From an uncultured Gemmatimonadaceae bacterium (lineage in GTDB: Bacteria; Gemmatimonadota; Gemmatimonadetes; Gemmatimonadales; GWC2-71-9), in assembly GCA_964557115.1 (NCBI GenBank), contig CAZKYO010000004.1, positions 53,892 through 117,891 of the forward strand: DNA of 64,000 nt, given 5' to 3'. Within the stretch, counting starts at the first letter, position 1, and each line of letters opens with the position of its first letter. The notes under the pieces are model-generated. The model was not told the origin of the DNA. It searched no databases and was given only the letters and a program-made list of their open reading frames with translations. Below, piece after piece: positions 1 through 64,000 of the stretch. A program made the position numbers and the translations under genes.

Positions 1-51
1 GCAGCAGCGCGGCGCACGCCAGCCAGCCGAGGCCCCCGCGTCGCACGGGGG

Positions 52-357
52 CTATGCCCTGCCCCGCATCTTCGCGAGCCACCAGCGCAGCCCGACGAAC
101 AGGAAGCGCCAGTCCTGGAAGAACTCCGGCGGCTTCCCCTCGACGGCGTGGCCGACGAACTGGAAGATCCATCCCACCACGAACATCGCCAGCGCGATGG
201 GCCAGAGGCCGGCGACGAAGATCGCCACCAGCCCGAGCGGAATCGACAGCGCGATCAGCGGGATGCCGAGGGTGTGGCAGAACCGGTTGACCGGGTGCTG
301 GTGACTCGTCGCGTACTGCCGGATCCATTCGTCCCACGAGCGACCGGCGAGCATCAT
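52..357 (-). CDS. DUF962/Mpo1-like small membrane protein
   Basis: 101-aa ORF with N-terminal HQHPVNRFCH motif and two long hydrophobic helices (IPLIALSIPLGLVAIFVAGLWPIALAMFVVGWIF). Family call from motif memory. Confidence 0.65.
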   Translation of the reverse strand: MMLAGRSWDEWIRQYATSHQHPVNRFCHTLGIPLIALSIPLGLVAIFVAGLWPIALAMFVVGWIFQFVGHAVEGKPPEFFQDWRFLFVGLRWWLAKMRGRA

Positions 358-382
358 CCACTCCGCGGGTGGCGGGTTCGTG

Positions 383-1294
383 TCACGGCCGGATCTTGGT
401 GCAATTCGGAGGCGGGTTCGGCCCGGCGCCGCCGTCGGAGTATCCCTGGTTGCCGCAATCGTAGTACTCGAACACCGCCGTCGCCATCGGCGGCGGGGCG
501 GTCCCGACGACCTGGGTGCAGCTCGGCTGGACCCCGCCGCCGGTGGTGCAGACGCCGTCCCACTGGATGAAGAGCGACAGGCCGCCGCTGGTGTGCTGTC
601 GGGTGGCGGTCACGGTGCTGCCGGTCGGCAGGTAGGCATAGACCAGCGGCGCGGCGGGAATCGCGACGCCGCCACCACCGGCGCAGCAGGGCGGGTTGGT
701 GTTGGTGTAGGGCCGGTTGGGAAACGCGAGCCGGTCGCGGGCCACCCAGCTGTAGTTGAGGGCGCCAGCTCCCTCGAGCCCGAAGATCACCGACCGCATC
801 TGGGCGAAGTCGGCGCGCACGTTGTACTGCTTGTCGGCAGTGACGTGCAGGACGCAGTCGCCCAGGCTCACGTTGTTGGTGCAGTCGCCCACGTAGCTGA
901 CGAACTCGTGGCGGCGCGGATCGGGCGGCGGGACCGGCCGCCCGTTGCCGGCATCGGCCGCGACGTAGCCCTCGCCCTCGATCGCGAAGAAGGTGATCGT
1001 CTTTCCGACCGGCACGTCGATCGGGCAGGTCGGATTCACGTCGAAGAAGCAACCGAACGGCGTCGGCAGCATCGCAGCGGCCGCGGCCCGCGTGGTCGGG
1101 CCGTCGGCGATGACGTAGCGGACCGTCATGTCGACCTCGGTGCCGGACTGGCCGTGGATCGTCAGCACCACCCGGGCGGTGCCGTCACCATTGCCGTTGC
1201 CGTTGCCGCCCGAGTCGACGGGACTGCTGCCGCCGCACGCGGAGCAGAGGACGAGCGATGCGATCGCGGAGAGCCGGACGCGGGGCATGACCAC
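383..1294 (-). CDS. hypothetical Cys-rich lipoprotein
   Basis: 303-aa ORF with lipoprotein-type signal (LSAIASLVLCSACGG), a GNGNGNG linker and many Cys. No family recognised. Confidence 0.55.
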   Translation of the reverse strand: MVMPRVRLSAIASLVLCSACGGSSPVDSGGNGNGNGDGTARVVLTIHGQSGTEVDMTVRYVIADGPTTRAAAAAMLPTPFGCFFDVNPTCPIDVPVGKTITFFAIEGEGYVAADAGNGRPVPPPDPRRHEFVSYVGDCTNNVSLGDCVLHVTADKQYNVRADFAQMRSVIFGLEGAGALNYSWVARDRLAFPNRPYTNTNPPCCAGGGGVAIPAAPLVYAYLPTGSTVTATRQHTSGGLSLFIQWDGVCTTGGGVQPSCTQVVGTAPPPMATAVFEYYDCGNQGYSDGGAGPNPPPNCTKIRP

Positions 1295-1374
1295 CTCGGG
1301 GCGTCGAGGGACGTCGGTAGTCTGCGGTCCGGGCCCCGGGGGCGCAATGCCGCCCGCATCCCTGCCCTACGAGC

Positions 1375-2565
1375 TCAGCGACCGGCCGGCGTCACCCGCA
1401 CCATCACCGCGCCGTGCGACGGCACCATCGCCTCGTACCGGCCGCGGAACGTCCCCTTGTCCTCGTGGGCCCAGAGGTCGCGCACGCTGGCCGAATCGGT
1501 CCGCAGCCCGAGCCGTCCCCAGTTGACGCGCATCGTGGTCGGGACCGAGGCGCGGTTGAGCATCACGACGGCGCGCGAGCCGTCCTTGAGCGGCTTGGAC
1601 CACACCTGCAGCTCGCCGGGCCAGTTCTGCACCAGCATCCCCTGGGCGCCGAGCGAGTCCTGATCCACCGCGATCACCTCGCGGTTGGTGAGGATGTCCC
1701 GGATCGCCTTTGCCCGACGGGAGTCGCCGACCAACTCGCGGATGTCGTTGCCCGCCATCAGCGGCGCCGCCATCATCGCCCAGAGCGAGAAGTGCGCGCG
1801 GTACTCGGTGTCGCTCATCCCCCCGTTGCCGACCTCCAGCATGTCGGGGTCGTTCCAGTGGCCGGGACCCGCCGCCGACCAGTACTGCGAGGAGAGGTCG
1901 AGGATCGCCATCACGCTGGTCCAGCTGTCCTCGATGTCGCCGGTGGTGCGCCAGAGGTTGCCGACGCCGCCGGCCCATGCCCACGGCTGGTTGCTGCCCC
2001 ACTCGCAGATGCTGAACACGATCGGTCGCCCCGAGTGCGCGAGCGCATCGCGCATCACGGCATACCGTTCCGGGGCGTCGAGCCCCTCGGCGTAGCACCA
2101 GTCGACCTTGGTGTAGTCGACGCCCCACTCGGCGTAGGTCCTCGCGTCGATCGCCTCGAAGCCGTAGCTGCCGGGCCGCCCCTGGCACGTCTTGCGGCCG
2201 GCGTCGGTGTAGAGGCCGAACAGCAGCCCCTTGCCGTGGACGTAGTCGGCCAGCGCCTTCATCCCCTCCGGGAAGCGCTGCGAGTCGGCGACGATCCGGC
2301 CGTTCGCGTCCCGGCCGACCTGCCAGCAGTCGTCGATCACCACGTAGCGATAGCCGGCGTCGCGCATCCCGCTGGCCACCATCGCGTCGGCGGTCTCGCG
2401 GACCAGCCTGCTGCTCACGTCACAGGCGAAGTGGTTCCAGCTGTTCCACCCCATCGGCGGGGTGAGGGCGAGGCCGTTCGGCACCGTCGCGGGCACGGGG
2501 CGGGAGTGGGCGGCGGCCGCGGCCAGCGAGACGGCGAGCACGACGAGGGCGGCGAGGCGCTTCAT
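1375..2565 (-). CDS. alpha-galactosidase, glycoside hydrolase family 27
   Basis: 396-aa ORF with signal peptide and GH27 hallmarks PPMGWNSWNHF, YVVIDDCW, YTKVDWCY. Confidence 0.9.
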   Translation of the reverse strand: MKRLAALVVLAVSLAAAAAHSRPVPATVPNGLALTPPMGWNSWNHFACDVSSRLVRETADAMVASGMRDAGYRYVVIDDCWQVGRDANGRIVADSQRFPEGMKALADYVHGKGLLFGLYTDAGRKTCQGRPGSYGFEAIDARTYAEWGVDYTKVDWCYAEGLDAPERYAVMRDALAHSGRPIVFSICEWGSNQPWAWAGGVGNLWRTTGDIEDSWTSVMAILDLSSQYWSAAGPGHWNDPDMLEVGNGGMSDTEYRAHFSLWAMMAAPLMAGNDIRELVGDSRRAKAIRDILTNREVIAVDQDSLGAQGMLVQNWPGELQVWSKPLKDGSRAVVMLNRASVPTTMRVNWGRLGLRTDSASVRDLWAHEDKGTFRGRYEAMVPSHGAVMVRVTPAGR

Positions 2566-2640
2566 GGCGGGACTCCGGCACGGGAATGGTGCTACAGCTA
2601 CCGATCGGCGACGGGAAGTGCAAGGGCCGACTCCGCCTCG

Positions 2641-3144
2641 CTACCCCGCGTCGCCGGCGATCGCGACGTACTGGCGGTACATCCCCACCCGCCAGCGCAC
2701 GATCATCCCGAACGCCAGGAGGTAGAACACCGCGGCGGTCTGGAGCGGCGAGATCAGGTGGCCGATGTAGTCGTGCAGCAGCAGGCGGATCGCCAGCAGG
2801 CCGACGAGGATGCCGAGGAACCAGCGGGACCGCTGCATGTACACGACGCCGTCGCGCACCTCGAGCCGCGACGAGTGCACCAGCGGCAGCGAGAGGACGA
2901 AGGCGCCGAGCGCCAGCGCGATGAGCGCCCAGCTCCAGGGCACCCGCATCGCCGGCGAGAGGAACATCCCGAAACCGGTGCTCATCGCCAGCGGCGGGAT
3001 CACGATGGCGCGACGGGTGAGCGGCACCCGGGTCTCGCGGACCCGCCAGAAGAGGATCGCGACGCCGCCGAAGGCGGGCGCCACCCGCAGCAGCGGTCGC
3101 AGGATCGCCTGATGGCGCTGGTAGAGTTCCTGGAGGTTCAGCAT
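2641..3144 (-). CDS. ccdC: CcdC-like (DUF1453) membrane protein
   Basis: Start moved to MLNLQELY (3144). Four TM segments. IPPLAMSTGFGMF, YMQRSRWFLGILVGLLAIR and YLLAFGMIVRWR resemble Bacillus CcdC as I recall it. Confidence 0.7.
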   Translation of the reverse strand: MLNLQELYQRHQAILRPLLRVAPAFGGVAILFWRVRETRVPLTRRAIVIPPLAMSTGFGMFLSPAMRVPWSWALIALALGAFVLSLPLVHSSRLEVRDGVVYMQRSRWFLGILVGLLAIRLLLHDYIGHLISPLQTAAVFYLLAFGMIVRWRVGMYRQYVAIAGDAG

Positions 3145-3224
3145 CGCCGTCCAATCATACCACCCGGTTGCCGCCGGGGCGATTATGATTGCTGCCGTCC
3201 CAATCAACCCTTCCGGAGAAGGCC

Positions 3225-3623
3225 ATGTCCGACCTCAACGCCACCGCCCTCGGCTGTTCCCTCACCTGCAAGGACGTCGAGGCCTCGATCGCCTGGTATC
3301 GCGATGTCCTCGGCTTTTCGGTCGGGATGACGTTCGAACGCGACGGCAAGGTCGCCGGCGCGACGATCGACGCCGGCAGCATCCACATCGTCCTCAACCA
3401 GGACGACGGCAAGCTCGGCTGGGACCGGATCAAGGGCCAGGGCTGCTACTTCCAGATCAACGTCGCGACGCTCGCCGACGTCGATGCCGCCGCCGCGCGG
3501 ATCGCGGCGGCGGGCGGGACGCTCGTGACCGAGCCGGCCGACCGGCCGTGGGGCGCCCGGATGTTCATCTTCCGCGACCTGGATGGCTTCAAGTTCGGGG
3601 TGTCGACGCCGCTGCAGGGCTAG
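3225..3623 (+). CDS. VOC/glyoxalase-bleomycin resistance family protein
   Basis: Start at MSDLNA (3225). Pattern KDVEASIAWYRDVLGF ... PWGARMFIFRDLDGFKF is typical of the glyoxalase/VOC fold. Confidence 0.8.
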   Translation: MSDLNATALGCSLTCKDVEASIAWYRDVLGFSVGMTFERDGKVAGATIDAGSIHIVLNQDDGKLGWDRIKGQGCYFQINVATLADVDAAAARIAAAGGTLVTEPADRPWGARMFIFRDLDGFKFGVSTPLQG

Positions 3624-3792
3624 GTCGGGCTCCGGCCCGGCGCGTGGCGCGACGGCAGGGAACGCCGACCGCGCCGATCGACATTGCACGGCCGGGTCGC
3701 CGATCCCTTTCACGCGCCGCTCCGCGATGGTATCTCTCGTCAGCTCCGCCGTCACGACGCGGAGCGCGATGGACCAGCGATCAGGAGCGGCA

Positions 3793-5877
3793 ATGCGTCC
3801 ACGATTCCTCACCGCCTGCACGGCCATGGCCGTGCTCCTTGTCGTGCCCGTCACCGCCGGCGCACAGGCCGCACGGGCCTATCCGGAGCGCGCGATCCGG
3901 CACGACATCCCGATGACCGACATGATCCGGCGCGCCATGGCGGCCGGCACCCGCGACAGCGGCGGGCGCCCGGGCGCCAACTACTGGCAGCTCTGGAACG
4001 ACTACACCATCACGGCCCGGTTCGACCCCGCCACCGGCGTGCTGGAGGGGCGCGAGCACGTCGTGGTGCACAACAACAGCCCCGGCGAGATGCGGGAGAT
4101 CGTGCTGCGGCTCGACCAGAACCTCTTCGCGCCCAACGTGCCCCGGGCCGAGACGGTGACCGACATCACCGACGGGATGCAGGTCACCGCGCTCAGCGTC
4201 AACGGGAAGCCGGCGACGCTCAACGCGGGCGCGGCGGCGCGCGGACGCGGCCGGGGCGACAACGCGGCGCCGGTGGAGCTCGCCGCCTCCAACCTGTCGC
4301 AGACGGTGGCGACGATCCGCCTCGCCGAGCCGGTGCCGGCGCACGGCACCGTCGCGGTCGACGCCGAGTGGCACTTCACGGTGCCGAAGGTCGTGGCGCC
4401 CGAGCGCGGCATCCGGATGGGCGCCTGGGGCGACTCGCTCTACCAGGTCGGCCAGTGGTATCCGCGCATCGCGATGTTCGACGACCTGCGCCAGGGCGGC
4501 TGGGACACCGATCCGTACCTCGGTCCCTCCGAGTTCTACAACAACTTCGGCCGGTTCGACGTGACGCTCGACCTGCCGGCCGGCTGGCTGGTGGGCGCCT
4601 CCGGCATCCTGCAGAACCCCGAGGAGGTCCTCACGGCCGCCGAACGCGACGGCCTGCGACGCGCCCTCGCGGCCGACTCGACCGTGCGCATCCTCGGCCC
4701 CGAGGACTTCGGGCCCGGCAAGGCGACCGCCGGCGCGGCCGGCGACCGGCTGACGTGGCACTTCGTGGCCGACACCGCCGGTGACGTCGCCTGGGCCACC
4801 TCCAACCAGTTCATCTGGGACGGCTACCACGCGGCCATTCCCGGCACGGGCAAGAACGTGCCGATCAACGTCATGTACCTCCCGGGCCACGAGCGGCAGT
4901 ATGCCGGCGCCGGCCCGACCGTGAGGCACGCGCTGCAGTTCTACTCCGGCCTGTGGATCCCGTACGCGTTCCCGACGATGACGATGGTGGACGGCCCGGA
5001 GCTCGGGATGGAGTACCCGATGTTCATCATGTCGAGCACCGGCGCGGCCGACCACGAGACCGGGCACGAATGGTGGCCGATGACGCTCGGCACCAACGAG
5101 ACGTGGTACGGCTTCATGGACGAGGGATTCAACCAGTACATGAACATCCTGTCGCGCCAGGACCGGCAGGGACAGCCGGCCAACCTCGACGGCCAGGGCC
5201 AGCGCTACGGCCAGACGAGCGGTGACGAGCGCGAGGCGCCGCTGATGTGGGACGCCAACTACGGCGGCCCGATGTACTCCTTCCAGGCGTACAGCAAGGC
5301 GCCGATGATGCTCTCGATGCTCGGTGGCGTGGTCGGCGACACGGCGGTGTGGCGCGCGATGCGCGCGTACGCCGAGGCCTGGCGCTTCAAGCACCCGTCA
5401 CCGTGGGACTACGCGTTCTTCATGGACAACGCGCTCAAGCGCGACCTGGGATGGTTCTGGTACTCCTGGCTCTTCACCACCGACGCGGTGGATGGCTCGA
5501 TCCAGGGCGTGAGCGCGATGCGCGGCCCCACCACCGTCACGGTGCACCAGGCCGGCCAGATGCCCTCGCCGGTGGTGCTCAACGTCCACTTCGCGCCCGG
5601 TGGCCCGGCGCTGCGCCGGGTGCCCAACGCGGTGATCGTCGACGATTCCACCGCGACGGTCAGCTACCCGGCCGACGTCTGGTTCAACGGCAGCCGGACG
5701 TTCAAGGCGACGTTCGACTTCGGGCCGCGCACGATCGAGCGCGTGGTGCTCGATCCCCGCTGCCGCTTCCCGGACAACGACGTCGCCGACAACACGTGGC
5801 CGCGCCAGCCCCCGCCGGCCGCGCCGACGGGGCCCGCGGGCGGCGGGCGGTTCGGCGGACCCGCCTGCCAGGGCTGA
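3793..5877 (+). CDS. secreted M1-family (gluzincin) metallopeptidase
   Basis: Start at MRPRFLTACTAMAVLLVVPVTAGAQA (signal peptide). Zinc site HETGH followed 18 residues later by E (HETGHEWWPMTLGTNETWYGFMDEG) fits HEXXH-X18-E. Confidence 0.85.
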   Translation: MRPRFLTACTAMAVLLVVPVTAGAQAARAYPERAIRHDIPMTDMIRRAMAAGTRDSGGRPGANYWQLWNDYTITARFDPATGVLEGREHVVVHNNSPGEMREIVLRLDQNLFAPNVPRAETVTDITDGMQVTALSVNGKPATLNAGAAARGRGRGDNAAPVELAASNLSQTVATIRLAEPVPAHGTVAVDAEWHFTVPKVVAPERGIRMGAWGDSLYQVGQWYPRIAMFDDLRQGGWDTDPYLGPSEFYNNFGRFDVTLDLPAGWLVGASGILQNPEEVLTAAERDGLRRALAADSTVRILGPEDFGPGKATAGAAGDRLTWHFVADTAGDVAWATSNQFIWDGYHAAIPGTGKNVPINVMYLPGHERQYAGAGPTVRHALQFYSGLWIPYAFPTMTMVDGPELGMEYPMFIMSSTGAADHETGHEWWPMTLGTNETWYGFMDEGFNQYMNILSRQDRQGQPANLDGQGQRYGQTSGDEREAPLMWDANYGGPMYSFQAYSKAPMMLSMLGGVVGDTAVWRAMRAYAEAWRFKHPSPWDYAFFMDNALKRDLGWFWYSWLFTTDAVDGSIQGVSAMRGPTTVTVHQAGQMPSPVVLNVHFAPGGPALRRVPNAVIVDDSTATVSYPADVWFNGSRTFKATFDFGPRTIERVVLDPRCRFPDNDVADNTWPRQPPPAAPTGPAGGGRFGGPACQG

Positions 5878-5959
5878 GCACATTGATCCGACGCATGAAG
5901 CGGGCGGCGACTCTCCTCGAGTCGCCGCCCGCTTCACGCGTGGCCTGAGCGTCGCGGCC

Positions 5960-6691
5960 CTACGGCGCCCCGGGCTTCCACCCCGTCTCCACCACCGTCC
6001 GCCCTGCCGCCCGCGCCCCGGCCACCCGGGCGGCGATCATCCGCGCCGGGTCGCCGCGGCCGCCGTCGCTGCAGTACACCGGGTTGATCCGCCCCACCGT
6101 CGCGGGGTCGCCGGTGTAGCCGTGCTTCGCGGTCAGGTACTTCATCCACGCCATCTGGGTGGTCGCCAGGTTGGCCGGCTGCGGGAGGTCGAACACCGCG
6201 CTCACGTACAGCGGCCGGGTGAACGGCTCGGTCATGCAGTAACCCTGCGTCTCGTGCCCCATCGAGAAGCTCGGCTCGCCGAAATCCGGTCGCGGCACCG
6301 TGTCGGCGAACGCCACCTCCATGGCGGAGGGCTGGTACTGCCAATCCACCGGCACCACCCGCAGCCGCGCCTGCGCCAGCCGGTCGAGGAGCGCCGCCCG
6401 CACGCCCTCCGCCTGGTCGGCGGTGTAGTACGAGTTGCACGTGGCGCTCGCCGGGTCGCTGTGCCGATGGTCGAAGCGTCCCTTGATGTACTGGGCGAAC
6501 TCCTGCCCCATCATCCGGGATCGGTAGGGACCCGCCTTGAGTCGGGCGTCGAAGACCGGAGTGACGTAGATCACCGAGTCGCCCTCGGTCGTCGAGCACA
6601 CGGCGCGCGCCGTGCCGCCCTGCGCCGCCAGGGGCATCGCGGCACACGCGACGAGGACGGGAAACGCCAACCAACCGCCGCCGATCTTCAT
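5960..6691 (-). CDS. hypothetical secreted protein
   Basis: Start at MKIGGGWLAFPVLVACAAMPLAAQ (6691), signal peptide, coding-like composition. The upstream part of the track ORF looks non-coding. Confidence 0.55.
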   Translation of the reverse strand: MKIGGGWLAFPVLVACAAMPLAAQGGTARAVCSTTEGDSVIYVTPVFDARLKAGPYRSRMMGQEFAQYIKGRFDHRHSDPASATCNSYYTADQAEGVRAALLDRLAQARLRVVPVDWQYQPSAMEVAFADTVPRPDFGEPSFSMGHETQGYCMTEPFTRPLYVSAVFDLPQPANLATTQMAWMKYLTAKHGYTGDPATVGRINPVYCSDGGRGDPARMIAARVAGARAAGRTVVETGWKPGAP

Positions 6692-7141
6692 GCCGCCTCC
6701 GTTGCCACCCGGGGCGTGAGGTGCCCGGGTCGGGACATCGACGATACGGCCGATCCGCCGATCGGGAAGGGGCCCGACACTGCCCGCACTCCGGGTACCC
6801 ATCCAGTCGTCGATCCCCGGTGGCGGACCGCGGCACGGCGGGCTGGCATCCCGCCCAGGAGCAACTCCCGCAATGCGCAATGCGCACTGCCCTCGCCTGC
6901 TCGCCCTCGCCGCATCCCCTGCCGGGGCGCTGGAGAAGACTTGGCCTGCCGATCAACACCTTTGCCGATGAGTTCTACTGGAGCCTGCGGCGACCGCGAC
7001 CCCCGCCGAGGAGACGGCGTGCCGAGGACTCATCGGAACATCGAGCCAGGGAGACCGGGTCGTGCACAGGTTTGGATGGCCGCGGCCCCGTCGCTCCCGA
7101 CGACGGGGTGGACGACGGGGGAGCGCTCGCGCCCGGGTCGC

Positions 7142-8434
7142 CTACCCCGGCACCGTGTAGCGCCAGATCATCGCCGGCCCCTGAAATCCGCCGAAGAGGA
7201 GCACCCGGTCGCCGTGGAACCCGATCACCCCGCGGCACGCCGCCGAACAGGTCGGCGCGCCGGAGAGCGGCTCGAGGGTCGCCACCGGGGCGAGGCTCAG
7301 CGGATCGCGGACCTCGAGGGTGACCGGCGCGTCCCCCGGCTCCAGGGACCGGGTCGCGAGGAAGAGCCACCTCGCTGCGGGATCAATGCCGATCGCAACG
7401 ACCGACGCGTCGATCGAGTCGGTCGCGAGAACGGCACCGTCGGTGGCGCGGTACCGGCGGAGCCGGGCATAGGTGCCCGCCTGATCGTCGGTGCGCTCCC
7501 TGGAGACCATCAGCAGGTCGGCTCCATCCGACGAGAAGGTGGCGACGTGGCTCCGCCGCGCCTGGAACGCCACGCCCCGCCCGACCGGGTCGAGGACCGG
7601 CGCCTCCCCCGGCGGGGCCTCGGAGAGGAGGGCGATCCGGTCCCCGCGGGGAGAGAGGAGCAGCGCGTGGGGGCCCGGCAGGAAGACGTGGTCGGTGACG
7701 GTTTCGTACGGCGAGGCCGGGGTCGGCCGGTAGGTCCAGTAGAGTTCGTTCGACTTGGCGTAGCGCACCCAGAGGTCGGGGGATGGCCGAGCGACGACGT
7801 CGGTGAACTGCGCCTCGATCTCCGGCTGCGACTCCCCCACCGTCCCGAGCGGCAGGTCCACGAGCCGAACCGCTCCGGCGGCCGGGTCGACGATCCAGGT
7901 CGCCGGATCCGAGGTCGGCCCGGGGCCATACGGCAGCCGCAAGTCGTGCAGGCTCGCGTGGCGAGTGGTGGCGCCGGTTGCGAGGTTGACGACCACCAGG
8001 TCACGCCCGGTGAAGCCGATCACGTGGGGCTGCCAGTTGAGCACTGCCAGCTGCGCCTCGCCGAACCACGAACTCGCGTCGGGCACCGCTTCGGCGTCCA
8101 CGAACCCCGCCACCGCGATCGACGCCACCGGGAAGCCGTAGCCGTCGAACCGGACGACCGGCTCGAGGACGGCCGCCGGCATCGGGGGGAGGGTCGCGGC
8201 GAGGGTCGTCTCGTCGAGCCGCTCCATCGCCACCGACGCCGTGCCGAAATCGAGCGTCGCCCCGTCCCCGAAGGTGCGGAAGTCCTCGGAGCGCAACCGG
8301 ACGACGCCCCCCGACCAAACCGAGCGATCGAGGACGGCGATCTCGCCACGGGGCATCGGCGCGGCGGTGGGACTCGAGCACGCTCCGATGAGCAGGGCGA
8401 GGGAGAACTGGAGGCCGGCTGGCTTGAACGGCAT
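7142..8434 (-). CDS. hypothetical lipoprotein, beta-propeller-like
   Basis: Start at MPFKPAGLQFSLALLIGACSSP (lipobox). Repeated beta-strand-rich segments. No family recognised. Confidence 0.55.
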   Translation of the reverse strand: MPFKPAGLQFSLALLIGACSSPTAAPMPRGEIAVLDRSVWSGGVVRLRSEDFRTFGDGATLDFGTASVAMERLDETTLAATLPPMPAAVLEPVVRFDGYGFPVASIAVAGFVDAEAVPDASSWFGEAQLAVLNWQPHVIGFTGRDLVVVNLATGATTRHASLHDLRLPYGPGPTSDPATWIVDPAAGAVRLVDLPLGTVGESQPEIEAQFTDVVARPSPDLWVRYAKSNELYWTYRPTPASPYETVTDHVFLPGPHALLLSPRGDRIALLSEAPPGEAPVLDPVGRGVAFQARRSHVATFSSDGADLLMVSRERTDDQAGTYARLRRYRATDGAVLATDSIDASVVAIGIDPAARWLFLATRSLEPGDAPVTLEVRDPLSLAPVATLEPLSGAPTCSAACRGVIGFHGDRVLLFGGFQGPAMIWRYTVPG

Positions 8435-8662
8435 CAAACGCCTCCAGGTCGCGAGGTTCGGCAGGGCAAGGAACCCTTGATGAGACCCGGCCCGGGCGCA
8501 GCCCGTCACCCCGATTGCATGACCACCTGAGACTTGGGTGATACGGTCACGACCGACATCGCAACCGCATCGACAGGCGCACTGTACAACGACATTCTAT
8601 CGATAGGATCTCGCGAGTCCGCCTCCGGAACCGCGCGGAAACCCCATGGCTTTGCCGATGCT

Positions 8663-9130
8663 TCAACCTGGGTCGCAGTCGACGAAGTGAACGTCGGCGG
8701 GGCCCGAGCGACGAACCAGGATCACCAATGGCGGGCCGCCGGCGGGTACGTGCCACGAATGGTGGATCCGCCCTGGAACCACGACATAGCTTCCTGGCGA
8801 CAGGGCGTGGCGCTCGCCGTCCAGTACGATCGCCCCGTCGCCGCTGACCACCACGACGTACTCGTCATGCGTGTGCCAATGGAGCGCGAACTGCGAGCCC
8901 GCCGGGAATCTCGCGAAGTATGTGGGTCCCCCGTTTGCTGCGTCGGTGCCCAGCCGGGCGGTCTGGACCCCCCGGGGGTAGCAGGGCCTCTCGCTCGGAG
9001 CAGTCCACTGGACGTCGGCGACATTGATGACGCGCGATTCCAACCCTGCCTGGGCAGAGCCATCTGCTGGGGATACAGCGATCGCGACGATCGGCAGAAG
9101 GTACCCCAGCAGCTTGCCGTGCTTCTTCAT
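8663..9130 (-). CDS. secreted cupin-domain protein
   Basis: 155-aa ORF with signal peptide and cupin metal motif region FALHWHTHDEYVVVVSGDG ... PGRIHHSWH. Confidence 0.8.
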   Translation of the reverse strand: MKKHGKLLGYLLPIVAIAVSPADGSAQAGLESRVINVADVQWTAPSERPCYPRGVQTARLGTDAANGGPTYFARFPAGSQFALHWHTHDEYVVVVSGDGAIVLDGERHALSPGSYVVVPGRIHHSWHVPAGGPPLVILVRRSGPADVHFVDCDPG

Positions 9131-9291
9131 GCTGTACCTCGCGCGATAGTGGAGCGCTCAAACGTCGTGCGTTTCTGCGGCGGGGGCGCCGCCGCACCGT
9201 TTCCTCGATGCTACACCAATGCCCCTGCGGTGTCCCCGTCCGCTGCAACGGCTTGTTGGGCTGCCTTTCACCTTTCTCCCGCTCCCTTGTC

Positions 9292-9933
9292 CTATCTGGA
9301 GTCTTGTTTGAACATGTTGTGAGCTTCCTCCCTGGTGATCGTTGAATACTCCGGGTGCCCCTTGGGTCGATAGACTTGGATTGTCACCCCGTGCGGCTTA
9401 GCGCTTGATTCGACAAGCTGGAGCGCAACATCACTGCCGACATCAGGGAACAATCGGATTCCTTGACCCACAATTACGGGGAAGATGATCAGGTTCATCT
9501 CATCGATCAGACGGTTCTGGAGCAACCAACGGATGAGTTGACCACTGCCATGAACTTGGAGTTCGCCTCCCGCCTGTGCTCGCAGATTGGCAATTGCAAC
9601 TGCGAAATCTTGCGACAAGACTCTTGTGTTGTCCCATTCTGGATCGCGCAAAGTGCTCGACACCACGTATTTCGGCTTTGTGTGCAGTGCTGCGGCAATC
9701 GGCCTTTTGCTTGTCTTGGGCGCCACTCCCCACGTATAGGCAAAGATGTCGTAGGTCTTGCGTCCGAACAGGAAAGCATCCGCGCGTTGAAAGACTTGGT
9801 TGACAAACTCCCCTGATTCGCTGTCAAAGTGAGCCCACCCTCCACGGTTGAAGCCTCTGTCGTCCTCGTCCGGACCTCCGGGACTCTGCATGACACCATC
9901 AAGCGAAAGTTGAGTGGTCGTGGTCAGTTTCAT
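9292..9933 (-). CDS. RibD C-terminal domain / dihydrofolate reductase-like family protein
   Basis: 213-aa ORF. MKLTTTTQLSLDGVMQSPGGPDED ... FLFGRKTYDIF ... ELQVHGSGQLIRWLLQNRLIDEMNLIIFPVIVGQG is the typical RibD_C layout. About 50% GC against about 70-80% in the flanks (hand counts of sample stretches). Confidence 0.85.
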   Translation of the reverse strand: MKLTTTTQLSLDGVMQSPGGPDEDDRGFNRGGWAHFDSESGEFVNQVFQRADAFLFGRKTYDIFAYTWGVAPKTSKRPIAAALHTKPKYVVSSTLRDPEWDNTRVLSQDFAVAIANLRAQAGGELQVHGSGQLIRWLLQNRLIDEMNLIIFPVIVGQGIRLFPDVGSDVALQLVESSAKPHGVTIQVYRPKGHPEYSTITREEAHNMFKQDSR

Positions 9934-10112
9934 GTATGGAGTCTCTTCTCAAATCATGGCACTTGGACAACCGCCAGAGAATTGAACCGACCGCAATGCA
10001 TCGCTTCCCGTGTCTGCACAACAAGTATTGGACCCGCTCCCGTACCTCGCGAATCCTGCACTACGGTACCGCCCGCCACCTGATCCGGAAACCCTGTGAG
10101 TCCGCCCAGCTC

Positions 10113-10534
10113 CAGCCCATCCGCCGGACTCCGCACTCCCAGCCCACCCCGATTGAGCACGTGGGTGTAGATCATCGTCGTCGTCACATCCCGATGCCCC
10201 AACAGCTCCTGCATGGTGCGAATGTCCCCTCGTCCGCGCTTCGCGCGAACTCGGGGCAGGCTTCTCCCGATTCCAGCAGGTGCGTCGCGAACGAATGCCT
10301 CAGGGTGTGACAGCTCGCCCGCTTGCCAATCCCGCTCTCCCGCACCGCCGCCGTCATCGTCCGCTGCATCGCGCTCTCGTGCAGGTGATGCCGGCGCACC
10401 TCGCCGCTCATGCCGTCGCGATACCGCCGCGTTGCCGGGAACACCCACTGCCAGGGCCAGCTCCGCGCTGCGTTCGGAAACTTCCGGTCCAGCGCCCCCG
10501 GCAACGCCACCCACCCCGCCCCGTCGGCCAGGTC
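10113..10534 (-). pseudogene. intI: integron integrase (IntI) remnant, N-terminally truncated and frameshifted
   Basis: Two frames (track ORFs 10184..10606 and 9954..10514) together read [24 protein letters not shown]...[12 protein letters not shown]...[18 protein letters not shown] // [38 protein letters not shown]. This includes the IntI-specific ALERKYP...W.WVFP patch plus the box II Tyr. About 150 N-terminal residues are missing, and a 38-nt block interrupts the frame. Confidence 0.8.
10227..10264. repeat. 38-nt block interrupting the intI remnant, with a perfect 10-bp palindrome TTCGCGCGAA (10240-10249)
   Basis: On the coding strand GAAGCCTGCCCCGAGTTCGCGCGAAGCGCGGACGAGGG lies between HLLESG and DIRT, where IntI proteins have a single Tyr codon. 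The net +35 nt shifts the frame. Confidence 0.6.
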
Positions 10535-10545
10535 GCGCGAGCGCC

Positions 10546-10761
10546 CTACGCCGTCCCCGACGACCCCTTCCGCGTCGACCACCCGAACAGCGAGTAGCCG
10601 GGGCACCGCGCGGCCAGGGAGGAGAGCAGGAACACCACCGCGATCACCCCCAGCACGATCGCCAGCGTGCCGCTGATCCGGCCGGTGAAGTAGAGCACCG
10701 CGATCGCGACCGCGATCAGGGTGCGGATGAGGCGATCCGCCGTGCTCATGTTGATCGGCAT
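10546..10761 (-). CDS. DUF2892 (YgaP-like) small membrane protein
   Basis: 71-aa [64 protein letters not shown]. Typical DUF2892 layout with C-terminal CP.Y motif. Confidence 0.7.
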
Positions 10762-10936
10762 GCGACGCTCCCGGCGAGGCGTGAGGGGGACGCCGTGGGC
10801 CGGGGCGGGCGCCCCGGCGCGTGGCGCACCCTGAAGGTGCCGCCCGAAACGAGGCCCGACAAGCGACCCCGCCCTGCCCCGACCACCCCCTATTGGACCA
10901 GTGATTTTCGGGTTATCTTCGGTTTCCTGCTGCCCC

Positions 10937-10976
10937 CTCGAATCGCGAGTCTCGAATCCCGGTTCTCGATGAAATC
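10937..10976. repeat. solo heptad/14-mer tract (CTCGAATCnCGnnT x3) overlapping the imuB start codon
   Basis: ctcgaatcgcgagt ctcgaatcccggtt ctcgatgaaatc read directly. ATTCGCG-type heptad family. No inverted partner within 170 nt upstream. Confidence 0.7.
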
Positions 10977-12450
10977 CGTCCTCTTCGTCGACCCCCCCGC
11001 CTTCTGCACCACCGTGGCCGCGATGGACGACCCGTCGCTGCGCCACCGGCCGGTCGCGATCGCCCCCCTGGGGGCCGACCGCGCGGTGCTGCTGGCGCTC
11101 TCGGCCGAGGCGCGGCGCGAGGGGCTCGCGCGGGGGACGCCGGTGGCGCTGGCGCGGCGGATCTGCCCCGACCTGATCGTGCGTCCCCCGGAGCCGCGGC
11201 GCTGGGCCCGCGCCCACCGGGCGCTGCACGAGATCCTGTCGCGGGTGGCGCCGGTGATCGAGCCGAAGACGTGGGGGCACTCCTACCTCGACATCACCGG
11301 CACCGAGCGCCTCTTCGGTTCACCCGTCGACGTCGCCCGCCGCCTCGAGCGCGAGGCGCGTGAACGCCTCGGGCTGCCGCTCGCGGTGGGGATCGCGATC
11401 AACAAGCTGGTGAGCGAGACGGCCGCGACGGTCGTCAAGCGCGAGACGGGCGCGCTGATCTGGCCGGTGGCGGCGGGACACGAGGCGGTGTTCCTGGCGC
11501 CCGAATCGGTGGCGCTCCTGCCCGACGTGTCCGACCCGATCCGCGAACGGCTCGACGACTACCACCTCGAGCGGATCGGCGAGGTCGCCGCGCTCGGCGA
11601 ACAGCCGCTCCGGATCGCGTTCGGACGCGCGGGCCGCACCCTGCACCAGCACGCGCACGGCATCGATCGCCGCCCGGTGCTGCCGCCGGCGGTCCGGGCC
11701 GAGTGCCGCGTCGCGCACGTGCTGGCGACCGACACCAACGACCGCGCCGTGCTGCAGCGGCTGCTCCGCGCCATGAGCGAGCGGATCGGCCGCCGGCTCC
11801 GCGAGCGCGGCTACGTGGCGGGACGCCTCCACCTCGCGGTGCGCCACGCCGACGACACGACCGCCGAGCGGCGGGTGCGGCTCGCCGCCTGCACCCTCGA
11901 CGTCGAGCTCTGGCGCGCCGCGTGCGCCGCGCTCGACCAGGCGCTGACGCGGCGCATCGCGGTGCGCAGCGTGACCCTCACCGCCCTGGAGCTCCACGAC
12001 GGCGACGGACAGTTCGAGTTGTGGGAGGACCCCGCGGCCCTCTCGGCGCCGGAGGCCACCGCGCTGCAGCGGGCGGTGGATGGGGTGCGGCGGGTGTTGG
12101 GAGAAAGGCAGGTCCCTCGACTCGCGCCTGCGGCGCTCGCTCGGGATGACAGTGGTGAGGAATCGCCCTTCGCCCCTCACCCTTCGCCGGTCGCCTACCA
12201 GTCCCACGCCTCCAGCCGCTCGGTGCCGTCGTCGTCGACCGACAGCGTCACCAGCAGGTCGCCGTCGAGCACGGCGCGTTCGCTGCGACGCGGCAGCCGC
12301 AGCGTCCGCACCCAGCGGCCGGCGGCGGCGAACAACCGCCAGTCACAGCCGGTGGCGCCGGCCCCGCAGTACCCCGCGACGGCGAGACGGCCGTCGCGCC
12401 CCACGGCCAGCGCGCCGACGAGCGGCACTGTCGCGGCGAACGTGGCATGA
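10969..12450 (+). CDS. imuB: ImuB-like catalytically inactive Y-family DNA polymerase
   Basis: Start at MKSVLFVDPPAFC. Y-family fold motifs are present, but the catalytic DxD is replaced (VDPPAF) and the SIDE Glu is absent (SYLDITG), as in ImuB. dnaE2 lies nearby. The 3' end is uncertain: no stop until 12450, and the last ~85 codons are antisense to the convergent gene. Confidence 0.75.
   Translation: MKSVLFVDPPAFCTTVAAMDDPSLRHRPVAIAPLGADRAVLLALSAEARREGLARGTPVALARRICPDLIVRPPEPRRWARAHRALHEILSRVAPVIEPKTWGHSYLDITGTERLFGSPVDVARRLEREARERLGLPLAVGIAINKLVSETAATVVKRETGALIWPVAAGHEAVFLAPESVALLPDVSDPIRERLDDYHLERIGEVAALGEQPLRIAFGRAGRTLHQHAHGIDRRPVLPPAVRAECRVAHVLATDTNDRAVLQRLLRAMSERIGRRLRERGYVAGRLHLAVRHADDTTAERRVRLAACTLDVELWRAACAALDQALTRRIAVRSVTLTALELHDGDGQFELWEDPAALSAPEATALQRAVDGVRRVLGERQVPRLAPAALARDDSGEESPFAPHPSPVAYQSHASSRSVPSSSTDSVTSRSPSSTARSLRRGSRSVRTQRPAAANNRQSQPVAPAPQYPATARRPSRPTASAPTSGTVAANVA
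12154..12190. repeat. small heptad palindromic element (CTTCGCC/CCTCACC type) in the imuB 3' region
   Basis: ggtgagg aatcg cccttcg cccctca cccttcg cc. Stem ggtgagg/cctcacc. Translated in the imuB frame as GEESPFAPHPSP. Confidence 0.55.
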
Positions 12451-13325
12451 TCGAGCCACTCCTCCACCATGCGGCGCTCCATCTCGGTGCCGGCCTCGCC
12501 GAGGCGCACCGCGCGGTAACGGGCGCGGGCGTCGTCGTCCACCGGCGCGCCCGACTCGTTCCATCGCACGATCCGGCGCACGGCACCGTTCGACCCGCCG
12601 AGACGCACCTCCGCCGCCAGGCCGGTGGCGCGTGCCAGCCAGGGGCCGGCCGTGGCGACCGATGCGACCGCGCCGAAGGCCTGGTCGTGGAGGTTGGGAC
12701 CCAGGTCGGCCAGCACGAAGTCGACCATGCTCGAGTGCATCCAGCCGCTGCTGCCGAGCGGCAGGCCGGTGGCCGAGACGCGGGAGAGCACCAGCGAGTC
12801 GCGATTGAGGCCGGGCTGCATCTGCTTGAAGAAGCGCGCCGCCAGGAGCAGCGACCCGTCGTCGAAGGCGCCGCGCAGTTCCGTGTTGGGCCCGTCGAGG
12901 TCGAGCTGCAGGGTGCGCAGCAGCGCCCCGTCGGGACCGATCACCGTGAGCCGACCGATCCCGAACTCGTAGGCGAAGGCGGTGTCGCCGATCGCCGCGA
13001 CCGAGAGGGCCCGCTGGAACTCGCCCGGGCCGGCGCCCTTCCGCCCGAAGCGCCAGCGCAGCGTCCCGTCGGCCCCGAACGCCAGCACCTCGGCGCTGCC
13101 GCTGTTCGCCACCAGCAGCGTGCCGTCGTCGCGCACCGCAAGGTCGGTCACGTCGAGCAGCGGCGAGCCCTCGCCACCGACGGTCCATCGCGGCGCGGGC
13201 GTGATCACGCTGTCCGGGGCGGCGCTCGTGACGATCGCGATCCCGGCGCTGTCGGTCGCCGCCCCGGGAGGGGGCGCGCCGCGCCCGCCGCAGGCCGCGA
13301 GGAGGAGCGCCAGCGCGAACGCCAT
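12195..13325 (-). CDS. lipoprotein with NHL/6-bladed beta-propeller-like repeats
   Basis: Start chosen at MAFALALLLAACGG (lipobox, 13325). Repeats such as VRDDGTLLVANSGSAEVLAFGADGTLRWRFGRKGAGPGEF. The upstream track extension only translates the palindromic element at 13419-13480. Confidence 0.7.
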   Translation of the reverse strand: MAFALALLLAACGGRGAPPPGAATDSAGIAIVTSAAPDSVITPAPRWTVGGEGSPLLDVTDLAVRDDGTLLVANSGSAEVLAFGADGTLRWRFGRKGAGPGEFQRALSVAAIGDTAFAYEFGIGRLTVIGPDGALLRTLQLDLDGPNTELRGAFDDGSLLLAARFFKQMQPGLNRDSLVLSRVSATGLPLGSSGWMHSSMVDFVLADLGPNLHDQAFGAVASVATAGPWLARATGLAAEVRLGGSNGAVRRIVRWNESGAPVDDDARARYRAVRLGEAGTEMERRMVEEWLDHATFAATVPLVGALAVGRDGRLAVAGYCGAGATGCDWRLFAAAGRWVRTLRLPRRSERAVLDGDLLVTLSVDDDGTERLEAWDW

Positions 13326-13418
13326 CCCCGCCTCGCCGCGACCGGGGACCGGATCGGGGCGCTCCTGGATCTCGAGGGACGGCAGGATCACGGCTCGCAT
13401 GCCGAGAACTATATCCGC

Positions 13419-13480
13419 GAGATTCGCGATTGGAGACTCGAGATCCGGAAAGGCCCCTCGAATCTCCGATCGCGAATCAC
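13419..13480. repeat. heptad-arm palindromic element, ATTCGCG family
   Basis: Left gagattcgcgattggagactcgag vs reverse complement of right gtgattcgcgatcggagattcgag (21/24 match), 14-nt spacer. Lies in the divergent spacer between the propeller lipoprotein gene and tag. Confidence 0.8.
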
Positions 13481-13501
13481 GATCCTCCGCCTGAGGCACC
13501 C

Positions 13502-14029
13502 ATGAGCTCCTACTGTGACATCGCCCCGGGCCATCCGGTCCACGGGCCGTACCACGACACCGAGTACGGCTTCCCGCTCCGCGACGACGCGGGGCTGTTC
13601 GAGCGGCTGGTGCTCGAGATCAACCAGGCCGGCCTGTCGTGGCTGACGATCCTGAAGAAGCGCGAGGCGTTCCGCGCGGCCTACCGCGGCTTCGATCCGC
13701 ACGTGGTGGCGCGCTTCGGCGCGCGCGACCGCGCCCGGCTGCTGGCCGACGCCGGGATCATCCGCAACCGCCTCAAGGTCGACGCGGCGATCCACAACGC
13801 GAGGCGGCTCGTGGTGCTGATCGACGAGCACGGTTCGTTCGCCGACTGGCTCGACCGGCAGGGCACGCTGTCGAAGGCCGAATGGGTGAAGGCGATGAAG
13901 CGCGAGTTCCGCTTCATGGGCGGCGAGATCGTCGGCGAGTTCCTGATGAGCATCGGCCGGCTGCCGGGGGCGCACGCACCAGGGTGTCCGGTCGCGAAGC
14001 AGCTGGCGCGCCGCGCGCGGCGCGCCTGA
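13502..14029 (+). CDS. tag: DNA-3-methyladenine glycosylase I
   Basis: Start at MSSYCDIAPG. YHDTEYGFP, LEINQAGLSWLTILKKREAFR and FMGGEIVGEFLMSIG are Tag hallmarks. Confidence 0.9.
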   Translation: MSSYCDIAPGHPVHGPYHDTEYGFPLRDDAGLFERLVLEINQAGLSWLTILKKREAFRAAYRGFDPHVVARFGARDRARLLADAGIIRNRLKVDAAIHNARRLVVLIDEHGSFADWLDRQGTLSKAEWVKAMKREFRFMGGEIVGEFLMSIGRLPGAHAPGCPVAKQLARRARRA

Positions 14030-14101
14030 TCCGGCCGTGCGCAGGACGACGATCGGCGGCGCCGCAAGCGACGCCGCAGCGACGCGGGTCCGTCCGCTCC
14101 G

Positions 14102-17100
14102 ATGAGCTTCACTCACCTCCACGTCGCCTCCTGGTTCTCCTTCGGCCGCGGCGCCTCGTCCCCCGAGGCGCTGGTGCAGGCCGCGGCGCGGCGCGGCTTC
14201 CGCGTGCTGGCGCTCACCGACACCAACGGCGCGTACGGCGCGGTCGAGTTCCAGAAGGCCTGCGACGCCGCGGGGATCCGCCCGATCCTCGGCGCGCGGC
14301 TGGTGACCCGCGCCCATCGCGCGGTGGTGCTCGCCGAGGACGCCCGGGGATGGGCCGCGCTCTGCCGCGCCGTCACCGCGATCCACTGGGACGCCGACCT
14401 CGCCCTCTCGGCGCAGCTGGCGGTCGATCGCCAGGGGCTGACGGTGCTCTCCGACGACGCCGACCTGCTCGAGCGCCTGGTGAAGCTCTCCGGCCCCGCC
14501 GGGATCTGCGCCGAGCTGATCCCCGGCCCCGATCGCCACCGGGTGCTCGCCGCGGCGCGGCGCCTGGGCCTCCCCGCGGTCGTCACCGGCGGCGTGGTGA
14601 TGGCCAACGCCGAGGACTGGCCGAGGCAGCGGATGATCGAGGCCATACATCGGAATGGCGTGCTGGACGAGGGCGGCGAGGGGCGACAGGCGACGGGCGA
14701 CGGGCGCACCGACGCTCCTGTCGCCTGTCGCGTGTCGCCTGTCGCGCCCCGCGACGCGTGGCTGCGCCCGGCACCGGAGCTCGAGCGGCATTTCCCCGAC
14801 GTCCCCGACGCCTTCGCCGCCGCCGGCGTGATCGCCGAGCGATGCCAGTTCCGGCTGCCGCTGGGCCAGACGATCGCGCCGCGGGTGGCCGACGCCGGCC
14901 ACGCGCTCGAGCGGTTGCGCACCCTCGCCTACGCCGGCGCGATGCGGCGCTACGGCACCATCGCGCCGGTGACCCGCGACCGGCTCGAGCACGAGCTCGC
15001 GATCATCGGGATGAAGGGGTTCGCCGACTACTTCCTGATCGTGCGCGACATCGTCGACCACGGCCCCACCCACTGCGGCCGCGGTTCGGTCGCGAACTCG
15101 ATCGTCTCCTACTGCCTGGGCATCACCCACGTCGAGCCGCTCGGCGCGGGGCTGCTGTTCGAGCGCTTCCTCAACCCCGCGCGCCGGGATCCGCCCGACA
15201 TCGACCTCGACTTCCCGTGGGACGAGCGCGACCGGATCCTGGCGTGGGTCTTCCGCCAGTGGCCCAGGCCGCGGGCGGCGATGGTGAGCAACCACAACTG
15301 CCTGCGGCTCGCCGGGGCGCTGCGCGAGGTGGCCAAGGTGCACGGCCGGCCCGCGAACGAGATCCGCGAGGTGACGCGCCGGGTGCCCCACTACGACCCC
15401 GGCGACGACCCGCGGGCGCTGTTCCGCGACCACCCCAACTTCCGCGACCTCCGGCTGCCGCGCGCCTGGCAGGACTACGCGGTGCAGGCGGCCGCGCTGG
15501 TCGGCACGCCGCGCCACCTCTCGCTGCACCCCGGCGGCGTGGTGATCGTCCCCGGCGCGCTCACCGACACGGTGCCGATCGAGCCGGCCGCCAAGCGACT
15601 CGACGGCGCCCCCGACCTCACCGTGCCGGTGATCCAGTTCGAGAAGGACGGCGCCGAGGACGCCGGCCTGGTCAAGATCGACCTGCTCGGCAACCGCTCC
15701 CTGGCGGTGATCCGCGACGCGATCGCGATGGTGCGGACCGGCACCGGCGTGCAGCTCGACTACACCTCGCACGCGGCGGGCGACGACCCCGCCACCCGGG
15801 CGCTCTTCCGCACCGGCGACACGCTGGGCGTCTTCTACACCGAGTCGCCGGCGTCGAGGATCCTCAACCTCAAGTCGCGGGCCGAGAGCTATGACCTGCT
15901 GGTGCTCAACACGTCGATCATCCGGCCGGCCAGCAACAAGTGGATCACCATCTACCTCGAACGGCTGCACGGCACGCCGTACGAACCGCTCGATCCGTCG
16001 CTGCGCGACGTGCTGGCCGAGACGTTCGGGGTGATGGTCTACCAGGAGGACGTCGTCAACGTCGCCCACGTCTTCGCCGGCCTCGACTGGGCCTCCGCCG
16101 ACGGGCTCCGCAAGGCGCTCTCCAAGAAGCGCCCCGAGAAGCACCTCGCGGCGTACGCCGACGAGTTCGTCCGCGGCGCCGCGGCGCTCGGCCGCGACCC
16201 CGCCACGACCGGGAAGGTGTGGGAGAACATCCTCGCCTTCGCCGGCTACTCGTTCTGCAAGGGGCACTCGTGCTCCTACATCCAGGTCGCGCAGCAGAGC
16301 TGCTACCTGCGCGCCAACCACCCGGCCGAGTTCATCGCCGCGGTGCTCGCCAACGGCGGCGGCTTCTACCGACCGTTCGCCTACGTGGCCGAGGCGATGC
16401 GGATGGGCGTGACCGTGCTGCCGCCCGACGTGAACGCGAGCGCGTGGCGGTGCACCGGGCGGGACCGCGAGCTGCGGGTCGGCCTCCAGTTCATCAAGGG
16501 ACTCTCCACCGCCGGCGCCGACGCCCTCGTGGCGGCCCGCGAGGCGGACGGGCCGTTCGCGTCGCTCGACGACCTGCGCCGCCGCACCGCGCTGTCGCGC
16601 GACGACCTGCGATTGCTCGTCAAGGTCGGCGCCTGCGACGCGATCGCCGCCGGACGGCACCGGCCGGAGCTGCTGTGGGCGGTGGATGTCATCCCGCCCT
16701 CGCTCGCCACCCGAGCGAGCGGCGGGATCTCCGAGGTCGCCACGCCCCGACCCGCTGCGTCACGGGTCGGAGCGTTCACGGCCTCGGAGGCCCCGCCGCT
16801 CGGGCTGAAGCCCGAGGGCGGGGCGATCCCCCGCCTCCGCGACTACCCGCCCGAGCGCAAGCGCCAGGACGCGTGGGCGCTGCTCGGCTTCTGCACCGAC
16901 GCCCATCCGATGACGCTGCACGCGGCCTCGCTCCGCCGCTTCCGCCTGGCGCGCAGCACCGAGCTGCACCGCCACGTCGGCAAGCGGGTGCTGATGGCGG
17001 GGATGTACACCACCGGCAAGCCGGTCCACACCGCGAAGCACGAGCCGATGCAGTTCGCCACTTTCGACGACGGGCACGGCCTGGTCGAGTGCGTCCTCTT

Positions 17101-17257
17101 CCCCGACGTGTACGCCGAGCGGAGCCACGTCCTCTTCGACCAGGGACCGTTCCTGTTCCGGGGGATCGTGGAGGAGTCGTTCGGGGCGATCACCGTGACC
17201 GTGACACACCTGGAGCGGCTGGAGCGTATGTTGGGCCGGATGAACCGAGATTCGTGA
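14102..17257 (+). CDS. dnaE2: error-prone DNA polymerase III alpha-like subunit DnaE2 (ImuC)
   Basis: 1051-aa ORF with PHP domain start MSFTHLHVASWFSFGRGASSPEALV, PDIDLDF, LVKIDLLGNRSL, SYCKGHSCSY-type motifs. Length and lack of a C-terminal tau-binding region fit DnaE2. Confidence 0.95.
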   Translation: MSFTHLHVASWFSFGRGASSPEALVQAAARRGFRVLALTDTNGAYGAVEFQKACDAAGIRPILGARLVTRAHRAVVLAEDARGWAALCRAVTAIHWDADLALSAQLAVDRQGLTVLSDDADLLERLVKLSGPAGICAELIPGPDRHRVLAAARRLGLPAVVTGGVVMANAEDWPRQRMIEAIHRNGVLDEGGEGRQATGDGRTDAPVACRVSPVAPRDAWLRPAPELERHFPDVPDAFAAAGVIAERCQFRLPLGQTIAPRVADAGHALERLRTLAYAGAMRRYGTIAPVTRDRLEHELAIIGMKGFADYFLIVRDIVDHGPTHCGRGSVANSIVSYCLGITHVEPLGAGLLFERFLNPARRDPPDIDLDFPWDERDRILAWVFRQWPRPRAAMVSNHNCLRLAGALREVAKVHGRPANEIREVTRRVPHYDPGDDPRALFRDHPNFRDLRLPRAWQDYAVQAAALVGTPRHLSLHPGGVVIVPGALTDTVPIEPAAKRLDGAPDLTVPVIQFEKDGAEDAGLVKIDLLGNRSLAVIRDAIAMVRTGTGVQLDYTSHAAGDDPATRALFRTGDTLGVFYTESPASRILNLKSRAESYDLLVLNTSIIRPASNKWITIYLERLHGTPYEPLDPSLRDVLAETFGVMVYQEDVVNVAHVFAGLDWASADGLRKALSKKRPEKHLAAYADEFVRGAAALGRDPATTGKVWENILAFAGYSFCKGHSCSYIQVAQQSCYLRANHPAEFIAAVLANGGGFYRPFAYVAEAMRMGVTVLPPDVNASAWRCTGRDRELRVGLQFIKGLSTAGADALVAAREADGPFASLDDLRRRTALSRDDLRLLVKVGACDAIAAGRHRPELLWAVDVIPPSLATRASGGISEVATPRPAASRVGAFTASEAPPLGLKPEGGAIPRLRDYPPERKRQDAWALLGFCTDAHPMTLHAASLRRFRLARSTELHRHVGKRVLMAGMYTTGKPVHTAKHEPMQFATFDDGHGLVECVLFPDVYAERSHVLFDQGPFLFRGIVEESFGAITVTVTHLERLERMLGRMNRDS
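14683..14746. repeat. heptad-arm palindromic element (GCGACAG/CTGTCGC family) inside the dnaE2 reading frame
   Basis: gcgacag gcgacgg gcgacgg g - cgcaccgacgct - cc tgtcgcc tgtcgcg tgtcgcc tgtcgcg. Translated as GRQATGDGRTDAPVACRVSPVA, and the ORF stays open. Confidence 0.85.
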
Positions 17258-17344
17258 CTCGAGACTCGCGATTCGCGGAAACCACGACGAGAGCGAGGCC
17301 CGGGATGACACCCTCCAATCGCGAATCACGAATCGCGACTCTCC
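17249..17344. repeat. heptad-arm palindromic element, ATTCGCG family, spanning the dnaE2 stop and the next gene start
   Basis: Left gattcgt gactcga gactcgc gattcgc (17249-17276); right ccaatc gcgaatc acgaatc gcgactc (17315-17341). The dnaE2 TGA (17255-17257) lies in the left arm, and the ATG at 17305 lies in the spacer. Confidence 0.8.
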
Positions 17345-19107
17345 TCCTGCTCGCCGCGATCGCCGCCCCGCTTGGCGCCCAGGACCGCGCCTGGTGGGAC
17401 ACGCTGCCCCGGCCCGACCGGCCGGCGATCGCGTGGACGCGCCAGTCGCTGTACCTGCCGATGCGCGACGGCGTGCGCCTCGCGGCCGACGTCTTCCTCC
17501 CCGCCGGCGCCGACCGGGCGCACCGGGCCGCCACCATCCTGCACCTCACCCGCTACCGTCGCGGGCTCCAGTTCAAGGATCCCGCGCGCGAGGCGGCGGC
17601 CGGGCCGACGGCCGGGCTGATGCCGTTCCTGCAGGCCGGATACGCCGTGGTGATCGTCGACGTGCGCGGGACGGGCGCTTCCTTCGGCTGGCGCACCACC
17701 GAGTTCTCGCCCGCCGAAGTGCTGGATGGCTGGGACGTCCTCGACTGGATCGTCGCGCAACCCTGGTCGGACGGCGCGGTCGGCGCCACCGGGATCTCGT
17801 ATCCCGGCACGACGAGCGAACTCGTCGGCACCCTCGGACACCCGGCGCTCAGGGCGGTCGCCCCCCTCTTCTCGATCTATGACTTCTATCCCGACGTGAT
17901 CCGGCCGGGCGGGATCTTCCTCGCGCCGTTCTTCCGGGCCTGGGCCGACCTCGTGCGGCAGATGGACGCCAACCGCCTCAACGGACCGACCGACCCGGTC
18001 ACCGGCGTGCGGCCCGTCGATGGTCCCGACGGCGCGGCCCTGCTCGCGGAGGCGATCGCGGAGCATGCGCGCAACGCGTCGATCTACCCGCAGGCGGCGG
18101 CGCTGGCGTTCCGCGACGACGTGGCCGCTGACGGCATCTCGCTCGACCAGGTCTCGCCCCACGCCCGCTACGACACCCTCTCGCGCCGGATCCCGATCTA
18201 CTCGATGGGCGGATGGGCCGACGGCTTCGCGGGATCGCAGATCCAGCGCTACCTCGCGCAGCCCTCCGCGGGCTCGCGGCTCACCATGGGGCCGTGGAAC
18301 CATGGCGGCGGCTGGATCTACCAGCCCGGCCGCCCACCGGCGCGTTCGGTGTTCGACCAGCAGGGCGAATTGCTGCGGTTCTTCGACAAGTACGTGCGCG
18401 GGATCGACAGCGGCATCGAACGCGAGGCGCCGGTCCACTACTTCACCACCGGCGCCAATCGGTGGGTGGCGGCCGACCGGTGGCCGGTCGCGCACCGCGA
18501 CACCACGCTGTCGCTCGGGAATGGACGCCTCGCGGCGCGACGGCTTCCCGATGCGCCGCCCGTCACCCTGCGTCCCGACTCCACCCTGGGCACCGGCAAC
18601 CAGTCGCGCTGGAACACGATCCTCGGTGGCGGCCCGGTCGCCTACCCGCCGGGACGATCCGGGACGGCGACCGGGTGGACCGGATTCGAATCGCCGCCGC
18701 TCGAGGCCGACCTCACCATCACCGGCCACTCGATGGTGCGACTCGGCGTGACCGGCGCGGCCACGGGAAGCCAGCTCTTCGTGTACCTCCAGGACGTGGA
18801 CTCCACCGGCGCCGGCTGGCAGGTGACCGAGGGCGAGATCGACCTGCGCTTCCGCCGGACCCAGCCTGCTCCGCCGCGATATCCCCGCCCAGAGGCCTAC
18901 CATGACTTCCGGCGCGGCACTGCCGGCGACGCGAAAGGACCGGTGGCGATCGAGCTGCTGCCGTTCTCGCACACCTTCCGGCGCGGGCATCGTCTCCGGC
19001 TCGTCCTCGCCGCGAGCGACCGCGACCACTTTCCGCCACCGGGGGCCGGGATCACGATCACGATCGATCCCGCCGGCTCGACGCTCGTCCTGCCGATCGA
19101 GCAGTGA
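17305..19107 (+). CDS. CocE/NonD family hydrolase (X-Pro dipeptidyl-peptidase S15-like)
   Basis: Start at MTPSNRESRIATLLLLAAIAAPLGAQ. YLPMRDGVRLAADVFLP, YAVVIVDVRGTGASFG, GISYPGT and a C-terminal beta-sandwich are typical of CocE/NonD. Confidence 0.85.
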   Translation: MTPSNRESRIATLLLLAAIAAPLGAQDRAWWDTLPRPDRPAIAWTRQSLYLPMRDGVRLAADVFLPAGADRAHRAATILHLTRYRRGLQFKDPAREAAAGPTAGLMPFLQAGYAVVIVDVRGTGASFGWRTTEFSPAEVLDGWDVLDWIVAQPWSDGAVGATGISYPGTTSELVGTLGHPALRAVAPLFSIYDFYPDVIRPGGIFLAPFFRAWADLVRQMDANRLNGPTDPVTGVRPVDGPDGAALLAEAIAEHARNASIYPQAAALAFRDDVAADGISLDQVSPHARYDTLSRRIPIYSMGGWADGFAGSQIQRYLAQPSAGSRLTMGPWNHGGGWIYQPGRPPARSVFDQQGELLRFFDKYVRGIDSGIEREAPVHYFTTGANRWVAADRWPVAHRDTTLSLGNGRLAARRLPDAPPVTLRPDSTLGTGNQSRWNTILGGGPVAYPPGRSGTATGWTGFESPPLEADLTITGHSMVRLGVTGAATGSQLFVYLQDVDSTGAGWQVTEGEIDLRFRRTQPAPPRYPRPEAYHDFRRGTAGDAKGPVAIELLPFSHTFRRGHRLRLVLAASDRDHFPPPGAGITITIDPAGSTLVLPIEQ

Positions 19108-19172
19108 CCCGGCCTCGCCCGTTCGGGTCCCTCGTGGGTACGATCCTTGGAACGCTCGACCGTGAGGCACCG

Positions 19173-19598
19173 ATGCGCACCCGAATGCTCACCCCGGCCC
19201 TGCTGCTCGCCGCCCTCGCCTGCGACGCCGGCGAACCGACCCGCGCGATCCATCCGGATCGCTTCCCCGTCCCCGGCAGCCACGAGATGGCGATCGGCGA
19301 CTCCGCCCAGCTCGAGGGCACGCCGTACACCCTCGAGATGCTCTCGCTCGAGACGGACTCCCGCTGCCCGGCCGAGGCTGACTGCATCTGGGCCGGCGAG
19401 GTGAAGGTCCGCGCCGCCCTGCACGCCGATCCCGGCCTCGGCATCCCCGATATGGAACTCACCCTCGGCACCACCTCGGCGACGGTGGCGGGGGGCGTCT
19501 CGCTCCAGATCACAAGTGTCGCGCCGGTGGCCCACGCCGGCGTCGCCATCCCGGCGAGCGCGTACCGGCTCACGATCACCGCGGACCAGCCGCAGTGA
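19173..19598 (+). CDS. hypothetical lipoprotein
   Basis: Start at MRTRMLTPALLLAALACDAG (lipobox), small beta-rich protein. Stop overlaps the next start (GTGA). Confidence 0.55.
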   Translation: MRTRMLTPALLLAALACDAGEPTRAIHPDRFPVPGSHEMAIGDSAQLEGTPYTLEMLSLETDSRCPAEADCIWAGEVKVRAALHADPGLGIPDMELTLGTTSATVAGGVSLQITSVAPVAHAGVAIPASAYRLTITADQPQ

Positions 19599-19975
19599 CC
19601 GCCGACCCGCGCCGCCCGAGCGCCGTGCACCAGGTCGCCCTCACGGTCGAGGACCTCGAACGCGCCGTCGCCTTCTACCGCGACGTCGTGGGACTCACCT
19701 ACCTGTTCAGCGCACCACCCGGCATGGCGTTCTTCGACTGCGGCGGGACGCGCATCCTCCTCGGCACCCGGGCCGCCGGCGGCGACGATCCGCCGCGGTC
19801 GATGGTGTACTACCGGACCGACGACATCCAGGATGCCGCCGGCCGACTGGCCGCCAACGGTGTCGACGTCGGCAAGGGGCCCGCGATGATCGCGAACGTC
19901 GGCGGGCGCGAGATCTGGCTGCTGGAGTTCCGCGATTCGGAAGGGAATCCCGTCGCCCTGATGATGGAGCGGTAG
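19595..19975 (+). CDS. VOC/glyoxalase family protein
   Basis: 126-aa ORF. VHQVALTVEDLERAVAFYRDVVGL ... EIWLLEFRDSEGNPVALM is the typical VOC pattern. Confidence 0.8.
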   Translation: MTADPRRPSAVHQVALTVEDLERAVAFYRDVVGLTYLFSAPPGMAFFDCGGTRILLGTRAAGGDDPPRSMVYYRTDDIQDAAGRLAANGVDVGKGPAMIANVGGREIWLLEFRDSEGNPVALMMER

Positions 19976-19979
19976 CGCA

Positions 19980-20083
19980 GCGATACGAGACGCGCGACAC
20001 GCGACCGGCCCCGGAGAAACACTCAATGTTCTCCGGGGCCGGTCGCGTGTCACCTGTCGCCTGTCGCGCGTCGCCTGTCGCGG
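19980..20083. repeat. heptad-arm palindromic element (GCGACAG family) with a perfect 23-bp inner stem; likely bidirectional terminator
   Basis: gacacgcgaccggccccggagaa (19996-20018) pairs perfectly with ttctccggggccggtcgcgtgtc (20029-20051), 10-nt loop. The outer right arm is a run of six tandem GTCGCNN heptads (20041-20082): gtcgcgt, gtcacct, gtcgcct, gtcgcgc, gtcgcct, gtcgcgg. Fills a convergent intergenic gap. Confidence 0.85.
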
Positions 20084-21349
20084 CTACTGATCTTCCAGGT
20101 CCGCCAGTGCCTCGACGGCGGCGCGGCGCACCTCGGGATCCCTGTCGGTCAGGGCGCGAGTGATGGCGGGCTTGGCCGCCAGCGCGCCGATGCTCCCGAG
20201 CGTCTCGATCGCGCCCTTGCGGATCTCGACATCCGGATCCGCCACCAGGCCGATCAGCACGCCGGCGCTGGCGGGGTCCTCGATGTTGTCGAGCGCGTTG
20301 ACGACCGCCCGGCGGAGCCGGATGTCGGAAGACGATGCGGCGCGGAGGAGTTCCGGCGGCGCGGCCGCGAGGTTGTCGAGGTCGCCCAGCGCCTCCGCCG
20401 CGGCGACCTGCAGCTCGAGGTCGTCGCCGCCGAGGACCGCCGCGAGCACCGGGGCCGAGCGGGCCGCCTCGATGTTGCCGAGCGCCTCGATCGCGGCCAG
20501 CCGCACGCGGCGATCGTCGTCGCGCTGCACGGTCCGTTCGAGCGCCGGCGCGGCGTCGACGCTCTCGATGTCGCCGAGCGCCTCGGCGGTCGCCCACCGG
20601 ACCGTCGGTTCAGGGTCGCCGAGCAGCGGGAGCAACCCGGCTACCGCCTTGGGATCCTCGATCGTCCCGAGGGCCCAGGCCGCGGTGGTGCGCACGCGGA
20701 CGGAGCGGTGGTCGAGCAGTCGCGTGAGCGGTGCCACCGACGCGCGATCCTCGAGCTCGCCGAGCGCCCAGGCAGCCATGGCCACGACCGCCTCGTCCCC
20801 GGCCGCGAGCAGGCGCTCCACGCGGGGGCGCAGCGCCGGCCGGTCGTGTTCACCGATCGCCAGGAGGGCTGCCTCGCGGATCCGCACCGAGGCGTCGTCC
20901 AGCAAGGCACCCAGCGCCTCGTCGCCGATGGCCGATCCGCCAAGCATCTTCGCGGCGGTGCGGCGGATGCACGGATCGTCGCTCCCGAGCCGACGGGTCA
21001 GTTGCCGGATCGCCGCGGCGTCGCGCACCCGCCCGGAGATCGAATCCTTGGCCGCACGCGCCGCCACACGGGCGTCCGACAGGCGCCCGATGCCGAGTTC
21101 GTCGCCGCCCCACCAGAAGTTGCCGATCTGGTCGCTCAGCATCTCGCAGGCGACCGGATCGGTGCGTCCCATCGCATCCAGCATCATCGCGACCCGGGCC
21201 GAGTCGGGGCCGGGACGGTCGCCGTCCCAGTCGCCGATGTGCAGCGACGACTGCGGCGCGGCGTCCGGCGCCAGGGTGAGCATCGTGGTCGCGGCCGCGG
21301 CCGACCCGGCACCGAGGACGCCCACCAGCAGCAGCACGGTCTTCATCAC
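20084..21349 (-). CDS. secreted HEAT-repeat (PBS-lyase HEAT-like) protein
   Basis: 421-aa ORF with signal peptide and at least 8 repeats of the type D..VR..AA.ALG.I....A...L..LL.D. Confidence 0.85.
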   Translation of the reverse strand: MMKTVLLLVGVLGAGSAAAATTMLTLAPDAAPQSSLHIGDWDGDRPGPDSARVAMMLDAMGRTDPVACEMLSDQIGNFWWGGDELGIGRLSDARVAARAAKDSISGRVRDAAAIRQLTRRLGSDDPCIRRTAAKMLGGSAIGDEALGALLDDASVRIREAALLAIGEHDRPALRPRVERLLAAGDEAVVAMAAWALGELEDRASVAPLTRLLDHRSVRVRTTAAWALGTIEDPKAVAGLLPLLGDPEPTVRWATAEALGDIESVDAAPALERTVQRDDDRRVRLAAIEALGNIEAARSAPVLAAVLGGDDLELQVAAAEALGDLDNLAAAPPELLRAASSSDIRLRRAVVNALDNIEDPASAGVLIGLVADPDVEIRKGAIETLGSIGALAAKPAITRALTDRDPEVRRAAVEALADLEDQ

Positions 21350-23430
21350 TGGCCGCCCTCGTCGCCGAAGTAGTCCACCGCGATGCGGCGGACCTTCGCA
21401 TCGGCGTGGTTGAGGGCGCGCTTGAGCGCGGCGTGGCTCTCCGGCGTCTTCAGCTCGGTGAGCGCCTCCGCGGCCTGCTCTCGCACGTCGCTCGAGGTGT
21501 CATCGAGCAGCCGGATGACGGCCGGGACCGCGGCCGTCACGTGCCGCTCGGCGACGTAGCACGCCGCTTCCTGGCGCACGTCGGCGCTCGGGTCGCCGAG
21601 CAAGCGGGTGAGCTGCGCCTCGGGGATCGTGCCGCCCAGTTCGATCATCGCCTGGATCGCCTCCTGGCGAACGTCGGCATCGGCGTCGCCGAGGGCGGCG
21701 GCGACCGCCGACGCGCTGGAGGGATCGCGGATCTCGCTGAGCGCCTGGATGGCACTCTGTCGCACGTCGGCGTCGGGATCCGTCACCAGTCGCGCGATCG
21801 CGGGGAGTGATTCGCGATCCTTCATCTCGCCGAGCATCTGGATCGCCTCCTGTCGCGTGTCCGGATCCTCGGCGGCGAGCATCTTGCGCACCGGGGCCGC
21901 CGGCACGCCGCGCTCGAAGTTCGAGAGCGCGCCCAGGGCCGCCGAGCGGACGTTCCGGTCGGCGTCGTCGAGCGCGGCGACGAGCGCGGGGATCGCCATC
22001 GGCTCCTCGAGCCGTCCCAGCGCGTGCGCCGCGGCGCGGCGCACGTCGGCGTCGTCGTCGCGGAGTCGCGCCATCAGCGCCCGCACCACGGCCGTGTCGC
22101 CCTTGAGGCCCGCCACCGACTTGCCGTCCAGCATGCCGAGCGCCACCTCGCGCTCCTGGTCGGTCAGGCCGTCGGTTCCGCGACTGACCCGGTTCGAGAA
22201 CGTCCGCGAGATGTTCGTGTTCGTCGCCGTCCGCGTCGCCGTCTCGGTCGACCAGCGGCGCGTGAGGTCTCCGGTGCCATTGTCATTCGGCTGCTCAGGA
22301 CCCACCGGCTCGAGGCCGAGCCGCGCATCCGTCGGCACGCCCGCGGGATCGAACGCGTCGGGGTAGCGCAGGTGGCCCGCGACGCCGGGCGCATAGAACA
22401 CGGTCGCGAGCAGGGCGCCCATCGAGAACACCGTCGCGAGCCGGTTGCCCGCCGGCGGCGCATCGCCGCGCTCGAGAAGGCGGGTGACCCGCGCGCTCAG
22501 CTGGGAGCGCTGCTCGGCCATGCCGGCGACCGGGACGCCGAGCGGCGAGGCCTCGATCCACTCCGCCACCTTCACCAGGCAGCGCGCCAGCGGCACCCCG
22601 CCGCTCCGACGCGCGGCCCACTCGTCAGCGAGGTATTCGGCCGACTCCTGGATGTTGCGTCGGGCCAGCCGGTTGAGCGGCTGGAAGAAGAAGAGTCGCT
22701 CGAGGACGCAGGAGAACGACAGCCACTGCGGGTCGCGGCGGACCAGGTGGGCCAGTTCGTGCGCCAGCATCGCCCGCCGCTGCGCCGGCTCGAGATCGTC
22801 GAGCGCCGCCTGGGGCAGGCAGATCTCGCGGCGGCCAAGGGCCACCGGACTCGAGATCGCCTGCGACGCGGTGAGGTGGATGCGGCGACGAACCCCCGCC
22901 TCCTCGCTGAGGCTTGCGAGCAGGCCCCGCCATTCGTCATCACCCACGCCGCGCCGGTCGCCGAGACGACCGACGAGGATCAGGCGGCGACCGGCATACC
23001 AGGTCACCAGGAGCAGCGCGAGCACCCCCCACGCCAGCGTCAGGATCGTGCCGACGGACGGCGCCGACGCCGATGGCGTGGTCGCCACGCCTCCGGCCTC
23101 GCGGGCCGACTGCCCGGCCGGGTCGGTCTGGCGTTCGCGTCGGACCGGGACGGGATCGACCGGGTCGGCGACCGCACCCGTCGGGTCGGAGACGGTCGGC
23201 GCCGGTGTCGCCGCCAGCGCGACCGTGCCGGTCGGATGCACGTCGAAACCCGACTGGACGGTCGCGGTCACCACCCCGCCGATCATCGCGACCTTCCAGA
23301 GCACGTCACGCACGGCCGGATCCGACCGGCGCAGGCGGAGCACCAGCCACGCCAGCCCGAGCAGCGCCGTCGAGTGGAGCGCGTACGTCAGCAGCCACGC
23401 CGCGACGTCCTGGGCAATCGTGCTGTTCAC
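21346..23430 (-). CDS. BlaR1/MecR1-like M56 peptidase signal transducer with C-terminal HEAT-repeat domain
   Basis: 694-aa ORF with N-terminal TM helices and M56 zinc motif AMLAHELAHLVRRD. There is no penicillin-binding domain; the last ~300 aa are HEAT repeats (DADVRRAAAHALGRLEEPMAIPALVAALDDADRNVR...). 4-nt overlaps with both neighbours. Confidence 0.85.
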   Translation of the reverse strand: MNSTIAQDVAAWLLTYALHSTALLGLAWLVLRLRRSDPAVRDVLWKVAMIGGVVTATVQSGFDVHPTGTVALAATPAPTVSDPTGAVADPVDPVPVRRERQTDPAGQSAREAGGVATTPSASAPSVGTILTLAWGVLALLLVTWYAGRRLILVGRLGDRRGVGDDEWRGLLASLSEEAGVRRRIHLTASQAISSPVALGRREICLPQAALDDLEPAQRRAMLAHELAHLVRRDPQWLSFSCVLERLFFFQPLNRLARRNIQESAEYLADEWAARRSGGVPLARCLVKVAEWIEASPLGVPVAGMAEQRSQLSARVTRLLERGDAPPAGNRLATVFSMGALLATVFYAPGVAGHLRYPDAFDPAGVPTDARLGLEPVGPEQPNDNGTGDLTRRWSTETATRTATNTNISRTFSNRVSRGTDGLTDQEREVALGMLDGKSVAGLKGDTAVVRALMARLRDDDADVRRAAAHALGRLEEPMAIPALVAALDDADRNVRSAALGALSNFERGVPAAPVRKMLAAEDPDTRQEAIQMLGEMKDRESLPAIARLVTDPDADVRQSAIQALSEIRDPSSASAVAAALGDADADVRQEAIQAMIELGGTIPEAQLTRLLGDPSADVRQEAACYVAERHVTAAVPAVIRLLDDTSSDVREQAAEALTELKTPESHAALKRALNHADAKVRRIAVDYFGDEGGQ

Positions 23431-23819
23431 CGGTCCTCCTTGGCGCGATCCTCGGCCTGATCGATCATCGAACGGAGCCGGGCCAGATCACCCGGGGCGA
23501 CTTCCTGCGACGTGAGGAGATGGGTCATCAGCGCGGCCACGTCTCCGGCGAAGAGCCGCTCGGTGAGGTCGCTCACCATCGATTCCTTCACCTCGGCCTC
23601 GCTCACGAGCGCGCGGTAGAGGTACTGCCGCTGCTCCGCACGACGGGCGACGACCCCCCGGCGTTCCAGCCGGGTCAGCAACGTCGCGACGGTGGTCTGC
23701 GCCAGGCCGCGCTCCCGATGGAGCACTTCCCAGACATCCGCCACGCTGGCCTCTCCCCTCGACCAAAGCAGACGGAGGATCGTGACCTGCAGTTCAGTGA
23801 GTTCATGTGGTTCGGGCAT
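23427..23819 (-). CDS. BlaI/MecI/CopY family transcriptional repressor
   Basis: 130-aa ORF. LTELQVTILRLLWSRGEASVADVWEVL...TTVATLLTRLERRGVV..R...R.Y.Y is the winged-helix signature of the family. Confidence 0.9.
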   Translation of the reverse strand: MPEPHELTELQVTILRLLWSRGEASVADVWEVLHRERGLAQTTVATLLTRLERRGVVARRAEQRQYLYRALVSEAEVKESMVSDLTERLFAGDVAALMTHLLTSQEVAPGDLARLRSMIDQAEDRAKEDR

Positions 23820-23840
23820 CGAATCAGCTCCGGGGTAGTT

Positions 23841-23854
23841 TCTACAGATGTAGA
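23841..23854. promoter_or_regulatory. candidate BlaI operator, TCTACA-GA-TGTAGA
   Basis: Perfect 6-bp inverted repeat containing the TACA/TGTA half-sites known for BlaI/MecI operators, 22 nt upstream of the blaI-like start, in a locally AT-rich patch. Confidence 0.5.
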
Positions 23855-23888
23855 TTTACGCCCGTAGTGCAAGTCTGTCAAGGGCACG

Positions 23889-23915
23889 AAAAAGGGCCCC
23901 GACAAGCCGGGGCCC
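23889..23915 (-). terminator. rho-independent terminator of the DUF4397 gene
   Basis: On the minus strand, stem gggcccc/ggggccc with 8-nt loop, followed by TTTTT. Confidence 0.6.
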
Positions 23916-23934
23916 GAGTCCGACGGCGCCGCCG

Positions 23935-24630
23935 TCAGTTCTCGCGGATCGGGACCAGCTCGAGCTCGCCGTCCACCCGGCGCATCAGGACAACGCTCCA
24001 GACCTGGCCCGCCTGCATCGTGACGGTCGCCTCGGCCTGCACCGTCCCGTTGGCGAGGTTGGTGATCCGGACCAGGTAGCTGCCGGCGGGACGGACGACG
24101 AATCCCGGGAATTCCCCGCCGAGGCCCACGCCGTAGTCGAACGGGGAGGCGAGACGCGCCGAGGAGTCGACAGGGGTTCCCACCGGGGTGAGCCAGGCCT
24201 CGAGGGTCGGCGTGCCGATCACGCTGTGGACCACCCGGACCTTGACCGAATTGCCGACCGGGACGGAGGCCGTGTCGGCCCCGATGATCAGGGAGACCGC
24301 CCGTCCATTGGCGGACCCGCCGATGATCGCCGTCCGGCGGCCGCCCTCGGTCACCGCGAACTGTGCCGAGGCGACGACCTGGCCGCCATCGATCCGGGCC
24401 TCCAGCCGATGACTGCCGCCCGGGATCACCCGCGAGATCCGCGACCCTGTGGCCGGGAGCGAGATGGTGCCGTCATCAAGGACGAGGGACGCGATCGCCC
24501 CGTCCGGCAAGGCGTTCAGGATGGCCAGTTGAGCGTCGCCGGCGGGCAGCCCACCCGTGGCGTCCGCCATGCCGCATGCGGCGAGCAGGACGACCAGGAG
24601 GCCGAGCATCGGCTTCGGGGAACGGACCAT
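23935..24630 (-). CDS. DUF4397-like lipoprotein
   Basis: Start chosen at MVRSPKPMLGLLVVLLAACG. Two tandem beta-sandwich-like halves with V.VRVVH ... G.Y.V.I pattern as in DUF4397. Start uncertain (24609/24630/24654). Confidence 0.65.
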   Translation of the reverse strand: MVRSPKPMLGLLVVLLAACGMADATGGLPAGDAQLAILNALPDGAIASLVLDDGTISLPATGSRISRVIPGGSHRLEARIDGGQVVASAQFAVTEGGRRTAIIGGSANGRAVSLIIGADTASVPVGNSVKVRVVHSVIGTPTLEAWLTPVGTPVDSSARLASPFDYGVGLGGEFPGFVVRPAGSYLVRITNLANGTVQAEATVTMQAGQVWSVVLMRRVDGELELVPIREN

Positions 24631-24677
24631 ACCTTCGTACCTTCCGGGAACCATGCGATTGAGCCAGCTTGTCCGGC

Positions 24678-24703
24678 GGGACGTCCGCCAGCACAGCCGT
24701 AGA
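24678..24703 (+). promoter_or_regulatory. candidate ECF-type promoter (GGGAC-N15-CGTAGA)
   Basis: Resembles the GGAAC ... CGT architecture of autoregulated ECF promoters. Lies 27 nt upstream of the GTG at 24730. Weak evidence. Confidence 0.3.
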
Positions 24704-24729
24704 CCCGACGGAGGCCCCCCTGGTCACCC

Positions 24730-25320
24730 GTGGATCGCCCCGTTTCGGGACGTGACGCGGGCGGGGCGCCGGAGGTCTCCACCCCAGTGACGCCAACCGA
24801 CGCCGCCCTGATCGAGCGGATCGCCGCGGGGGAGTCATCGGCACTGGCCGAGCTGATGGATCGGCACGCGCCAGGGCTGATGCGGTACGCGACGCATTTC
24901 CTGCAGTCGGCCGATGACGCCGACGAGGTTCTGCAGGATACCTTCGTCAGGGCCGACAAGGCCATTCGGAAGGGCGTCCGGCCCGACCACGTGTCGGCTT
25001 GGCTGTTCCGGATCACCGTCAATCGGTGCCGGTCGCGACGGCGGCAGTTCTGGCGGTTCGTGGGAGGCGAGGCGGGAGAGGCGGTCATCGCCAGGGCCTC
25101 GACAGCTCCCCGGGCGGAAATGACCGAGTGGCGTGACGAGATCAGCCGGGCCCTGGCGCAGCTCAGCCAGCCGACCCGCGAAGCGTTCCTCCTCAAGCAC
25201 GTGGAGGGACTGACATATGAGGAGATGGCCGACATTACCGGCGCCGGTGTACCGGCCCTCAAGATGCGCGTCTCCCGGGCGTGCGAACGGCTCCGGGAAC
25301 TGCTGACGGACTTGCGATGA
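24730..25320 (+). CDS. ECF (group 4) RNA polymerase sigma-70 factor
   Basis: Region 2 (DADEVLQDTFVRA ... WLFRITVNRCRS) and region 4 (REAFLLKHVEGLTYEEMADITGAGVPALKMRVSRA). GTG start uncertain (24730 or 24787). Confidence 0.85.
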   Translation: MDRPVSGRDAGGAPEVSTPVTPTDAALIERIAAGESSALAELMDRHAPGLMRYATHFLQSADDADEVLQDTFVRADKAIRKGVRPDHVSAWLFRITVNRCRSRRRQFWRFVGGEAGEAVIARASTAPRAEMTEWRDEISRALAQLSQPTREAFLLKHVEGLTYEEMADITGAGVPALKMRVSRACERLRELLTDLR

Positions 25321-25784
25321 GCGACGACGAACTGAACGGCCACGATCCGCTGCATGCCGCCGTGATGGCGCTGCGCGACGGGACCGCGGTGACCCCCGGG
25401 CTCGCCGCGCGGACCCGGCGCCGGGCGCGTCGCCAGGCGGTCCGGCGCTGGGCCAGCGGTTCGATCGGCATCGTCGCGACCTTCGCGATCGGGCTGATCG
25501 TCCTTCGCGGCGGTGGCACGCCCGGGCAGGTCACCTTTGCGCTGGCAGCCCCCTCCAGCGCTGGCATCTCCCTGGTCGGCGACTTCAACGACTGGGAACG
25601 GGACCGCATCCGCCTCAAGCCCGATGGCCGGGACCACTGGAAGGTGACGGTCAAGCTGCCGCCGGGACGGTACCGCTATTCGTACGTGACCGATGACGGC
25701 ACGTGGCTCGCCGATCCGCAGGCGCCGCCGGCCCTCGACGAATTCGGCACGCCGACCTCGGTCCTCACGGTGCCGAGCGAATGA
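25317..25784 (+). CDS. single-pass anti-sigma-like protein with C-terminal CBM48/AMPK-beta glycogen-binding-like domain
   Basis: ATGA overlap with the sigma gene. One TM (IGIVATFAIGLIVL). C-terminus SLVGDFNDWERDRIRLKPDGRDHWKVTVKLPPGRYRYSYVTDDGTWLADP. Confidence 0.7.
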   Translation: MSDDELNGHDPLHAAVMALRDGTAVTPGLAARTRRRARRQAVRRWASGSIGIVATFAIGLIVLRGGGTPGQVTFALAAPSSAGISLVGDFNDWERDRIRLKPDGRDHWKVTVKLPPGRYRYSYVTDDGTWLADPQAPPALDEFGTPTSVLTVPSE

Positions 25785-26380
25785 GGCGCCGCCATGCCCT
25801 GCTGGCGATCATCGCCCTCCTGGCCGGGAGGGCGTCGGCGCAGGACGCCTCGTCGCTGGCCGGCCGGAACCAGCGAAGCGCGCTGGGCGCCGAGGGTGTC
25901 GACCAGCGCCTGGCCAGTCGCTTCCCGGCCAGCGTCGCGTTGCGGTTCTGGACCCTGATCGACGCCGCCGAGCGGGACCACCTCCCGACCGAGCCGCTCG
26001 TGCTCCGGGCGCTCGAGGGCGGCGCCAAGGGAGTGCCTGCCGACCGGATCCAGACCGCCCTCGAGCGGCTCGCCTCGGCCCTGCGGCGTGCCGCGACGAC
26101 CCTCGGCCCGGCCACCCCGCCGACCGACCTCACCACCGCGGCGACCGCCCTTCAGACCGGCCTCGAACCGACGCGGTTGCTCGAATTGCGTACCTTGAGG
26201 GGCGAGAAGTCGCTCACCGTCCCCTTGGGCGCCTATCTCGACCTCGTCGCACAGGGCGCCGTGGCCGAGCGTGCGTGGGGCCGAGTGATCGACCTCGCCA
26301 GGCGACAGGCGGCCGACCGCGACTTTGAGCGGATCGACCCGGCCGATCTGGTCGCGCGCCACCCGGAGGATCGTCCTTGA
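25781..26380 (+). CDS. hypothetical secreted alpha-helical protein
   Basis: Start MRRRHALLAIIALLAGRASAQ overlaps the previous stop (ATGA). No family recognised. Confidence 0.55.
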   Translation: MRRRHALLAIIALLAGRASAQDASSLAGRNQRSALGAEGVDQRLASRFPASVALRFWTLIDAAERDHLPTEPLVLRALEGGAKGVPADRIQTALERLASALRRAATTLGPATPPTDLTTAATALQTGLEPTRLLELRTLRGEKSLTVPLGAYLDLVAQGAVAERAWGRVIDLARRQAADRDFERIDPADLVARHPEDRP

Positions 26381-27504
26381 TCGCTCGTCCCGCCCTGCTG
26401 CTCGTCGCCGCTGCCCTGCTGCCCGCCGTGGCGGACGCCCAGGAGGCGTCCTTCTCGACGAGCGGTGGCGTGGCGCGGCTCGACCAGCTGACCAGCGGGG
26501 CGATCGGGATGCTCGGGGCCACGGCCGGTGGTGGCCTCGGGCCGGTCGGCCTTCAGGTCGCGGCCAACACGATCAACTACCAGAACCTCGGCACCGCCAA
26601 TCGTGGTCACGCGGAGTTCCTCTTTGCCGAGGCGGGACATGGCTGGCGGGTGAATGCCGGGCCGCGCTTCGACGTCGGCAGCGGCGTCAGCGAACCGTGG
26701 AACCACGCCTGGAGCGGTGGCGTCGTCGTGGGCCGGACGATCGGGCCGCTGATGTTCGAGGTGAGCGCCGCCGAGGGACTCACCCGCCCGGACAGGCAGC
26801 GGGTGTCGTTCGGGCGGCGCGGGGCGCGCGCCGGCGTGACCCTCGGACCGGTGAACGTCCAGGCGACGTTCGACCTCACAATGGTGCGCGACAGCACGCT
26901 GCGCGACGACGTGTTCGTGACCCCGGATGACGAATCGCTGTACCGCCGGCGGGTCCGCCAGTTCGAGGATGCCGCCCTGGTCCTGTCGGTGACGCTTTCC
27001 ACCCTGGACATCAACGCCACGGTCGGCCGGCGCAGCGGCGACGACATCGCCACGCAGTCGTTCTGGCGACTCGAGGCCGCGGTGCCGATCGCGCAGACCG
27101 CGAGCGTGGTGCTCAACACCAGCCGGGCACCGGCCGACGTCGTACTCGGGCTTCGCGGCGGACGCGCCACCACGCTCGGCCTCCGCCTCACGCTCCCCGA
27201 CGACCTGGGCGGCGAGGGCCGCTATGCCACGCGGGTCGAGATCGACCGCGAGAACCCGGATCTCGTGCGGGTGGTCTTCACCCTCCCCGGCGGCGAACGC
27301 GCCCGGTTGATGGGCGAGATGACCGGGTGGCGCGCGATCGACCTCGAGCCGCTCGGCCGGGGGAAGTTCGCCGCGTGGTTCCGGAGCGGCACCGGCACCT
27401 ACCGCATCAACGTCGCCCTCGACGACGGGCCCTGGATCGCCCCGCCCGGGATGCCCCGGGTCGAGGACGGCTTCGGCGGGCTCGTCGGCCTGCTCCAGCT
27501 CTAG
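26377..27504 (+). CDS. hypothetical secreted protein, beta-barrel-like N-terminus plus C-terminal CBM48-like domain
   Basis: TTG start overlapping the previous stop, with signal peptide. C-terminus ARLMGEMTGWRAIDLEPLGRGKFAAWFRSGTGTYRINVALDDGPWIAPP parallels the domain in the anti-sigma-like protein. Confidence 0.55.
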   Translation: MIARPALLLVAAALLPAVADAQEASFSTSGGVARLDQLTSGAIGMLGATAGGGLGPVGLQVAANTINYQNLGTANRGHAEFLFAEAGHGWRVNAGPRFDVGSGVSEPWNHAWSGGVVVGRTIGPLMFEVSAAEGLTRPDRQRVSFGRRGARAGVTLGPVNVQATFDLTMVRDSTLRDDVFVTPDDESLYRRRVRQFEDAALVLSVTLSTLDINATVGRRSGDDIATQSFWRLEAAVPIAQTASVVLNTSRAPADVVLGLRGGRATTLGLRLTLPDDLGGEGRYATRVEIDRENPDLVRVVFTLPGGERARLMGEMTGWRAIDLEPLGRGKFAAWFRSGTGTYRINVALDDGPWIAPPGMPRVEDGFGGLVGLLQL

Positions 27505-27581
27505 CCCTTCACTCCCAACCCCGGCGGCGTCCGGCGCGTAGCAGTCCCGTACGCGTCAACCAAACGTCGACTGGAGTAGCC

Positions 27582-28217
27582 ATGCATTCGATCGTCTCCA
27601 TCGCCGCGCTCGCGGCGTACCTCACTGTTCCCTCCACGCCCCGGATTGTCGCCCCCACCGGCCCGGAGCACCCGCGTGCCGAGACCCGCCTCGTGGTCGC
27701 CGAGACCGGCAACGAGGCGCGGTACAAGGTCCGCGAGCAGCTCGCCGGCGTGGACTTCCCCAACGACGCGATCGGGAAGACCGTCGCCGTCAGCGGGGGC
27801 ATCACCTTCGACGACGCCGGCAAGGTCATCCCCGAGAAGTCGGTGATCACGGTGGACGTGCGCGGACTCAAGAGCGACAAGGACCGGCGCGACGGCTTTG
27901 TCCAGCGTCGCCTGCTGGAGACGGAGAAGTACCCCAACGTGACGCTCCAGGTCACGGCGCTCAACGGCCTTCCCTGGCCGCTGCCGACCGACGGCGCGCA
28001 TCCGTTCACCCTGGTCGGCAACCTCACGGTCAAGGGCGTGACCAAGCCGGTCACCTGGAAGGTGATGAGCGTCGCCAAGGCCGACGGCTACACCGGCACC
28101 GCCAGCACGCTCTTCACGTTCGACGACTTCCAGATCGAGAAGCCCCGCGTGATGGTCGTCCTCAGCGTGGACGACCAGATCGCCCTCGAGCTCGACTTCA
28201 AGTTCGTGAAGGGGTGA
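27582..28217 (+). CDS. YceI family periplasmic protein
   Basis: Start at MHSIVSIAAL. E.RYKV.EQL ... LKSDKDRRDGFVQRRLLETEKYPNVTL ... G.LTVKGVTKPVTW are YceI hallmarks. Confidence 0.85.
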   Translation: MHSIVSIAALAAYLTVPSTPRIVAPTGPEHPRAETRLVVAETGNEARYKVREQLAGVDFPNDAIGKTVAVSGGITFDDAGKVIPEKSVITVDVRGLKSDKDRRDGFVQRRLLETEKYPNVTLQVTALNGLPWPLPTDGAHPFTLVGNLTVKGVTKPVTWKVMSVAKADGYTGTASTLFTFDDFQIEKPRVMVVLSVDDQIALELDFKFVKG

Positions 28218-28228
28218 CAAGCAGGAAG

Positions 28229-28337
28229 GCGAGAACGCTGGGGGATTGTCACCCCGAGCGCAGCGAGGGGGCGGAGCCGGATGGTCGAGCTCCGCCCCCT
28301 CGGTCGCTGGGCTCCCTCGGGGTGACGGCGTTCTCGC
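28229..28337. repeat. 109-nt imperfect palindrome (GTCACCCCGAG...CGAGGGGGCGGAGC core), non-heptad family; likely bidirectional terminator
   Basis: gcgagaacgc...gtcaccccgag...cgagggggcggagc / 11-nt loop / gctccgccccctcg...ctcggggtgac...gcgttctcgc. Fills the gap between convergent yceI-like and cls genes. Confidence 0.8.
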
Positions 28338-28338
28338 G

Positions 28339-29775
28339 TCAGAGGTACGGCTGCGCCAGCCAGGCCACCCCGTCGCGGAGCCGCAGCGGGAGCGGTCTCC
28401 GGTTGAGCGTCCCCGCGTCGAGCTCGACGCCGTGCGCCGCCTTGCGATCGATGATCGCGAGCAGCTCCCCCGCCAGCGCCGGTGACCAGCACTCCAGGCA
28501 GTACTCGAAGTTGAGCCGGAGGGAACGGGGGTCCCAGTTCGCCGAGCCGACCAGCGACCAGGTGTCGTCGACGACCATCAGCTTGGTGTGGTCGAAGGGC
28601 GGCGGGGTCGCGATCACCCGGCATCCGCCCTGGAGGACCCGCGCGAACTGCGCCTGCATCGCCCACCCGACCAGCCGCAGGTTGACCCGCGAGGGAACGT
28701 AGATCCGCACGTCCACCCCGCGGAGCGCGGTCACCCGGAGCGCATCCATCAGCGACGATTCGGGCAGGAAGTACGGCGTCATGATCCGCACCGAATGGCG
28801 CGCCTCGGCGAGGGCGCCCTGGAGCACCAGCGCCAGCGAATCGAGCGTCTCGTCCGGCCCGTCGGCGATGCCGCGCGCGGCGACGTCGCCCGCCCGCGGC
28901 AGGTCGGGAAACCACGCCTCGCCGTCGAGCAATTCGCGGGTCGCGAAGCGCCAGTCGAACGTGAAGGCATCGGCGAGGTGGCGGACGACCGGCCCCTCGA
29001 CCCGGAAGTGCACGTCCTGGGTCGGCAGGCTCGGCCGCGAAGCGAGGACGCAGGCGTCGCGGATGTTCATCCCGCCCGTGAAGCCGATCCGCCCGTCGAC
29101 GATCATCAGCTTCCGATGGTTGCGCAGGTTGAAGTACGGATTCGAGAACGGGAATGGCGACCGGAGGAACTCCGCGACCGGGATGCCCCGGTCGCGAAGG
29201 ACCCGCACCACGGTCGGCCGGGAGTAGCGCGCGCCGACAGAATCCACCAGCACCCGGACCGCGACACCGCGGGCCTGCGCCGCCGCCAGCGCCTCGACGA
29301 ACGCGTCGCCCGCCGCACCGGTGTCGAAGATGTAGGACTCGAGCCCGATCGACACCCGCGCCTCGGCGATCGCGGCCAGCATCGCCGGGTACGCCGCGTC
29401 GCCGTCGAGGAGCGGGACCACGGCGTTCCCCGCGGTCAGCGGCTCGGTGCTCACCCGCCCCGCGAGGTGGGCCAGGCCGCCGTAGCCGGCAGGCACGAGG
29501 GTGCCGTCGGCCGAGCGGTCGGCCGGGGTCCGCGCGCGACGCTCGGCGGTGTGCGCATCGCGCTCCACCCGCATCCGGCCCGCCGTGCGCCGGATGAGGT
29601 TGATCCCGAGGAAGAAGTAGAGCAGCGACCCCACCACCGGCGCGAGCCAGACGAGCCCGGCCCAGCCGATCGCCGCGCGCACCTCACTCTTGGTGAGCAC
29701 GATGTGCGCGGACACCCCGACCGCCAGCACGAAGTGCAGCACGGCGAGGAGCAGCTGCCAGGTCGAAAGGGACAT
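28339..29775 (-). CDS. cls: cardiolipin synthase (PLD superfamily)
   Basis: Start at MSLSTWQLLLAVLHFVLAVGVSAHIVL (29775), two N-terminal TM helices, two HKD motifs (NHRKLMIVDG, DHTKLMVVDD). Confidence 0.9.
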   Translation of the reverse strand: MSLSTWQLLLAVLHFVLAVGVSAHIVLTKSEVRAAIGWAGLVWLAPVVGSLLYFFLGINLIRRTAGRMRVERDAHTAERRARTPADRSADGTLVPAGYGGLAHLAGRVSTEPLTAGNAVVPLLDGDAAYPAMLAAIAEARVSIGLESYIFDTGAAGDAFVEALAAAQARGVAVRVLVDSVGARYSRPTVVRVLRDRGIPVAEFLRSPFPFSNPYFNLRNHRKLMIVDGRIGFTGGMNIRDACVLASRPSLPTQDVHFRVEGPVVRHLADAFTFDWRFATRELLDGEAWFPDLPRAGDVAARGIADGPDETLDSLALVLQGALAEARHSVRIMTPYFLPESSLMDALRVTALRGVDVRIYVPSRVNLRLVGWAMQAQFARVLQGGCRVIATPPPFDHTKLMVVDDTWSLVGSANWDPRSLRLNFEYCLECWSPALAGELLAIIDRKAAHGVELDAGTLNRRPLPLRLRDGVAWLAQPYL

Positions 29776-29866
29776 CGACGCTTCCTGGGGACCGGGGAGC
29801 TGAAGGGTACGACCGGACCGGTTCGGCCGGAACCTCCGCCCGGGCGACTCCCCGCCTTTCCGGATC

Positions 29867-29915
29867 CCTTCTCTGTATTCTGTTCTCTGTTCTCCGTTCT
29901 CTGTCCTCTCCTCTA
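29867..29915. repeat. solo tract of 7 tandem heptamers (GTTCTCT type), pyrimidine-rich on the + strand
   Basis: ccttctc tgtattc tgttctc tgttctc cgttctc tgtcctc tcctcta. Ends 10 nt before the DUF72 ATG. No inverted partner in the 90 nt to the left. Confidence 0.8.
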
Positions 29916-29924
29916 TCCTTAGGC

Positions 29925-30857
29925 ATGCATCCCACCTGGCCCTCGCCGGAGGAGGTCGCCCACCTCGCGGCCGGGGTTCCACCACTGATCCGGTTCGGCA
30001 CGTCGAGCTGGACCTATCCCGGCTGGACCGGCCTCGTCTACCGCAGGGACTACCCCGCCAGCGGCTCGAGCGCGGCGATGCTCGGCGAGTACGCCGCCTG
30101 GCCGCTGTTCCGCACCGTGGGAATCGACTCCTTCTTCTACCGCCCGGCCTCGGCGCGCACGCTGCGCGACTATGCGGCCAACCTCCCCGCCGGATTCCCC
30201 TGCCTCAGCAAGGTCTGGGATCGGATCACGGCCCACACCTTCGCGAACCCGCGCGACAAGGCGCGCTGGGGCGAACGCAATCCCGACTGGCTGAACGCGG
30301 CACTCTTCCAGGACGAGGTCCTGGGCCCGATGCGGGAGGCGTTTGCCGAGCACCTCGGACCGCTGATCCTCGAGTTCCAGTCGATCGCGAAGAAGGACGG
30401 GATCGGGCCGGCGGAGTTCGCCGGGCACCTCGATCGCTTCTTCTCCGTGCTGCCCAAGGACGTGCCGTACGCGGTCGAGATCCGCAACCGGGAGTTCCTC
30501 GCCGACGAGTATTTCGCGGTGCTGCGCGAGCACGGGGTGGGACACGTCTTCAATGCCTGGACCCGGATGCCTTCGATCGGCGAGCAGCTCCTGCTCCACG
30601 ACGCGATCACGGCGCCCTTCATCGTCTGTCGTGCGCTGCTCCGGCCCGGCCGCACCTACGCGCAGGCGGTCGACGCCTTTGCGCCGTACGACCACGTGCA
30701 GGACGAGAATCCCTCGCTCCGGGCCGACCTCACTGCCCTGGCCAAGGCGGCACTCGACCTGCGCATTCCCGCCTACCTGATCGTCAACAACCGGGCGGAA
30801 GGCTGCGCCCCGCTCACCATTGCCGCGGTGGCGGCGAGGCTGGCCAAGGCGGCCTAG
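29925..30857 (+). CDS. DUF72 (UPF0759) family protein
   Basis: 310-aa ORF. IRFGTSSWTYPGW ... LEFQS ... YAVEIRNREF ... HVFNAW ... AYLIVNN fit the DUF72 pattern. Confidence 0.85.
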   Translation: MHPTWPSPEEVAHLAAGVPPLIRFGTSSWTYPGWTGLVYRRDYPASGSSAAMLGEYAAWPLFRTVGIDSFFYRPASARTLRDYAANLPAGFPCLSKVWDRITAHTFANPRDKARWGERNPDWLNAALFQDEVLGPMREAFAEHLGPLILEFQSIAKKDGIGPAEFAGHLDRFFSVLPKDVPYAVEIRNREFLADEYFAVLREHGVGHVFNAWTRMPSIGEQLLLHDAITAPFIVCRALLRPGRTYAQAVDAFAPYDHVQDENPSLRADLTALAKAALDLRIPAYLIVNNRAEGCAPLTIAAVAARLAKAA

Positions 30858-31390
30858 CGCAGCACCTGGGTCGCGACGGCGGTCGGCGTCGGCAGGAGCC
30901 AGTCGTCGATCCCGGCGATCACCCCGGCCGCCCGCAGGGAGGTCACGCCGTGGACGGCGGCCCAGCAGGCGACCGCCAGGGTGAGGACCGCGGCGGGATC
31001 GTCCCCGCCGACTTCCGCCTCGATCGCCCCGGCGACCGCCCCGAGCCACTCCTTGATCGCGACCTCGAGCTCGCCGTCTGCCTCGGGGCGGGTCGTCGTC
31101 ATCAGCGCCGCCAGCCGCGGCTCCGTGGCCGCCAGCGCACTCCACGCGCGGGCCACCGCCGCCGCCCCGCGCCCCTCCCCGAGCGCCTCCCGAACCGAGC
31201 GGTAGCCGTCGGCCGCGACCGCGCGAAGCAGCGCTTCCCGGTCCGGATAGTGGCGATAGGGTGCGCCGGGGGAGACCCCGACCCGACGGGCCAGCTCCCG
31301 GAGCGAGAGGTCGGCTTCCCCGGACTGCGCGAGCATCCGGCGAGCGGCGGCCACGAGCGCCCTGGCGAGGTCCCCATGGTGGTACGGCAT
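30854..31390 (-). CDS. TetR/AcrR family transcriptional regulator
   Basis: Start at MPYHHGDLARAL. HTH LSLRELARRVGVSPGAPYRHYPDREALL. Confidence 0.85.
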   Translation of the reverse strand: MPYHHGDLARALVAAARRMLAQSGEADLSLRELARRVGVSPGAPYRHYPDREALLRAVAADGYRSVREALGEGRGAAAVARAWSALAATEPRLAALMTTTRPEADGELEVAIKEWLGAVAGAIEAEVGGDDPAAVLTLAVACWAAVHGVTSLRAAGVIAGIDDWLLPTPTAVATQVLR

Positions 31391-31410
31391 GGGTGAAAAG
31401 GTGCGACCCC

Positions 31411-31467
31411 TGACCAATGTTGTCAATGATTACTTAGTCATATGTATACATTGCTTACATTTGCAAG
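31411..31467. promoter_or_regulatory. AT-rich promoter/operator region upstream of the TetR gene
   Basis: tgaccaatgttgtcaatgattacttagtcatatgtatacattgcttacatttgcaag is a clear GC trough. On the minus strand it holds TTGCAA-N17-ATATGA and TTGACA hexamers plus short inverted repeats (CAATGT...ACATTG). Operator assignment is inference. Confidence 0.35.
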
Positions 31468-31476
31468 CCCAGTAAT

Positions 31477-31495
31477 GGCGGGGATTTCCCCCGCC
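31477..31495 (-). terminator. hairpin downstream of ispH
   Basis: ggcgggg-atttc-ccccgcc, 26 nt after the ispH stop. No clear U-tract. Confidence 0.4.
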
Positions 31496-31520
31496 GCGAT
31501 CCCGTCACCACCTCAACCTC

Positions 31521-32732
31521 CTACCCGAGGGCTGCCTCCAGCTCCGCTTCCAGCCCGGCGGTCCTCGCGATCTGGACGATCGTCTCGCCGATCTTGTTGT
31601 TCGGCGTCGAGGCCCCGGCAGTGATGCCGATCCGGGTGGCGCCGGCGAGCCAGTCCGACTCGGTGACCTCCCGCTTGGTCCGCACCGGCTGATGGGAGAT
31701 CAGTCCGGTGGCCGGATCGATCCGGTCGGAGTCCGAGATGTGGAGGGCCCTGACCCCGCTGTCGAGCGCCAGGGCGGCGAGGGCACAGGTGTTCGAGGAG
31801 TTGTAGCCGCCGACCACGACCATCAGGTCGATCGGCTCCTCGAGCAGCTGCTTGACCGCGTCCTGCCGCTCCTGGGTGGCCGAGCAGAGGGTGTCGAAGG
31901 CCCGGAAGTGCTGCTCGAGCTCGGCCTCGCCGTGCCGGTCGACGTAGGCCCGGCGGAACGCCCCGGCGACCGCCATCGTCTCGCCGGCCAGCATGGTGGT
32001 CTGGTTGGCGACGCCGATCCGGTCGAGGTCCGTGGTGAAGTCGAACGCGGCGGAGGTCTTGCCCTGGAACCGCCGGGCGAGCTCGGCCGGGTCGCCCCCC
32101 CGCTCGATGAAGTCCGTCAGCAGGCGGGTCTCGTCGAGGTCGAACACGACGATGTACCGCCCTCCGTCGTGCTTCTCCACCTGGGAGGCGGTCGCCCGGG
32201 TCTCCTCGTGGTAGTGCTTCCCGTGGATGACCGCGGTGTACCCATCCCGGGCGTAGCTCTCGACCCGCTTCCAGACATTCAGCACCGAGCCGCACGTCGT
32301 GTCGACCAGGATGCAGCCGATGGCGCGAAGGCGGTTGAGATCCTCCAGGGTGACCCCGAACGCCGGGATCAGCACCACGTCCTCGGTCGTGATCGCGTCG
32401 AAGTCGAACCGACCATCCGCGCCGCGCTCGAGGAAGGTGAAGCCCATCAAGCGGAGCTTCTCGTTGACGTGCGGGTTGTGGATGATCTCGCCGACCAGGA
32501 AGAGCCGCTTGTCGGGGAACTTGGCGCGCGACTCGTAGGCGTACTCGACCGCCCGGTCGACGCCGTAGCAGAAGCCGAATTCCTGGGCGAGCCGGAAGGT
32601 CAGCGGACCGACGGCGAGGCGGTTGCCGCTCGCCCGGAGCGACTCGACCACCGCGCTGCCGTAGTCGGCGAGGAGCGGTCCCTTGATCTCGGCCTTGAGG
32701 CCGAAGCCGCGACGGAAATAGTTCGATTCCAC
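31521..32732 (-). CDS. ispH: 4-hydroxy-3-methylbut-2-enyl diphosphate reductase (long form)
   Basis: 403-aa ORF. FGFCYGVDRAV, VGEIIHNPHV, TCGSVLNVW, ANQTTM, GGYNSSNT (three Cys ligands of the 4Fe-4S cluster). Confidence 0.9.
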   Translation of the reverse strand: MESNYFRRGFGLKAEIKGPLLADYGSAVVESLRASGNRLAVGPLTFRLAQEFGFCYGVDRAVEYAYESRAKFPDKRLFLVGEIIHNPHVNEKLRLMGFTFLERGADGRFDFDAITTEDVVLIPAFGVTLEDLNRLRAIGCILVDTTCGSVLNVWKRVESYARDGYTAVIHGKHYHEETRATASQVEKHDGGRYIVVFDLDETRLLTDFIERGGDPAELARRFQGKTSAAFDFTTDLDRIGVANQTTMLAGETMAVAGAFRRAYVDRHGEAELEQHFRAFDTLCSATQERQDAVKQLLEEPIDLMVVVGGYNSSNTCALAALALDSGVRALHISDSDRIDPATGLISHQPVRTKREVTESDWLAGATRIGITAGASTPNNKIGETIVQIARTAGLEAELEAALG

Positions 32733-32806
32733 GGACGGAACCTAAGGCAATCGCGCCGCGCGCGGCGCGACAATCTCGTCGGCACCCGGAACCGTCGACC
32801 CTGCCC

Positions 32807-33334
32807 TCATGGACACCCGACCGCGCTCGCGACAACCGGCAGGTCGAGGAAGTCGCCGCGGACGACCAGCGTGTCGGCCCCCACCGGCGCGTTCATCCGG
32901 ATGTTGAAGCTGCCCGAGATCGAGCCGGATCCGCCCTTCACCTCGACGAGGCCACTGGCGGACCGGAATCCGAAGAGCACGCCGGTGTCCCCGGCCCATC
33001 GCAGCGCCGCGATCCCGCTCGGGCGCGGGGCGCTGTCGCGGTAGGCCGGCGCGACCACCGGATGCGGCGCGGCCGTGATCGAATCGGCCTCGAGCAGCGT
33101 GACGATCAGGCCGGTGTCGTTGCTGATCGCGCTGAGGGTCGCCATCCGGGTGACCGGGCACCACGCGACTTGCCCAGGGAGCACGGCGCTCCCCGCCTGG
33201 CTCCCCTGCCACTCCACGTGCAGCACCCCGGTCGACGACCCGCCGCCGGGGCGGAACCACCACCATCCGCCGATGGCGGCCAGGGCGACGATCAGGATCA
33301 GGGGAACGAAGCGCTTCACGGTCGACCTCCGCAC
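32807..33334 (-). CDS. hypothetical membrane-anchored protein
   Basis: 175-aa ORF with N-terminal anchor KRFVPLILIVALAAIGGWWWF and coding-like composition. No family recognised. Confidence 0.5.
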   Translation of the reverse strand: MRRSTVKRFVPLILIVALAAIGGWWWFRPGGGSSTGVLHVEWQGSQAGSAVLPGQVAWCPVTRMATLSAISNDTGLIVTLLEADSITAAPHPVVAPAYRDSAPRPSGIAALRWAGDTGVLFGFRSASGLVEVKGGSGSISGSFNIRMNAPVGADTLVVRGDFLDLPVVASAVGCP

Positions 33335-33363
33335 GGGGAATCGCCGTCAGCTCGAAAGCCGAC

Positions 33364-33391
33364 GACCCGCGGTAGATTGCCACCGCGGGTC
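33364..33391 (-). terminator. hairpin downstream of the Fis-type regulator gene
   Basis: gacccgcgg - 10 nt loop - ccgcgggtc (perfect 9-bp stem), 40 nt after the stop at 33431. Confidence 0.45.
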
Positions 33392-33430
33392 GCGTGAGGG
33401 AATGGGGCGCCGGTGCGGGACCGGCCAGGC

Positions 33431-33892
33431 TCAGGAAGCGACTTCCTGGTCCCAGCGGCTGCGGCCGTCGCGATGCAGCCCGTAGGCGCGCAGGCGGCGC
33501 CAGAGCGTCGTGCGCGAGATGCCGAGGGTCTTGGCGGTCTCGGCGAGCCGCCAGCTGTGCGCCTCGAGGGAGCGCACGATGGCGTCCTTCTCGCGCTCGG
33601 CGAGGGTGGTCGGCCCCTCGCGCTTGGGAACGAGGATCGCCTCCCCGACGTCGAGGCTGCCGATCTTGAGCGGCACCAGCCGGCCACCGAGTCCGGCCAG
33701 TTCGGGAAGGAGGTCGTCCTTCTCCCCGGTGGTGTCGAGACCGGCCTCCTCCAGCGCGTGCTTGGCGGGGGCGTTGAAGTAGGTGATCCTCCCCTGCGGG
33801 TCGAAGACCACCACGCCCTCGTTGAAGGCGTCGAGGAGGGCCTTGGCCAGCGGGGAGAAGACCGAAGGCATCGGGGTCGGAGAACTCGTCAT
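33431..33892 (-). CDS. PAS-like sensor / Fis-type HTH regulator
   Basis: N-terminus LLDAFNEGVVVFDPQGRITYFNAPA (PAS-like). C-terminus EKDAIVRSLEAHSWRLAETAKTLGISRTTLWRRLRAYG (Fis-family HTH). Start uncertain (33916/33892/33871). Confidence 0.7.
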   Translation of the reverse strand: MTSSPTPMPSVFSPLAKALLDAFNEGVVVFDPQGRITYFNAPAKHALEEAGLDTTGEKDDLLPELAGLGGRLVPLKIGSLDVGEAILVPKREGPTTLAEREKDAIVRSLEAHSWRLAETAKTLGISRTTLWRRLRAYGLHRDGRSRWDQEVAS

Positions 33893-35930
33893 GTCCGAGA
33901 ATACGCCGGGGGGCACCCCGGGGTTTCAGAAGGGGACGATTGCGGCGCTCCGCTGGGGGTGGCCGCTGGCCGCCTCGGCGGTCTTCCTGGTCCTTGGCAC
34001 GGCGCTGGGGACGAGGACCGGCATCGCGGCGACCTCCCCTGCGGCGGTGACCGTCCTGATCCTGCTCGCCACCCTGGCGGGCGGCGGGGGGGCGGTCGCC
34101 CTGATCCGGACCCCCACCGCGCCGCCGATCCGGCCCTACGTCGGGCTGGCGGCCACGATCGCGGCGCTGCTCGCGCTGACCTCGATCGGGACCCTATCGC
34201 CCGACCTGCCGGCCTCGGTGTACCTCCTCGTCGCTCCCTGGCGGTTCGCCCTGACCCCGCTGGCAGTGCACTTCGCGTTCGCAATCGGCTGGCCTCACCG
34301 GCATCGCTTCTGGTCGGGGCTGGTGATCGGCTGGTACGTCCTGCACGGTGCGATGCTCGTCGCCGCCCTCGCCGCGATCCTCTCCGGCGAGTCGCTGCTG
34401 GTCGAGATCGTGGACACGACCTTCCGGACCCGGATACTGGAGCCGACGGGGGTGGTCACCGCGATCGCCGCCCTCGGCGTCGCCCTGATGTCGCCGAGCC
34501 GCGGCAGTGCCCAGCGCCGCGCGACCGGCTGGGCATTCGCGGCGATCCTCTTCGGGTTGGGGCCGATGGTCCTCGCCCTCGTCGTCCCCGACATCAACGT
34601 GACGATCGACGGCGCGATGACGACGGCGCGCCTCGCGATGGCGTTGACGGCGTTCCTCGGCTTCGCGGCGGTGCTGACGCTGCCGTTCGTCAACCCGCTC
34701 AACCGCGACCTGCTCGCGCACCGGTTCGCGGTGCGCCTCCTCGACGAGACCGACCTGCCGGGCGCCCTGCGGGAGATGGCCGCGATGCTGCTCGCGACCT
34801 TCGAGGCCGAGGGCGTGGCGATCCGGCTCGCGACCCCGCCGATCGCGGTGGTGGAGGGGAAGTCGCGGCTCGCCGACGGGGAGGCGATGGCAGCCGAGGT
34901 CGAGACGGTCGACGACCAGCGGGTGCTGGTGGCGCCGATCGGCCGGATCGGCGACCCGCTCGGCGAGCTGCGGCTGGACGCCCGCTTCGCCGGCAGCTTC
35001 GGCAGCCGCGAACGCGAGTGGCTGGGCGCCTTCCTGATGCCGATCGCTTCCGCGCTCCGGGCGCGGCGTCGCGAGCAGCTGCTCAAGGACCGCTCGGTGA
35101 CGAACTCGCGCGACGTGCTCGACGCGGTCCACGAGCTGCAGGCCTCGCTCGGGCACCTGCCGACGGACGGGTCCAGCGACGAGATGGCGGTGCCGCCGGC
35201 GGTCGACGCGAGCGAGGTCCTCGGCCAGCTGAGCGACGGCCTCGACGGCGTGTCGCGACGCACCGACGACCTCGAGTCGGCGGCGACCGAGGCGCGCGCC
35301 CTGGTGCGCGAGTCGAGCGACGACATCGCCACGGCCCTCGACGCGCTGCGGCGCTTCGCCGCGGAGCTGCTGCGCCTCGGCACGTGGGGCGACGAGATCA
35401 CCGCCAGCAACCAAAGCGTCAGCGGCGTCGCGTTCCGCACCAACCTCCTCGCCAACAACGCGGCGCTCGAGGCGACCCGCGCGGGCTCGGCGGGGAAGAC
35501 GTTCGGGGTGCTGGCGGAGGAGATCCGGCGGCTCGCCGACGCCACCGCGTCGTCGTCATCGTCGATCGACCAGGCGACCGCGGCGCTGGCGGGAGAGGTG
35601 CTGAAGCTCGGCCAGTCGCTCGAGGCGGTGCAGTCGTCGCTCGTCACGGCGATCCGGAAGGCCGAGTCGAGCGAGGAGTCGGCGCGCCGGGTGAGCGACA
35701 CGGCCGGATCGGTGCTGGGGCACGCCCGTTCGCTGCGACCGGCGGTCGAGGAGGCCTACGCCGTGGCCAAGCGCCGGTCGGCCCGCGACCAGAAACTGAC
35801 CGACACCATGGAGCGCTTCCTGGCCGAGCGGGAACAGCTCGCCGCGCGACTGGCCGACCACCGCACCGACCTGGAGCGCATCATCCAGGTGCTCGACCGG
35901 CTCGGCCGCCGCGACAGCCGTCCCCGCTAG
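33891..35930 (+). CDS. polytopic membrane protein with C-terminal methyl-accepting chemotaxis protein (MCP) signalling domain
   Basis: Start at MSENTPGG. About 8 TM helices in the first 300 aa, then a GAF-like middle, then VSGVAFRTNLLANNAALEATRAGSAGKTFGVLAEEIRRLADAT, which is the conserved MCP hairpin tip. Confidence 0.75.
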   Translation: MSENTPGGTPGFQKGTIAALRWGWPLAASAVFLVLGTALGTRTGIAATSPAAVTVLILLATLAGGGGAVALIRTPTAPPIRPYVGLAATIAALLALTSIGTLSPDLPASVYLLVAPWRFALTPLAVHFAFAIGWPHRHRFWSGLVIGWYVLHGAMLVAALAAILSGESLLVEIVDTTFRTRILEPTGVVTAIAALGVALMSPSRGSAQRRATGWAFAAILFGLGPMVLALVVPDINVTIDGAMTTARLAMALTAFLGFAAVLTLPFVNPLNRDLLAHRFAVRLLDETDLPGALREMAAMLLATFEAEGVAIRLATPPIAVVEGKSRLADGEAMAAEVETVDDQRVLVAPIGRIGDPLGELRLDARFAGSFGSREREWLGAFLMPIASALRARRREQLLKDRSVTNSRDVLDAVHELQASLGHLPTDGSSDEMAVPPAVDASEVLGQLSDGLDGVSRRTDDLESAATEARALVRESSDDIATALDALRRFAAELLRLGTWGDEITASNQSVSGVAFRTNLLANNAALEATRAGSAGKTFGVLAEEIRRLADATASSSSSIDQATAALAGEVLKLGQSLEAVQSSLVTAIRKAESSEESARRVSDTAGSVLGHARSLRPAVEEAYAVAKRRSARDQKLTDTMERFLAEREQLAARLADHRTDLERIIQVLDRLGRRDSRPR

Positions 35931-38578
35931 CGCCGGCGCCCCCCGCGACCGCGCGGCGACCCACCGCGCCGGCCGCCGCCACCCCGACCCCCGCGCCCCC
36001 TCGGACCGCCGCCGCGATCGTCGCGCGGACGGTGGCGGGTGCGTCCCTCGCGGCGCTCCCGACGGAAGTCGTGCTCGACCTGCTGGTCGAGCAGCTCCCG
36101 GAGCCGCGCCAGCGTCGGCGCCTCGAGCAGCTGCTCGCCGCGCTGCACGGCGAGGAGCAGCGGGCGGTCGAAGCTCGGCAGCGCCTCTTCGCGGAGCCGT
36201 CGCACCTGCCCCGGACGCAGCGTCATCCGCACCATCGGTCCCTCGGGGGTGACGCGGTAGTCGAGCGGCACCGCGTCACCGAGGACGTGGATGCTGGTCG
36301 GCAGGGCATCGAGGTGACGACGCGCCTCGCCGTCCACCAGGGCATCGACGTCGAGCACGAGCGGCGTCTGCAGGAAGGCGTCCCAGGAATCGACGTCGCC
36401 GAGCTGCGCCAGCAGCAGGCCGCGGAGCGCGGCCTCCGAGGCGACCTCGAGCGCGCCGCCGCTCTTCTGCCAGTAGTCGTGGAGCATGCGCGCCGAGCGC
36501 ACGACCGCCCCGCGCGCCGGATGCTGCGCCTCGCCCGAGAGGAGGGCGTCCACCAGGAGGCGCCGCGCCTCGTCGCGGTGCGCCTCGGGGATGGCGCCCT
36601 CGATCCGCTCCATCGTGGTCTCGAGGTCGAAGCCGAAATACGAGAGCCGCCTCGAGAGCGCGAAGCCCTGGTGCTTGCGGGTCCCCGCGATCACGATCGT
36701 CGGCGGGCCCTGCGTGGCGTAGCGACGGATCAGGTCGTAGGGGATGGTCGTCCCCTCGATGGCGGCCCGCGGCACGCCGAAGCGATCGGCGAAGTAGCGC
36801 AGCGTCCCGGCGACCCCGCCCCAGCTTCCGGCGACCGAGGTGCGCGACACGCGGGCGGGCTCGCCGTCGGCCGTCTGGTCGTCGATCACCAGGTCGAACG
36901 GCTGGATCCGCGCGAGCAGGTCAACGAAGTCGGTGCGCAGCTGCTTCGACGCCCACGGCAACCGCGCGGGCAGCTCGGCGTCGAGCGCCCGATACACGGA
37001 GGCCATCCCCAGGGCGCCGTCCTCGATCGCCTTCATCAGCACGCCACGCCGCTCGGCCCAGCGCGCCAGCTCGTCCTCCTCGAAGACGTGCCGCACCAGC
37101 CCGTGCACCTCGCCCAGCCGGCCGCACTCGTTGACCGCCTCGGCGAGCAGGTTGTACACGGTGAGGTGGTCGCTGCCCGAGACGACCACGCCGTGCAGGT
37201 CGCGTTCGTCGCGGGTCATCCGGTGGAGCGAGTCGATGCCGCTCGCGCCGGCCACCAGCGGCAGCAGGTCGGCGCTCGCGTGCAGCAGCAGCTCGGCCCA
37301 CGGCCGCTCGACCGGCAGCGCCTCGATCTCGCGGCCGTACCTGGTGAGGCGGCCGTCCTCGATCACGCCGCGCGAGGTGAGCTTTTCCACCGCCCGCACG
37401 TACGCGACGCGATCGAGCGGCACCGGCAGGTCGAGGTCGCGGGCGTCGACGCCGATCCCGGCGCAGGTGAGCGCCACCCGTTCGGCGTCGCCGGCCAGCT
37501 GGAACTCGGGCGGGCCGGGCTGGAGCGACGCGAAGTCGAGGTCGCGGTCGGAGAGGATGAAGACGCGGCCGCCCTCGACCCGGCCGTGCACCCGTCCCGC
37601 CATCTGGAGGATCTCGTTGGCGCCCAGGTGGAGGCGGTGCAGCACGTTGCGGCCGTGGTCGATCACGTTGCCGTAACGGGCGTCGTAGATCACCACGGTG
37701 TCGAGGCCGGGGACGTTGAGCGCCGACTGCCCGGCGGCGGTCATCGCCAGCAGCCAGGGCTTCTGCACCTCCCCCTCGAGGAAGGGCCGCACCACGCGGA
37801 TCGGCTCGCCGCCGTGGTAGAACGCCGCCTCCAGCCGCGGGAAGCGCGCGCCCAGGTCCTCACCGAGCCGCTCGACCTCCGCGCGCGTGGGGAGGAACAC
37901 CGCCACGCCGCGCTTCTCGGCGATGAAGCGCCGCACGGTGCGATCGTCGAGGAAGAGCTCCGGGGGCCGCGCGACGACCTCCACCTTGGCGCGCTTCTTC
38001 GGGTCAAACGCCGAGGTGACGAGCACCTCGTCGCTCCGCAGGTAGGCGCGGTAGACCGTCGGATCGACGGTGGCGGAGAGCCAGATGAAGCGGCAGCCGG
38101 CGCGCTTGGCCAGCGCGAGGCAGAGTTCCAGCTCGGCGGAGGTCTGGTGGATCTCGTCGGAGACGATCGTGTCGCGGCCGGTCACGAGCTCGTCCGTGAG
38201 CCAGCGCCGGGCGATGCCCGTGGTGACCACGACGACGTTCCAGCCCGGCGTCTCGGGGGTCGCCTCGCGCTCGCGGTTGACGACGCCCACCCGCAGCGGC
38301 GCCTGGAGGATCGCCTCGGCGATCGGCCGGATGCCCAGGGTCTTGCCGGTCCCGGTCCCCGCGACGATCCCGAACCCCTTCCCCTCGCGGGCCCAGCGCC
38401 TGAGGTCGTCGCCGTGGCGCCGCTCGAGCAGGGTCTCGACGTGGGCGTGGAGCGCCATCTCGATCGTCTCGCACGCCGCCCGGGTCGGCGCGATCACGAT
38501 CACCCGGCCGCGTGGATGGTCGGCTCGCCGGTACGCCTCGAGGTCGGGGGGCAGCGCGTGGTCGCGGGTGAGCTTCAC
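35927..38578 (-). CDS. DEAH-box (HrpA/HrpB-like) ATP-dependent helicase with RGG-rich C-terminal tail
   Basis: GTG start. Walker A AGTGTGKT, DEIH box, SAT, QMAGRVHG motif VI, HA2-like middle. Tail RDDRGGGPRGRGGRGGGGRRGGSPRGRGGRRR. Confidence 0.85.
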   Translation of the reverse strand: MKLTRDHALPPDLEAYRRADHPRGRVIVIAPTRAACETIEMALHAHVETLLERRHGDDLRRWAREGKGFGIVAGTGTGKTLGIRPIAEAILQAPLRVGVVNREREATPETPGWNVVVVTTGIARRWLTDELVTGRDTIVSDEIHQTSAELELCLALAKRAGCRFIWLSATVDPTVYRAYLRSDEVLVTSAFDPKKRAKVEVVARPPELFLDDRTVRRFIAEKRGVAVFLPTRAEVERLGEDLGARFPRLEAAFYHGGEPIRVVRPFLEGEVQKPWLLAMTAAGQSALNVPGLDTVVIYDARYGNVIDHGRNVLHRLHLGANEILQMAGRVHGRVEGGRVFILSDRDLDFASLQPGPPEFQLAGDAERVALTCAGIGVDARDLDLPVPLDRVAYVRAVEKLTSRGVIEDGRLTRYGREIEALPVERPWAELLLHASADLLPLVAGASGIDSLHRMTRDERDLHGVVVSGSDHLTVYNLLAEAVNECGRLGEVHGLVRHVFEEDELARWAERRGVLMKAIEDGALGMASVYRALDAELPARLPWASKQLRTDFVDLLARIQPFDLVIDDQTADGEPARVSRTSVAGSWGGVAGTLRYFADRFGVPRAAIEGTTIPYDLIRRYATQGPPTIVIAGTRKHQGFALSRRLSYFGFDLETTMERIEGAIPEAHRDEARRLLVDALLSGEAQHPARGAVVRSARMLHDYWQKSGGALEVASEAALRGLLLAQLGDVDSWDAFLQTPLVLDVDALVDGEARRHLDALPTSIHVLGDAVPLDYRVTPEGPMVRMTLRPGQVRRLREEALPSFDRPLLLAVQRGEQLLEAPTLARLRELLDQQVEHDFRRERREGRTRHRPRDDRGGGPRGRGGRGGGGRRGGSPRGRGGRRR

Positions 38579-38664
38579 CCCCGGAAGGTAAGGCGGTCGA
38601 GGGAAGGCGGGCGGGCGCCTATATTGGGGCCTCGACTGAGGACCCCCTCCGGAGCGAACGACGC

Positions 38665-39543
38665 ATGCGTGGAAAGGTCTGCCTGGTCACCGGTGCCAAC
38701 CGGGGGATCGGCCGGGAAATCGCCCTCGGGCTCGCCAAGGCGGGTGCCCGGGTGCTGGTGCACGCCCGCACCGTGGAGCATGCCACCGCCGCGGTGGAGG
38801 AGCTGCGGGCGAACAGCGGCAACACCCTGATCCAGGGCTTCGCCGCCGACTTCCAGGACCAGGGCCAGGTGCGGCGGCTCGCGTCGGACGTGCGGCACGC
38901 CACCGACCGGCTCGACGTCCTGGTGAACAACGCCGGCGTGTACCACGTCCACCGGGTGATGACGGCCGACAATCACGAGGCGACGTTCGCCGTCAATCAC
39001 CTGGCGCCGTTCATCCTCACGCGCGAGCTGCTGCCGCTGCTCGAGGCGAGCGCCCCGGCGCGGGTCATCAACGTCAGCAGCGAGGCCCACCAGCGCGCCA
39101 CCAACGTGGAGGACTGGGAGTCGCGGCAGTCGTACAGCGGCTACCAGGCCTACGCCCGCAGCAAGCTCGCCAACGTGATGTTCTCCTACGACCTCGCCCA
39201 CCGGCTCGAGGCGACCGGCGTGACGGTCAACGCCTGCCATCCGGGGCTGGTCGACACGGGGATCATCGAGACCGGCATGAGCCGCTGGTGGAGCCGCTGG
39301 GCGATCCCGATCGCCAAGCGGATCGCGATCCCGGTGGACGAGGGCGCGAAGACGCCGCTCTACCTCGCGATGTCGGCCGACGTGGAGGGCGTCACCGGCC
39401 GCTACTTCAAGCTGGAGCGGCCGGCGACGTCGTCGCTCATCTCGCACGACCCGACCATCGGCGCCCGGCTCTGGAACATCTCGCTGCGCTACACCGGCGA
39501 GGTGCCGGAGCAGGAGATCACCGGCGAGCACATCGCGCACTGA
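38665..39543 (+). CDS. short-chain dehydrogenase/reductase (retinol dehydrogenase-like)
   Basis: TGANRGIG cofactor motif, NNAG, catalytic YxxSK (YARSK). A GGAG lies 11 nt upstream of the ATG. Confidence 0.9.
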   Translation: MRGKVCLVTGANRGIGREIALGLAKAGARVLVHARTVEHATAAVEELRANSGNTLIQGFAADFQDQGQVRRLASDVRHATDRLDVLVNNAGVYHVHRVMTADNHEATFAVNHLAPFILTRELLPLLEASAPARVINVSSEAHQRATNVEDWESRQSYSGYQAYARSKLANVMFSYDLAHRLEATGVTVNACHPGLVDTGIIETGMSRWWSRWAIPIAKRIAIPVDEGAKTPLYLAMSADVEGVTGRYFKLERPATSSLISHDPTIGARLWNISLRYTGEVPEQEITGEHIAH

Positions 39544-39551
39544 AAGACGGA

Positions 39552-39655
39552 GATTGGTGATTCGCGAAGGGTGAAGGGGAAGGCGGCTCCATGCGGAATC
39601 GCCTTCCCCTTCACCCTTCACCCTTCACCGTTTCCGGGTCACCCTTCACCACTCC
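39552..39655. repeat. heptad-arm palindromic element (GGTGAAG/CTTCACC family); likely bidirectional terminator
   Basis: Perfect 20-bp stem gaagggtgaaggggaaggcg (39566-39585) / cgccttccccttcacccttc (39600-39619), 14-nt loop. The right side continues cttcacc cttcacc ... cacccttcacc. Fills a convergent gap and abuts the stop at 39656. Confidence 0.85.
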
Positions 39656-42058
39656 TCACGGCACCGCCTCCGCGCGGGGCCTGACGAAGAAGATCCCCGC
39701 GAAGCCGCCGGTGACCGGGATCACCCCGCTCTTGAAGAACGGGTAGTTGCTCCAGGTCCCGCCGCCGGTCCCCTCGCGGTCGGTGTCGAAGAACCCCACT
39801 TCTCGCGGATTGACCGGATCGCTCACGTCGATGACGCGGAGTCCCGCCCCGGTGTTCGACTGGTACATGTAGCGGCCGCGGACGTAGAGGTTGTGGTCGG
39901 TCTCGGTGGTGGTCTGCTTGTACTCCTTGACCAGCAGCGGGTCGTCGAGGTCGGTGAGGTCCCACACCAGCGTGCGAGTGTGGGGTTCGCTGCCGTTGGC
40001 CTCGTCGATCTCGTCGTTGCTGAAGAAGAAGCGCTGGTCGTCCGACAGCCAGCCCTGGTGCGCGTAGGCGACGTTCGGGTAGCTGACGGTCGAGATCGAC
40101 CGGGGCGCCTTCTTGTCGCTCACGTCGGTGAGCGAGATCGCCGTCTCGTTCGCCGAGATGCAGATCTCGTGGCCGGCGTAGTCGCGGTCGGGGCCGCGAT
40201 AGACCAGGCACTGGGCGTCGTGGATGTAGCCGGTGCCGCGGCGCCCGGTGATCCCGTCGGCGAAGCAGCCGGCGAAGGTCGGGCGGGCCGGCTGGTGCAG
40301 GTCCATCATGTGCAGCCCGCCATCGCAGGTGGTGCCGCCCGCGCTGGCGCCCACCACGTAGCCGAAGCCGGTCTCCTCGTCGATCACCACGTTGTGGGCC
40401 GACCAGATGTCGGGATAGAGGTAGTCCGGCGCGAACGTCTGCGGCGCCTTGAGGTTCCGGAGCCGGTGGAGATCGAACACCTGCACGCCGTGCTGGCCGG
40501 CGCCATCGGAGACGATGTAGGCGTGGTCGCGGTAGACCTTGATGTCGCGCCACACCGCCGCGTGCGCGCCGGGCGTCATCGGCAGGTCGCCAAGGTAGCG
40601 CGGATGGGCGGCGTCGCTCATGTCGACGAACGAGGTGCCGTCGCTGCGCCCGATCAGCGCGTACTCGCGCCCCGTGGCGGAGTCGGTCCAGCCCCAGAGG
40701 TCGTTGAGCCGCATGCCGCGCACCCCGCCGATGGCGCTCACCGGCAGGAACGACACCAGGTCGACGTTGTTGCAGTCCCAGAGCCTCGCCTCGCCCTGCT
40801 GGCAGCGGATCTCGTCGCCCATCAGCGACGGCAGCGCCTCGGGCGGCGAGACGACCGAGGTGTCCTCGGTCCAGCCAGCCGTGCCGCGCCGGACGATCAG
40901 CGCGCGGCCGGCGCCGATGGCGTACCCGCTCACGCCGACCACCGCGAGGTCGCCCTGCACCGCCACCGCATCGCCGTAGTTCCGGTCCACGAACTGCTCC
41001 GGCGCCACGAACGTCGCCAGGCCGGCGAGGCGGCCGTCGCCGGCGAGCGCGTAGCGATGCACCGCGCCCGCTCCGGCCGCACTCGGCGTGCCGACCCAGA
41101 GGCCGTCGCCATCGGCGGCGAGCGCGGCACCGAAGTGGCCGTTCCGCACCGCGTCGAACGGCTGCAGCTCGCCACGCGCGCGCCAGGTCATCCGCGCCGT
41201 GTCCAGGGTGAACTGGGTCACGCCGCCCAGGTTGCTGCCGGCGCCCGGGGCACCGACGAAGGCGCGCGAGCCCGTGATCGCCACCGCGCTGCCGAACGCC
41301 GCGGTCGTGTCGGCGGCGCCGTCGCGGGCGAGCGCACGCGTCGGCTCCCACCTGCCGCCGACCCGGTGGTAGGCGAACGCGCGCCCCGCGCCACGGTCGC
41401 TTCCCGGCGCGCCGATCAGCATCCAGTCGCCGTCCATCGCCAGCGCGCTGCCGTAGCCGCGCACGCCGGCGGTGTCCTCGGGCGCCATCGTGGCGACGAG
41501 CTCCCAGCGGCCGTTCCGCGAGGCGTAGGCGAACACTCCGCCGACGCCACCGGTGCGACCGGGGGCGCCGACCAGCGCCATGTCGCCGTGGATCAGCAGC
41601 GTCGTGCCGAAACCGTCCTTGGGCTCGCCGTCGAGCGCCAGCAGCAGCTGCTCGGCGGCCCACTTCCCGTTGCGGCGCACGAAGGCGTGCACCACGCCGG
41701 CCGCGCGCCCAAACTCGGGATCGGCGCCGACCAGGAGCCGGTCGCCGTCGGCGGCGACCGACCGGCCGAAGCGGTCGCCGGTCGCGGAATCGGGCGCGGT
41801 GACCCGCGCCACCTCCCGCCAACCGCCCGTCGCCCGTCGCCGGTCGCCTGCCGCGTAGACGTACACGACGCCCGAACGGAACCGATTGCTGGGCTCCCCG
41901 ACGTAGACCTGGCCGTTGGCGACCGCGACCGCGGCGCCGAAACCGGCGCGGAGGGATTCGGTGGCCGATGGACTGGATCGCTGGGCGGCGACGCCGTTCG
42001 CGAACAGCACCGCGGCGGCGACGAGGGCGACGGGACGAATCGTGGAGCGCATCGGCAT
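39656..42058 (-). CDS. secreted FG-GAP-like repeat plus LVIVD-repeat (choice-of-anchor B-like) beta-propeller protein
   Basis: Start at MPMRSTIRPVALVAAAVLFANGVAAQ. Seven repeats of type FG.A.A..GD...VGAPG, then a C-terminal half with LNDLWGWTD, DIKVYRDHAYIV and GLRVIDVSDPVNP (LVIVD motif). Confidence 0.8.
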   Translation of the reverse strand: MPMRSTIRPVALVAAAVLFANGVAAQRSSPSATESLRAGFGAAVAVANGQVYVGEPSNRFRSGVVYVYAAGDRRRATGGWREVARVTAPDSATGDRFGRSVAADGDRLLVGADPEFGRAAGVVHAFVRRNGKWAAEQLLLALDGEPKDGFGTTLLIHGDMALVGAPGRTGGVGGVFAYASRNGRWELVATMAPEDTAGVRGYGSALAMDGDWMLIGAPGSDRGAGRAFAYHRVGGRWEPTRALARDGAADTTAAFGSAVAITGSRAFVGAPGAGSNLGGVTQFTLDTARMTWRARGELQPFDAVRNGHFGAALAADGDGLWVGTPSAAGAGAVHRYALAGDGRLAGLATFVAPEQFVDRNYGDAVAVQGDLAVVGVSGYAIGAGRALIVRRGTAGWTEDTSVVSPPEALPSLMGDEIRCQQGEARLWDCNNVDLVSFLPVSAIGGVRGMRLNDLWGWTDSATGREYALIGRSDGTSFVDMSDAAHPRYLGDLPMTPGAHAAVWRDIKVYRDHAYIVSDGAGQHGVQVFDLHRLRNLKAPQTFAPDYLYPDIWSAHNVVIDEETGFGYVVGASAGGTTCDGGLHMMDLHQPARPTFAGCFADGITGRRGTGYIHDAQCLVYRGPDRDYAGHEICISANETAISLTDVSDKKAPRSISTVSYPNVAYAHQGWLSDDQRFFFSNDEIDEANGSEPHTRTLVWDLTDLDDPLLVKEYKQTTTETDHNLYVRGRYMYQSNTGAGLRVIDVSDPVNPREVGFFDTDREGTGGGTWSNYPFFKSGVIPVTGGFAGIFFVRPRAEAVP

Positions 42059-42201
42059 CCCCGAGGAGGTGGTGGATCGCTGTCGGCGTGAAGGGGAAAG
42101 GATACGTCCATCGCCGACCGCGCACCAACGGCACGGGGCCGGCCCCATCGCTGGAACCGACCCCGGTCGCTTGTCACCCGCCCCCGCGGGCGCAGCGCCT
42201 C

Positions 42202-42882
42202 CTAGTTGTTCGGCCGCCGTGAGCGCCCCTGCTGCCCGGGCGCCCTGGCCGCGCCGCGGCCGTTGCCGTTGCCGCGGCTCACCGTAGCGGGGCGATTGTC
42301 GCGGCGGTCGTCCCGCCGATCGACGCGATTGTCCTGTCGAGTGTCGCGCCGGTCGATGCGGTTGTCCTGCCGCACGTCGCGCCGGTCAATGCGGTTGTCC
42401 TGCCGCACGTCACGCCGGTCGGTCCGGTTGTCCTGCCGCACGTCGCGGCGATCGTTCCGCCAGTCGTCGCGCCAGCCACCGCGATCGTCGCGGTAGACCC
42501 GCCACTCGTTCCGCTCGTAGCGGCTGCGGTAGCGATCCCAGTCGCGATCCCTCGGCGCGAAGAAGAAGCGGTCGCGATAACGGTAGACCACGACCGGCCG
42601 GGCGTTGCGGAACGGCCGCTCGTAGTAGTGGCCGCCGAACAGGTACAGCGTCACCGGCCGCCAGTAGGCGGCGGTATAGCGCCAGTCGCCGTAGCCGCCG
42701 GGGTAACCGACCACCACGACCTCGGGCCCGTAGTCGTAACGATCATCCGGCACCACCACGACGCGGTCGCGGCCCCCGATCCCGAACGGACCGATGTGGA
42801 TGTCGGCGGAAATCTGCGCGGCGGCCGGGGCGGCGCCGAGGGCAACCAGGATGGGTACGGCAACGAACGTCTTGGCACGCAT
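42202..42882 (-). CDS. secreted protein with Arg/Asp-rich 11-aa tandem repeats
   Basis: Start at MRAKTFVAVPILVALGAAPAAAQ. Y/R/W-rich core, then DRRDVRQDNRx repeated 5 times. Confidence 0.65.
   Translation of the reverse strand: MRAKTFVAVPILVALGAAPAAAQISADIHIGPFGIGGRDRVVVVPDDRYDYGPEVVVVGYPGGYGDWRYTAAYWRPVTLYLFGGHYYERPFRNARPVVVYRYRDRFFFAPRDRDWDRYRSRYERNEWRVYRDDRGGWRDDWRNDRRDVRQDNRTDRRDVRQDNRIDRRDVRQDNRIDRRDTRQDNRVDRRDDRRDNRPATVSRGNGNGRGAARAPGQQGRSRRPNN
42292..42456. repeat. 33-bp tandem repeat, 5 units, within a CDS
   Basis: Units gcgattgtcgcggcggtcgtcccgccgatcgac / gcgattgtcctgtcgagtgtcgcgccggtcgat / gcggttgtcctgccgcacgtcgcgccggtcaat / gcggttgtcctgccgcacgtcacgccggtcggt / ccggttgtcctgccgcacgtcgcggcgatcgtt. 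Confidence 0.85.
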
Positions 42883-43096
42883 GGAAAGCCTCCTGTCTAG
42901 TCGGGTCCTGCTGCTCACCCCGGCAAGGAGCGAGCATCATGCCATGCCGCAAGTCATTGCCACAAAACGACTTGCCAAGAGCGGCCCCGGGGCCCGGCGT
43001 CCTCCAGGATGGACACTTGTCCACCGCGGCCCGGCGCCGGTGATAACTTGTGGCCCCGTCGCGAGACGCGATCAACGACAGCAGGGAGCGGGCTTC

Positions 43097-43588
43097 GTGG
43101 GCACCTTCCGCGTGTCGGTCAGCAAGGACTACCTGGTCTTCGCGGCCGCGCACTTCATCACCTTCCGTGGCCACGCCTGCGAGGCGCTGCACGGCCACAA
43201 CTACCGCCTCGGCATCACCGTCGAGGGGCCGATCGATCCCGAGTCGTTCTTCGTGGTCGATTTCGCGATCCTGAAGCAGGCGGTGCGGAAGTACGTGGAG
43301 CTGATGGACCATCGCGTCTTGCTGCCCACCGGCAACGCCAAGCTCCGGTTCGAGGAGCGGGACGACGCGGTGTTCGTCGACTACCTCGGCAGCCCGGCCT
43401 ACCGCTTTCCGAGGCGCGACTGCGCGATGCTCCCGGTCAGCAACACCACCGCGGAGATGATCGCCGAATGGGTGGCCACCAGCGTCGCACGCGACCTCGG
43501 CGACGAGGGCGCGCGGCTCACCTGGCTGGAACTCGAGGTCGAGGAGTCCTTCGGCCAGTCGGCGACCTACCGCCACCAGCTGGGCTAG
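43097..43588 (+). CDS. 6-pyruvoyl-tetrahydropterin synthase / QueD family protein
   Basis: GTG start (VGTFRVSV). AAHFI...CEALHGHNYRL ... VDF motifs of the PTPS fold. Confidence 0.8.
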   Translation: MGTFRVSVSKDYLVFAAAHFITFRGHACEALHGHNYRLGITVEGPIDPESFFVVDFAILKQAVRKYVELMDHRVLLPTGNAKLRFEERDDAVFVDYLGSPAYRFPRRDCAMLPVSNTTAEMIAEWVATSVARDLGDEGARLTWLELEVEESFGQSATYRHQLG

Positions 43589-43620
43589 CGGAGAGCGAAG
43601 CCGCCGCCCGAGGAGCAGGC

Positions 43621-43974
43621 ATGAAGACAAACGAACCGGTCCACCAGGGCGAGGCGCTCACCCGCCACCTCGCCGACCTCCCTGGCTGGGAGGTCGAGGA
43701 CGGCTGGCTCAAGCGCACCTACCGCACCGATGGCTGGCGGACGACGATGCTGGTGACCAACGCGATCGCGTTCCTCGCCGAGGCGGCGAATCATCACCCC
43801 GACCTCGAGGTACACTGGCCCAGCGTGGTCGTGCGGCTGCAGACCCACTCGGCCGGCGGGATCACCGACAAGGACCTCCAGCTCGCCGGCGAGATCGAGC
43901 GACTGGTGCGCTGGCAGCCGACCGGCGGCTTCCCGGGCCTCGAGGGACAGCCCGACGGCTGGGTGAAGCCCTGA
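43621..43974 (+). CDS. phhB: pterin-4a-carbinolamine dehydratase
   Basis: 117-aa ORF. GW......L.R.Y ... AEAANHHPDLEVHWPSVVVRLQTHSAGGITDKDLQLA is the PCD/DCoH signature. Confidence 0.9.
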   Translation: MKTNEPVHQGEALTRHLADLPGWEVEDGWLKRTYRTDGWRTTMLVTNAIAFLAEAANHHPDLEVHWPSVVVRLQTHSAGGITDKDLQLAGEIERLVRWQPTGGFPGLEGQPDGWVKP

Positions 43975-43993
43975 CCGACCGGGCAATCGGCGC

Positions 43994-45382
43994 GTGAGCG
44001 TCACCCGCCTCCTCCTCGAGGACGCTCCCGACCCGCTCGACGCCCTCGAGCGGGTCGCGACGCTTCGACGCCCGGTGCTGCTCGACGGAGCCGCCGAGCG
44101 CGATGGTTTGGGGCGCTGGAGCTTCCTGAGCGCCGAGCCGGTGGAGCTCCTCGAGGGCGGTCCCGACGACTGGCCGCGGATCCGTGACGCGGTGCGCGCC
44201 TCGATCGACCCGGCGATCCACGACCCGGCGGGACCGCCGCTGCAGGGCGGCTGGATCGGCTGGCTGGGCTACGAACTTGGCCGGGCGTTCGACCGGCAGC
44301 CGGTCGCCGCCGCGCCCTCGTCCGCGCTGCCCGACGTCTCGCTGGGCCGCTACGACTGGTGCATGGCATGGGACCACGCCAGCGGCGAGGCCTGGCTGGT
44401 GGCGGAGAACGCGGAGATCGCGGCCGCGCGACTGGCGATGCTGGAGACTCGAGATTCGCGATCGGCGATTCGTGACCTGGCGGCGGTGACTCGTGTCGAC
44501 TCGGATGCCCAGAGCGGTCCGCAAAACCTCGATTCGCGAATCGCGAATCGCGAATCTCCTGCTTCGGACTTCACGCCCGACGAGTACCGCGCCGCCGTCC
44601 AGTCGGTGATCGACCACGTGCTGGCGGGCGACATCTTCCAGGCGAACCTCTCGCAGCAGTGGCGCCGGCCCTTCGCCGGCCCCGCGCTCGGCGCCTATTG
44701 CGAGATGCGCCGGCGCGCGCCCGGCTCGCACGCGGCGTACCTCGATGCCGGCGGCGCGCAGCTGCTCAGCATGTCGCCCGAACTCTTCCTGCGATACGCG
44801 CCGACCGACCGGCGACTCGAGGCCCGACCGATCAAGGGCACCCGTCCGCGCGACGACGACCCGACCCTCGATGCGGCGCTCGCCGGCGAACTGCTGGTGA
44901 GCGAGAAGGATCGCGCCGAGAACGTGATGATCGTGGATCTGCTCCGGAACGACCTCAACCGGGTCGCCGTGCCGGGAAGCGTCGTGGTGCCATCGCTCTG
45001 CCGGCTCGAGTCGTACGCCGCGGTGCACCACCTGGTCTCGATCGTGACCGGCACGCTCCGGCAGGACTGCGACGCGCTCGATGCGATCGCGGCGATGTTC
45101 CCGGGGGGCTCGATCACCGGCGCGCCCAAGCTGCGCGCGATGGAGATCATCGCCGGACTCGAACGCCATCGGCGCGGACCCTACTGCGGCGCGATCGGAT
45201 GGATCGGGCGCGACGGGGCGGCCGAATTCAACGTGGCGATCCGCACCGTCACGCTCGCGGACGGCGAGGCGATCGTCCCGGCCGGCGGCGGGATCACCGC
45301 CCTCTCCGAGCCGGAGGCGGAACACCGCGAGGCGGTGACCAAGGCCGCGGCGCTGCTCGCCGCGCTGGAGGCGGCCGGATGA
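43994..45382 (+). CDS. pabB: aminodeoxychorismate synthase component I
   Basis: GTG start. Chorismate-binding domain motifs GDIFQANLSQ, SPELFL, IKGTRPR, EKDRAENVMIVDLLRNDL, FPGGSITGAPK, RGPYCGAIGW. No TrpE-type N-terminal Trp-feedback motif noticed, and it is adjacent to pabA. Confidence 0.8.
   Translation: MSVTRLLLEDAPDPLDALERVATLRRPVLLDGAAERDGLGRWSFLSAEPVELLEGGPDDWPRIRDAVRASIDPAIHDPAGPPLQGGWIGWLGYELGRAFDRQPVAAAPSSALPDVSLGRYDWCMAWDHASGEAWLVAENAEIAAARLAMLETRDSRSAIRDLAAVTRVDSDAQSGPQNLDSRIANRESPASDFTPDEYRAAVQSVIDHVLAGDIFQANLSQQWRRPFAGPALGAYCEMRRRAPGSHAAYLDAGGAQLLSMSPELFLRYAPTDRRLEARPIKGTRPRDDDPTLDAALAGELLVSEKDRAENVMIVDLLRNDLNRVAVPGSVVVPSLCRLESYAAVHHLVSIVTGTLRQDCDALDAIAAMFPGGSITGAPKLRAMEIIAGLERHRRGPYCGAIGWIGRDGAAEFNVAIRTVTLADGEAIVPAGGGITALSEPEAEHREAVTKAAALLAALEAAG
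44443..44559. repeat. 117-nt heptad-arm palindromic element (ATTCGCG family) inside the pabB reading frame
   Basis: Left ggagactcgagattcgcgatcggcgattcgtgac; right tcgattcgcgaatcgcgaatcgcgaatctcc (reverse complement ggagattcgcgattcgcgattcgcgaatcga). Translated as ETRDSRSAIRD...LDSRIANRES. Confidence 0.85.
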
Positions 45383-45948
45383 TCCTGCTCCTCGACCACG
45401 ACGACTCGTTCGTGCACACGCTGGCGGCGTACCTCGCCGTGCTGGGCGCCGAGCCGGTGGTGCGGCGCGACGCCGGGATCACGCTGGAGGAAATCGTGGC
45501 GATGCGACCCGCGGGCATCATCCTCTCGCCCGGACCGGGCACCCCCGAGGCGTGTGCGCTTGGCGTCGCGGTCGTGCGGACCCTGGGTGCCACGACGCCG
45601 ATCCTCGGCGTGTGCCTCGGCCACCAGGTGATCGCCCACGCGTTGGGGGCGACGGTCGCCCGCGCCTCGCATCCTCGCCATGGGCGCACGTCGCGGATCC
45701 GCCACGACGGCGAGGCGGTCTACCGAGGCCTGCCGGATCCGCTGGAGGCGACCCGCTACCACTCCCTGTCGGTGGTGGCGGACTCGGTGCCCGACGCGCT
45801 CCGCGTCACCTCGCGCGCGGACGACGGCGAGGTGATGGGGGTGCGACACCGCGAGTGGCCGGTGGAAGGCGTGCAGTTCCACCCCGAGTCGGTGCTGACG
45901 ACCCACGGGGCGGCGATGATCGCGAACTGGCTTCACCCCGCCCGCTAG
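45379..45948 (+). CDS. pabA: aminodeoxychorismate/anthranilate synthase component II (glutamine amidotransferase)
   Basis: ATGA overlap with pabB. ILLLDHDDSFVHTL, GVCLGHQ catalytic Cys, VQFHPES. Confidence 0.9.
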   Translation: MILLLDHDDSFVHTLAAYLAVLGAEPVVRRDAGITLEEIVAMRPAGIILSPGPGTPEACALGVAVVRTLGATTPILGVCLGHQVIAHALGATVARASHPRHGRTSRIRHDGEAVYRGLPDPLEATRYHSLSVVADSVPDALRVTSRADDGEVMGVRHREWPVEGVQFHPESVLTTHGAAMIANWLHPAR

Positions 45949-47063
45949 TCGCCGAACGAGATCCCGAGGTGGCGGGCGGTCATGATGATCCCGCTATCGA
46001 GCGGGACCGACTTCATCTTGCCCACCACGTCGGTGAGCGGCACGCGCGTGACGACCGGCGGGTCGTAGGCGACCATGGTCCCGAAGTCGCCCTCGGCGAT
46101 CGCGCGGATCGCCGCCGAGCCGAATCGCAGCGCCAGCAGCCGATCGAAGGTGGTCGGCGTGCCGCCGCGCTGCAGATGACCGAGCACCAGCGTGCGTGTC
46201 TCCTTGCCGGTCCGCTGCGCGATCGCGTCGCCGACCTGCTCGCCGATGCCGCCGAGGCGCGCGTTGGCGCCGGCCTGCCGCCGCTCGCGCAGCACCACCT
46301 CGCCGTCGATCGGCCGGGCTCCCTCGGCCACCACGACGATGGCGAAGTGACGCCCCGACCGCTCGCGCTCGCGGATCTTCTCGCAGACCTTCTCGATGTC
46401 GAACGGGATCTCGGGGATGAGGATCACGTCGGCGGTCGCCGAGATGCCGCTGTGCAGCGCGATCCAGCCGGCGTGGCGCCCCATCAGCTCCACCACCATC
46501 ACCCGGTCGTGCGCCTCGGCGGTGGAGTGGAGCTTGTCGAGGGCCTCGGTCGCGGTGGACACGGCGGTGTCGAAGCCGAAGGTCGTCTCGGTGCCGCAGA
46601 CGTCGTTGTCGATCGTCTTGGGGACGCCGACCACCTTGAGCCCCTGCTCCGCGAGGCGGGCGGCGATCCCGAGGGAGCCGTCGCCGCCGATGGTGACCAG
46701 GGCGTCGATCCGCTCCCGCCGGAACGCGGCGAGCAGCTCGCCGGAGCGGTCGCGTTCGTGGACGGTGCCGTCGGGCAGGGTCTCCGGCCACCGGAACGGG
46801 TCGCCCCGGTTGGTCGTGCCGAGGATCGTGCCGCCGACATGGGTGATGCCGCGGACGTGTTCGGGGCCGAGCGGCACGACGCCGCTGCCGTCATAGAGGC
46901 CGTGGAAGCCGCGGCGGATGCCCACGCAGCTCCAGCCCCGGTCGTGGGCGGTAAGGACGACGGCCCGGATGACCGCATTGAGGCCGGGGGCGTCGCCGCC
47001 GCCTGTCGAGATCGCGATGCGCACGTTGGCGGGAATCGTACTCACTATCTTCGGGTTATGCAT
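45945..47063 (-). CDS. pfkA: ATP-dependent 6-phosphofructokinase
   Basis: Start at MHNPKIV (47063). RIAISTGGGDAPGLN, GGDGSL, PKTIDNDV, MGRHAGW, GHLQRGG motifs. Confidence 0.9.
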   Translation of the reverse strand: MHNPKIVSTIPANVRIAISTGGGDAPGLNAVIRAVVLTAHDRGWSCVGIRRGFHGLYDGSGVVPLGPEHVRGITHVGGTILGTTNRGDPFRWPETLPDGTVHERDRSGELLAAFRRERIDALVTIGGDGSLGIAARLAEQGLKVVGVPKTIDNDVCGTETTFGFDTAVSTATEALDKLHSTAEAHDRVMVVELMGRHAGWIALHSGISATADVILIPEIPFDIEKVCEKIRERERSGRHFAIVVVAEGARPIDGEVVLRERRQAGANARLGGIGEQVGDAIAQRTGKETRTLVLGHLQRGGTPTTFDRLLALRFGSAAIRAIAEGDFGTMVAYDPPVVTRVPLTDVVGKMKSVPLDSGIIMTARHLGISFGD

Positions 47064-47987
47064 CTGGCGCGACTCCGCGTTACCCTGCCGGCCCTGCTCG
47101 TGGCCGCCCCGCTGGCGGCCCAGGTGACCCAGCTGCCCGCGATCCGGGCCGTCCCTCCCGTGCCGCTCGACACCGCGATGCCACCCGTCGCGACACGGCC
47201 GACGGCGTACCGACCGGATGCCCTCCTCCCCGGCTCGCGGATCGTGGCGTACTACGGCAACCCGCTCTCCACCCGGATGGGGATCCTCGGCGAGATCCCG
47301 CCCGAGCAGATGATGGCCCGGCTCGACTCCGTCTCCCGACGCTGGGCGCTGGCCGACTCCACCCGGGTGGTGCGCCCGGCCCTCCACCTGATCGTCACCG
47401 TGGCCCTGGGAGGTCCGGGTGCCGACGGGAAGTACCGGATCCGCCACTCCGACTCGCTCATCGCGAAGGTGGCGCGCTGGGCCGAGTCGAGGGACTGGCT
47501 CCTCTTCCTGGACCTGCAGGTGGGCCAGAGCAACGTGGCCGACGAGGTGGACCGGCTGCTCCCCTGGCTTGCGCGACCCTACGTGCACCTCGGCCTCGAT
47601 CCCGAGTTCGCGATGCCCGGAGGCGCGATCCCGGGGCGGCGGATCGGCACGCTGGACGCGGCGGCGGTCAACCAGGCGATCGACCGACTGGCGCGACTCG
47701 TGGACGAGCACCACCTGCCGCCCAAGGTGCTTGTGGTCCACCGATTCACGGAGCAGATGCTGACCAACCACGAGCAGATCAAGGCCGATCCGCGGGTCCA
47801 GGTGGTGATCGACATGGATGGATTCGGTGCGCCGCAGCTCAAGCGGTCGATCTTCGGCCACGTGGTCGAGCGGCGGCCGGTCCAGTTCGCCGGGATCAAG
47901 CTGTTCTACAAGAACGACAGCCCGATGCTGACCGAGGCCGAGGTGGTCGCGATGCGCCCGATCCCGCTCTACATCCAGTACCAGTGA
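47058..47987 (+). CDS. hypothetical secreted protein
   Basis: Start at MHLARLRVTLPALLVAAPLAAQ, coding-like composition throughout. No family confidently recognised. Confidence 0.6.
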   Translation: MHLARLRVTLPALLVAAPLAAQVTQLPAIRAVPPVPLDTAMPPVATRPTAYRPDALLPGSRIVAYYGNPLSTRMGILGEIPPEQMMARLDSVSRRWALADSTRVVRPALHLIVTVALGGPGADGKYRIRHSDSLIAKVARWAESRDWLLFLDLQVGQSNVADEVDRLLPWLARPYVHLGLDPEFAMPGGAIPGRRIGTLDAAAVNQAIDRLARLVDEHHLPPKVLVVHRFTEQMLTNHEQIKADPRVQVVIDMDGFGAPQLKRSIFGHVVERRPVQFAGIKLFYKNDSPMLTEAEVVAMRPIPLYIQYQ

Positions 47988-48382
47988 GATTGCCCGTGAT
48001 CCGCCTTGCGCTGCCCCTCGCCGCCACGACCCTGCTCGCCGCTCCGCTGCACGCCCAGCAGGCGACGGCGCCCGACAGCGCGACGATCGCGCGCGGCAAG
48101 GCGCTCTTCCAGGGGCGGGGCACCTGCTTCTCGTGCCACGGCATGCAGGGCGAGGGGATGCTCGGCCCGACGACGGTCCTCAACGCGAACAAGCCGAAGT
48201 GGCTGCACCACGACGGGAGCATCGCCGGGATCATCAAGGTCATCACCGGCGGCATCGACGCCGAGCACTCGACGAGCGGGCAGGAGATGCCGCCGAAGGG
48301 CGGCAGCAAGCTGACCGACGCGCAGGTGGCGCAGGTCGCCGCGTACGTCTGGTCGCTCCACCGGACGAAGCCCGCGTCGTGA
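47984..48382 (+). CDS. class I c-type cytochrome
   Basis: Signal peptide, haem-binding CFSCH, distal Met region (GQEMPPKG). GTGA overlap with the previous gene. Confidence 0.85.
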   Translation: MRLPVIRLALPLAATTLLAAPLHAQQATAPDSATIARGKALFQGRGTCFSCHGMQGEGMLGPTTVLNANKPKWLHHDGSIAGIIKVITGGIDAEHSTSGQEMPPKGGSKLTDAQVAQVAAYVWSLHRTKPAS

Positions 48383-49302
48383 ACCGCCGCGGGCCGCTTG
48401 CCCTGCACGCGGTCCTGGCCGCGGCGGCCATCGGCCCGGTGTCCGGCGCGGCGGCTCAGGTCCCCGAGGGTGGCTGGCGGCTGGTGCCTCCCGACCGCCT
48501 GGTCGCCACCGGACGACTCACCGACCGGCGGCTCGCGGAGGCGAGCGGTGCGGCCCCGAGCGCCGCGAACCCGGGGCTCATCTGGACGATGGGTGATTCC
48601 GGGAATCCGCCCGAGCTCTACGCCATCGACAGCACCGGCGCGTTGCAGGCGACGGTCCGCCTGCCGGTCCCGAACGTCGACTGGGAGGAGATCGCCCTCG
48701 GCCCGTGCGGCGCGGCGAGTTGCCTCTACGTCGGCGACATCGGCGACAACACCGAGCGCCGGAGCGAGATCGCGATCCATCGGCTGCGCGAGCCGACCGT
48801 CGTCCGCGGGGAGGCCACCGTGGCGCCGGGGCAGGTCGAGACGCTGCGGGTCGCCTACCCCGACCGACCCCACGATGCCGAAGGGATGGGCATCCTGCCC
48901 GACGGCACGGTCCTGATCGTCACCAAGGGCCGCCGGGGTGGGGTGCTCGCCTTCACCATCCCGCCGACGGCGTGGGGCAACCGCGGCCTCGTGACCGCGA
49001 CGCGATCCGATTCCCTCCCGATCATTCCCCAACCGGGCACCGGCCGGGTCGTCACCGGACTGGCGATCTCTCCCGACGGACATCGCGTGGTGGTGCGGAC
49101 CTACCGCGAGCTGTACCTCTTCGAGCGCGACGACGACGGGCGCCTCACCCCGGCGGGCTGGACCTCCTGCGACATCCTGGGCAAGGAGCCCCAGGGTGAG
49201 GCGGTCGGCTGGCTCGGAGATGACTGGCGAGTGGTCCTGCTGTCGGAGCGAGGGTTCTTCGCCGCAGGGACCGTCCTGGTCGGCCAGTGCAAGCCGAGGT
49301 GA
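48379..49302 (+). CDS. hypothetical secreted protein (beta-propeller-like)
   Basis: GTG start overlapping the cytochrome stop, with signal peptide. Motifs GDSGNPPELYAID and YVGDIGDN. Family not recognised. Confidence 0.55.
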   Translation: MNRRGPLALHAVLAAAAIGPVSGAAAQVPEGGWRLVPPDRLVATGRLTDRRLAEASGAAPSAANPGLIWTMGDSGNPPELYAIDSTGALQATVRLPVPNVDWEEIALGPCGAASCLYVGDIGDNTERRSEIAIHRLREPTVVRGEATVAPGQVETLRVAYPDRPHDAEGMGILPDGTVLIVTKGRRGGVLAFTIPPTAWGNRGLVTATRSDSLPIIPQPGTGRVVTGLAISPDGHRVVVRTYRELYLFERDDDGRLTPAGWTSCDILGKEPQGEAVGWLGDDWRVVLLSERGFFAAGTVLVGQCKPR

Positions 49303-49322
49303 AGTCGGCGCGATAGTAGTAA

Positions 49323-49334
49323 TAGTTGCAACTA
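49323..49334. promoter_or_regulatory. perfect 12-bp palindrome TAGTTGCAACTA in an AT-rich patch; candidate operator
   Basis: Read directly. Flanked by GTAGTA (49315-49320). The pair GTAGTA (49412-49417) ... TGCAACT (49423-49429) recurs about 100 nt downstream. Lies in the 170-nt gap ahead of the hypothetical/TrmB/GGDEF genes. Confidence 0.35.
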
Positions 49335-49472
49335 CTTGTACGGTCCCCTGATTCAACGGCCCGAATGGTCGTCCCGCCGGGGTTGACCCCGTTGCCCGAC
49401 CGCCGCATCTCGTAGTATCGCCTGCAACTGTCGCCGTGTGGCGGCTGTTCCTCGCTACGCGTCCCCATTAGA

Positions 49473-50639
49473 TTGCCGCCGACCGAGTGTGGCACACCGA
49501 CTCATCCTCTGACAGTGAGGAGCCGCGCCCTGGACCTTCCGACTTCCCATCGCGTCCCCCTGACCTGGCTCACCGAGCATGGGGGTCCCGCGATCCGCAC
49601 CCGGACGCTGCTCGAGCTTGCGCCGGCCGGGTCGGCCGACCCGGCCACGACCGCCGAGGCGATCCGGGCCACGGTGCTCAGCGAGGCGGTGTCGGCGGTG
49701 ACCACCCGCCAGCAGGAGAACGGCCTCTGGGGGTCGAACTTCCTCGGCTTCCAGGCCTCGGGCCGCGACAACATCGACGAGCCGGGGACCGTGGCGCAGT
49801 ACCGCCGCCTCCTGCAGCTCGGGGTGCCGACCTCGACGCGCCCGTTCCGCCTGGCCGACCGACTGATGTTCCGCACGCTGTCGCGCGATGACGACCCGGT
49901 GCTCTATGGCGAGTTCTTCGACTCCACCGTGGACGATCCGGACGCCGCCGAGTGGTATCGCGGGTTGATTCGCGAGGGAGTCTCCGCCGCGCTGGCGGAG
50001 GCGGGACACGAGGACGACCCGCGCCTGCGCGGTGCGGCGCACAAGATCCTCTCGCAGGTGTCGGCGTTCCTCCGATCGGACCTCGCGGACGACCCGGTGA
50101 TCAAGCGGGGGAGCAGTGCGTGGCAGCTGCATCCCGAGGCGTCGCCGCCTTCGTGGTGGTCGGTGGCGATGCTGGCGGCGATGCCGTCGCTGCAGCGGGA
50201 GCGCGCCGGGCTGGTGTCGCGACTGGGGCAGTACCTCACCCAGCCCGCGCCGACCAAGTCGTTCATGATCACGGTGGGCAAGACCACGATGCGCCCGACC
50301 CACCTCCTGCTGGGCGACCCGATCGAGGCCGACTCGAAGGGGGCGCCGAAGGACGTGCCGCTGGCGCTGCACTTCATCGAGCTGCTCGCCTCGATGGGAC
50401 AGCTCGCCTCGTCGCCCTCGGCCGTGCGGGCGCTCCAGACCCTGCTCGAGGATCTCGACGCCGAGGGCGTCTGGCATCCGAAGAACCTCCGTTCGCAGCC
50501 CAAGGCGATCTCGCCGGTGACGCACCACCACTGGCCGCTGGCGCTCGACGACGGGGAACTCGCCCACCGCCAGGCCGACATCACCTTCCGCCTGGCCCTG
50601 ATCGCCCGGCGGCTGGGATGGACGCTCGAGTACGCGTGA
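49473..50639 (+). CDS. hypothetical protein (possibly alpha/alpha-toroid-like)
   Basis: 388-aa ORF with good coding composition. One QQENGLWGSN motif is reminiscent of prenyltransferase/cyclase repeats. TTG start uncertain (alternative GTG 49515). Confidence 0.55.
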   Translation: MPPTECGTPTHPLTVRSRALDLPTSHRVPLTWLTEHGGPAIRTRTLLELAPAGSADPATTAEAIRATVLSEAVSAVTTRQQENGLWGSNFLGFQASGRDNIDEPGTVAQYRRLLQLGVPTSTRPFRLADRLMFRTLSRDDDPVLYGEFFDSTVDDPDAAEWYRGLIREGVSAALAEAGHEDDPRLRGAAHKILSQVSAFLRSDLADDPVIKRGSSAWQLHPEASPPSWWSVAMLAAMPSLQRERAGLVSRLGQYLTQPAPTKSFMITVGKTTMRPTHLLLGDPIEADSKGAPKDVPLALHFIELLASMGQLASSPSAVRALQTLLEDLDAEGVWHPKNLRSQPKAISPVTHHHWPLALDDGELAHRQADITFRLALIARRLGWTLEYA

Positions 50640-50640
50640 G

Positions 50641-51327
50641 ATGGCCGGCCGCCTCGACCTGGTGCCATTCGGGTTCACGCCGACCGAATCGCTGATCTAC
50701 GAGGTGCTGCTCACCGAGGGGCCGGGCACGGGATACACCGTGGCCCGGGCCGCGGGGCTGGCGCGCGCGAACGTCTACGCGGCGCTCGAGGGACTGGTGG
50801 CCAAGGGGGCGGCCCGGATGGAGGAGGGTCGCCCGCGGCGCTTCCGCCCCGAGCCCCCGAATACGCTGCTCGCCCGGCTGGCCGACCGTCAGGGCGAGGC
50901 CCTCGATCGTCTGGGGGCCGCGCTCGATACTCTCACGGCGCCCGAGACCGCGACGCTGGTGGAGCTCTCGTCGTCGCGGGGGGCGGTCCAGCTGATGGGC
51001 CACGAGATCGCCCGCGCCACCACGTCGGTCGCGCTGCTGGCCCCACCGGATGGATGCCTGGCGCTGGCACCGCACCTCCGGCGCGCCCAGGCCTCGGGGG
51101 CGACGGTCGAGGTGACGAGTGGAGGCGACGTGCCGCTTGCCGGGATCGCCGTGACGCCGCTTCCGCCACCGAGCTGGCCGGGTGATCCGGTGCTGCTGAT
51201 CGTGGACGGGCGCGCCGCGCTGATCGGCGCCCGGCTGGGCGATCGGTTCAACGGCCATTTCGGCAGCGGCCCCGCCTTCGTCGCGGCGGCACTGCATGCG
51301 ATGCGTGCGCTGAGGGAGGGGCGGTGA
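50641..51327 (+). CDS. TrmB-family winged-helix transcriptional regulator
   Basis: N-terminus FGFTPTESLIYEVLLTEGPGTGYTVARAAGLARANVYAALEGLVAKGAA matches the TrmB HTH pattern. Starts 2 nt after the previous stop. Confidence 0.7.
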   Translation: MAGRLDLVPFGFTPTESLIYEVLLTEGPGTGYTVARAAGLARANVYAALEGLVAKGAARMEEGRPRRFRPEPPNTLLARLADRQGEALDRLGAALDTLTAPETATLVELSSSRGAVQLMGHEIARATTSVALLAPPDGCLALAPHLRRAQASGATVEVTSGGDVPLAGIAVTPLPPPSWPGDPVLLIVDGRAALIGARLGDRFNGHFGSGPAFVAAALHAMRALREGR

Positions 51328-52931
51328 GCGAGCAGGACATGATGGACGAGGCGATCGTCGCGCTGCAGCGGGAATACCTGCGCGAGGCGCCCGCGCGCCT
51401 GGCCGAGCTCCGGAAGGACCTCACGGCGTTCCGGGCCGGCGAGGCCGACGCCCTCGAGTCGCTCCGGGTCCGCTTCCATCGGCTGGCCGGCTCCGGCGGC
51501 TCCTACGGCTTCCCTCGCGTGACCGAGATCGCGCGGGCGCAGGAGCAGCGCATCCTGACGCCGCCGGCGCCGACGCCCCAGGAGGCCGACCAGTTCGAGG
51601 AGGCGATCGACGCCCTCAAGGAAGCGCTCGACGCGACGATCCCGGATCCGGCCACGCCGCCCACCGCCGGCGGCAAGCTCCCCGCCTTCGGCTGGCGCAC
51701 CACGCTGCTGATGCCGGACTCGCCGCTGCGGCAGGAGCTGATCCGGGCGCTCGACGAGGTCGGCTTCATGGTCACCGTGCACGAGACCGACGTCGACCCG
51801 TGGAGCGTCCCGGCGACCGAGCGTCCCGACCTCGTCGTGGTCGGGACCGATCTCGGCGACGACCCGCTGACGCTGGCCCGCTACTGGGCGGCCGCGACGC
51901 CGGACCGTCCCCGCGCCGTGGTCATCGCCGACCCCGTCGAGCGGTACGACCGGCTGCGCACCGCGGCGGCCGGCGTGGACGCCGTGTTCGGTCCGTCGTC
52001 GCTGCCGCGCGGCCTGACGCAGTACGCCAGGGCGCTGGTGCAGATCGGCGCGCCGCCGGCCAACGTCGTGGTCGTCGAGGACGACCCGGCGCAGGCGCAG
52101 CTCTACGCCACCTGGCTCAACCAGATCAATGCCCGGGTCTCGGTGTGCGGCAGCGCCCAGGTCGCGCGCGACACGCTCATGAACGAGACGCCGGACCTCG
52201 TGCTCCTGGACGTGGACCTGCCGGACGTGGACGGCTACGCCCTCGCCCGGATGATGCGGCAGGAACCGCGACTCGCGCTGGTGCCGATTGTCTTCCTCAC
52301 CGCGCGGCAGACGGTGGCCGACGAGATGGAGGGACTCCGCGCCGGCGGCGACGACTTCCTGATCAAGCCGGTCGAGCAGAACCACCTGCTCCAGGTGGTG
52401 CTCACGCGCACCGAGCGGGGCCGCCGGATCCGGGAGCTGGTGCATCGCGACGGGCTGACCGGGGTGCTCAACCACGCGACCCTGATGGCGGAGCTGGAGC
52501 ACGCGATCGCCTACGCCGGCCGGCACGGCGAGCCGCTGTCCTTCCTGATGCTCGACCTCGACCACTTCAAGCGCGTCAACGACACCTTCGGCCACCTGGT
52601 CGGCGACCAGGTGCTGATGCACGTGGCCCGCGTCTTCCGGAAGGGCGTGCGGAACTCCGACCTCCTCGGCCGCTACGGCGGCGAGGAGTTCGGGATCATC
52701 CTGCGCCGCTGCCCGCCGGGCAACGGCCGCGTCATCGCCGAGAAGCTGCGCACGATGCTGGCGGAGTCGCCGATGGCGCCGGCCGGCGGTCCCGAGATCG
52801 CGCTGCGCGCCAGCATCGGCGTGGCGGCGTTCCCGGGCTCCGGCCGCACCGCGACCGAGGTCGCCGCGGCGGCCGACCTGGCGCTCTACCGCGCCAAGAG
52901 CGCGGGCCGCGACCGGGTGGAGATGGCCTGA
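51324..52931 (+). CDS. Hpt - degenerate receiver - receiver - GGDEF diguanylate cyclase
   Basis: Hpt motif FHRLAGSGGSYGF; receiver LVLLDVDLPDVDG...DFLIKP; GGDEF domain with RYGGEEFG active site and DxLT start (DGLTGVLN). 4-nt overlap with the TrmB gene. Confidence 0.85.
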   Translation: MSEQDMMDEAIVALQREYLREAPARLAELRKDLTAFRAGEADALESLRVRFHRLAGSGGSYGFPRVTEIARAQEQRILTPPAPTPQEADQFEEAIDALKEALDATIPDPATPPTAGGKLPAFGWRTTLLMPDSPLRQELIRALDEVGFMVTVHETDVDPWSVPATERPDLVVVGTDLGDDPLTLARYWAAATPDRPRAVVIADPVERYDRLRTAAAGVDAVFGPSSLPRGLTQYARALVQIGAPPANVVVVEDDPAQAQLYATWLNQINARVSVCGSAQVARDTLMNETPDLVLLDVDLPDVDGYALARMMRQEPRLALVPIVFLTARQTVADEMEGLRAGGDDFLIKPVEQNHLLQVVLTRTERGRRIRELVHRDGLTGVLNHATLMAELEHAIAYAGRHGEPLSFLMLDLDHFKRVNDTFGHLVGDQVLMHVARVFRKGVRNSDLLGRYGGEEFGIILRRCPPGNGRVIAEKLRTMLAESPMAPAGGPEIALRASIGVAAFPGSGRTATEVAAAADLALYRAKSAGRDRVEMA

Positions 52932-53013
52932 ATCGAGGTTTGCGAATCGAGACCGGCGAATCGAGGGCCAGGCACCGGCGCCTCGAATCTCCAGTCTCGA
53001 CTCGCGAATCTCC
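52930..53013. repeat. palindromic element, ATTCGCG-related, 14-nt period in the left arm
   Basis: gaatcgaggtttgc gaatcgagaccggc gaatcgaggg ... cctcgaatctccagtctcgactcgcgaatctcc. Fills the convergent gap between the GGDEF gene and lon. Confidence 0.7.
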
Positions 53014-53015
53014 TC

Positions 53016-55556
<2,541 letters not shown>

Positions 55557-55628
55557 CGGTCAGGCTCCTTTCGGCCCCAGGCCGAGCCGGCGCGACCGAA
55601 GCATCGCGCCATCAGGGAGACCCCAAGG

Positions 55629-55643
55629 GCATCGCCCGTGCCA
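55629..55643 (-). promoter_or_regulatory. sigma-54-like -24/-12 element upstream of lon (TGGCACG-N4-ATGC)
   Basis: The minus strand reads TGGCACGGGCGATGC, 73 nt upstream of the lon start. It matches TGGCACG-N4-TTGC except for one base. No enhancer-binding protein is seen nearby. Confidence 0.3.
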
Positions 55644-55822
55644 CTTTGGGGGGCCTCTTCCCTGCCGCGCTGGCCGTTCCACCCGCCAACGGGGCACGGG
55701 GTGCCGGGATCGCGGCGGCTTTCCTGCCCCGACGGCAGTGACCCGCGGCACGTTGCTCGCGGCGGCAACTCCGTGCAAATTCGGGGGTTGACCAACCCCT
55801 GCGCCACCTTCACGGGACGCCG

Positions 55823-57826
55823 ATGACCGATTCCGCCCAGTCATCCCTGCCGACGCTCCTCAAGGACGCGCTGGGTGACTCATACACGATCGAGGGAGAG
55901 ATCGGTCGCGGCGGCATGGGTGTCGTCTACCGCGCGCGGGACGAGCGACTCCAGCGTCGCGTCGCGGTGAAGGCCCTCCCTCCCGAGCTCGCCTTCCAGC
56001 GCGAGATCCGCGAGCGGTTCACCCGCGAGGCGCAGACCGCGGCGCGGCTGTCGCATCCGCACATCGTGCCGATCCACGACGTGGGCGAGGGCAACGGCCT
56101 CGTCTACTTCGTGATGGGACTGATCGAGGGTGAGTCGCTCGCCGCCAGGATCCGTCGCCGCGGACGGCTGCCGGCCGAGGAAGCGCGGCGGATCATGAAG
56201 GAGACGGCCGACGCGCTGTCGGCCGCCCACGGCCTCTCGGTGATCCATCGCGACATCAAGCCGGACAACATCCTCCTCGAGGGGACGCGCGGCCGGGTGA
56301 TGGTGACGGACTTCGGCATCGCGAAGGCGCTGTCCTCGACCGGCGGGTCGACGCTCACGAGCGCCGGCATGGCGATCGGGACGCCGTCGTTCATGAGCCC
56401 GGAGCAGGCCGCGGGCGAGAAGGAGATCGACGGGCGCAGCGACCTGTACTCGCTCGGCATCGTGGCCTACCAGATGCTCTCGGGCGAGCTGCCCTTCTCG
56501 GCGCCGACCGTCGCCGGCATCCTGATGAAGCACATCACCGAGCCGGCACCGCTGCTGCACGAGCGCTTCAAGGACGTGCCCGAGGACCTGTCGCTGGCCG
56601 TCTCGCGCTGCCTCGAGAAGGATCCCGAGAATCGCTGGCCGAGCGCCGACGCGCTGCGTCGTGCCCTGGAGAGCCGCAACGTCGCCGGCTATCGCCCCAC
56701 GGGGCTCGGCTGGCGCGCGGCGACGCTGCCCAAGGGCGCCCCGACCGGCCGCGGGACGCGGGCACCGACCGAGCGCACCGCCCGACGGCCGCTCGGCGAG
56801 CGGCAGCCGCGACCGCTGGTGGACCGCACCGGCACGCGCCCGCGCGACACGCTGCAGGGCCGCGGCAGTCTCCGCGACCGCGGCGCCTCGCGCAACCTCC
56901 CCGACCGGCCCCGCAGCCCGGGCCAGCTGGCCCGCGAGGCCGCGCGCCAGGCTCGGGAGGCGCGCGAGGCCCGGCGCCTGTCGCGGCGCGGCAAGAAGGA
57001 CGACGTCGTCCTGCCGGAGACCGGCGAACCGAAGGTGGTCCGGCAGGCGCGCGCGGAGTTCGCCCGGATCGCCGCCGTGGGAGGCGGGTTGTTCATGGTG
57101 AACATGTTCACCGGCCTCGATTCGCCCTGGTTCCTGTTCCCGGTCGCGATCATGTCGTTCGGCGCGTTCAAGCGCTACGCCGACCTCTGGCAGGCCGGCT
57201 ATTCCTGGCGCGACATCCTCCACCGCCCGGACGCGCCGGACGCGATCGCCTCGTCGCCCGCGAAGCGGATCAAGGGCGTGCGCCAGCTGCCGGCCCCGCG
57301 GGCCGACGAACTGGGCACGCACTATGCCCGGATGGCCGAGGTCCATAGCGACCGCATCGCCGTGCTGGGGCTGTTCGAGAAGCTCGGCGAGGCGGACCGC
57401 GCGATGGTGCCTGACCTGATCGAGACCGTCGACAACCTGTACCAGAAGGCGCTCGACCTCGGCACCGCGCTCCACGCGATGGACTCCTCGGTCACGCCCG
57501 ACGAGCTGCAGCGCATCGACCAGCAGCTCGAGGCGCTCCGTGCCCGCGACCAGAGCGAGGAGCGCGACCGGCAGGTGTCGATGCTCGAGCGGCAGCGCCG
57601 CTCGTGCCAGGAGCTGGTCGACAAGCGCGACATGATGGCCGAGCGGTTCACCAGCTGCGCCCTGGCGCTGCAGAACCTCCGCTTCGAGGTGCTGCGGCTC
57701 CGCGAGAAGGGGATCGGGGCGGTCGGCAGCGAGCTGACCAGCGCCACCCAGCAGGCGCGCGCGCTGTCACGCGACATCGACCACGCGATCGGCGCGGCGT
57801 CGGAGCTCAGGGAGAGCCTGGGGTAG
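55823..57826 (+). CDS. Hanks-type Ser/Thr protein kinase with C-terminal 2-TM and coiled-coil region
   Basis: GRGGMGVVY, VAVK, HRDIKPDNILL, DFGIAK, SPEQ. After a Pro/Arg-rich linker come two TM helices (AAVGGGLFMVNMF, WFLFPVAIMSFGAF) and a helical tail. Confidence 0.9.
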   Translation: MTDSAQSSLPTLLKDALGDSYTIEGEIGRGGMGVVYRARDERLQRRVAVKALPPELAFQREIRERFTREAQTAARLSHPHIVPIHDVGEGNGLVYFVMGLIEGESLAARIRRRGRLPAEEARRIMKETADALSAAHGLSVIHRDIKPDNILLEGTRGRVMVTDFGIAKALSSTGGSTLTSAGMAIGTPSFMSPEQAAGEKEIDGRSDLYSLGIVAYQMLSGELPFSAPTVAGILMKHITEPAPLLHERFKDVPEDLSLAVSRCLEKDPENRWPSADALRRALESRNVAGYRPTGLGWRAATLPKGAPTGRGTRAPTERTARRPLGERQPRPLVDRTGTRPRDTLQGRGSLRDRGASRNLPDRPRSPGQLAREAARQAREAREARRLSRRGKKDDVVLPETGEPKVVRQARAEFARIAAVGGGLFMVNMFTGLDSPWFLFPVAIMSFGAFKRYADLWQAGYSWRDILHRPDAPDAIASSPAKRIKGVRQLPAPRADELGTHYARMAEVHSDRIAVLGLFEKLGEADRAMVPDLIETVDNLYQKALDLGTALHAMDSSVTPDELQRIDQQLEALRARDQSEERDRQVSMLERQRRSCQELVDKRDMMAERFTSCALALQNLRFEVLRLREKGIGAVGSELTSATQQARALSRDIDHAIGAASELRESLG

Positions 57827-57827
57827 C

Positions 57828-57925
57828 GCGACAAGCGACCCGCGACAGGCGGCAGGTGCAAGCGAAAAGGCCGGCTCCCCTCGGGGACGCCGGCCTTCTG
57901 CGCATGTCGCCCGTCGCGTGTCGCT
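57828..57925. repeat. heptad-arm palindromic element (GCGACAG family) with inner hairpin; likely bidirectional terminator
   Basis: gcgacaa gcgaccc gcgacag gcggcag gtgcaag - aaggccggc tcccc tc gggga c gccggcctt - ctgcgca tgtcgcc cgtcgcg tgtcgct. The last heptad overlaps the E1 stop codon, and TTTT follows the hairpin on the minus strand. Confidence 0.85.
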
Positions 57926-60041
57926 AGAACGCCAGGATCTCGTCCATCGCGCGGCGCAGGGACTCGACCTGCGGCAGGATCACGTCCTCGAGCTCCGGCG
58001 CGTAGGCGACGAAGGTGTCGGTGGCGGCGACGCGGCGCACCGGCGCGTCGAGCCAGGCGAAGTGGTCGTCGGCGATGCGGGCCGCGATCTCGGCGCCGTA
58101 GCCCCACGACAGCGAGTCCTCGTAGGCGACGATCACCCGGTTGGTCTTGGCCACCGACGCGCCGATCGTCTCCCAGTCCACCGGATTGAGCGAGCGGAGG
58201 TCGATCACCTCGACCCGCCGGCCGGTCTCCTCGGCGAGCTGCCGCGCCGCCTGCACCGCGCGCTGCACCACGGCGCCGTAGGTGATCACCGTCGCGGCGT
58301 CGCCCTCGTGCACCACCTTCGCCTTGCCGAACGGCACCATGAAGTTGGGCCCCGGATAGGCGCCCTTGTTGTAGGTCTGGCGATAGAGGTGCTTGTGCTC
58401 CAGGAACAGCACCGGGTCCTCGGAGCGGATCGCGGTGCGGAGCAGCCCGTTGGCGTCGAGGGCGGTGGCCGGACAGACGACCCGGAGCCCGGGCACGCCG
58501 GTGAAGATCGCGGCGCCGGTCTGCGAGTGGTACACCGAGCCGCCCTTGAGGTAGCCGCCGTAGGTGACGCGGACGACGACCGGCGCGCTGAAGGCGTTGT
58601 TCGACCGCCAGCGCATCAGCGCCAGCTCGTCGCGCAGCTGCATGTAGGCGGGCCAGATGTAGTCGAAGAACTGGATCTCGACCACCGGCTTCATGCCGCG
58701 GGTGGCCAGGCCGATGGCCCGGCCGACGATGTTCGCCTCGGCAAGCGGCGAGTTGTAGACGCGGCGGCCGCCGAACTGCTTCTGCAGCCCCCACGTCACC
58801 TTGAAGACGCCGCCCTTCCCCTTGACCGCCTCGAGGTTCCCCTCGCGCGAGCAGTCGGCCACGTCCTCGCCGAAGACCACGATCCGCGGGTCGCGGGCCA
58901 TCTCGTCCTTGAGGCACGCGTTGAGCAGGTCGACCATGGTGGTCGGCTCGCCGCTCGACTGCGGGTCGTCCTCGGTGTCGAACTGCTCGGCGGTCGGATC
59001 GACGTCGGGCGAGTAGACGAACCGCTCGATCGTCTCCGGGCCGGGCTGCGGCGAGGCGAGCGCCACCTCGGTCGCGACGGTGACCTCGTCGTCGGCCTGC
59101 TGCCGGATCAGCTCCAGCTCCGACTCGGTCGCGATGCCCTGGTCGACCAGGTAGCGCGGGAAGGTCACCAGCGGATCGCGGGCCGCGTCGGCGTCGCGCT
59201 CGGTGGTCGGGCGGTAGTGGACCTCGTCGTCGGACAGCGAGTGCGAGTACGGCCGGATGACGTGCGCGTGCACCAGCGCCGGCCCCTTCCGCTGCCGGGC
59301 GTAGTCGTGCGCCTTGAGCATCGCCTCGTGCGAGGCGAGCGGGTCGCACCCGTCGACCTCCTGCACGAACAGCCCCGGGAACGAGGCGACGAGCTTGCTG
59401 ATCGAGCCGCCGGCGGTGTTGACCTCGACCGGGACCGAGATCGCGTAGCCGTTGTCCTCGATCAGGTAGACGACCGGCAGCTTGAGGTTGCAGGCCGAGT
59501 TGAGCGATTCCCAGAACTCGCCCTCGCTGGTGGTGCCGTCGCCCGAGGTGCAGAGCACCACCTCGTCGCCGCGGCTCAGGTCGGCCAGCTCCATGGCGCC
59601 CTCGGACCGCATCCCGGTCTCCGCCGCCCCGACCGCCTGGAGGAACTGGGTCCCCGTCGGCGACGACGTCGAGACGATGTTGAGGTCGCGGTGGCCCCAG
59701 TGCGACGGCATCTGGCGGCCGCCGGAGTTGGGATCATCCGCCGCCGCGACGGCCGAGAGGAGCTGCTCGGTGGCGGTCATCCCGAGGCCGAGGCAGAGCG
59801 CCCGGTCGCGGTAGTAGAGGTAGAACCAGTCGTGGCCGGCGCGGAACACCTTCGCGGTCGCGGCCAGCACCGCCTCGTGGCCGGCGCCGGAGATCTGGAA
59901 GAAGATCCGGTTCTGGCGCTTGAGCTGGATTTCCTTGTCATCCAGCCGACGCGACAGGTACATCACCCGGTAGAGGTCGAGCAGCTCCGACTTGTCGAGT
60001 CGGGTGGCCGCCTTGGAGCGGGATGCGGTGCGGGTAGCCAT
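57924..60041 (-). CDS. fused alpha/beta E1 component of a 2-oxoacid dehydrogenase (TPP-dependent)
   Basis: Start at MATRTASRS (60041). The alpha part has the TPP motif [10 protein letters not shown]; the beta part has FGEDV..... GGVF ... transketolase-like pyrimidine and C-terminal domains. The upstream track extension only translates the palindromic element. Confidence 0.9.
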
Positions 60042-60083
60042 GCCCGGAAAATGGCCCGGCAGGAGGGGTTCGGGAAGGGCGGC

Positions 60084-60188
60084 TGAATGGTGAATGGTGA
60101 ACGGTGAATGGGGGTGCCCCCGTCGGTCCGGAGCCCTCCCGGCGACCGGGCCGACCCCCCATTCACCATTCACGATTCACCATTCTCC
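60084..60188. repeat. heptad-arm palindromic element (GGTGAAT/ATTCACC family)
   Basis: tgaatgg tgaatgg tgaacgg tgaatgg - 47-nt GC-rich spacer with inner inverted repeat gtcggtccgg/ccgggccgac - ccattca ccattca cgattca ccattct. Lies between the amidohydrolase stop and the E1 start (same strand). Confidence 0.9.
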
Positions 60189-61852
60189 TACTGATAGACC
60201 ACCTTCCCGCCGACGATCGTCGCCAGGATCCCGGTGGTCCGGATCGAGTCGGGGGGAATCGTCCGGATGTCGTGATCGAGCACGGTGATGTCGGCGGCCA
60301 TCCCGGCACGCAGCACACCGCGGCGCGCCTCGCCGAAGGTGCCGTAGGCATTCGCAGCGGTGTAGGCGTGCAGCGCCTCGTCGACGGTGATCTTCTGCTC
60401 CGGATACCAGCCGCCGGGATTCTTCCCGTCGAGCGTCTCCCGCGTGACGGCGGCCCAGATGCCGAGCAGCGGGTCGATCGGCGCGACGTACCAGTCGGAG
60501 CCGAACATCAACCGGGCGCCCGAGTCGAGCAGCGAGCGGAAGGCATAGGTGCCGCGGAGCTGGGGTTCGCGGATCCGCTTGGCGGCCCAGCGGCCGTCGT
60601 CGACCGCGTGATACGGCTGCATCGAGGGCAGCACGCCCAGCGCCGCGAAGCGCGGGATGTCCTGCTGGCGGAGATGCTGGGCGTGCTCGATCCGGAAGCG
60701 CCGGTCGCGGGCGCCGTGCGCCGTGAACACCGAGTCGTAGATGTCGAGCAGCAGCGCGTTGGCGCGGTCGCCGATCGCGTGCACCACGACCTGCAAGCCG
60801 GCCGAGTCGGCGGCGCCGATCCAGGCGCGGAGCGAGTCCTCCGGGGTCACCAGCAGGCCGTGACTCGACGGCATGTCGAGGTACGGGTCGAAGAAGAGCG
60901 CCGTGGTGGAACCGAGCGAGCCGTCGACGAACCCCTTGACGCCGGCGAGGCGGATCCAGTCGTCGCCGGGGCCGGCGCTGTCCCGCGTCGCCGCCACCGA
61001 TCGCCATCCCCCGAGCGGCGGGTAGAAGGAGACCCGCACCGTCTGCATCCCCGCGGCCCGGAGGCGGCGGGTGGCGCCGATCTCCTGTCCGGCCGAGACG
61101 GCCGACACCGCGACGATGCCCTTCCGGTTGGCGTAGCGCATGGCCGCGACGACGAACGAGTCGGCCTGCGCGTCGGTCGGGGCCGGGATCGCGGCGTAGA
61201 GCGGCCCCATCGCCTCGTCCTTGAAGATCCCGGTCAGTTCGCCGGCGGCGTCGCGGACGATCGTCCCGCCCGGGATCTCGCGCAGCGAGCGGTCGAGATG
61301 CGCGGCCTCGAGCGCCTTGGTGTTGGCGAGTGCCATGTGGCCGTCGAGGCGCTGGATGAAGACGGGGTTGTCGGGGGTCACCGAGTCGATCCAGTGCCGG
61401 GTCGGCAGTTCGCCTCCCCAATTCTCGTGGTCCCAGACGCCGCCCAGGATCCACTCTCCCGGCTGCCGGGCCCTGGCGAACTCGGCGATCCGCCGGATGA
61501 ACTCCGCCGGCGTCTTCGCATCCCGCAGGTCAACCGAGGAGAGGCCGATCCCTCCATCGAGCAGATGGACGTGCCCATCGGCGAACCCGGGGACGATCAA
61601 TCCCGAGGAGGTGGCAATCACCTCGGTCTTCGAACCGACCAATGCCGCGATCGTGACGCTGTCGCCGATCGCAAGGATCGAATCCCCGGCGATCGCCATC
61701 GCGGCGGCTTCCGGCTGGGCCGAGTCGCCGGTCCAGATCCTACCGAACAGGGCGATCGAGGCGCGGGGGCCACCCCCCTGGCAGGCCAGGGTGCCGATGA
61801 GGAGGAGCGCCGGGACGAGCCGCCAGCGGGCGGCACGCGAGCCGCCCCTCAC
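60188..61852 (-). CDS. amidohydrolase family (YtcJ-like, amidohydrolase 3) lipoprotein
   Basis: GTG start, lipobox LLLIGTLACQGG, metal site GFADGHVHLLDGG, later VHAIGD and a C-terminal D for the binuclear site. Confidence 0.85.
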   Translation of the reverse strand: MRGGSRAARWRLVPALLLIGTLACQGGGPRASIALFGRIWTGDSAQPEAAAMAIAGDSILAIGDSVTIAALVGSKTEVIATSSGLIVPGFADGHVHLLDGGIGLSSVDLRDAKTPAEFIRRIAEFARARQPGEWILGGVWDHENWGGELPTRHWIDSVTPDNPVFIQRLDGHMALANTKALEAAHLDRSLREIPGGTIVRDAAGELTGIFKDEAMGPLYAAIPAPTDAQADSFVVAAMRYANRKGIVAVSAVSAGQEIGATRRLRAAGMQTVRVSFYPPLGGWRSVAATRDSAGPGDDWIRLAGVKGFVDGSLGSTTALFFDPYLDMPSSHGLLVTPEDSLRAWIGAADSAGLQVVVHAIGDRANALLLDIYDSVFTAHGARDRRFRIEHAQHLRQQDIPRFAALGVLPSMQPYHAVDDGRWAAKRIREPQLRGTYAFRSLLDSGARLMFGSDWYVAPIDPLLGIWAAVTRETLDGKNPGGWYPEQKITVDEALHAYTAANAYGTFGEARRGVLRAGMAADITVLDHDIRTIPPDSIRTTGILATIVGGKVVYQ

Positions 61853-62097
61853 CGGCGGGCCAGCTGCCGAAGTGCCTCGAGCCGCTCCAGGGCGGTCCGG
61901 CCGCTCGACGCCGGGGCGGCGGGCGCCACGGCGAAGAGGTCGCGAATGTCGAGCAGGATCTCGAGCATCAGCTGGTCCCTCATGTAGGCGTTGTCGAGGT
62001 CTTCCATCCGGGCCTGCTGGGACTCGGTCTTGGCGCGGTCATAAGACTCGCGATAGATCTGGTCGAGATTATTGAGAATTCGTTCGCGAGAGCGCAT
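61849..62097 (-). CDS. small hypothetical helical protein
   Basis: 82-aa ORF MRSRERILNNLDQIYRESYDRAKTESQQARMEDLDNAYMRDQLMLEILLDIRDLF..., charged and helical. Its stop overlaps the amidohydrolase GTG (GTGA), suggesting coupling. Confidence 0.5.
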   Translation of the reverse strand: MRSRERILNNLDQIYRESYDRAKTESQQARMEDLDNAYMRDQLMLEILLDIRDLFAVAPAAPASSGRTALERLEALRQLARR

Positions 62098-62170
62098 CGG
62101 TCTGCCTGTGGCGAATCTGGACGGTTGGGGGATGGGCGCGAACGGCACGAAAGTCGCGATTCTGCAGCGC

Positions 62171-62629
62171 ATGAATCTACCGCCCCGCCGTCCCGACGCG
62201 GGCATCACCCTGGTCGAGTTGCTGACGGTCGTCGTGATCCTCGGGATCCTGACGGCCTTTGCGACGCCCAAGATCTACCAGAAGGTGAACCGGACCAAGG
62301 TCGACGAGGCGGCCGGTGTGGTCGCCCAGGACCTCGAGCAGGCGGTCTCGCTGGCGGCCCGCCGACGCAAGCCGGTGCAACTGATTCTGGTCAACGGCAC
62401 CTCCTACTCGGTGCGGGATCGCGCCTCCTCTCCCAACGACTCGCTGCGGCTCTATCGGTCGCTGGCGCGGACCGGCGATCAGGGAGTCACGTCGGTCGAG
62501 TTTTCCCGGACGCCGGTGCAGGTCTTTCCGGACGGCACGACGGACGGGGCTCTCACGGTGACGCTCAACGGGGCGGGGCTCGCCCGGACCGTGACACTCT
62601 CGGCCGCGGGCCAGGTGAGGATCAATTGA
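62171..62629 (+). CDS. type IV minor pilin / GspH-FimT-like pseudopilin
   Basis: Prepilin N-terminal methylation motif AGITLVELLTVVVILGIL after a short leader; about 150 aa. Confidence 0.8.
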   Translation: MNLPPRRPDAGITLVELLTVVVILGILTAFATPKIYQKVNRTKVDEAAGVVAQDLEQAVSLAARRRKPVQLILVNGTSYSVRDRASSPNDSLRLYRSLARTGDQGVTSVEFSRTPVQVFPDGTTDGALTVTLNGAGLARTVTLSAAGQVRIN

Positions 62630-62634
62630 GCGGC

Positions 62635-63021
62635 ATGCGGCGGACCGACGGCTTCACGGTCGTCGAGGTCCTGGTCTCCGTCGTGATCCTCGGCACGGCC
62701 GGCCTGGCACTCGCCGGCCTCACTGCCACCGCGGCGCGACGCGCGGCGACGTCGGGGGCCGTGGCCTATCGCGCGGCAGCGATGAACGCCGAGGTCTCGC
62801 GGATCGCGGCGCTCCCGCCCGGCACCCTCGCCAATGGAACGACGACGCGTACGGTGACGAGTCAGCCCTTTCCGTACACGATGAGCACGGTGACCGCGAC
62901 CAGCGGCAACGTCCAGACCGTGACGATCACGATCACCCCGACCGGCCAGCGCGCCGTCGCCGCCCGCAGCCGAACGTTGACGCGGTCAGCCAGCTCGGGC
63001 AGCAACCCCTTCAACCCGTGA
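62635..63021 (+). CDS. type IV minor pilin (PilV-like)
   Basis: MRRTDGFTVVEVLVSVVILG prepilin-type motif; small size. Confidence 0.75.
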   Translation: MRRTDGFTVVEVLVSVVILGTAGLALAGLTATAARRAATSGAVAYRAAAMNAEVSRIAALPPGTLANGTTTRTVTSQPFPYTMSTVTATSGNVQTVTITITPTGQRAVAARSRTLTRSASSGSNPFNP

Positions 63022-63899
63022 CCCCCAACGTGACGGACCGGCGCCGTGGCCTGACCCTGGTCGAGCTGCTCACCTCCCTCGTGATGACGGCCATCATCGG
63101 GAGTTCGCTGGTGTCCATGATGCTGGCGATGAGCAGGTTCACCGAGCGGACGGAGGGCCTGCGTGGCGCGCGGCGGGCGGGGCGCGCCGCGGTGAACGCG
63201 CTGGTGTCCAATCTCCGGATGGTCGACCCCGCCTGGGGAGTCGAGGCCGCATCGGCCTCGTCCGTCACCCTGCGGATTCCGTATGCGCTGGGACTCGTCT
63301 GCAGCAGCACGGCGTCGCTGCAGACCGCCATGCTCCTCCCCGTCGACAGCGTCATGCTGGCCCGCCCGGGACTCTCCGGCTATGCGGCCCGCGGGAGCGA
63401 CGGTTCGATGACCACCGTGACCGCCACCCTCGCGGTGAGCTGGCCAGGGAGCACCCCGGCGGCCTGCGCGAGCGCCGGCATCCAGTCCATCGCCGCCCCC
63501 TCGAGCGCTCCGAATGCCAAGACCCGGCCGGTGACCCTGGGAACGGCCGGGATGACCGTGCTCCCGACCGGCACGCCGATCCTGCTGTTCCGCCGAGTGC
63601 GGTTCTATTTCGGTGCCTCGGCGCAGGCCGGCCTGAGCGGGCGGACGGCGCTGTGGCGTGATGACCTCGATGACGGCCTGGCGGCCACCGAGCTCGCCGG
63701 GCCCTTCGATGCGAGCGCGGCATTCCGCTTCTACAACCTGGCGGCGACCACCGCCCAGACCACCGTGCCGACCCTGACCGACATCCGCGGGCTGGAGTTC
63801 TTCCTTCCTGGCGAGAGCGACCGGACGGCCCGGCGCCAGGCATCACCGGAGCAGGCCGACATGACGACCTCCGTCTTCTTCGCCAATCGGAAGAGCTGA
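63018..63899 (+). CDS. type IV minor pilin (PilW-like)
   Basis: GTG start overlapping the previous stop. RRGLTLVELLTSLVMTAIIG prepilin-type motif; about 290 aa, as for PilW. Confidence 0.75.
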   Translation: MTPNVTDRRRGLTLVELLTSLVMTAIIGSSLVSMMLAMSRFTERTEGLRGARRAGRAAVNALVSNLRMVDPAWGVEAASASSVTLRIPYALGLVCSSTASLQTAMLLPVDSVMLARPGLSGYAARGSDGSMTTVTATLAVSWPGSTPAACASAGIQSIAAPSSAPNAKTRPVTLGTAGMTVLPTGTPILLFRRVRFYFGASAQAGLSGRTALWRDDLDDGLAATELAGPFDASAAFRFYNLAATTAQTTVPTLTDIRGLEFFLPGESDRTARRQASPEQADMTTSVFFANRKS

Positions 63900-63902
63900 A
63901 CG

Positions 63903-64000
63903 ATGCCCCGTCCCGGAGACCGCCGCGGCGCCACGCTGCTCCTGACGATGCTGATGATCGTGCTCCTGCTCGTCGCCATCACCGCCTCATTCATGCGCGC
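63903..64000 (+). CDS. PilX-like minor pilin, 5' fragment (runs off window)
   Basis: MPRPGDRRGATLLLTMLMIVLLLVAITASFMR: hydrophobic N-terminal helix without a Gly-Phe cleavage motif, as in PilX-type proteins. Truncated by the window edge. Confidence 0.45.
   Translation, partial: MPRPGDRRGATLLLTMLMIVLLLVAITASFMR

Follow-up and report, generated by a model that had tools for sequence, protein, structure and literature searches.

A degenerate integron of inverted layout, with an inactivated integrase gene and a probable attI core and two cassettes, in an uncultured Gemmatimonadaceae bacterium

The stretch of 64,000 nucleotides from an uncultured Gemmatimonadaceae bacterium that was analysed here (the window) very probably (roughly 85%) carries a small chromosomal integron of inverted layout within a high-GC genome, probably of Gemmatimonadota type judging by GC content and by the nearest intI and attC relatives, in which the integrase gene is inactivated and the attI core and two cassettes are kept. 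Read along the minus strand, the locus would consist of a YgaP-like gene, an intI gene lacking ~200 N-terminal codons, a 38-nt hairpin, the rest of intI with a mutated stop codon, the attI core, cassette 1, cassette 2 and a host lipoprotein gene. The first-pass annotation had described this region as the relic of a chromosomal integron. The dead integrase agrees with that description, but the relic is not bare; it is rather an integron that has lost its integrase and whose cargo is now fixed at the locus.

The C-terminal ~38% of an integron integrase can be read across two frames on the minus strand of the window at 10053-10540. The joined two-frame conceptual translation scores 191.5 bits against the NCBIfam model TIGR02249 (profile positions 192-315 of 315) and 148 bits against PRK15417, vs 76 bits against XerD and 72 bits against XerC. 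The Xer models match the translation solely from query residue 42 on, and the first ~41 residues are matched by IntI models alone. IntI proteins carry an additional segment between patches II and III that is missing from XerC/D, and this segment (ALER/KYP...WxWxWVFP) is present here as ALDRKFP...WPWQWVFPA. Because the IntI-specific patch aligns to IntI models alone, the fragment can be set apart from Xer recombinases, and the profile search that had been proposed for distinguishing the two families upholds the original assignment to a decayed integron integrase rather than to generic XerC/D. The TIGR02249 score lies below the curated cut-off of 265 bits, which refers to the whole protein, and a full-length intact frame of ~320 aa is not present. 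Together with the partial profile match, the +35 nt frameshift and the lost stop codon, this marks intI as a pseudogene fragment and not as a member protein.

Segment A of the pseudogene (10265-10540, minus strand) contains the IntI-specific patch and corresponds to residues ~203-293 of the intact 340-codon frame of L007, the closest named genome. Segment B (10053-10226, minus strand) is located in the other frame, contains the second His and the catalytic Tyr motif and ends with GGTVVQD. In tblastn searches with 11 related IntI proteins, segment A was aligned from 10534/10540 to 10265 at 67-71% identity and segment B from 10226 to 10101/10119 at 82-92% identity; the tail of segment B is homologous to P0001/P0003. 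The catalytic residues that can be read in the two frames are H and R (HTLRH), H (LLGH) and Y (IYTH), and comparison with full-length relatives would place the first catalytic Arg and the Lys in the deleted part. The closest public proteins are integron integrases from soil-type metagenomes (84-85% identical), and the closest genomes are Gemmatimonadales MAGs (74-79% identity). Top protein matches of only 130-240 aa were considered as a possible family of truncated IntI proteins; the idea was rejected, as most of them are cut by contig ends or split by frameshifts. The surviving intI codons show dN/dS values of 0.04-0.26 against relatives and still look as if they were under selection, which makes the inactivation of intI recent relative to the divergence from these relatives.

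The lesions in intI were defined by DNA alignment with the two closest relatives, L005 and L006. Homology to intI begins at ~10540, at most 10 nt from the stop codon (10546-10548) of a YgaP-like/DUF2892 gene, and ~200 of roughly 320-340 codons are missing at the 5' end. No 5' or N-terminal remnant of intI was found elsewhere in the 64 kb by tblastn with the 11 related IntI proteins. The truncation described in the first-pass annotation is thus real, its size being ~200 residues rather than the ~150 given there. The flanking YgaP-like_TM (DUF2892) gene is complete (10546-10761, minus strand; PF11127, 62.8 bits, profile positions 1-64 of 66) and has a host-like GC3 of 0.99; its stop codon abuts the deletion breakpoint. 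Some tblastn alignments extended IntI homology into 10546-10627. This extension was discarded, as the DNA there codes for the complete YgaP-like domain in another frame and the similarity consists of low-complexity Arg/Ala/Val/Gly. Divergent from the YgaP-like gene and beside the integron remnant, the window also contains a gene for an ImuB-like Y-family DNA polymerase (10969-12450, plus strand; Pfam IMS and IMS_C), and this error-prone polymerase locus may continue downstream of the ImuB-like gene.

The second lesion is the 38-nt hairpin block GAAGCCTGCCCCGAGTTCGCGCGAAGCGCGGACGAGGG (10227-10264, minus strand), which substitutes the TAT (Tyr) codon of ESG-Y-DIRT and faces a 35-column gap in both relatives. 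The relatives read GG(C/G) TAT GAC ATC at this position, vs GGA, the 38 nt and GAC ATT in the window, and the net effect is a frameshift of +35 nt; the break in the frame that had been reported at this palindromic block is real. The third lesion affects the former stop codon (10050-10052, minus strand), where the TAG of the relatives aligns with TCG in the window (alignment A1, columns ~565-572). Past this codon, the intI frame continues through non-homologous DNA to a TGA at 9954-9956 (ORF 9954-10514), and both the loss of the native stop and the run of the frame to 9954 had been recognised correctly at first pass. An 11-nt deletion relative to L005/L006 is located between the former stop and the attI core, just 5' of the core.

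The 38-nt block contains the perfect palindrome TTCGCGCGAA and can form an 11-bp hairpin (-18.8 kcal/mol). It had been taken as a sign that small palindromic insertions act as gene-inactivating agents in this region. A clean hairpin, a perfect 10-nt palindrome and the flanks GGGA/GGGGA would indeed suit a small mobile element of palindromic structure (REP/MITE-like), present as a copy or as a footprint, that inactivates genes in this genome, and the block shares with REP/BIME and MITE-like repeats that it is a short GC-rich hairpin inserted in DNA. Unlike these repeats, it occurs just once and inside a coding region, and family members were not found: the 64-kb window contains no second copy with up to 3 mismatches, by the 21-nt core or by blastn-short, Smith-Waterman local alignment of the block against the window gave nothing above chance, and the 29-nt core has no exact copy among JGI metagenome contigs. 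The multiple related copies that characterise REP/MITE-like elements are therefore lacking in both the 64 kb and the JGI metagenome contigs. Moreover, 3 nt were replaced rather than a target cleanly duplicated, and the 3' half of the block weakly resembles 10357-10374, 110 nt upstream (16/18 identical; 5/500 shuffles reach this), a weak hint that locally templated filler DNA may have given rise to the block instead. A REP/MITE-like origin is accordingly improbable. The preferred reading is an isolated insertion or filler event that struck a gene when it had already become dispensable or costly, and the block gives no grounds for postulating a class of inactivating elements. An un-inserted allele, in which the block flanks are separated by 1-8 nt, was not found in the JGI metagenome contigs, and the source organism seems to be absent from this collection.

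A broader version of this idea carries a similarly small probability. The block would then be a lone copy, or the footprint, of a small insertion agent of undescribed type that forms hairpins, or the product of hairpin-templated repair, that hit intI, and in combination with the 5' deletion it would point to selection for silencing a costly integrase and for keeping two useful cassettes that are expressed by read-through from the YgaP-like gene. If true, one step by which cassettes become domesticated as ordinary genes of the chromosome would thereby be documented for Gemmatimonadota.

Integrons with an inverted integron-integrase layout have been described for Treponema and further lineages (PMC4889954; PMC3607928). 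Hairpins with AAC...GTT cores are concentrated 3' of intI across 80 related GTDB loci, and the intI remnant of L002, a locus of a Gemmatimonadales MAG, is followed by same-strand small genes that are separated by classical attC sites. Many of the related GTDB contigs stop just past the 3' end of intI, as expected if a repeat-rich array begins there. An alignment of 33 attCs from 13 related Gemmatimonadales-type loci, with the window left out, served to build the covariance model R1. Within the R and L stems, 17/28 pairs show changes on both sides, a covariation that 0/500 shuffles reach, and 87% of the cells of the alignment are paired, vs 27-43% for slid partners. Applied to 20 loci outside the training set, R1 detected 104 attCs with scores of 25-65 bits. 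Of the 16 held-out loci with arrays, 12 have the array 3' of intI on the same strand, and the remaining 4 (L023, L074, L077, L084) have the canonical divergent layout. Integron orientation thus appears to have switched within this IntI sequence neighbourhood, matching the reported paraphyly of the inverted group. The four loci of canonical layout belong to Polyangiaceae, Blastocatellia, a deltaproteobacterium and Denitratimonas, and their IntI proteins are 66-70% identical to the window fragment. The window itself has the inverted order, with intI, attI, cassette ORFs and attC all on the minus strand. A tblastn comparison with 86 related loci revealed no synteny for the YgaP-like, imuB, lipoprotein and cupin proteins, and no relative with an intact integron at this place.

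The attI side had been considered lost, because the canonical divergent layout was assumed and the deleted 5' side was searched. In L001, L003, L005, L006, L007, L025 and others, the clade motif GCAGGTCCAATAnnnGTTAGG is located 40-120 nt 3' of the intI stop. The part common to the relatives is (T)AGGCAGGTCCAATAnnnGTTAGG, and their sequences diverge immediately past GTT. In L007, the 13 nt from GTT, GTTAGGTGGCTGG, are the exact reverse complement of the first attC R'' end, CCAGCCACCTAAC, a pattern that marks the insertion of a circular cassette at G/TT. The window contains this attI core 3' of intI as GCGGGTCCAATACTTG/TTGTG (10017-10037, minus strand), with the predicted crossover at G10022/T10021, and the motif has this one match in 64 kb and 0/100 shuffles. 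The attI core has therefore been kept, as a predicted recombination site that is defined for this clade by sequence comparison.

Directly past attI, the GC content drops from ~72% to 54%. Cassette 1 (859 nt; 9163-10021, minus strand, T10021 to G9163) comprises a RibD_C/dihydrofolate-reductase-family ORF and an attC. The ORF is intact (213 aa; 9292-9933, minus strand; Pfam RibD_C, 86 bits; GC 0.54) and shows dN/dS values of 0.10-0.20. Its GC3 of 0.60, and that of 0.78 for the cupin gene in cassette 2, compare with 0.92-0.99 for host genes. RibD_C homologues with 80-92% identity over nearly all 213 aa are found on many short metagenome contigs; one 90% cluster has 621 members. L087 and L089 contain RibD_C homologues at 91% identity that are placed among attCs and have different neighbours; their homology to the window covers the ORF, ~45 nt of 5' UTR and the attC start, and ends there. 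In the light of these comparisons, the RibD_C gene with its attC is a mobile gene cassette.

The attC of cassette 1 (9154-9264, minus strand) extends from R'' GCAGCCCAAC to R' G/TTTGAGC and has its crossover at G9163/T9162, and its last 9 nt thus belong to the next cassette. It starts 28 nt past the RibD_C stop and is recognised by R1 over the full model length and on the minus strand alone, with 40.3 bits (E 2e-8; 5e-9 with filters off), a score within the held-out range of 25-65 bits. It is the sole R1 match with E<1 in 64 kb. The R' arm pairs poorly with R'', with 4 non-standard pairs. By the clade-specific covariance model R1, the window hence contains an intI together with at least one attC, which is the combination that defines an integron in the sense of IntegronFinder. 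With a strong attC and two cassette-type genes, the view that the locus has no cassette array had to be given up. No Rfam family was detected in the whole window at gathering thresholds. A second attC candidate at 533-636 (15.7 bits, filters off over 1-16000) was rejected, as it is without AAC/GTT cores. A GC-rich hairpin at 5878-5948, which scores ~11 bits by the attC model on both strands, is likewise without AAC/GTT cores and probably represents a terminator-like stem-loop.

The exact left boundary of cassette 1 is uncertain, since only 7/10 positions of its start, GTTGTGCAGA, agree with the complement of its R'' and 35 extra nt (9987-10021, minus strand) are located between the attI crossover (G10022/T10021) and the position of the L087/L089 boundary G/TTGGGC. 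These 35 nt could be a UTR indel or the remnant of an earlier cassette end. The attCs of the RibD_C/DHFR cassettes L087:439-1347 and L089:2138-2981 and of P0127 and its relatives have a GC content of 53-60%; the window attC has 68%, and its central part and 3' half differ from those of the other RibD_C cassettes. In L087, a truncated attC-like start is found ahead of the full attC.

Cassette 2 is represented by its 5' part (8663-9162, minus strand). It contains a cupin ORF of 155 aa (8663-9130, minus strand; Pfam Cupin_2/Cupin_7) with an apparent N-terminal signal sequence as judged by eye. The attC of cassette 1 ends at G9163/TTTGAGCGCTCC..., and the cupin ORF starts 24 nt past this attC. A cupin homologue in L103 (73% aa identity) has the 5' UTR in common with the window from exactly G/TT on (ACG/TTAGAGAGCTCCACC...). 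Upstream of G/TT, where another weak attC sits, L103 is unrelated to the window. In L100, a cupin homologue (76% identical) is located behind an array of five attCs. An attC 3' of the cupin gene could not be recognised in 8435-8662 by R1 with filters off. The cupin gene is best read as a second cassette, a putative assignment that is based on the comparison with L103 and L100 and on composition and not on an attC of its own; the attC of cassette 2 may have decayed, or the end of the array may have been deleted. The five-attC array of L100 (1059-5800) ends with an amidase gene and the cupin homologue, with no attC between or past them, and thereby mirrors the attC-less cupin gene at the end of the window's array. 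A sigma-70-like promoter that could serve as Pc was not detected in 8300-11000 by a crude scan, and the promoters of this phylum may differ. The promoter/terminator scan also found no terminator near the locus.

The two cassettes could also have entered at a secondary site, or they could be a CALIN fragment that was moved beside the intI remnant by rearrangement. Non-att cassette insertion and CALIN formation are documented (PMC4889954; bioRxiv 10.1101/2022.09.11.507474), and the unexplained 35 nt past the attI crossover and the poor R'/R'' pairing would be in line with such an origin. Against it, the cassette starts at the GTT of the conserved attI core, on the strand and at the distance from the intI 3' end that are seen in relatives, and a rearrangement scar or an IS was not seen, and this origin is thus very unlikely. 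Slightly less credence still can be given to the version of the first-pass annotation, a bare integrase relic that has lost attI and all cassettes and is followed by unrelated low-GC DNA. It could draw on the truncation of intI on the 5' side, where canonical integrons hold attI, and on the single attC in 64 kb, but it conflicts with the inverted layout of the clade, with the attI core, with a strong attC directly past the low-GC ORF, and with the cassette-borne occurrence of both downstream genes elsewhere.

The locus is covered by ten Logan contigs, which stem from different sequencing runs; nine are 100% identical to the window, L095 shows 8 mismatches in 3875 nt, and the block is carried exactly by 6/6 contigs that span its position. 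An explanation of the lesions as assembly errors fails on this identical sequence in at least nine independent assemblies, and a functional gene that is translated by recoding, with ribosomes hopping from GGA to GGG-GAC over the hairpin as in T4 gene 60, can be dismissed in spite of the Gly codon GGA before the block, the Gly codon GGG before GAC ATT and the hairpin in the gap, because the 5' truncation leaves ~200 N-terminal codons including those for the catalytic Arg and Lys absent regardless, and a stop codon is absent after the take-off codon. Among independent Logan contigs of this strain, ends recur at 10295, 10187, 9800, 9362, 6599, 6691 and 11946, and two contigs have their start at 10295, at a distance of exactly 31 nt (one k-mer) on the 5' side of the hairpin block. 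Such recurrent ends resemble branch points of a de Bruijn graph that arise when related sequences occur together, possibly including an allele without the block.

For the preferred reading, an inverted-layout integron with an inactivated integrase, a course of events can be drawn from established integron biology. An active IntI would earlier have inserted circular cassettes at the G/TT of attI. A later deletion would have taken the 5' two-thirds of intI, including its promoter, the DNA-binding domain at the N-terminus, the first catalytic Arg and the Lys. With a net gain of 35 nt, the HxxR motif would then have been separated from the His and Tyr motifs, and a mutation would have hit the stop codon. 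As no recombinase can be produced from this gene, excision or reshuffling of the cassettes in cis would have ceased, and they would behave as ordinary chromosomal genes. Another IntI could still mobilise both cassettes in trans, and their expression would need read-through or an unrecognised promoter.

The locus shares several features with the group of inverted integron integrases (Treponema denticola type; the group of Boucher 2007, discussed by Cury et al. 2016, PMC4889954, and Wu et al. 2013, PMC3607928): intI is transcribed towards attI and the array, the cassettes are located on the same strand 3' of intI, and the attCs have AAC...GTT cores and bulged bases. It differs from the Treponema denticola type in its host lineage, the nearest relatives being Gemmatimonadales MAGs, in its dead integrase, and in an array that consists of two genes and one recognisable attC. 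Integrons with an inactivated intI have been described before, e.g., many Xanthomonas integrons (PMC3108266; PMC8618304), and 43-46% of intI homologues were predicted to be inactive by Cambray et al. (PMC3108266). As in these integrons, frameshift, truncation and stop loss freeze the cassette content; unlike in them, three independent lesions are combined in the window, and the frameshift results from a 35-nt hairpin insertion and not from a 1-2 nt indel, an IS or a nonsense mutation. An interrupted intI frame is found in 13/78 related GTDB loci. In the Gemmatimonadales-type integrons L002:8001-8495, L003:2853-3802, L004:7567-8594, L027 and L083, intI is split into two ORFs or truncated, and long attC arrays are kept.

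Like a CALIN as defined by Cury et al. 2016, the window contains cassettes without a working integrase. In contrast to a CALIN, for which at least two attCs are required, one attC was found here, and the intI remnant and attI are still adjacent. The locus is therefore better called a degenerate complete integron than a CALIN. Cury et al. 2016 reported intI pseudogenes near 15/279 CALINs (PMC4889954).

Integrons were reported earlier in Gemmatimonadota (PMC8618304), and the locus provides one more example of how integrase decay freezes a small cassette array, a pervasive process that has been described before. It also places a low-GC RibD_C/DHFR-family cassette, which is abundant in metagenomes, as a resident in a genome with 71% GC. 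The finding opens no new question, and its main value is corrective and cautionary. Many soil phyla, among them Gemmatimonadota, Acidobacteriota and Planctomycetota, have attI and the cassettes downstream of intI, and a search that is restricted to the 5' side will therefore produce false "empty" integrons.

Follow-up and report, generated by a model that had tools for sequence, protein, structure and literature searches.

A Gemmatimonadales bacterium (71% GC) carries, at the 3′ ends of its genes, hairpins whose palindromic arms are built from tandem 7-nt units of several variants, with some copies translated in frame; they vary on heptamer repeats known from Xanthomonas and cyanobacteria, and an excess of heptamer simple-sequence repeats (SSRs) in bacteria has been reported since 2007. 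We found these elements in a 64,000-nt stretch of its DNA (hereafter the window), where they lie mostly right after stop codons and probably act as terminator-type hairpins, a role suggested by their placement and predicted folding.

Arrays of at least two head-to-tail 7-nt units were found by TRF together with a period scan, and the tracts comprise 3–7 units. Period 7 was strongly enriched over composition-matched controls, with 14 tandem tracts in the window where first-order Markov simulations predicted 0.9. Periods 4, 5, 8, 10 and 11 gave 0–1 tracts each, period 12 gave six (compatible with coding repeats), and non-coding periods other than 7 were at chance level. All 13 loci at which an earlier note, made from the sequence alone, had described heptamer tracts were confirmed, as was its density of about one per 5 kb (0.22 arrays per kb); the array at 41824, missing from its list, is an addition. 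A small tract at 6869 (CGCAATG ×3) is unrelated to the heptamer elements. Rfam covariance models at the gathering score gave no match across the whole window. The elements are not an assembly artefact, because independent metagenome assemblies of relatives show the same architecture at the same loci. The arrays, and two plain hairpins for comparison, are as follows (strand where assigned):

10937..10969: array 10937, single and weak (TCGAATC GCGAGTC TCGAATC CCGGTTC), ending at the ATG of an imuB-like gene; the worst fit to the GHGA phase among all arms (2.0 of 3)
12154..12197: array 12154, single, pyrimidine-strand (TCGCCCT TCGCCCC TCACCCT TCGCCGG TCGCC), accompanied by a short GGTGAGG partner; located within the imuB-like ORF, at its 3′ end, and abutting the convergent gene's stop codon
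13417..13486: element 13419, two-armed (GAGATTC GCGATTG GAGACTC GAGATCC, 9-nt spacer, inverted arm), between an unannotated minus-strand ORF and the plus-strand tag glycosylase gene; MFE −38.9 kcal/mol, z −5.0
14672..14751, plus strand: element 14683, two-armed, GCGACAG/GCGACGG units, in frame inside dnaE2 (codons ~190–217, encoding ...GGEGRQATGDGRTDAPVACRVSPVAPR...); −68.2 kcal/mol, z −6.8
17247..17344, plus strand: element 17249, two-armed (GAGATTC GTGACTC GAGACTC GCGATTC ... AATCGCG AATCACG AATCGCG), poorly paired, z −2.4; dnaE2 stop codon within the left arm, right arm over the first codons of an S15 peptidase gene
19976..20083: element 19980, two-armed, GCGACAC/GCGACAG units, right arm longer, central GC hairpin, filling the glyoxalase/HEAT-repeat convergent gap; −77.7 kcal/mol, z −8.7
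29867..29915: array 29867, single, ~7 units (GTTCTCT on plus, GAGAACA on minus), in the divergent gap between a PLD-type gene and a DUF72 gene
39552..39652: element 39552, two-armed, GTGAAGG/CTTCACC units, extra units on the right, filling the convergent gap between an SDR gene and an FG-GAP protein gene; −62.3 kcal/mol, z −8.0
41824..41855, minus strand: array 41824, single, GCGACGG ×3–4 on the minus strand, inside the FG-GAP protein CDS
44443..44560, plus strand: element 44443, two-armed (GAGACTC GAGATTC GCGATCG GCGATTC ... GAATCGC ×3); −58.5 kcal/mol, z −4.0
52930..53015: element 52930, two-armed, 14-nt super-period, GCGAATC/GAGACCG units, spanning exactly from the TGA of a GGDEF response-regulator gene to the lon stop codon; −49.9 kcal/mol, z −6.8
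54402..54516, minus strand: element 54404, two-armed, GTGAATG/GTGATTG units, in frame in lon; −60.1 kcal/mol, z −4.5
57828..57926: element 57828, two-armed, GCGACAN units, central GC hairpin, filling the Ser/Thr kinase/E1 dehydrogenase convergent gap stop codon to stop codon; −69.2 kcal/mol, z −6.9
60083..60187, minus strand: element 60084, two-armed, GTGAATG units, central GC hairpin, beginning right after the amidohydrolase stop codon, with the E1 dehydrogenase start ~45 nt downstream; −76.4 kcal/mol, z −9.2
5878..5959: comparator, plain long GC hairpin without tandem units, convergent gap; −53.3 kcal/mol, −0.65 kcal/nt
28218..28338: comparator, plain nested long palindrome without tandem units, convergent gap; −82.2 kcal/mol, −0.68 kcal/nt

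Two inverted arms flanking a 9–55-nt spacer are present at ten loci (13419, 14683, 17249, 19980, 39552, 44443, 52930, 54404, 57828 and 60084), in agreement with the hairpin architecture described in the earlier note. Nine of these fold into a GC-rich stem-loop (MFE −39 to −78 kcal/mol) at z = −4 to −9 relative to dinucleotide shuffles; the tenth, 17249, is a weak folder (z = −2.4). Elements 19980, 57828 and 60084 clearly enclose a central GC hairpin of their own, and the arms are unequal in unit number in 19980 and 39552 (and, at about 17 versus 4 units, in L150). Single-arm loci number four or five (10937, weak and with a 14-nt period; 12154; 29867; 41824).

Across 101 units, the heptamer has a degenerate consensus, G-H-G-A-N-N-S (G 94%; H, with G at only 2%; G 96%; A 92%; N; N; S 90%). 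The five heptamer types of the earlier note are variants of this one unit: about five variants recur over the 14 loci, all fitting GHGANNS, which runs counter to both the idea that the types are locus-specific and the idea of a conserved grammar in place of a consensus. GHGANNS is the opposite-strand reading of the proposed T3/C4/C6 template, N-[TG]-T-C-N-C-N, except that the base after GNGA is A, C or T, whereas the template allows only A or C. The label 'ATTCGCG' proved ambiguous in strand and phase, as the elements so labelled have GNGAYTC units in the 5′ arm and GARTCNC units in the 3′ arm. As a description of the window the template holds (GNGA in 7/8 distinct unit types versus 2.7 expected by permutation); as a universal rule it does not, because its enrichment is weak in more distant Gemmatimonadota (16/33 versus 11.1 expected) and absent among unrelated heptamers of other phyla (4/34 versus 4.7 expected).

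The two arms of one element resemble each other, as had been claimed, with consensus units on average 0.7 positions apart within an element versus 2.5 of 7 between elements. Within arrays, deviations numbered 21, 22, 18 and 23 at positions 2, 5, 6 and 7, and only 2, 4 and 7 at the near-invariant G1, G3 and A4 (chi-square p = 2e-6). Those variable positions show no covariation from one arm to the other, and the stems consequently contain periodic mismatches. Arm counts place the purine arm on the 5′ side in 8/9, 21/22 and 70/75 cases, a polarity that matches the A-tract/hairpin/U-tract order of bidirectional terminators. As many as five loci within the 64 kb share one unit family (families at 5, 4, 2 and 2 loci).

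The elements are concentrated at gene ends. The window has six convergent gaps that measure 50 nt or more, and each holds a long hairpin of −0.59 to −0.69 kcal/nt; in four, heptad hairpins (19980, 39552, 52930 and 57828) occupy the whole stretch between the two stop codons, and the remaining two are filled by plain long hairpins of like strength. Structure is mostly weaker in tandem and divergent gaps (about −0.2 to −0.55 kcal/nt), apart from the tandem gap with element 60084 (−0.61 kcal/nt). Element density is ~6.6 per kb in convergent gaps versus ~1 per kb in divergent or tandem gaps, and elements 52930, 57828, 19980, 39552, 60084 and 17249 lie 0–10 nt from a stop codon or contain one. The earlier note counted five elements filling convergent gaps; these four two-armed ones do so, and 12154 is at a convergent overlap. 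These gaps lend support to the terminator-type role that had been tied to them, which would fit a high-GC host: terminator stems are reported to be longer, and U tracts shorter, in high-GC bacteria (PMC13613805). Canonical hairpin-plus-T-run terminators are at chance level in the window (3 found, 3.3 expected), with none at the elements; the elements have the stem-loop of a canonical intrinsic terminator, and no U-tract follows their stems. We detected no strand-specific G–U signal of RNA-level selection in the elements, and across all arrays the adjacent 50 nt are no more structured than control windows.

Three two-armed copies (14683 in dnaE2, 44443 in a PabB/TrpE-like gene and 54404 in lon) are translated in frame, all in inter-domain linkers. 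The dnaE2 copy falls between the domain matches PHP (5–98) and DNA_pol3_alpha (271–530). Element 44443 separates the N-terminal from the chorismate-binding domain of its protein, in a segment ~22 aa longer than in E. coli PabB. The lon copy occupies the linker that joins the N and AAA+ domains, a segment of 32 to 79 aa in 120 homologues; the copy encodes ...HSPITNHHS..., and the unit CGTCAAT replaces GGTGAAT exactly where an in-frame TGA stop would fall. The earlier note had counted four elements inside coding sequences; besides these three two-armed ones, the single-arm 41824 is within a CDS, 17249 extends across a stop codon and a start codon, and 12154 occupies the 3′ end of imuB.

Orthologous loci of relatives preserve the architecture and not the unit: the same positions carry different 7- or 8-mer units, or a plain GC hairpin alone. 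The Lon/GGDEF gap, filled by heptads in the window, has an 8-mer (AAGATTGA) ×3 around a GC hairpin in L001, GGTCGAT ×5 around a similar GC hairpin in L202, and a plain GC hairpin only in L203 and L204. Likewise, L203 lacks the heptads that the window has in the kinase/E1 gap and at the E1-upstream site. Of 76 relatives, at least 9 have tandem-unit arms downstream of lon's stop codon, every unit different and in most cases flanking a central hairpin. In the lower-GC relatives L003 and L005, the central hairpin inside the tandem arms is a canonical hairpin/U-tract terminator, with an A-tract too in L005. Array density is 0.4 per kb in L001 and ~0.04 per kb among relatives that are more distant; 22.5 kb of L203 had no arrays. 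A wider scan found GGTGAAN arrays in many phyla; period-7 tracts far exceeded other periods in those loci, and 75/288 arrays had an inverted partner.

The closest known case is the GGGAATC, or (GGGANTN)n, repeats of Xanthomonas, in which positions 1–4 and 6 are conserved and arrays lie close to or overlap stop codons (Rehm et al. 2015, PMC4692102). Those arrays typically have ~4 units, are ~90% intergenic at a mean of 28 nt from the upstream ORF, sometimes overlap its stop codon, and form 70–75 convergent inverted pairs per genome; they are absent from plasmids and differ in length and sequence between close relatives (PMC4692102). The window shares the tandem heptamer, a common degenerate unit with fixed and free positions, the inverted pair and the proximity to stop codons; GGGANTN fits its GNGA core, and its units GCGAATC and GCGATTC are one base from GGGAATC. 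Xanthomonas, however, has essentially one G-tract unit, capable of forming G-quadruplexes, whereas several variants coexist in the window and GGG, present in every Xanthomonas unit, occurs only in some GCGACGG/GTGAAGG runs; position 2 is almost never G, so most window arrays are unable to form G4. Further differences are that two-armed copies dominate in the window (10 of ~14), that three strong two-armed copies are translated in frame in conserved genes, and that the host belongs to another phylum. The window elements are a heptamer-repeat variant akin to the Xanthomonas and cyanobacterial repeats and not the undescribed class that had been proposed, convergent heptamer pairs having already been reported (PMC4692102).

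Other systems share single traits. The bacterial heptanucleotide SSR excess (Mrazek et al. 2007, as summarised in PMC4679880 and PMC4692102) includes cyanobacterial tandem heptanucleotide repeats, reported for Calothrix PCC7601, together with Nostoc GGGGA(Y)T and Beggiatoaceae TAACTGA arrays, and polymerase slippage is put forward as its generator (PMC4679880). Period 7 is favoured there too, in intergenic arrays scattered over lineages; most of them are direct repeats without a partner, in many cases preceding start codons, whereas the Gemmatimonadales elements are predominantly palindromic and at 3′ ends. Inverted uptake-signal (USS) pairs, which form terminator stems in Haemophilus and Actinobacillus (PMC5217627), likewise reuse one short motif for both stem arms. 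Bidirectional intrinsic terminators and the long-stem terminators of high-GC bacteria resemble the elements in lying between convergent genes right after stop codons and in purine-to-pyrimidine polarity; they differ in that the window stems consist of tandem repeats, lack a U-tract and also occur inside genes and 5′ regions. A CRISPR array was rejected, as it needs 24–48-nt direct repeats with unique spacers of similar length, and here the 7-nt units are contiguous and the arrays inverted.

The sequences show the anatomy, enrichment, positions, folding, motif, orientation bias and variation at orthologous loci. The observation is confirmed, and its earlier interpretation partly supported. On a narrow balance of probability, we favour heptamer arms that extend the stems of terminator or other 3′-end hairpins and are built by slippage and arm-to-arm copying. 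Termination or stabilisation is inferred as the most likely function, and slippage with template switching as the probable generator. Stems would be made or lengthened by tandem GHGANNS repeats, with the repeat itself forming the 5′ arm and its complement the 3′ arm; after stop codons, they would serve as terminators and/or protect 3′ ends in a host without canonical U-tract terminators, and in convergent gaps they would serve both genes. The arms would behave as simple-sequence repeats, gaining or losing 7-nt steps (sometimes 8-nt in relatives) by replication slippage, with their similarity kept by copying across the palindrome through template switching between inverted repeats. The process would recur locally, often flanking an existing GC terminator hairpin, and related lineages would therefore have different units at orthologous loci. 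Copies within genes would be by-products, surviving only as stop-codon-avoiding versions in linkers that tolerate 25–40 extra low-complexity residues.

Several observations count against this account. Slippage and selection for pairing do not predict constraint at the level of the motif (G1/G3/A4), and the same unit family at up to five loci is unexpected under fully independent local origins. Stems as stable as −68 kcal/mol in dnaE2 and −60 kcal/mol in lon, both essential genes, should be harmful if they were efficient terminators. The lack of a U-tract behind the stems and of a strand-specific G–U signal also weighs against it. The notion that arms nucleate on an existing terminator hairpin rests on few orthologous comparisons, because the array flanks are not extra-structured.

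Motif constraint is what a binding platform would explain: a putative factor would recognise GHGA (complement TCDC) at 7-nt intervals on single-stranded RNA or DNA, and suitable readers would be either one OB-fold/cold-shock-type domain for each heptamer or an RNA-binding protein of ring shape. The inverted layout would then arise mainly because each convergent transcript needs a purine array in its own 3′ UTR. This reading accommodates the 92–96% conservation of G1, G3 and A4 with free, non-covarying positions 2, 5 and 6, the strong purine-arm-first polarity, single-arm arrays (29867, 41824 and 10937) and the retention of the motif in 17249 despite its poor pairing; Xanthomonas units also have fixed and free positions, and B. 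subtilis CspB is reported to bind direct repeats of heptamers, one protein per heptamer (PMC4679880). We nevertheless consider it unlikely: no candidate protein was found, GNGA is at chance in other phyla and only weakly enriched in distant Gemmatimonadota, relatives have off-motif units and 8-mers at the same loci, the strong pairing of most elements would mask single-stranded sites, and the Rho primary binding site takes 10 nt per protomer, not 7.

Less probable still, the arrays could be functionless mutational debris, with heptamer slippage and palindrome growth proceeding genome-wide through a lineage-specific replication or repair property and the products persisting where harm is slight, at gene ends and in disordered linkers. 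Lineage-specific density, from 0.4 per kb in L001 through 0.22 in the window to ~0.04 in distant relatives and none in 22.5 kb of L203, would follow naturally, as would the copies in CDS linkers, the GGTGAAN arrays of many phyla and a widespread heptamer excess, which PMC4679880 attributes to polymerase slippage. The motif constraint and polarity bias, by contrast, would hardly arise in the absence of selection or a directed mechanism, elements are about 6.6 per kb in convergent gaps versus ~1 elsewhere between genes, and the strong hairpin present in all convergent gaps of 50 nt or more shows that this position is clearly under selection for structure.

Mobility is the weakest of these alternatives. 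REP/BIME sequences are likewise abundant short intergenic palindromes, often at gene 3′ ends; they have a 20–40-nt family consensus, a conserved 5′ tetranucleotide and a RAYT gene, whereas the window arms are tandem repeats. Rickettsia palindromic elements are 100–150-nt copies of a family consensus found in frame in protein genes; the window likewise tolerates in-frame palindromes in conserved genes, with the peptide outside folded domains, and its copies share the 7-nt unit only. A single-consensus REP/BIME family was rejected, because copies share only the degenerate unit and spacers are unrelated, as was a MITE, with no conserved termini or internal sequence and with orthologous sites holding different units around a similar central hairpin. 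That the elements are several subfamilies of non-autonomous REP/BIME- or MITE-type sequences, mobilised by a transposase elsewhere in the genome (for example, RAYT), is very improbable: unit families are common to several loci, the copies are palindromic, mostly intergenic and sometimes genic in frame, and the survey covered 64 kb of the genome, but spacers, lengths and unit numbers differ, there are no terminal inverted repeats or target duplications, Rfam gave no match, the orthologous L001 and L202 sites point to local origin, and a scan of 49 called window proteins gave no Y1 domain, RAYT or any other transposase, leaving the suggested RAYT/IS200 link without support in the window.

A bolder proposal, which we rate as quite improbable, is that a dedicated putative system writes or maintains the heptad arms, reading GHGA every 7 nt with the purine array always 5′ of the dyad. 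Candidates would be a sequence-specific nucleic-acid-binding protein, or a nuclease or polymerase activity at terminator hairpins. If this were true, the bacterial heptanucleotide excess would represent a common, uncharacterised 3′-end biology in which each lineage has its own preferred unit, linking Xanthomonas, cyanobacteria, Burkholderia, this Gemmatimonadales lineage and the many phyla of the GGTGAAN scan.

A simple period scan of the window revealed 14 tracts of period 7 where first-order Markov simulations predict 0.9; in the same scan, periods 4, 5, 8, 10 and 11 gave none or one each and period 12, from coding repeats, gave six. Tandem Repeats Finder (TRF) recovered period-7 arrays at every coordinate named in the earlier note, with sequences as described there. 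Ten loci consist of two inverted arms of tandem 7-nt units (heptads) around a 9–55-nt spacer, and single-arm arrays lie at 10937, 12154, 29867 and 41824, the last absent from that note's list. Nine of the ten two-armed elements (named by window position) fold 4–9 standard deviations better than dinucleotide shuffles, with minimum free energies (MFEs) of −39 to −78 kcal/mol, and element 17249 folds weakly (z = −2.4). Elements 19980, 57828 and 60084 hold a separate GC-rich central hairpin. Consensus units of the arms are 0.7 positions apart within an element versus 2.5 between elements. The heptad-arm feature is real and well defined.

The surrounding genes, called by third-position GC (GC3) and annotated by Pfam, are ordinary chromosomal ones: imuB-like, tag, dnaE2, peptidases, a sigma factor, lytB, a chemoreceptor, a pabB-like gene with glutamine amidotransferase, PFK, a GGDEF response regulator, lon, a Ser/Thr kinase and an E1 dehydrogenase. 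The best named homologues of Lon are MAGs labelled Gemmatimonadales or Gemmatimonadota, a taxonomic placement that rests on the names attached to those homologues. GC content is 70–74% throughout, except for a dip to 62% at 8–10 kb. Other features of the setting are the following:

8001–10600: 62% GC against about 71%, with ORFs lacking a Pfam match, a RibD_C-domain gene and, below threshold, a partial match to a phage integrase (9954–10514); the stretch may be what is left of an integrated element.
10969–12450 (+): imuB-like Y-family polymerase gene, without a stop codon until 256 nt inside the convergent ORF 12195–13400; this may reflect genuine overlap, loss of the stop codon where the heptad array lies, or a frameshift introduced by sequencing.
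13502–14029 (+): tag, 3-methyladenine glycosylase gene.
14102–17257 (+): dnaE2-type error-prone polymerase gene, grouped with the previous two in what looks like an SOS mutagenesis cassette.
20084–21349: second HEAT-repeat protein gene, beside the next.
21346–23744 (−): BlaR1-type M56 peptidase fused to long HEAT repeats, adjoining a BlaI/Penicillinase_R repressor gene.
42202–42918 (−): ORF for a small protein rich in Arg and Asp whose N-terminal segment is signal-like; its 33-nt tandem repeat (42309–42509, 4.4 copies, TRF score 180–199) encodes the 11-residue DRRDVRQDNRI and has no relation to the heptads.
6692–7141, 10515–10968, 33335–33782 and 42149–42793: gaps of 450–650 nt between GC3-based calls, structured at about −0.5 kcal/nt and without an Rfam match; some probably hold genes missed by the GC3 heuristic, an example being the coding ORF 42202–42918.

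Written on the purine strand and then phased, all 24 arms (101 units) gave the consensus G (94%), H (A, C or T; G 2%), G (96%), A (92%), N, N, S (C or G; 90%). This is the opposite-strand equivalent of the N-[TG]-T-C-N-C-N template proposed in the earlier note, which holds for the window, and GNGA occurs in seven of the eight distinct window unit types versus 2.7 expected by permutation. The units themselves, first described as locus-specific types, are instead variants of one degenerate unit that recur at several loci:

GNGAYTC: five loci
GCGACNN: four loci
GTGAATG: two loci
GTGAAGG: two loci
GAGAACA: one locus

Within arrays, deviations from the array consensus numbered 21, 22, 18 and 23 at positions 2, 5, 6 and 7, and 2, 4 and 7 at G1, G3 and A4 (chi-square p = 2e-6). 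The variable positions show no covariation between the two arms of an element, so that the folds carry roughly periodic single mismatches. Because G1, G3 and A4 are near-fixed and the variable positions do not covary between arms, the constraint lies partly at the level of the motif and not in pairing alone. Arrays of binding sites for a putative factor that reads this GHGA core are an explanation that we nonetheless regard as unlikely; GNGA is only weakly enriched in distant Gemmatimonadota. A universal cross-phylum GNGA grammar was rejected, as 4 of 34 heptamers unrelated to GGTGAA carried it versus 4.7 expected.

The elements concentrate at gene ends. Each of the six convergent gaps that measure 50 nt or more is taken up, practically from one stop codon to the other, by a strong hairpin (−0.59 to −0.69 kcal/nt); heptad arms occur in four of these gaps, and the hairpins at 5878–5959 and 28218–28338 are without heptads. 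Folding is for the most part weaker in divergent and tandem gaps (about −0.2 to −0.55 kcal/nt), the exception being the tandem gap that holds element 60084 (−0.61 kcal/nt). This element begins immediately 3′ of the upstream stop codon, and element 17249 includes a stop codon. Convergent gaps carry roughly 6.6 elements per kb, as opposed to roughly 1 in gaps of other kinds and roughly 0.06 within coding sequence. That the arrays are functionless mutational debris, for which their tolerated presence inside genes might speak, seems improbable beside this placement and the near-fixed core.

Canonical hairpin and T-run terminators occur at chance level (3 versus 3.3 expected in 44–64 kb of the window), with none at gene ends; in high-GC species, terminator stems are reported to be longer and U tracts shorter (recent survey, PMC13613805). 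When both strands were folded, the transcribed strand had no consistent advantage, and no strand-specific G–U sign of RNA-level selection appeared. The idea that every array abuts an independent hairpin was rejected, because a strict stem search and the MFE of 50-nt flanks revealed no excess over controls; support for arrays beside hairpins comes solely from specific orthologous loci. We also rejected a Rho loading site: the pyrimidine arm offers TC every 7 nt, out of register with the Rho primary site, where each protomer reads 10 nt (bioRxiv 10.1101/2022.08.29.505764).

Contigs whose Lon gene is 78–88% identical in nucleotides are syntenic with the window, and their Lon/GGDEF gaps (L numbers denote relatives' contigs or loci) compare as follows:

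Window: GAGATTC-type heptads
L001: octamer AAGATTGA, three copies, flanking a GC hairpin on each side
L202: GGTCGAT/AGTCGAT, five copies, flanking a similar GC hairpin
L203 and L204: plain GC hairpin only

The kinase/E1 gap and the site upstream of E1 hold heptads in the window and none in L203, where no array scored at least 10 in 22.5 kb. Tandem-unit arms also lie immediately 3′ of the lon stop codon in at least 9 of 76 more distant Gemmatimonadota contigs, with a period of 7 or 8, all units different and most around a central hairpin. In L003 and L005 that hairpin is a canonical hairpin/U-tract terminator, in L005 with an upstream A-tract. The window has 0.22 arrays per kb, L001 has 0.4 and the distant set has about 0.04. 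Period 8 (20 tracts) is the second commonest non-coding period in the Lon-anchored set, and period-8 arms at the lon terminator include AAGATTGA, CGCTTCCC and CCCTTACC (L001 2930–3040; L003, L005 and L006). In L006, four copies of CCGTCTGA follow lon; this unit resembles the core of the Neisseria DNA uptake sequence, probably by coincidence.

Because orthologous sites in relatives carry different units, this is not insertion of a fixed sequence: either the architecture persists as its units change, or it arises anew, time and again, at the same sites. REP/MITE-like mobile elements, which recurrence of one unit at several loci might recall, are thus very improbable; Rfam at gathering thresholds gave no match in the window, and the search for mobilising genes proposed in the earlier note found no transposase or RAYT among the 49 called proteins (Pfam), the sole match of such a kind being the sub-threshold partial phage integrase at 9954–10514.

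The elements have a fixed polarity: the 5′ side is occupied by the purine (GHGA) arm in eight of nine arm counts in the window, in 21 of 22 in Lon-anchored relatives and, among the matches listed, in 70 of 75 in loci of many phyla. Because the elements are dyads, this polarity is valid on both strands, and because either polarity gives an identical duplex, thermodynamics does not explain the bias. As in bidirectional terminators, the purine-first polarity matches the order A-tract, hairpin, U-tract; it appears to fit purine-rich sense strands leading up to the dyad centre.

We lean, by a narrow balance, towards heptads as stem-extending arms of hairpins at gene ends. The arms would lengthen the stems of terminator-type or 3′-end-protecting hairpins; they would arise through slippage of 7-nt units, copying between inverted arms would keep each element symmetric, and copies within genes would be tolerated by-products. 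We favour this reading because of the gene-end position, the hairpin strength and the absence of canonical terminators, because the two arms have unequal unit numbers and orthologous sites carry plain hairpins, and because there is no mobile-element signature at all. Against it we count the motif-level constraint, the same unit recurring at several loci, very stable hairpins within essential genes, the absent U-tract, the lack of an RNA-specific wobble signal and the lack of a general excess of independent hairpins beside arrays.

Three two-armed elements sit in frame within coding sequences: in lon, between the N and AAA+ domains; in the pabB-like gene, between the two Pfam domains, in a segment that exceeds its E. 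coli PabB counterpart by about 22 residues; and in dnaE2, in a poorly conserved part past the PHP match. In the lon element, the sole unit that departs from GGTGAAT is CGTCAAT, exactly at a would-be in-frame TGA. The Lon linker ranges from 32 to 79 residues in 120 homologues, and linker peptides of several close homologues reveal other heptads (GERVKGEGE...SPSPITLDPSP and TGDG...SPVAGRS); the latter peptide suggests a GCGACAG-like unit in homologue P0005. L007 carries four copies of AGTCGGC and an inverted partner at the linker position. Linkers of a large Gemmatimonadota clade (P0038–P0105) share ...SQ(A/T)SGEVP..GGVPGAAEVPPPA..., which seems to contain repeats of its own and could represent an old repeat element, by now decayed, that became fixed in the protein. 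Heptad-derived peptides lengthen disordered linkers of conserved Lon, PabB and DnaE2, and inflated linkers can mislead alignment and annotation of Gemmatimonadota MAGs.

A scan for GGTGAAN in three tandem copies over 185,579 species genomes revealed at least 120 loci. Those among the matches listed include Bacteroidota, Alphaproteobacteria (Mesorhizobium), Gammaproteobacteria (Methylotuvimicrobium), Planctomycetota, Bacillota, Chloroflexota, Acidobacteriota and others, with 12 of 80 in Gemmatimonadales. In the 8-kb loci among these listed matches, period 7 is by far the most frequent, adjacent arrays usually show variants of a single unit and about a quarter of arrays have an inverted partner. 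Extreme arrays beyond Gemmatimonadota occur in L087 (a Desulfobacteraceae MAG; 13 period-7 tracts in 5.7 kb), L116/L149 (Methylotuvimicrobium/Methylomicrobium), L117 (Mesorhizobium), L140 and L151 (Bacteroidota). Among these arrays, one runs to about 43 units of TTTCACC and another to about 20 of GAATGGT, and in several loci 10 tracts fall within 8 kb, related variants of a unit lying next to each other.

The earlier note's view of an undescribed class gives way to precedent. Xanthomonas genomes each carry about 185 (GGGANTN)n arrays with positions 1–4 and 6 conserved, including 70–75 convergent inverted pairs; about 90% are intergenic, at a mean of 28 nt from the upstream ORF and sometimes overlapping it, and their function was left open (Rehm et al. 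2015, PMC4692102). Heptanucleotides are the commonest long simple sequence repeat (SSR) in most genomes, with polymerase slippage proposed (Mrazek et al. 2007, as cited in PMC4679880 and PMC4692102). Precedents also exist in cyanobacterial tandem heptanucleotide repeats, in Nostoc GGGGAYT arrays and in the TAACTGA arrays of Beggiatoaceae, and because of these together the class is known; a literature search, part of which named the phylum, found no report of such heptamer repeats in Gemmatimonadota. In contrast to Xanthomonas, G hardly ever occupies position 2 of the window unit; most arrays are therefore free of GGG runs and have no G4 potential, and the G-quadruplex hypothesis raised for Xanthomonas was rejected here. 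The window further differs in that several unit variants coexist, two-armed copies predominate, strong in-frame copies lie within conserved genes and units are replaced at orthologous terminators among relatives. The heptads are a distinct form within a class of bacterial repeats that is known yet poorly understood.

Papers of 2015 left unsettled why bacteria prefer simple repeats of 7 nt and which role the arrays of Xanthomonas and cyanobacteria play. This lineage offers a clean natural experiment: its arrays are mostly palindromic, lie at stop codons, keep one polarity and one unchanging core of three bases, take the place of canonical terminators in this high-GC genome and differ in unit between close genomes at the same locus. 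The old question of why heptamers, and to what end, thereby becomes experimentally approachable.

Follow-up and report, generated by a model that had tools for sequence, protein, structure and literature searches.

A translated hairpin of inverted heptanucleotide repeats in a dnaE2-like gene of Gemmatimonadales and related elements

A dnaE2-like gene in the analysed stretch of DNA (64 kb in full length, hereafter the window) contains a near-perfect hairpin made of tandem heptads and their inverted complements. This hairpin is probably a DNA-level repeat element that is tolerated in a permissive loop of the DnaE2 protein, and it belongs to a family of paired, inverted short tandem repeats that is probably dispersed throughout the genome. 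The family follows the formula (GNGANNN)~4 ... (NNNTCNC)~4 and occupies at least 14 loci in the window.

The dnaE2 element and its host gene

The element is hosted by an ORF of 1051 amino acids (14102..17257, plus strand) encoding a dnaE2-like (ImuC-like) C-family DNA polymerase. Its product shows the architecture of C-family polymerase alpha subunits (PHP, palm, fingers, HhH and OB), with Pfam domains PHP at residues 5-98, DNA_pol3_alpha at 271-530, finger at 534-695 and HHH_6 at 769-853. It exceeds the cutoff of TIGR00594 (501 bits, cutoff 434), and its top NCBIfam match is NF004225, 'error-prone DNA polymerase', with 559.9 bits, a score under the curated cutoff of 939. The orthologs bear the JGI label 'error-prone DNA polymerase', and E. 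coli Pol III alpha can be aligned with the product through the insert site. GC contents at the three codon positions are 0.73, 0.51 and 0.96, and the identical protein is known from one contig only. An imuB-like Y-family gene is located 1.7 kb upstream of dnaE2. A plus-strand ORF at 12447-13505 was considered as an operon partner of dnaE2 and dropped, because its codon-position GC places the true gene on the minus strand.

The element spans 14675-14746, about 70 bases. Its G-rich 5' arm (14675..14706, plus strand) was detected by Tandem Repeats Finder with period 7 and ~4.6 copies of the GGCGACG type, corresponding to the GNGANNN register. Direct reading gives the heptads GCGAGGG (14676), GCGACAG (14683), GCGACGG (14690) and GCGACGG (14697), followed by GCGCACCGACGCTC and then by CTGTCGC (14718), CTGTCGC (14725), GTGTCGC (14732) and CTGTCGC (14739). 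These right-hand heptads make up the C-rich 3' arm (14717..14746, plus strand; Tandem Repeats Finder 14717-14745, period 7, ~4.1 copies of the CCTGTCG type), which is complementary to the 5' arm. Between the arms, which form the stem in the predicted folds, the repeat-free spacer GCACCGACGC (14707..14716, plus strand) constitutes the hairpin centre, as seen both in direct reading and in the folds. The initial annotation had described three left and four right heptads around a spacer of 12 nt. While the four right heptads and the presence of a spacer hold, the left arm has an extra degenerate heptad, so the arrangement is 4+4 and not 3+4, and the spacer measures 10-14 nt depending on the arm ends chosen.

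Together with complementary flanks, the whole predicted hairpin extends over 14668..14753 on the plus strand, equivalent to DnaE2 residues ~190-217. An inverted-repeat search returned 40-nt arms (14668-14707 and 14714-14753) with 78 % complementarity, and 31-nt arms with 84 %. The predicted folding energy of the segment is -41.2 kcal/mol as DNA (z -4.8) and -73.8 kcal/mol as RNA (z -6.3), and none of 200 shuffled sequences was as stable. Rfam returned zero matches at the gathering threshold for the full 64-kb window, and a consensus scan for terminators and promoters over positions 12000-21000 was likewise empty, indicating that the elements in this region are not canonical U-tract terminators. 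For the dnaE2 element, an intrinsic (Rho-independent) terminator is also contradicted by its position inside an uninterrupted ORF.

The insert site in orthologs and in the protein

The translation of the element proposed initially, GRQATGDGRTDAPVACRVSPVA, is exact and corresponds to residues 194-215 of the ORF. We compared the site in 80 Gemmatimonadales dnaE2 loci, all from metagenome-assembled genomes, 78 of which are comparable at this position. Here, 37 loci have 27-33 nt, one has 36 nt and 40 have in-frame inserts of 45-144 nt. In insert-free orthologs, the motifs that flank the site enclose TLSALPxxEVW or TLAQVEHAW, and the impression that the window's segment is about 20 residues longer proved correct, with 29 residues here compared to 9-11 in the insert-free proteins. 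The two comparative checks suggested at the outset both favoured the initial proposal: In the alignment the segment is not conserved, as about half of the 78 loci are short (27-33 nt) and the inserts of the others are unrelated in sequence; and an empty site was found in four relatives with ~73 % protein identity (L010-L013). The majority of the inserts are tandem arrays with a unit of 7 or 8 nt and an inverted partner, and the unit sequences differ by lineage. About 20 of the 41 inserts (window counted) fold with z < -3, whereas control segments of the same genes average a z of ~0.

A homologous element is present in the three nearest relatives (L001, L002 and L066; 85-88 % identity), in which the arms have been altered together. 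The units are GCGACNG/CNGTCGC in the window, L001 and L002 and GCGAGGN/NCCTCGC in L066, and four of 32 stem pairs show changes on both sides. The element takes the place of ~15 nt of the insert-free sequence rather than cleanly interrupting it. A conserved small hairpin that might have served as a seed was sought in the insert-free site, with no consistent result. Across the orthologs, dnaE2 arrays are confined to four variable sites at amino acids ~100, 186-216, ~816 and 863-908, and the region of amino acids 240-800 is free of arrays except for one near 790.

Several further observations concern these loops. Other translated palindromic elements in ortholog loops encode the peptides SLRGPQGRSN and HPERSEG...LRFAQDD. 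Some orthologs have a conserved 45-residue coding segment bracketed by complementary arrays. A long-range bracket between dnaE2 sites A and B was rejected, with 0 of 11 pairs complementary. For sites C1 and C2, the arrays of six of 14 loci are complementary within one mismatch; this only modestly exceeds the same-genome background of 28 %, so the pairing is noted here without being taken for a structure.

At the protein level, all 41 inserts (again including the window) have a length divisible by three and are free of stop codons. Their GC3 of 0.72 is clearly below that of the adjacent gene (0.91; p = 1.7e-11), so that the codon usage is not gene-like. An AlphaFold2 model, a further check proposed with the initial annotation and likewise in its favour, places residues 192-212 in a segment without secondary structure and with pLDDT <50, surrounded by confident PHP-domain segments (flanking blocks: pLDDT 68-94). 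As the model is modest overall (mean pLDDT 66, pTM 0.42), the low confidence of the loop is supportive rather than decisive. Mismatches in the stems of genic hairpins gave no sign of selection at the RNA level, with 30 G:T and 22 A:C mismatches and thus no asymmetry.

Related elements in the window and across lineages

The heptad type of dnaE2 had been noted again at two intergenic positions, and both were recovered: 19980-20081 and 57828-57924 match tandem GCGACNG and lie between convergent stop codons. The first of these family members (19980..20081) encloses a GC-rich core hairpin and the second (57828..57925) a terminator-like one. In the whole window, tandem GCGACNG with three mismatches allowed yielded 24 matches compared to 4.3 expected, a number reached by 0 of 100 shuffles. 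The more general pattern (GNGANNN)3GNGA with at most one mismatch occurs 51 times at 14 loci in the 64 kb, with 1.2 matches expected, and 12 period-7 arrays are opposed to 0.2 expected from Markov-2 simulations, while other periods are nearly absent. The 14 loci correspond to about one element per 4.6 kb.

Ten of the 14 loci are intergenic or located at gene ends. Two of them flank dnaE2: GAGATTC-type heptads and their complement lie in the divergent gap upstream of tag (13418..13480; -42.3 kcal/mol), and the element at 17246..17338 covers the dnaE2 stop codon with its 5' arm and the start and N-terminus of the next gene with its 3' arm. Other members are found between convergent genes (39550..39644, GGTGAAG type; -67.2 kcal/mol), between convergent stop codons adjoining lon (52935..53007, GCGAATC/GAGACCG type; -56.8 kcal/mol) and between two minus-strand genes (60084..60185, TGAATGG type). 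Full in-frame inserts are present in three genes, namely dnaE2, a trpE-like gene and lon, and the fourth locus inside a gene (41823-41849) consists of one arm only. The GTGAATG-type element in lon (54404..54515, gene on the minus strand) is translated, and the window's Lon has 49 residues at this insert compared to 2 in the PDB Lon structure 7p6u. The GAGATTC/GCGAATC-type element in the trpE-like gene (44443..44559; -63.9 kcal/mol) is also translated in frame.

Across the 14 loci there are several unit types, which share three of the seven positions. Cores are unrelated even among copies of one arm type, as seen for the elements at 14675, 19980 and 57828 and likewise for those at 54404 and 60084. 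At the orthologous intergenic site upstream of tag, an element is kept in four relatives with three different units; in L001, L002 and L066 the units at this site are unlike those of the window.

We extended the survey to 81 loci, the window and the 80 orthologous dnaE2 loci from metagenome-assembled genomes. Arrays of period 7 (161) and period 8 (160) dominate over those of period 6 (17) and period 9 (16). In the clade of the window, 58 arrays have period 7 and none has period 8, whereas elsewhere the period is mostly 8. The G-rich arm is the 5' one in 53 of 56 pairs. The median number of units per arm is 4.1, and 178 of 321 arrays round to four, a count in which three-unit arrays with mismatches are under-detected. 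Paired arrays (108) are outnumbered by unpaired ones (217). Two arrays share an identical unit in 14 % of the comparisons within one genome, but in 1 % of those between genomes.

Possible origins and known repeat systems

Elements built in the same way occur between genes and inside two further genes, which, together with codon usage that is not gene-like, favours an origin at the DNA level. This part of the initial proposal, the insertion of a DNA element rather than protein-level evolution, is supported. The support does not extend to insertion as a transposed unit: no target-site duplication was seen, the cores are not shared and ~15 nt were replaced. In our preferred reading, the hairpin arose at the DNA level and is not a protein motif; it is composed of G-rich heptads (GNGANNN) and complementary heptads (NNNTCNC), about four of each, on the two sides of a variable core. 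The dnaE2 copy lies in frame and adds ~20 residues to the C-terminal half of the PHP-domain region, in a loop that is probably permissive and disordered. There, purifying selection would accept only variants that are stop-free and have a length divisible by three. Units within one arm may be homogenised by replication slippage, quasi-palindrome correction through a switch of template within the strand, from one side of the hairpin to the other, may keep the arms complementary, and unit types may move between loci of the same genome through some ectopic copying. As a result, the site would retain an element while the unit sequence drifts or is replaced. We infer that the element has no function specific to dnaE2; the intergenic copies that span the gaps between convergent stops and enclose GC-rich hairpins may be transcript-end structures.

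Some points stand against this reading. Recurrence at the same site and compensatory retention in near relatives would also be expected from selection for a structure, and plain slippage is not an obvious source of the four-unit mode, the 53:3 polarity, the lineage-fixed period and the genome-specific units. These latter traits could point to a dedicated mechanism or function. We regard it as rather unlikely, but worth considering, that the arrays, rather than being passive products of slippage, are written by a dedicated and as yet undescribed copying process or persist as cis-elements of a new class. Such a process would write a motif of 7 or 8 nt, specific to the genome, about four times over, with the G-rich arm 5' on both strands, and would place the arms around sequence that is already present: a short core, a hairpin resembling a terminator or the 45-residue coding segment conserved in some orthologs. 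The lineage-fixed period, the four-unit mode, the polarity and the 14-fold excess of identical units within genomes would then mark the work of an enzyme or selection for a bidirectional structure, and proteins of Gemmatimonadales would have been shaped at scale.

The dispersed, multi-copy occurrence with inverted arms and the genome-specific units are also reminiscent of a mobile unit, a MITE or REP/REPIN-like sequence placed by a RAYT or another hairpin-recognising enzyme and in frame by luck; the further translated palindromes in ortholog loops and the in-frame precedent of the Rickettsia palindromic elements (PMC10969869) agree with this. We nevertheless give this explanation a low probability, since copies of one arm type have unrelated cores, a full-length consensus is absent, no target-site duplication or flanking direct repeat was seen by inspection at the window copy and existing sequence was replaced instead of interrupted, while single arms are frequent and complementary arrays surround a conserved coding segment in some orthologs. 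Similarly doubtful is a hairpin selected as a cis-regulator of dnaE2 that tunes polymerase expression, be it in the mRNA (stability, an RNase site or a translational pause between PHP and palm) or in the DNA. The fold is highly stable and kept in the three nearest relatives with two-sided stem changes, hairpins recur at this site in many lineages and further elements flank dnaE2 at 13418 and 17246. However, insert-free genes make up about half of the orthologs and about half of the inserts are one-armed or without a significant fold, like elements occupy three other DnaE2 loops and the unrelated lon and trpE-like genes, and sense-strand mismatches compatible with G:U are not in excess. The nearness of other elements to dnaE2 is expected from their density in the window.

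Selection on the protein for a longer or new intrinsically disordered linker is very unlikely. Tandem repeats in Borg elements have reportedly been proposed to make or extend such linkers, the inserts are in frame, stop-free, hydrophilic and in low-confidence loops, and the four DnaE2 loops vary in length across the order. Yet the 7- and 8-nt units pass through all three frames, so that the peptide itself is non-repetitive; palindromy is meaningless to a protein, codon usage is poor, the peptides of different lineages are unrelated and the same architecture occurs in non-coding DNA. Even less probable is a contingency locus, in which gain or loss of one heptad would shift the frame and toggle the error-prone polymerase. 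Tandem units with a length not divisible by three in a mutagenesis gene would suit it, but a phase-variable locus is at odds with the in-frame ortholog inserts, in none of which the gene is interrupted and among which no frame-shifted length variant was found; moreover, the imperfect units, about four per arm, are poor substrates for slippage, and housekeeping genes (lon, trpE-like) carry the same elements. A chance low-complexity stretch or an assembly artefact has a negligible probability: A high GC content (71 %) and a comparison based on metagenome assemblies would suit it, but the shuffle and simulation controls refute chance, and the phenomenon recurs, always in frame, in 80 independent assemblies including megabase contigs.

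If the preferred reading of a tolerated DNA-level repeat holds, hairpin-forming tandem-repeat elements repeatedly colonise set loops of conserved proteins in Gemmatimonadales, among them an error-prone polymerase, Lon protease and an anthranilate-synthase-like enzyme, creating in-frame disordered segments with fast sequence turnover. Beside the Rickettsia palindromic elements, this would be a second and mechanistically distinct case in which proteins are shaped by selfish or neutral DNA. It would also bear on why heptanucleotide repeats are overrepresented in some bacteria, an old and unexplained observation; PMC4692102 and PMC4679880 cite Mrazek et al. (2007) for the excess of long heptanucleotide SSRs. 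In practical terms, the inserts inflate apparent protein divergence and add low-complexity regions to annotations, and they flag insertion-tolerant loops usable in protein engineering. An earlier report of such elements in Gemmatimonadota was not found in the literature outside subscription journals, which yielded only the analogues in Xanthomonas and Nostoc, Beggiatoaceae and Rickettsia, and a prior description is possible.

Among known systems, the Rickettsia palindromic elements (~150 bp) have a family consensus and a conserved encoded peptide and are reportedly compatible with protein fold and function (PMC10969869). Like these, the present elements are palindromes translated in frame in unrelated housekeeping genes; unlike them, they are 60-120 bp long and built of 7/8-nt tandem units around unconserved cores, and instead of a conserved peptide of a ~100-150 bp consensus, the peptides are unrelated among copies and orthologs. 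REP/REPIN sequences with RAYT transposases (see PMC3116915 and PMC2817692) are short, abundant, hairpin-forming and mainly extragenic. Inverted pairs and vertical persistence within lineages are common to both, whereas REP families conserve ~20-40 nt without an internal 7-nt periodicity; in place of many near-identical copies, we found several unit types with a consensus of three out of seven positions. Terminal inverted repeats with a target-site duplication and a common core, typical of MITEs, do not describe the elements either, as the cores are unrelated and no flanking repeat was apparent by inspection. The cyanobacterial STRR and the TAACTGA repeats of Beggiatoaceae are tandem heptanucleotides whose origin is not known and which abound close to the ends of genes, with few copies inside ORFs; one inverted case is known among 170 TAACTGA sets (PMC4679880). 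In contrast to our elements, they are nearly always direct repeats of one fixed heptamer and neither hairpin arms nor in-frame protein inserts.

Inverted pairs of heptameric simple sequence repeats have been described in Xanthomonas (GGGAATC type) and Nostoc (GGGGA(C/T)T) (Rehm et al., 2015, PMC4692102). Each Xanthomonas genome contains 70-75 cases of two convergent arrays, G-rich on the plus and then on the minus strand (PMC4692102). The resemblance extends to tandem 7-nt units with few fixed positions (GGGANTN there, GNGANNN here), to the preference for about four units, to the convergent polarity and to arrays near stop codons whose length and sequence differ among near relatives while site and type are kept. 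The differences are that only G1, G3 and A4 are common with GGGANTN, that each genome has many unit sequences, that the period is 8 nt in related lineages and that the phylum is Gemmatimonadota. The Xanthomonas-type pairs are predominantly non-coding, and the window has ten loci between genes or at gene ends beside its three full in-frame inserts and one intragenic single arm. Units such as GCGACAG, GAGATTC and GCGAATC contain no G-tracts and are thus ill suited to forming G-quadruplexes; as most units lack G-tracts, the G-quadruplex rationale is inapplicable here. The recurrence of the four-unit preference and of convergent polarity in units without G-tracts disfavours a quadruplex explanation and favours a more general cause.

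A translated heptad hairpin in a DnaE2-like gene

The palindromic element in dnaE2 consists of two arrays of heptads around a short centre. Direct reading of positions 14500-14950 gave a G-rich 5' arm of GCGAGGG, GCGACAG, GCGACGG and GCGACGG at 14676-14703, a centre of 14 nt (GCGCACCGACGCTC) and a 3' arm of complementary CTGTCGC, CTGTCGC, GTGTCGC and CTGTCGC units at 14718-14745, confirming the heptads described in the initial annotation. Both arms were detected by Tandem Repeats Finder (period 7, 4.6 and 4.1 copies), and a repeat search returned inverted arms of 31-40 nt with 78-84% complementarity. The 92-nt segment folds as a single long hairpin in DNA (-41.2 kcal/mol, z -4.8) and reaches -73.8 kcal/mol as RNA (z -6.3); 200 dinucleotide shuffles gave no fold as stable. 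The translation proposed for the heptads was exact; it spans residues 194-215 of ORF 14102-17257, which has 1051 codons.

This ORF encodes, in the order typical of the alpha subunit of a C-family polymerase, PHP (5-98), palm (271-530), fingers (534-695) and HhH (769-853) domains, with a weak OB match. Its top NCBIfam match is 'error-prone DNA polymerase', and the cutoff of the broader model TIGR00594 is exceeded. Orthologs were found exclusively in Gemmatimonadales and bear the JGI name error-prone DNA polymerase. An imuB-like Y-family gene lies upstream, separated from dnaE2 by an opposite-strand lipoprotein gene and a tag glycosylase gene. Based on the model scores, the ortholog names and the imuB-like gene, 'DnaE2-like' is a reasonable label for a protein scoring under the cutoff of the curated error-prone model. 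In the imuB-like ORF itself (10213-12450, plus strand), which overlaps the lipoprotein gene (12195-13499, minus strand), a coding GC pattern is missing from the first ~250 codons and the last ~100. The true start of the gene is probably near 10960, and it may end at the stop at 12149; as this stop is out of frame, a frameshift or a sequencing error would then have to be assumed.

E. coli Pol III alpha can be aligned on either side of the insert, which is positioned in a loop of the PHP-domain region preceding a conserved Y/W-[ML]-R motif. In an AlphaFold2 model, residues 192-212 have a pLDDT < 50 and no secondary structure, while the flanking blocks reach 68-94. Given the mediocre overall quality of the model (mean pLDDT 66), this supports an unstructured loop without proving it.

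Insert states among Gemmatimonadales orthologs

For comparison, 80 Gemmatimonadales dnaE2 loci (L001-L080) were retrieved, and the DNA between residues 186 and 216 was extracted in 78 of them via tblastn anchors. An insert-free state of 27-33 nt (TLSALPxxEVW or TLAQVEHAW) is present in 37 of the 78 loci, with 36 nt in one more, and 40 loci carry, like the window, inserts of 45-144 nt, all with lengths in multiples of three. Most inserts are made of 7- or 8-nt tandem units followed by inverted complementary units, the sequence of which depends on the lineage: GGCGACG/CCTGTCG in the window, GCGAGGN/NCCTCGC in its close relative L066, GACGGCTG/CCAGCCGT in L045, GGCGATTG/CCCAATCG in L052 and GTCGGTAG/CTTACCGN in L055. 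The units of L042 (CAATTGC/GCAATCA, 3664-3765) and L061 (AGATTGA/AATCTTA, 3619-3726) are AT-rich in otherwise very GC-rich genes, indicating that genome composition does not determine that of the units.

About half of the inserts have a fold z < -3, compared with a mean z of ~0 for equal-length control segments of the same genes. A homologous element of equal length is found in the three closest relatives of the window (L001, L002 and L066; 85-88% protein identity). At heptad position five, L066 has G instead of C in its 5' arm and C instead of G in its 3' arm, so that four stem pairs are altered on both sides.

In-frame stops are absent from all 41 inserts, whereas just 26-31 of the 41 are stop-free in the other five frames. 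This frame constraint shows that ribosomes translate the segments. Third-position GC is 0.72 in the inserts versus 0.91 in the neighbouring 1.5 kb of these genes (Wilcoxon p = 1.7e-11), a codon usage showing that the inserts have not been moulded as protein-coding DNA. The alignment revealed no conserved equivalent segment lacking the inverted repeat. Taken together, the ortholog comparison, the codon usage and the loop model support a DNA-level element rather than evolution at the protein level.

Two further observations concern these loops. L005 and L006, two dnaE2 loci from one MAG (isolate Ww334), differ in their insert-site state (36 nt versus 57 nt, the latter with a one-armed G-rich array), which may reflect paralogy or a mixture of strains. 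Non-heptad palindromes are also translated in dnaE2 loops, at residues 186-216 in L004 and L014 and near residue 816 in the ortholog proteins P0053, P0055 and P0056. Their recurring peptides, SLRGPQGRSN and HPERSEG...LRFAQDD, look like products of a separate dispersed palindromic element family.

Paired arrays in the window and across the order

Seven is the only over-represented tandem period in the window (12 arrays observed, 0.2 expected), and the degenerate pattern (GNGANNN)3GNGA, allowing up to one mismatch, has 51 matches (1.2 expected) at 14 window loci. Four elements (19980-20081, 39550-39644, 52935-53007 and 57828-57925) occupy gaps between convergent stop codons and have a GC-rich core hairpin without a U-tract; reaching from stop to stop, they may be bidirectional transcript-end structures. 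Among them are the two intergenic sites already noted as sharing the dnaE2 heptads (19980 and 57828), which are real, of the GCGACNG unit type, and fill their gaps.

Two elements lie between co-directional genes, at 60084 and 17246-17338. The 5' arm of the latter codes for the final dnaE2 residues and the stop codon, and its 3' arm for the N-terminal PSNRESRIAT of the next gene (S15 peptidase), preceding a signal-peptide-like stretch; the same site holds a related element in L001 and a different, non-heptad palindrome in L002. Besides the dnaE2 element (14675), whole palindromes are translated in a trpE-like gene (44443-44559 in 43967-45382, plus strand) and in lon (54404-54515 in 53016-55559, minus strand). 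The former (GAGATTC/GCGAATC-type, in frame, -63.9 kcal/mol) lies between the N-terminal and chorismate-binding domains. The latter (GTGAATG-type, in frame) immediately precedes the Walker A motif, where the window Lon has 49 residues versus 2 in the solved Lon 7p6u (+47). A lone arm is located within an FG-GAP repeat protein gene (41823), and the element at 12163 adjoins the lipoprotein stop codon within the long imuB-like ORF. Elsewhere in the window, a 33-nt tandem repeat (42309-42454, 4.4 copies, TRF score 180) is found where the minus-strand ORFs 39656-42385 and 42202-42936 overlap.

Elements at 10936, 13418 and 29884 lie upstream of genes. Directly upstream of the tag start codon, a heptad palindrome is present in the window (13418-13480), L001 (2282-2378), L002 (2274-2375) and L066 (~2300-2396) with three unit types (GAGATTC; GTCGATG/ACCATCG; GGGGACG/CCCCGTC). 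Here, the unit is exchanged at a site that retains its element.

Periods 7 and 8 account for 161 and 160 arrays across 659 kb of dnaE2 loci, compared with 17 and 16 for periods 6 and 9. In the window's clade (17 loci), 58 arrays have period 7 and none period 8; in other clades period 8 prevails or the two are mixed, many lineages use almost only period 8, and L059-L061 mostly period 7. In 53 of 56 inverted pairs, the 5' arm is the G-rich one. Median values are 4.1 units per arm and 20 nt for the gap, a four-unit mode to be read with the detector's under-counting of mismatch-containing three-unit arrays. An identical unit is shared by 14% of array pairs lying more than 400 nt apart in one genome versus 1% of pairs between genomes. 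Within dnaE2, arrays are confined to four variable sites (near residue 100, 186-216, near 816 and 863-908), and the conserved stretch ~240-800 is array-free except for one near residue 790. Among single arms, G-rich ones prevail at ~816 (12:2) and C-rich ones at 863-908 (17:5), and L055 has complementary arrays on either side of a conserved 45-residue HhH segment. Sense-strand stem mismatches of genic hairpins showed no G:U-compatible bias (30 versus 22).

Origin of the arrays and relation to known repeats

Transposition of a unit element into dnaE2 is disfavoured: cores are unrelated between window copies sharing an arm type, no target duplication is apparent, single arms are frequent among the arrays, and in some orthologs a conserved coding segment is bracketed by complementary arrays. 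A regulatory hairpin specific to dnaE2 is likewise disfavoured, as the insert is absent from half of the orthologs and like elements are found elsewhere; nothing in the data requires a polymerase-specific function. Selection of the repeats at the protein level, phase variation and an artefact are each contradicted by specific results.

The element is best explained as a DNA-level repeat, akin to the heptanucleotide simple-sequence repeat excess of some bacteria and here paired and hairpin-forming. On this reading, it survives in dnaE2 because the loop is permissive and only in-frame, stop-free versions are tolerated. Slippage would keep the units of each arm alike, the arms could stay complementary through template switching between the two sides of the hairpin, and some ectopic copying may spread unit types inside a genome. 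Plain slippage predicts neither a four-unit mode and a fixed polarity nor a period specific to the lineage and unit families specific to the genome. A dedicated mechanism that writes the arrays, or a bidirectional structure under selection, is therefore conceivable, though in our view unlikely.

In a literature search that reached few subscription journals, we found no report of such elements in Gemmatimonadota. Rickettsia palindromic elements (PMC10969869) are alike in their mode of existence and share neither sequence nor architecture. The closest described case is the Xanthomonas GGGAATC repeat, with 70-75 convergent inverted pairs per genome (PMC4692102). Both have heptamer units, a four-unit preference, convergent inverted pairs and variable length at sites preserved between close relatives. 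In contrast to the Xanthomonas repeat, the Gemmatimonadales elements mostly lack G-tracts, have many unit types, use an 8-nt period in sister lineages and are translated within conserved genes at recurrent loops. The arrays are notable for their scale and regularity across an order.
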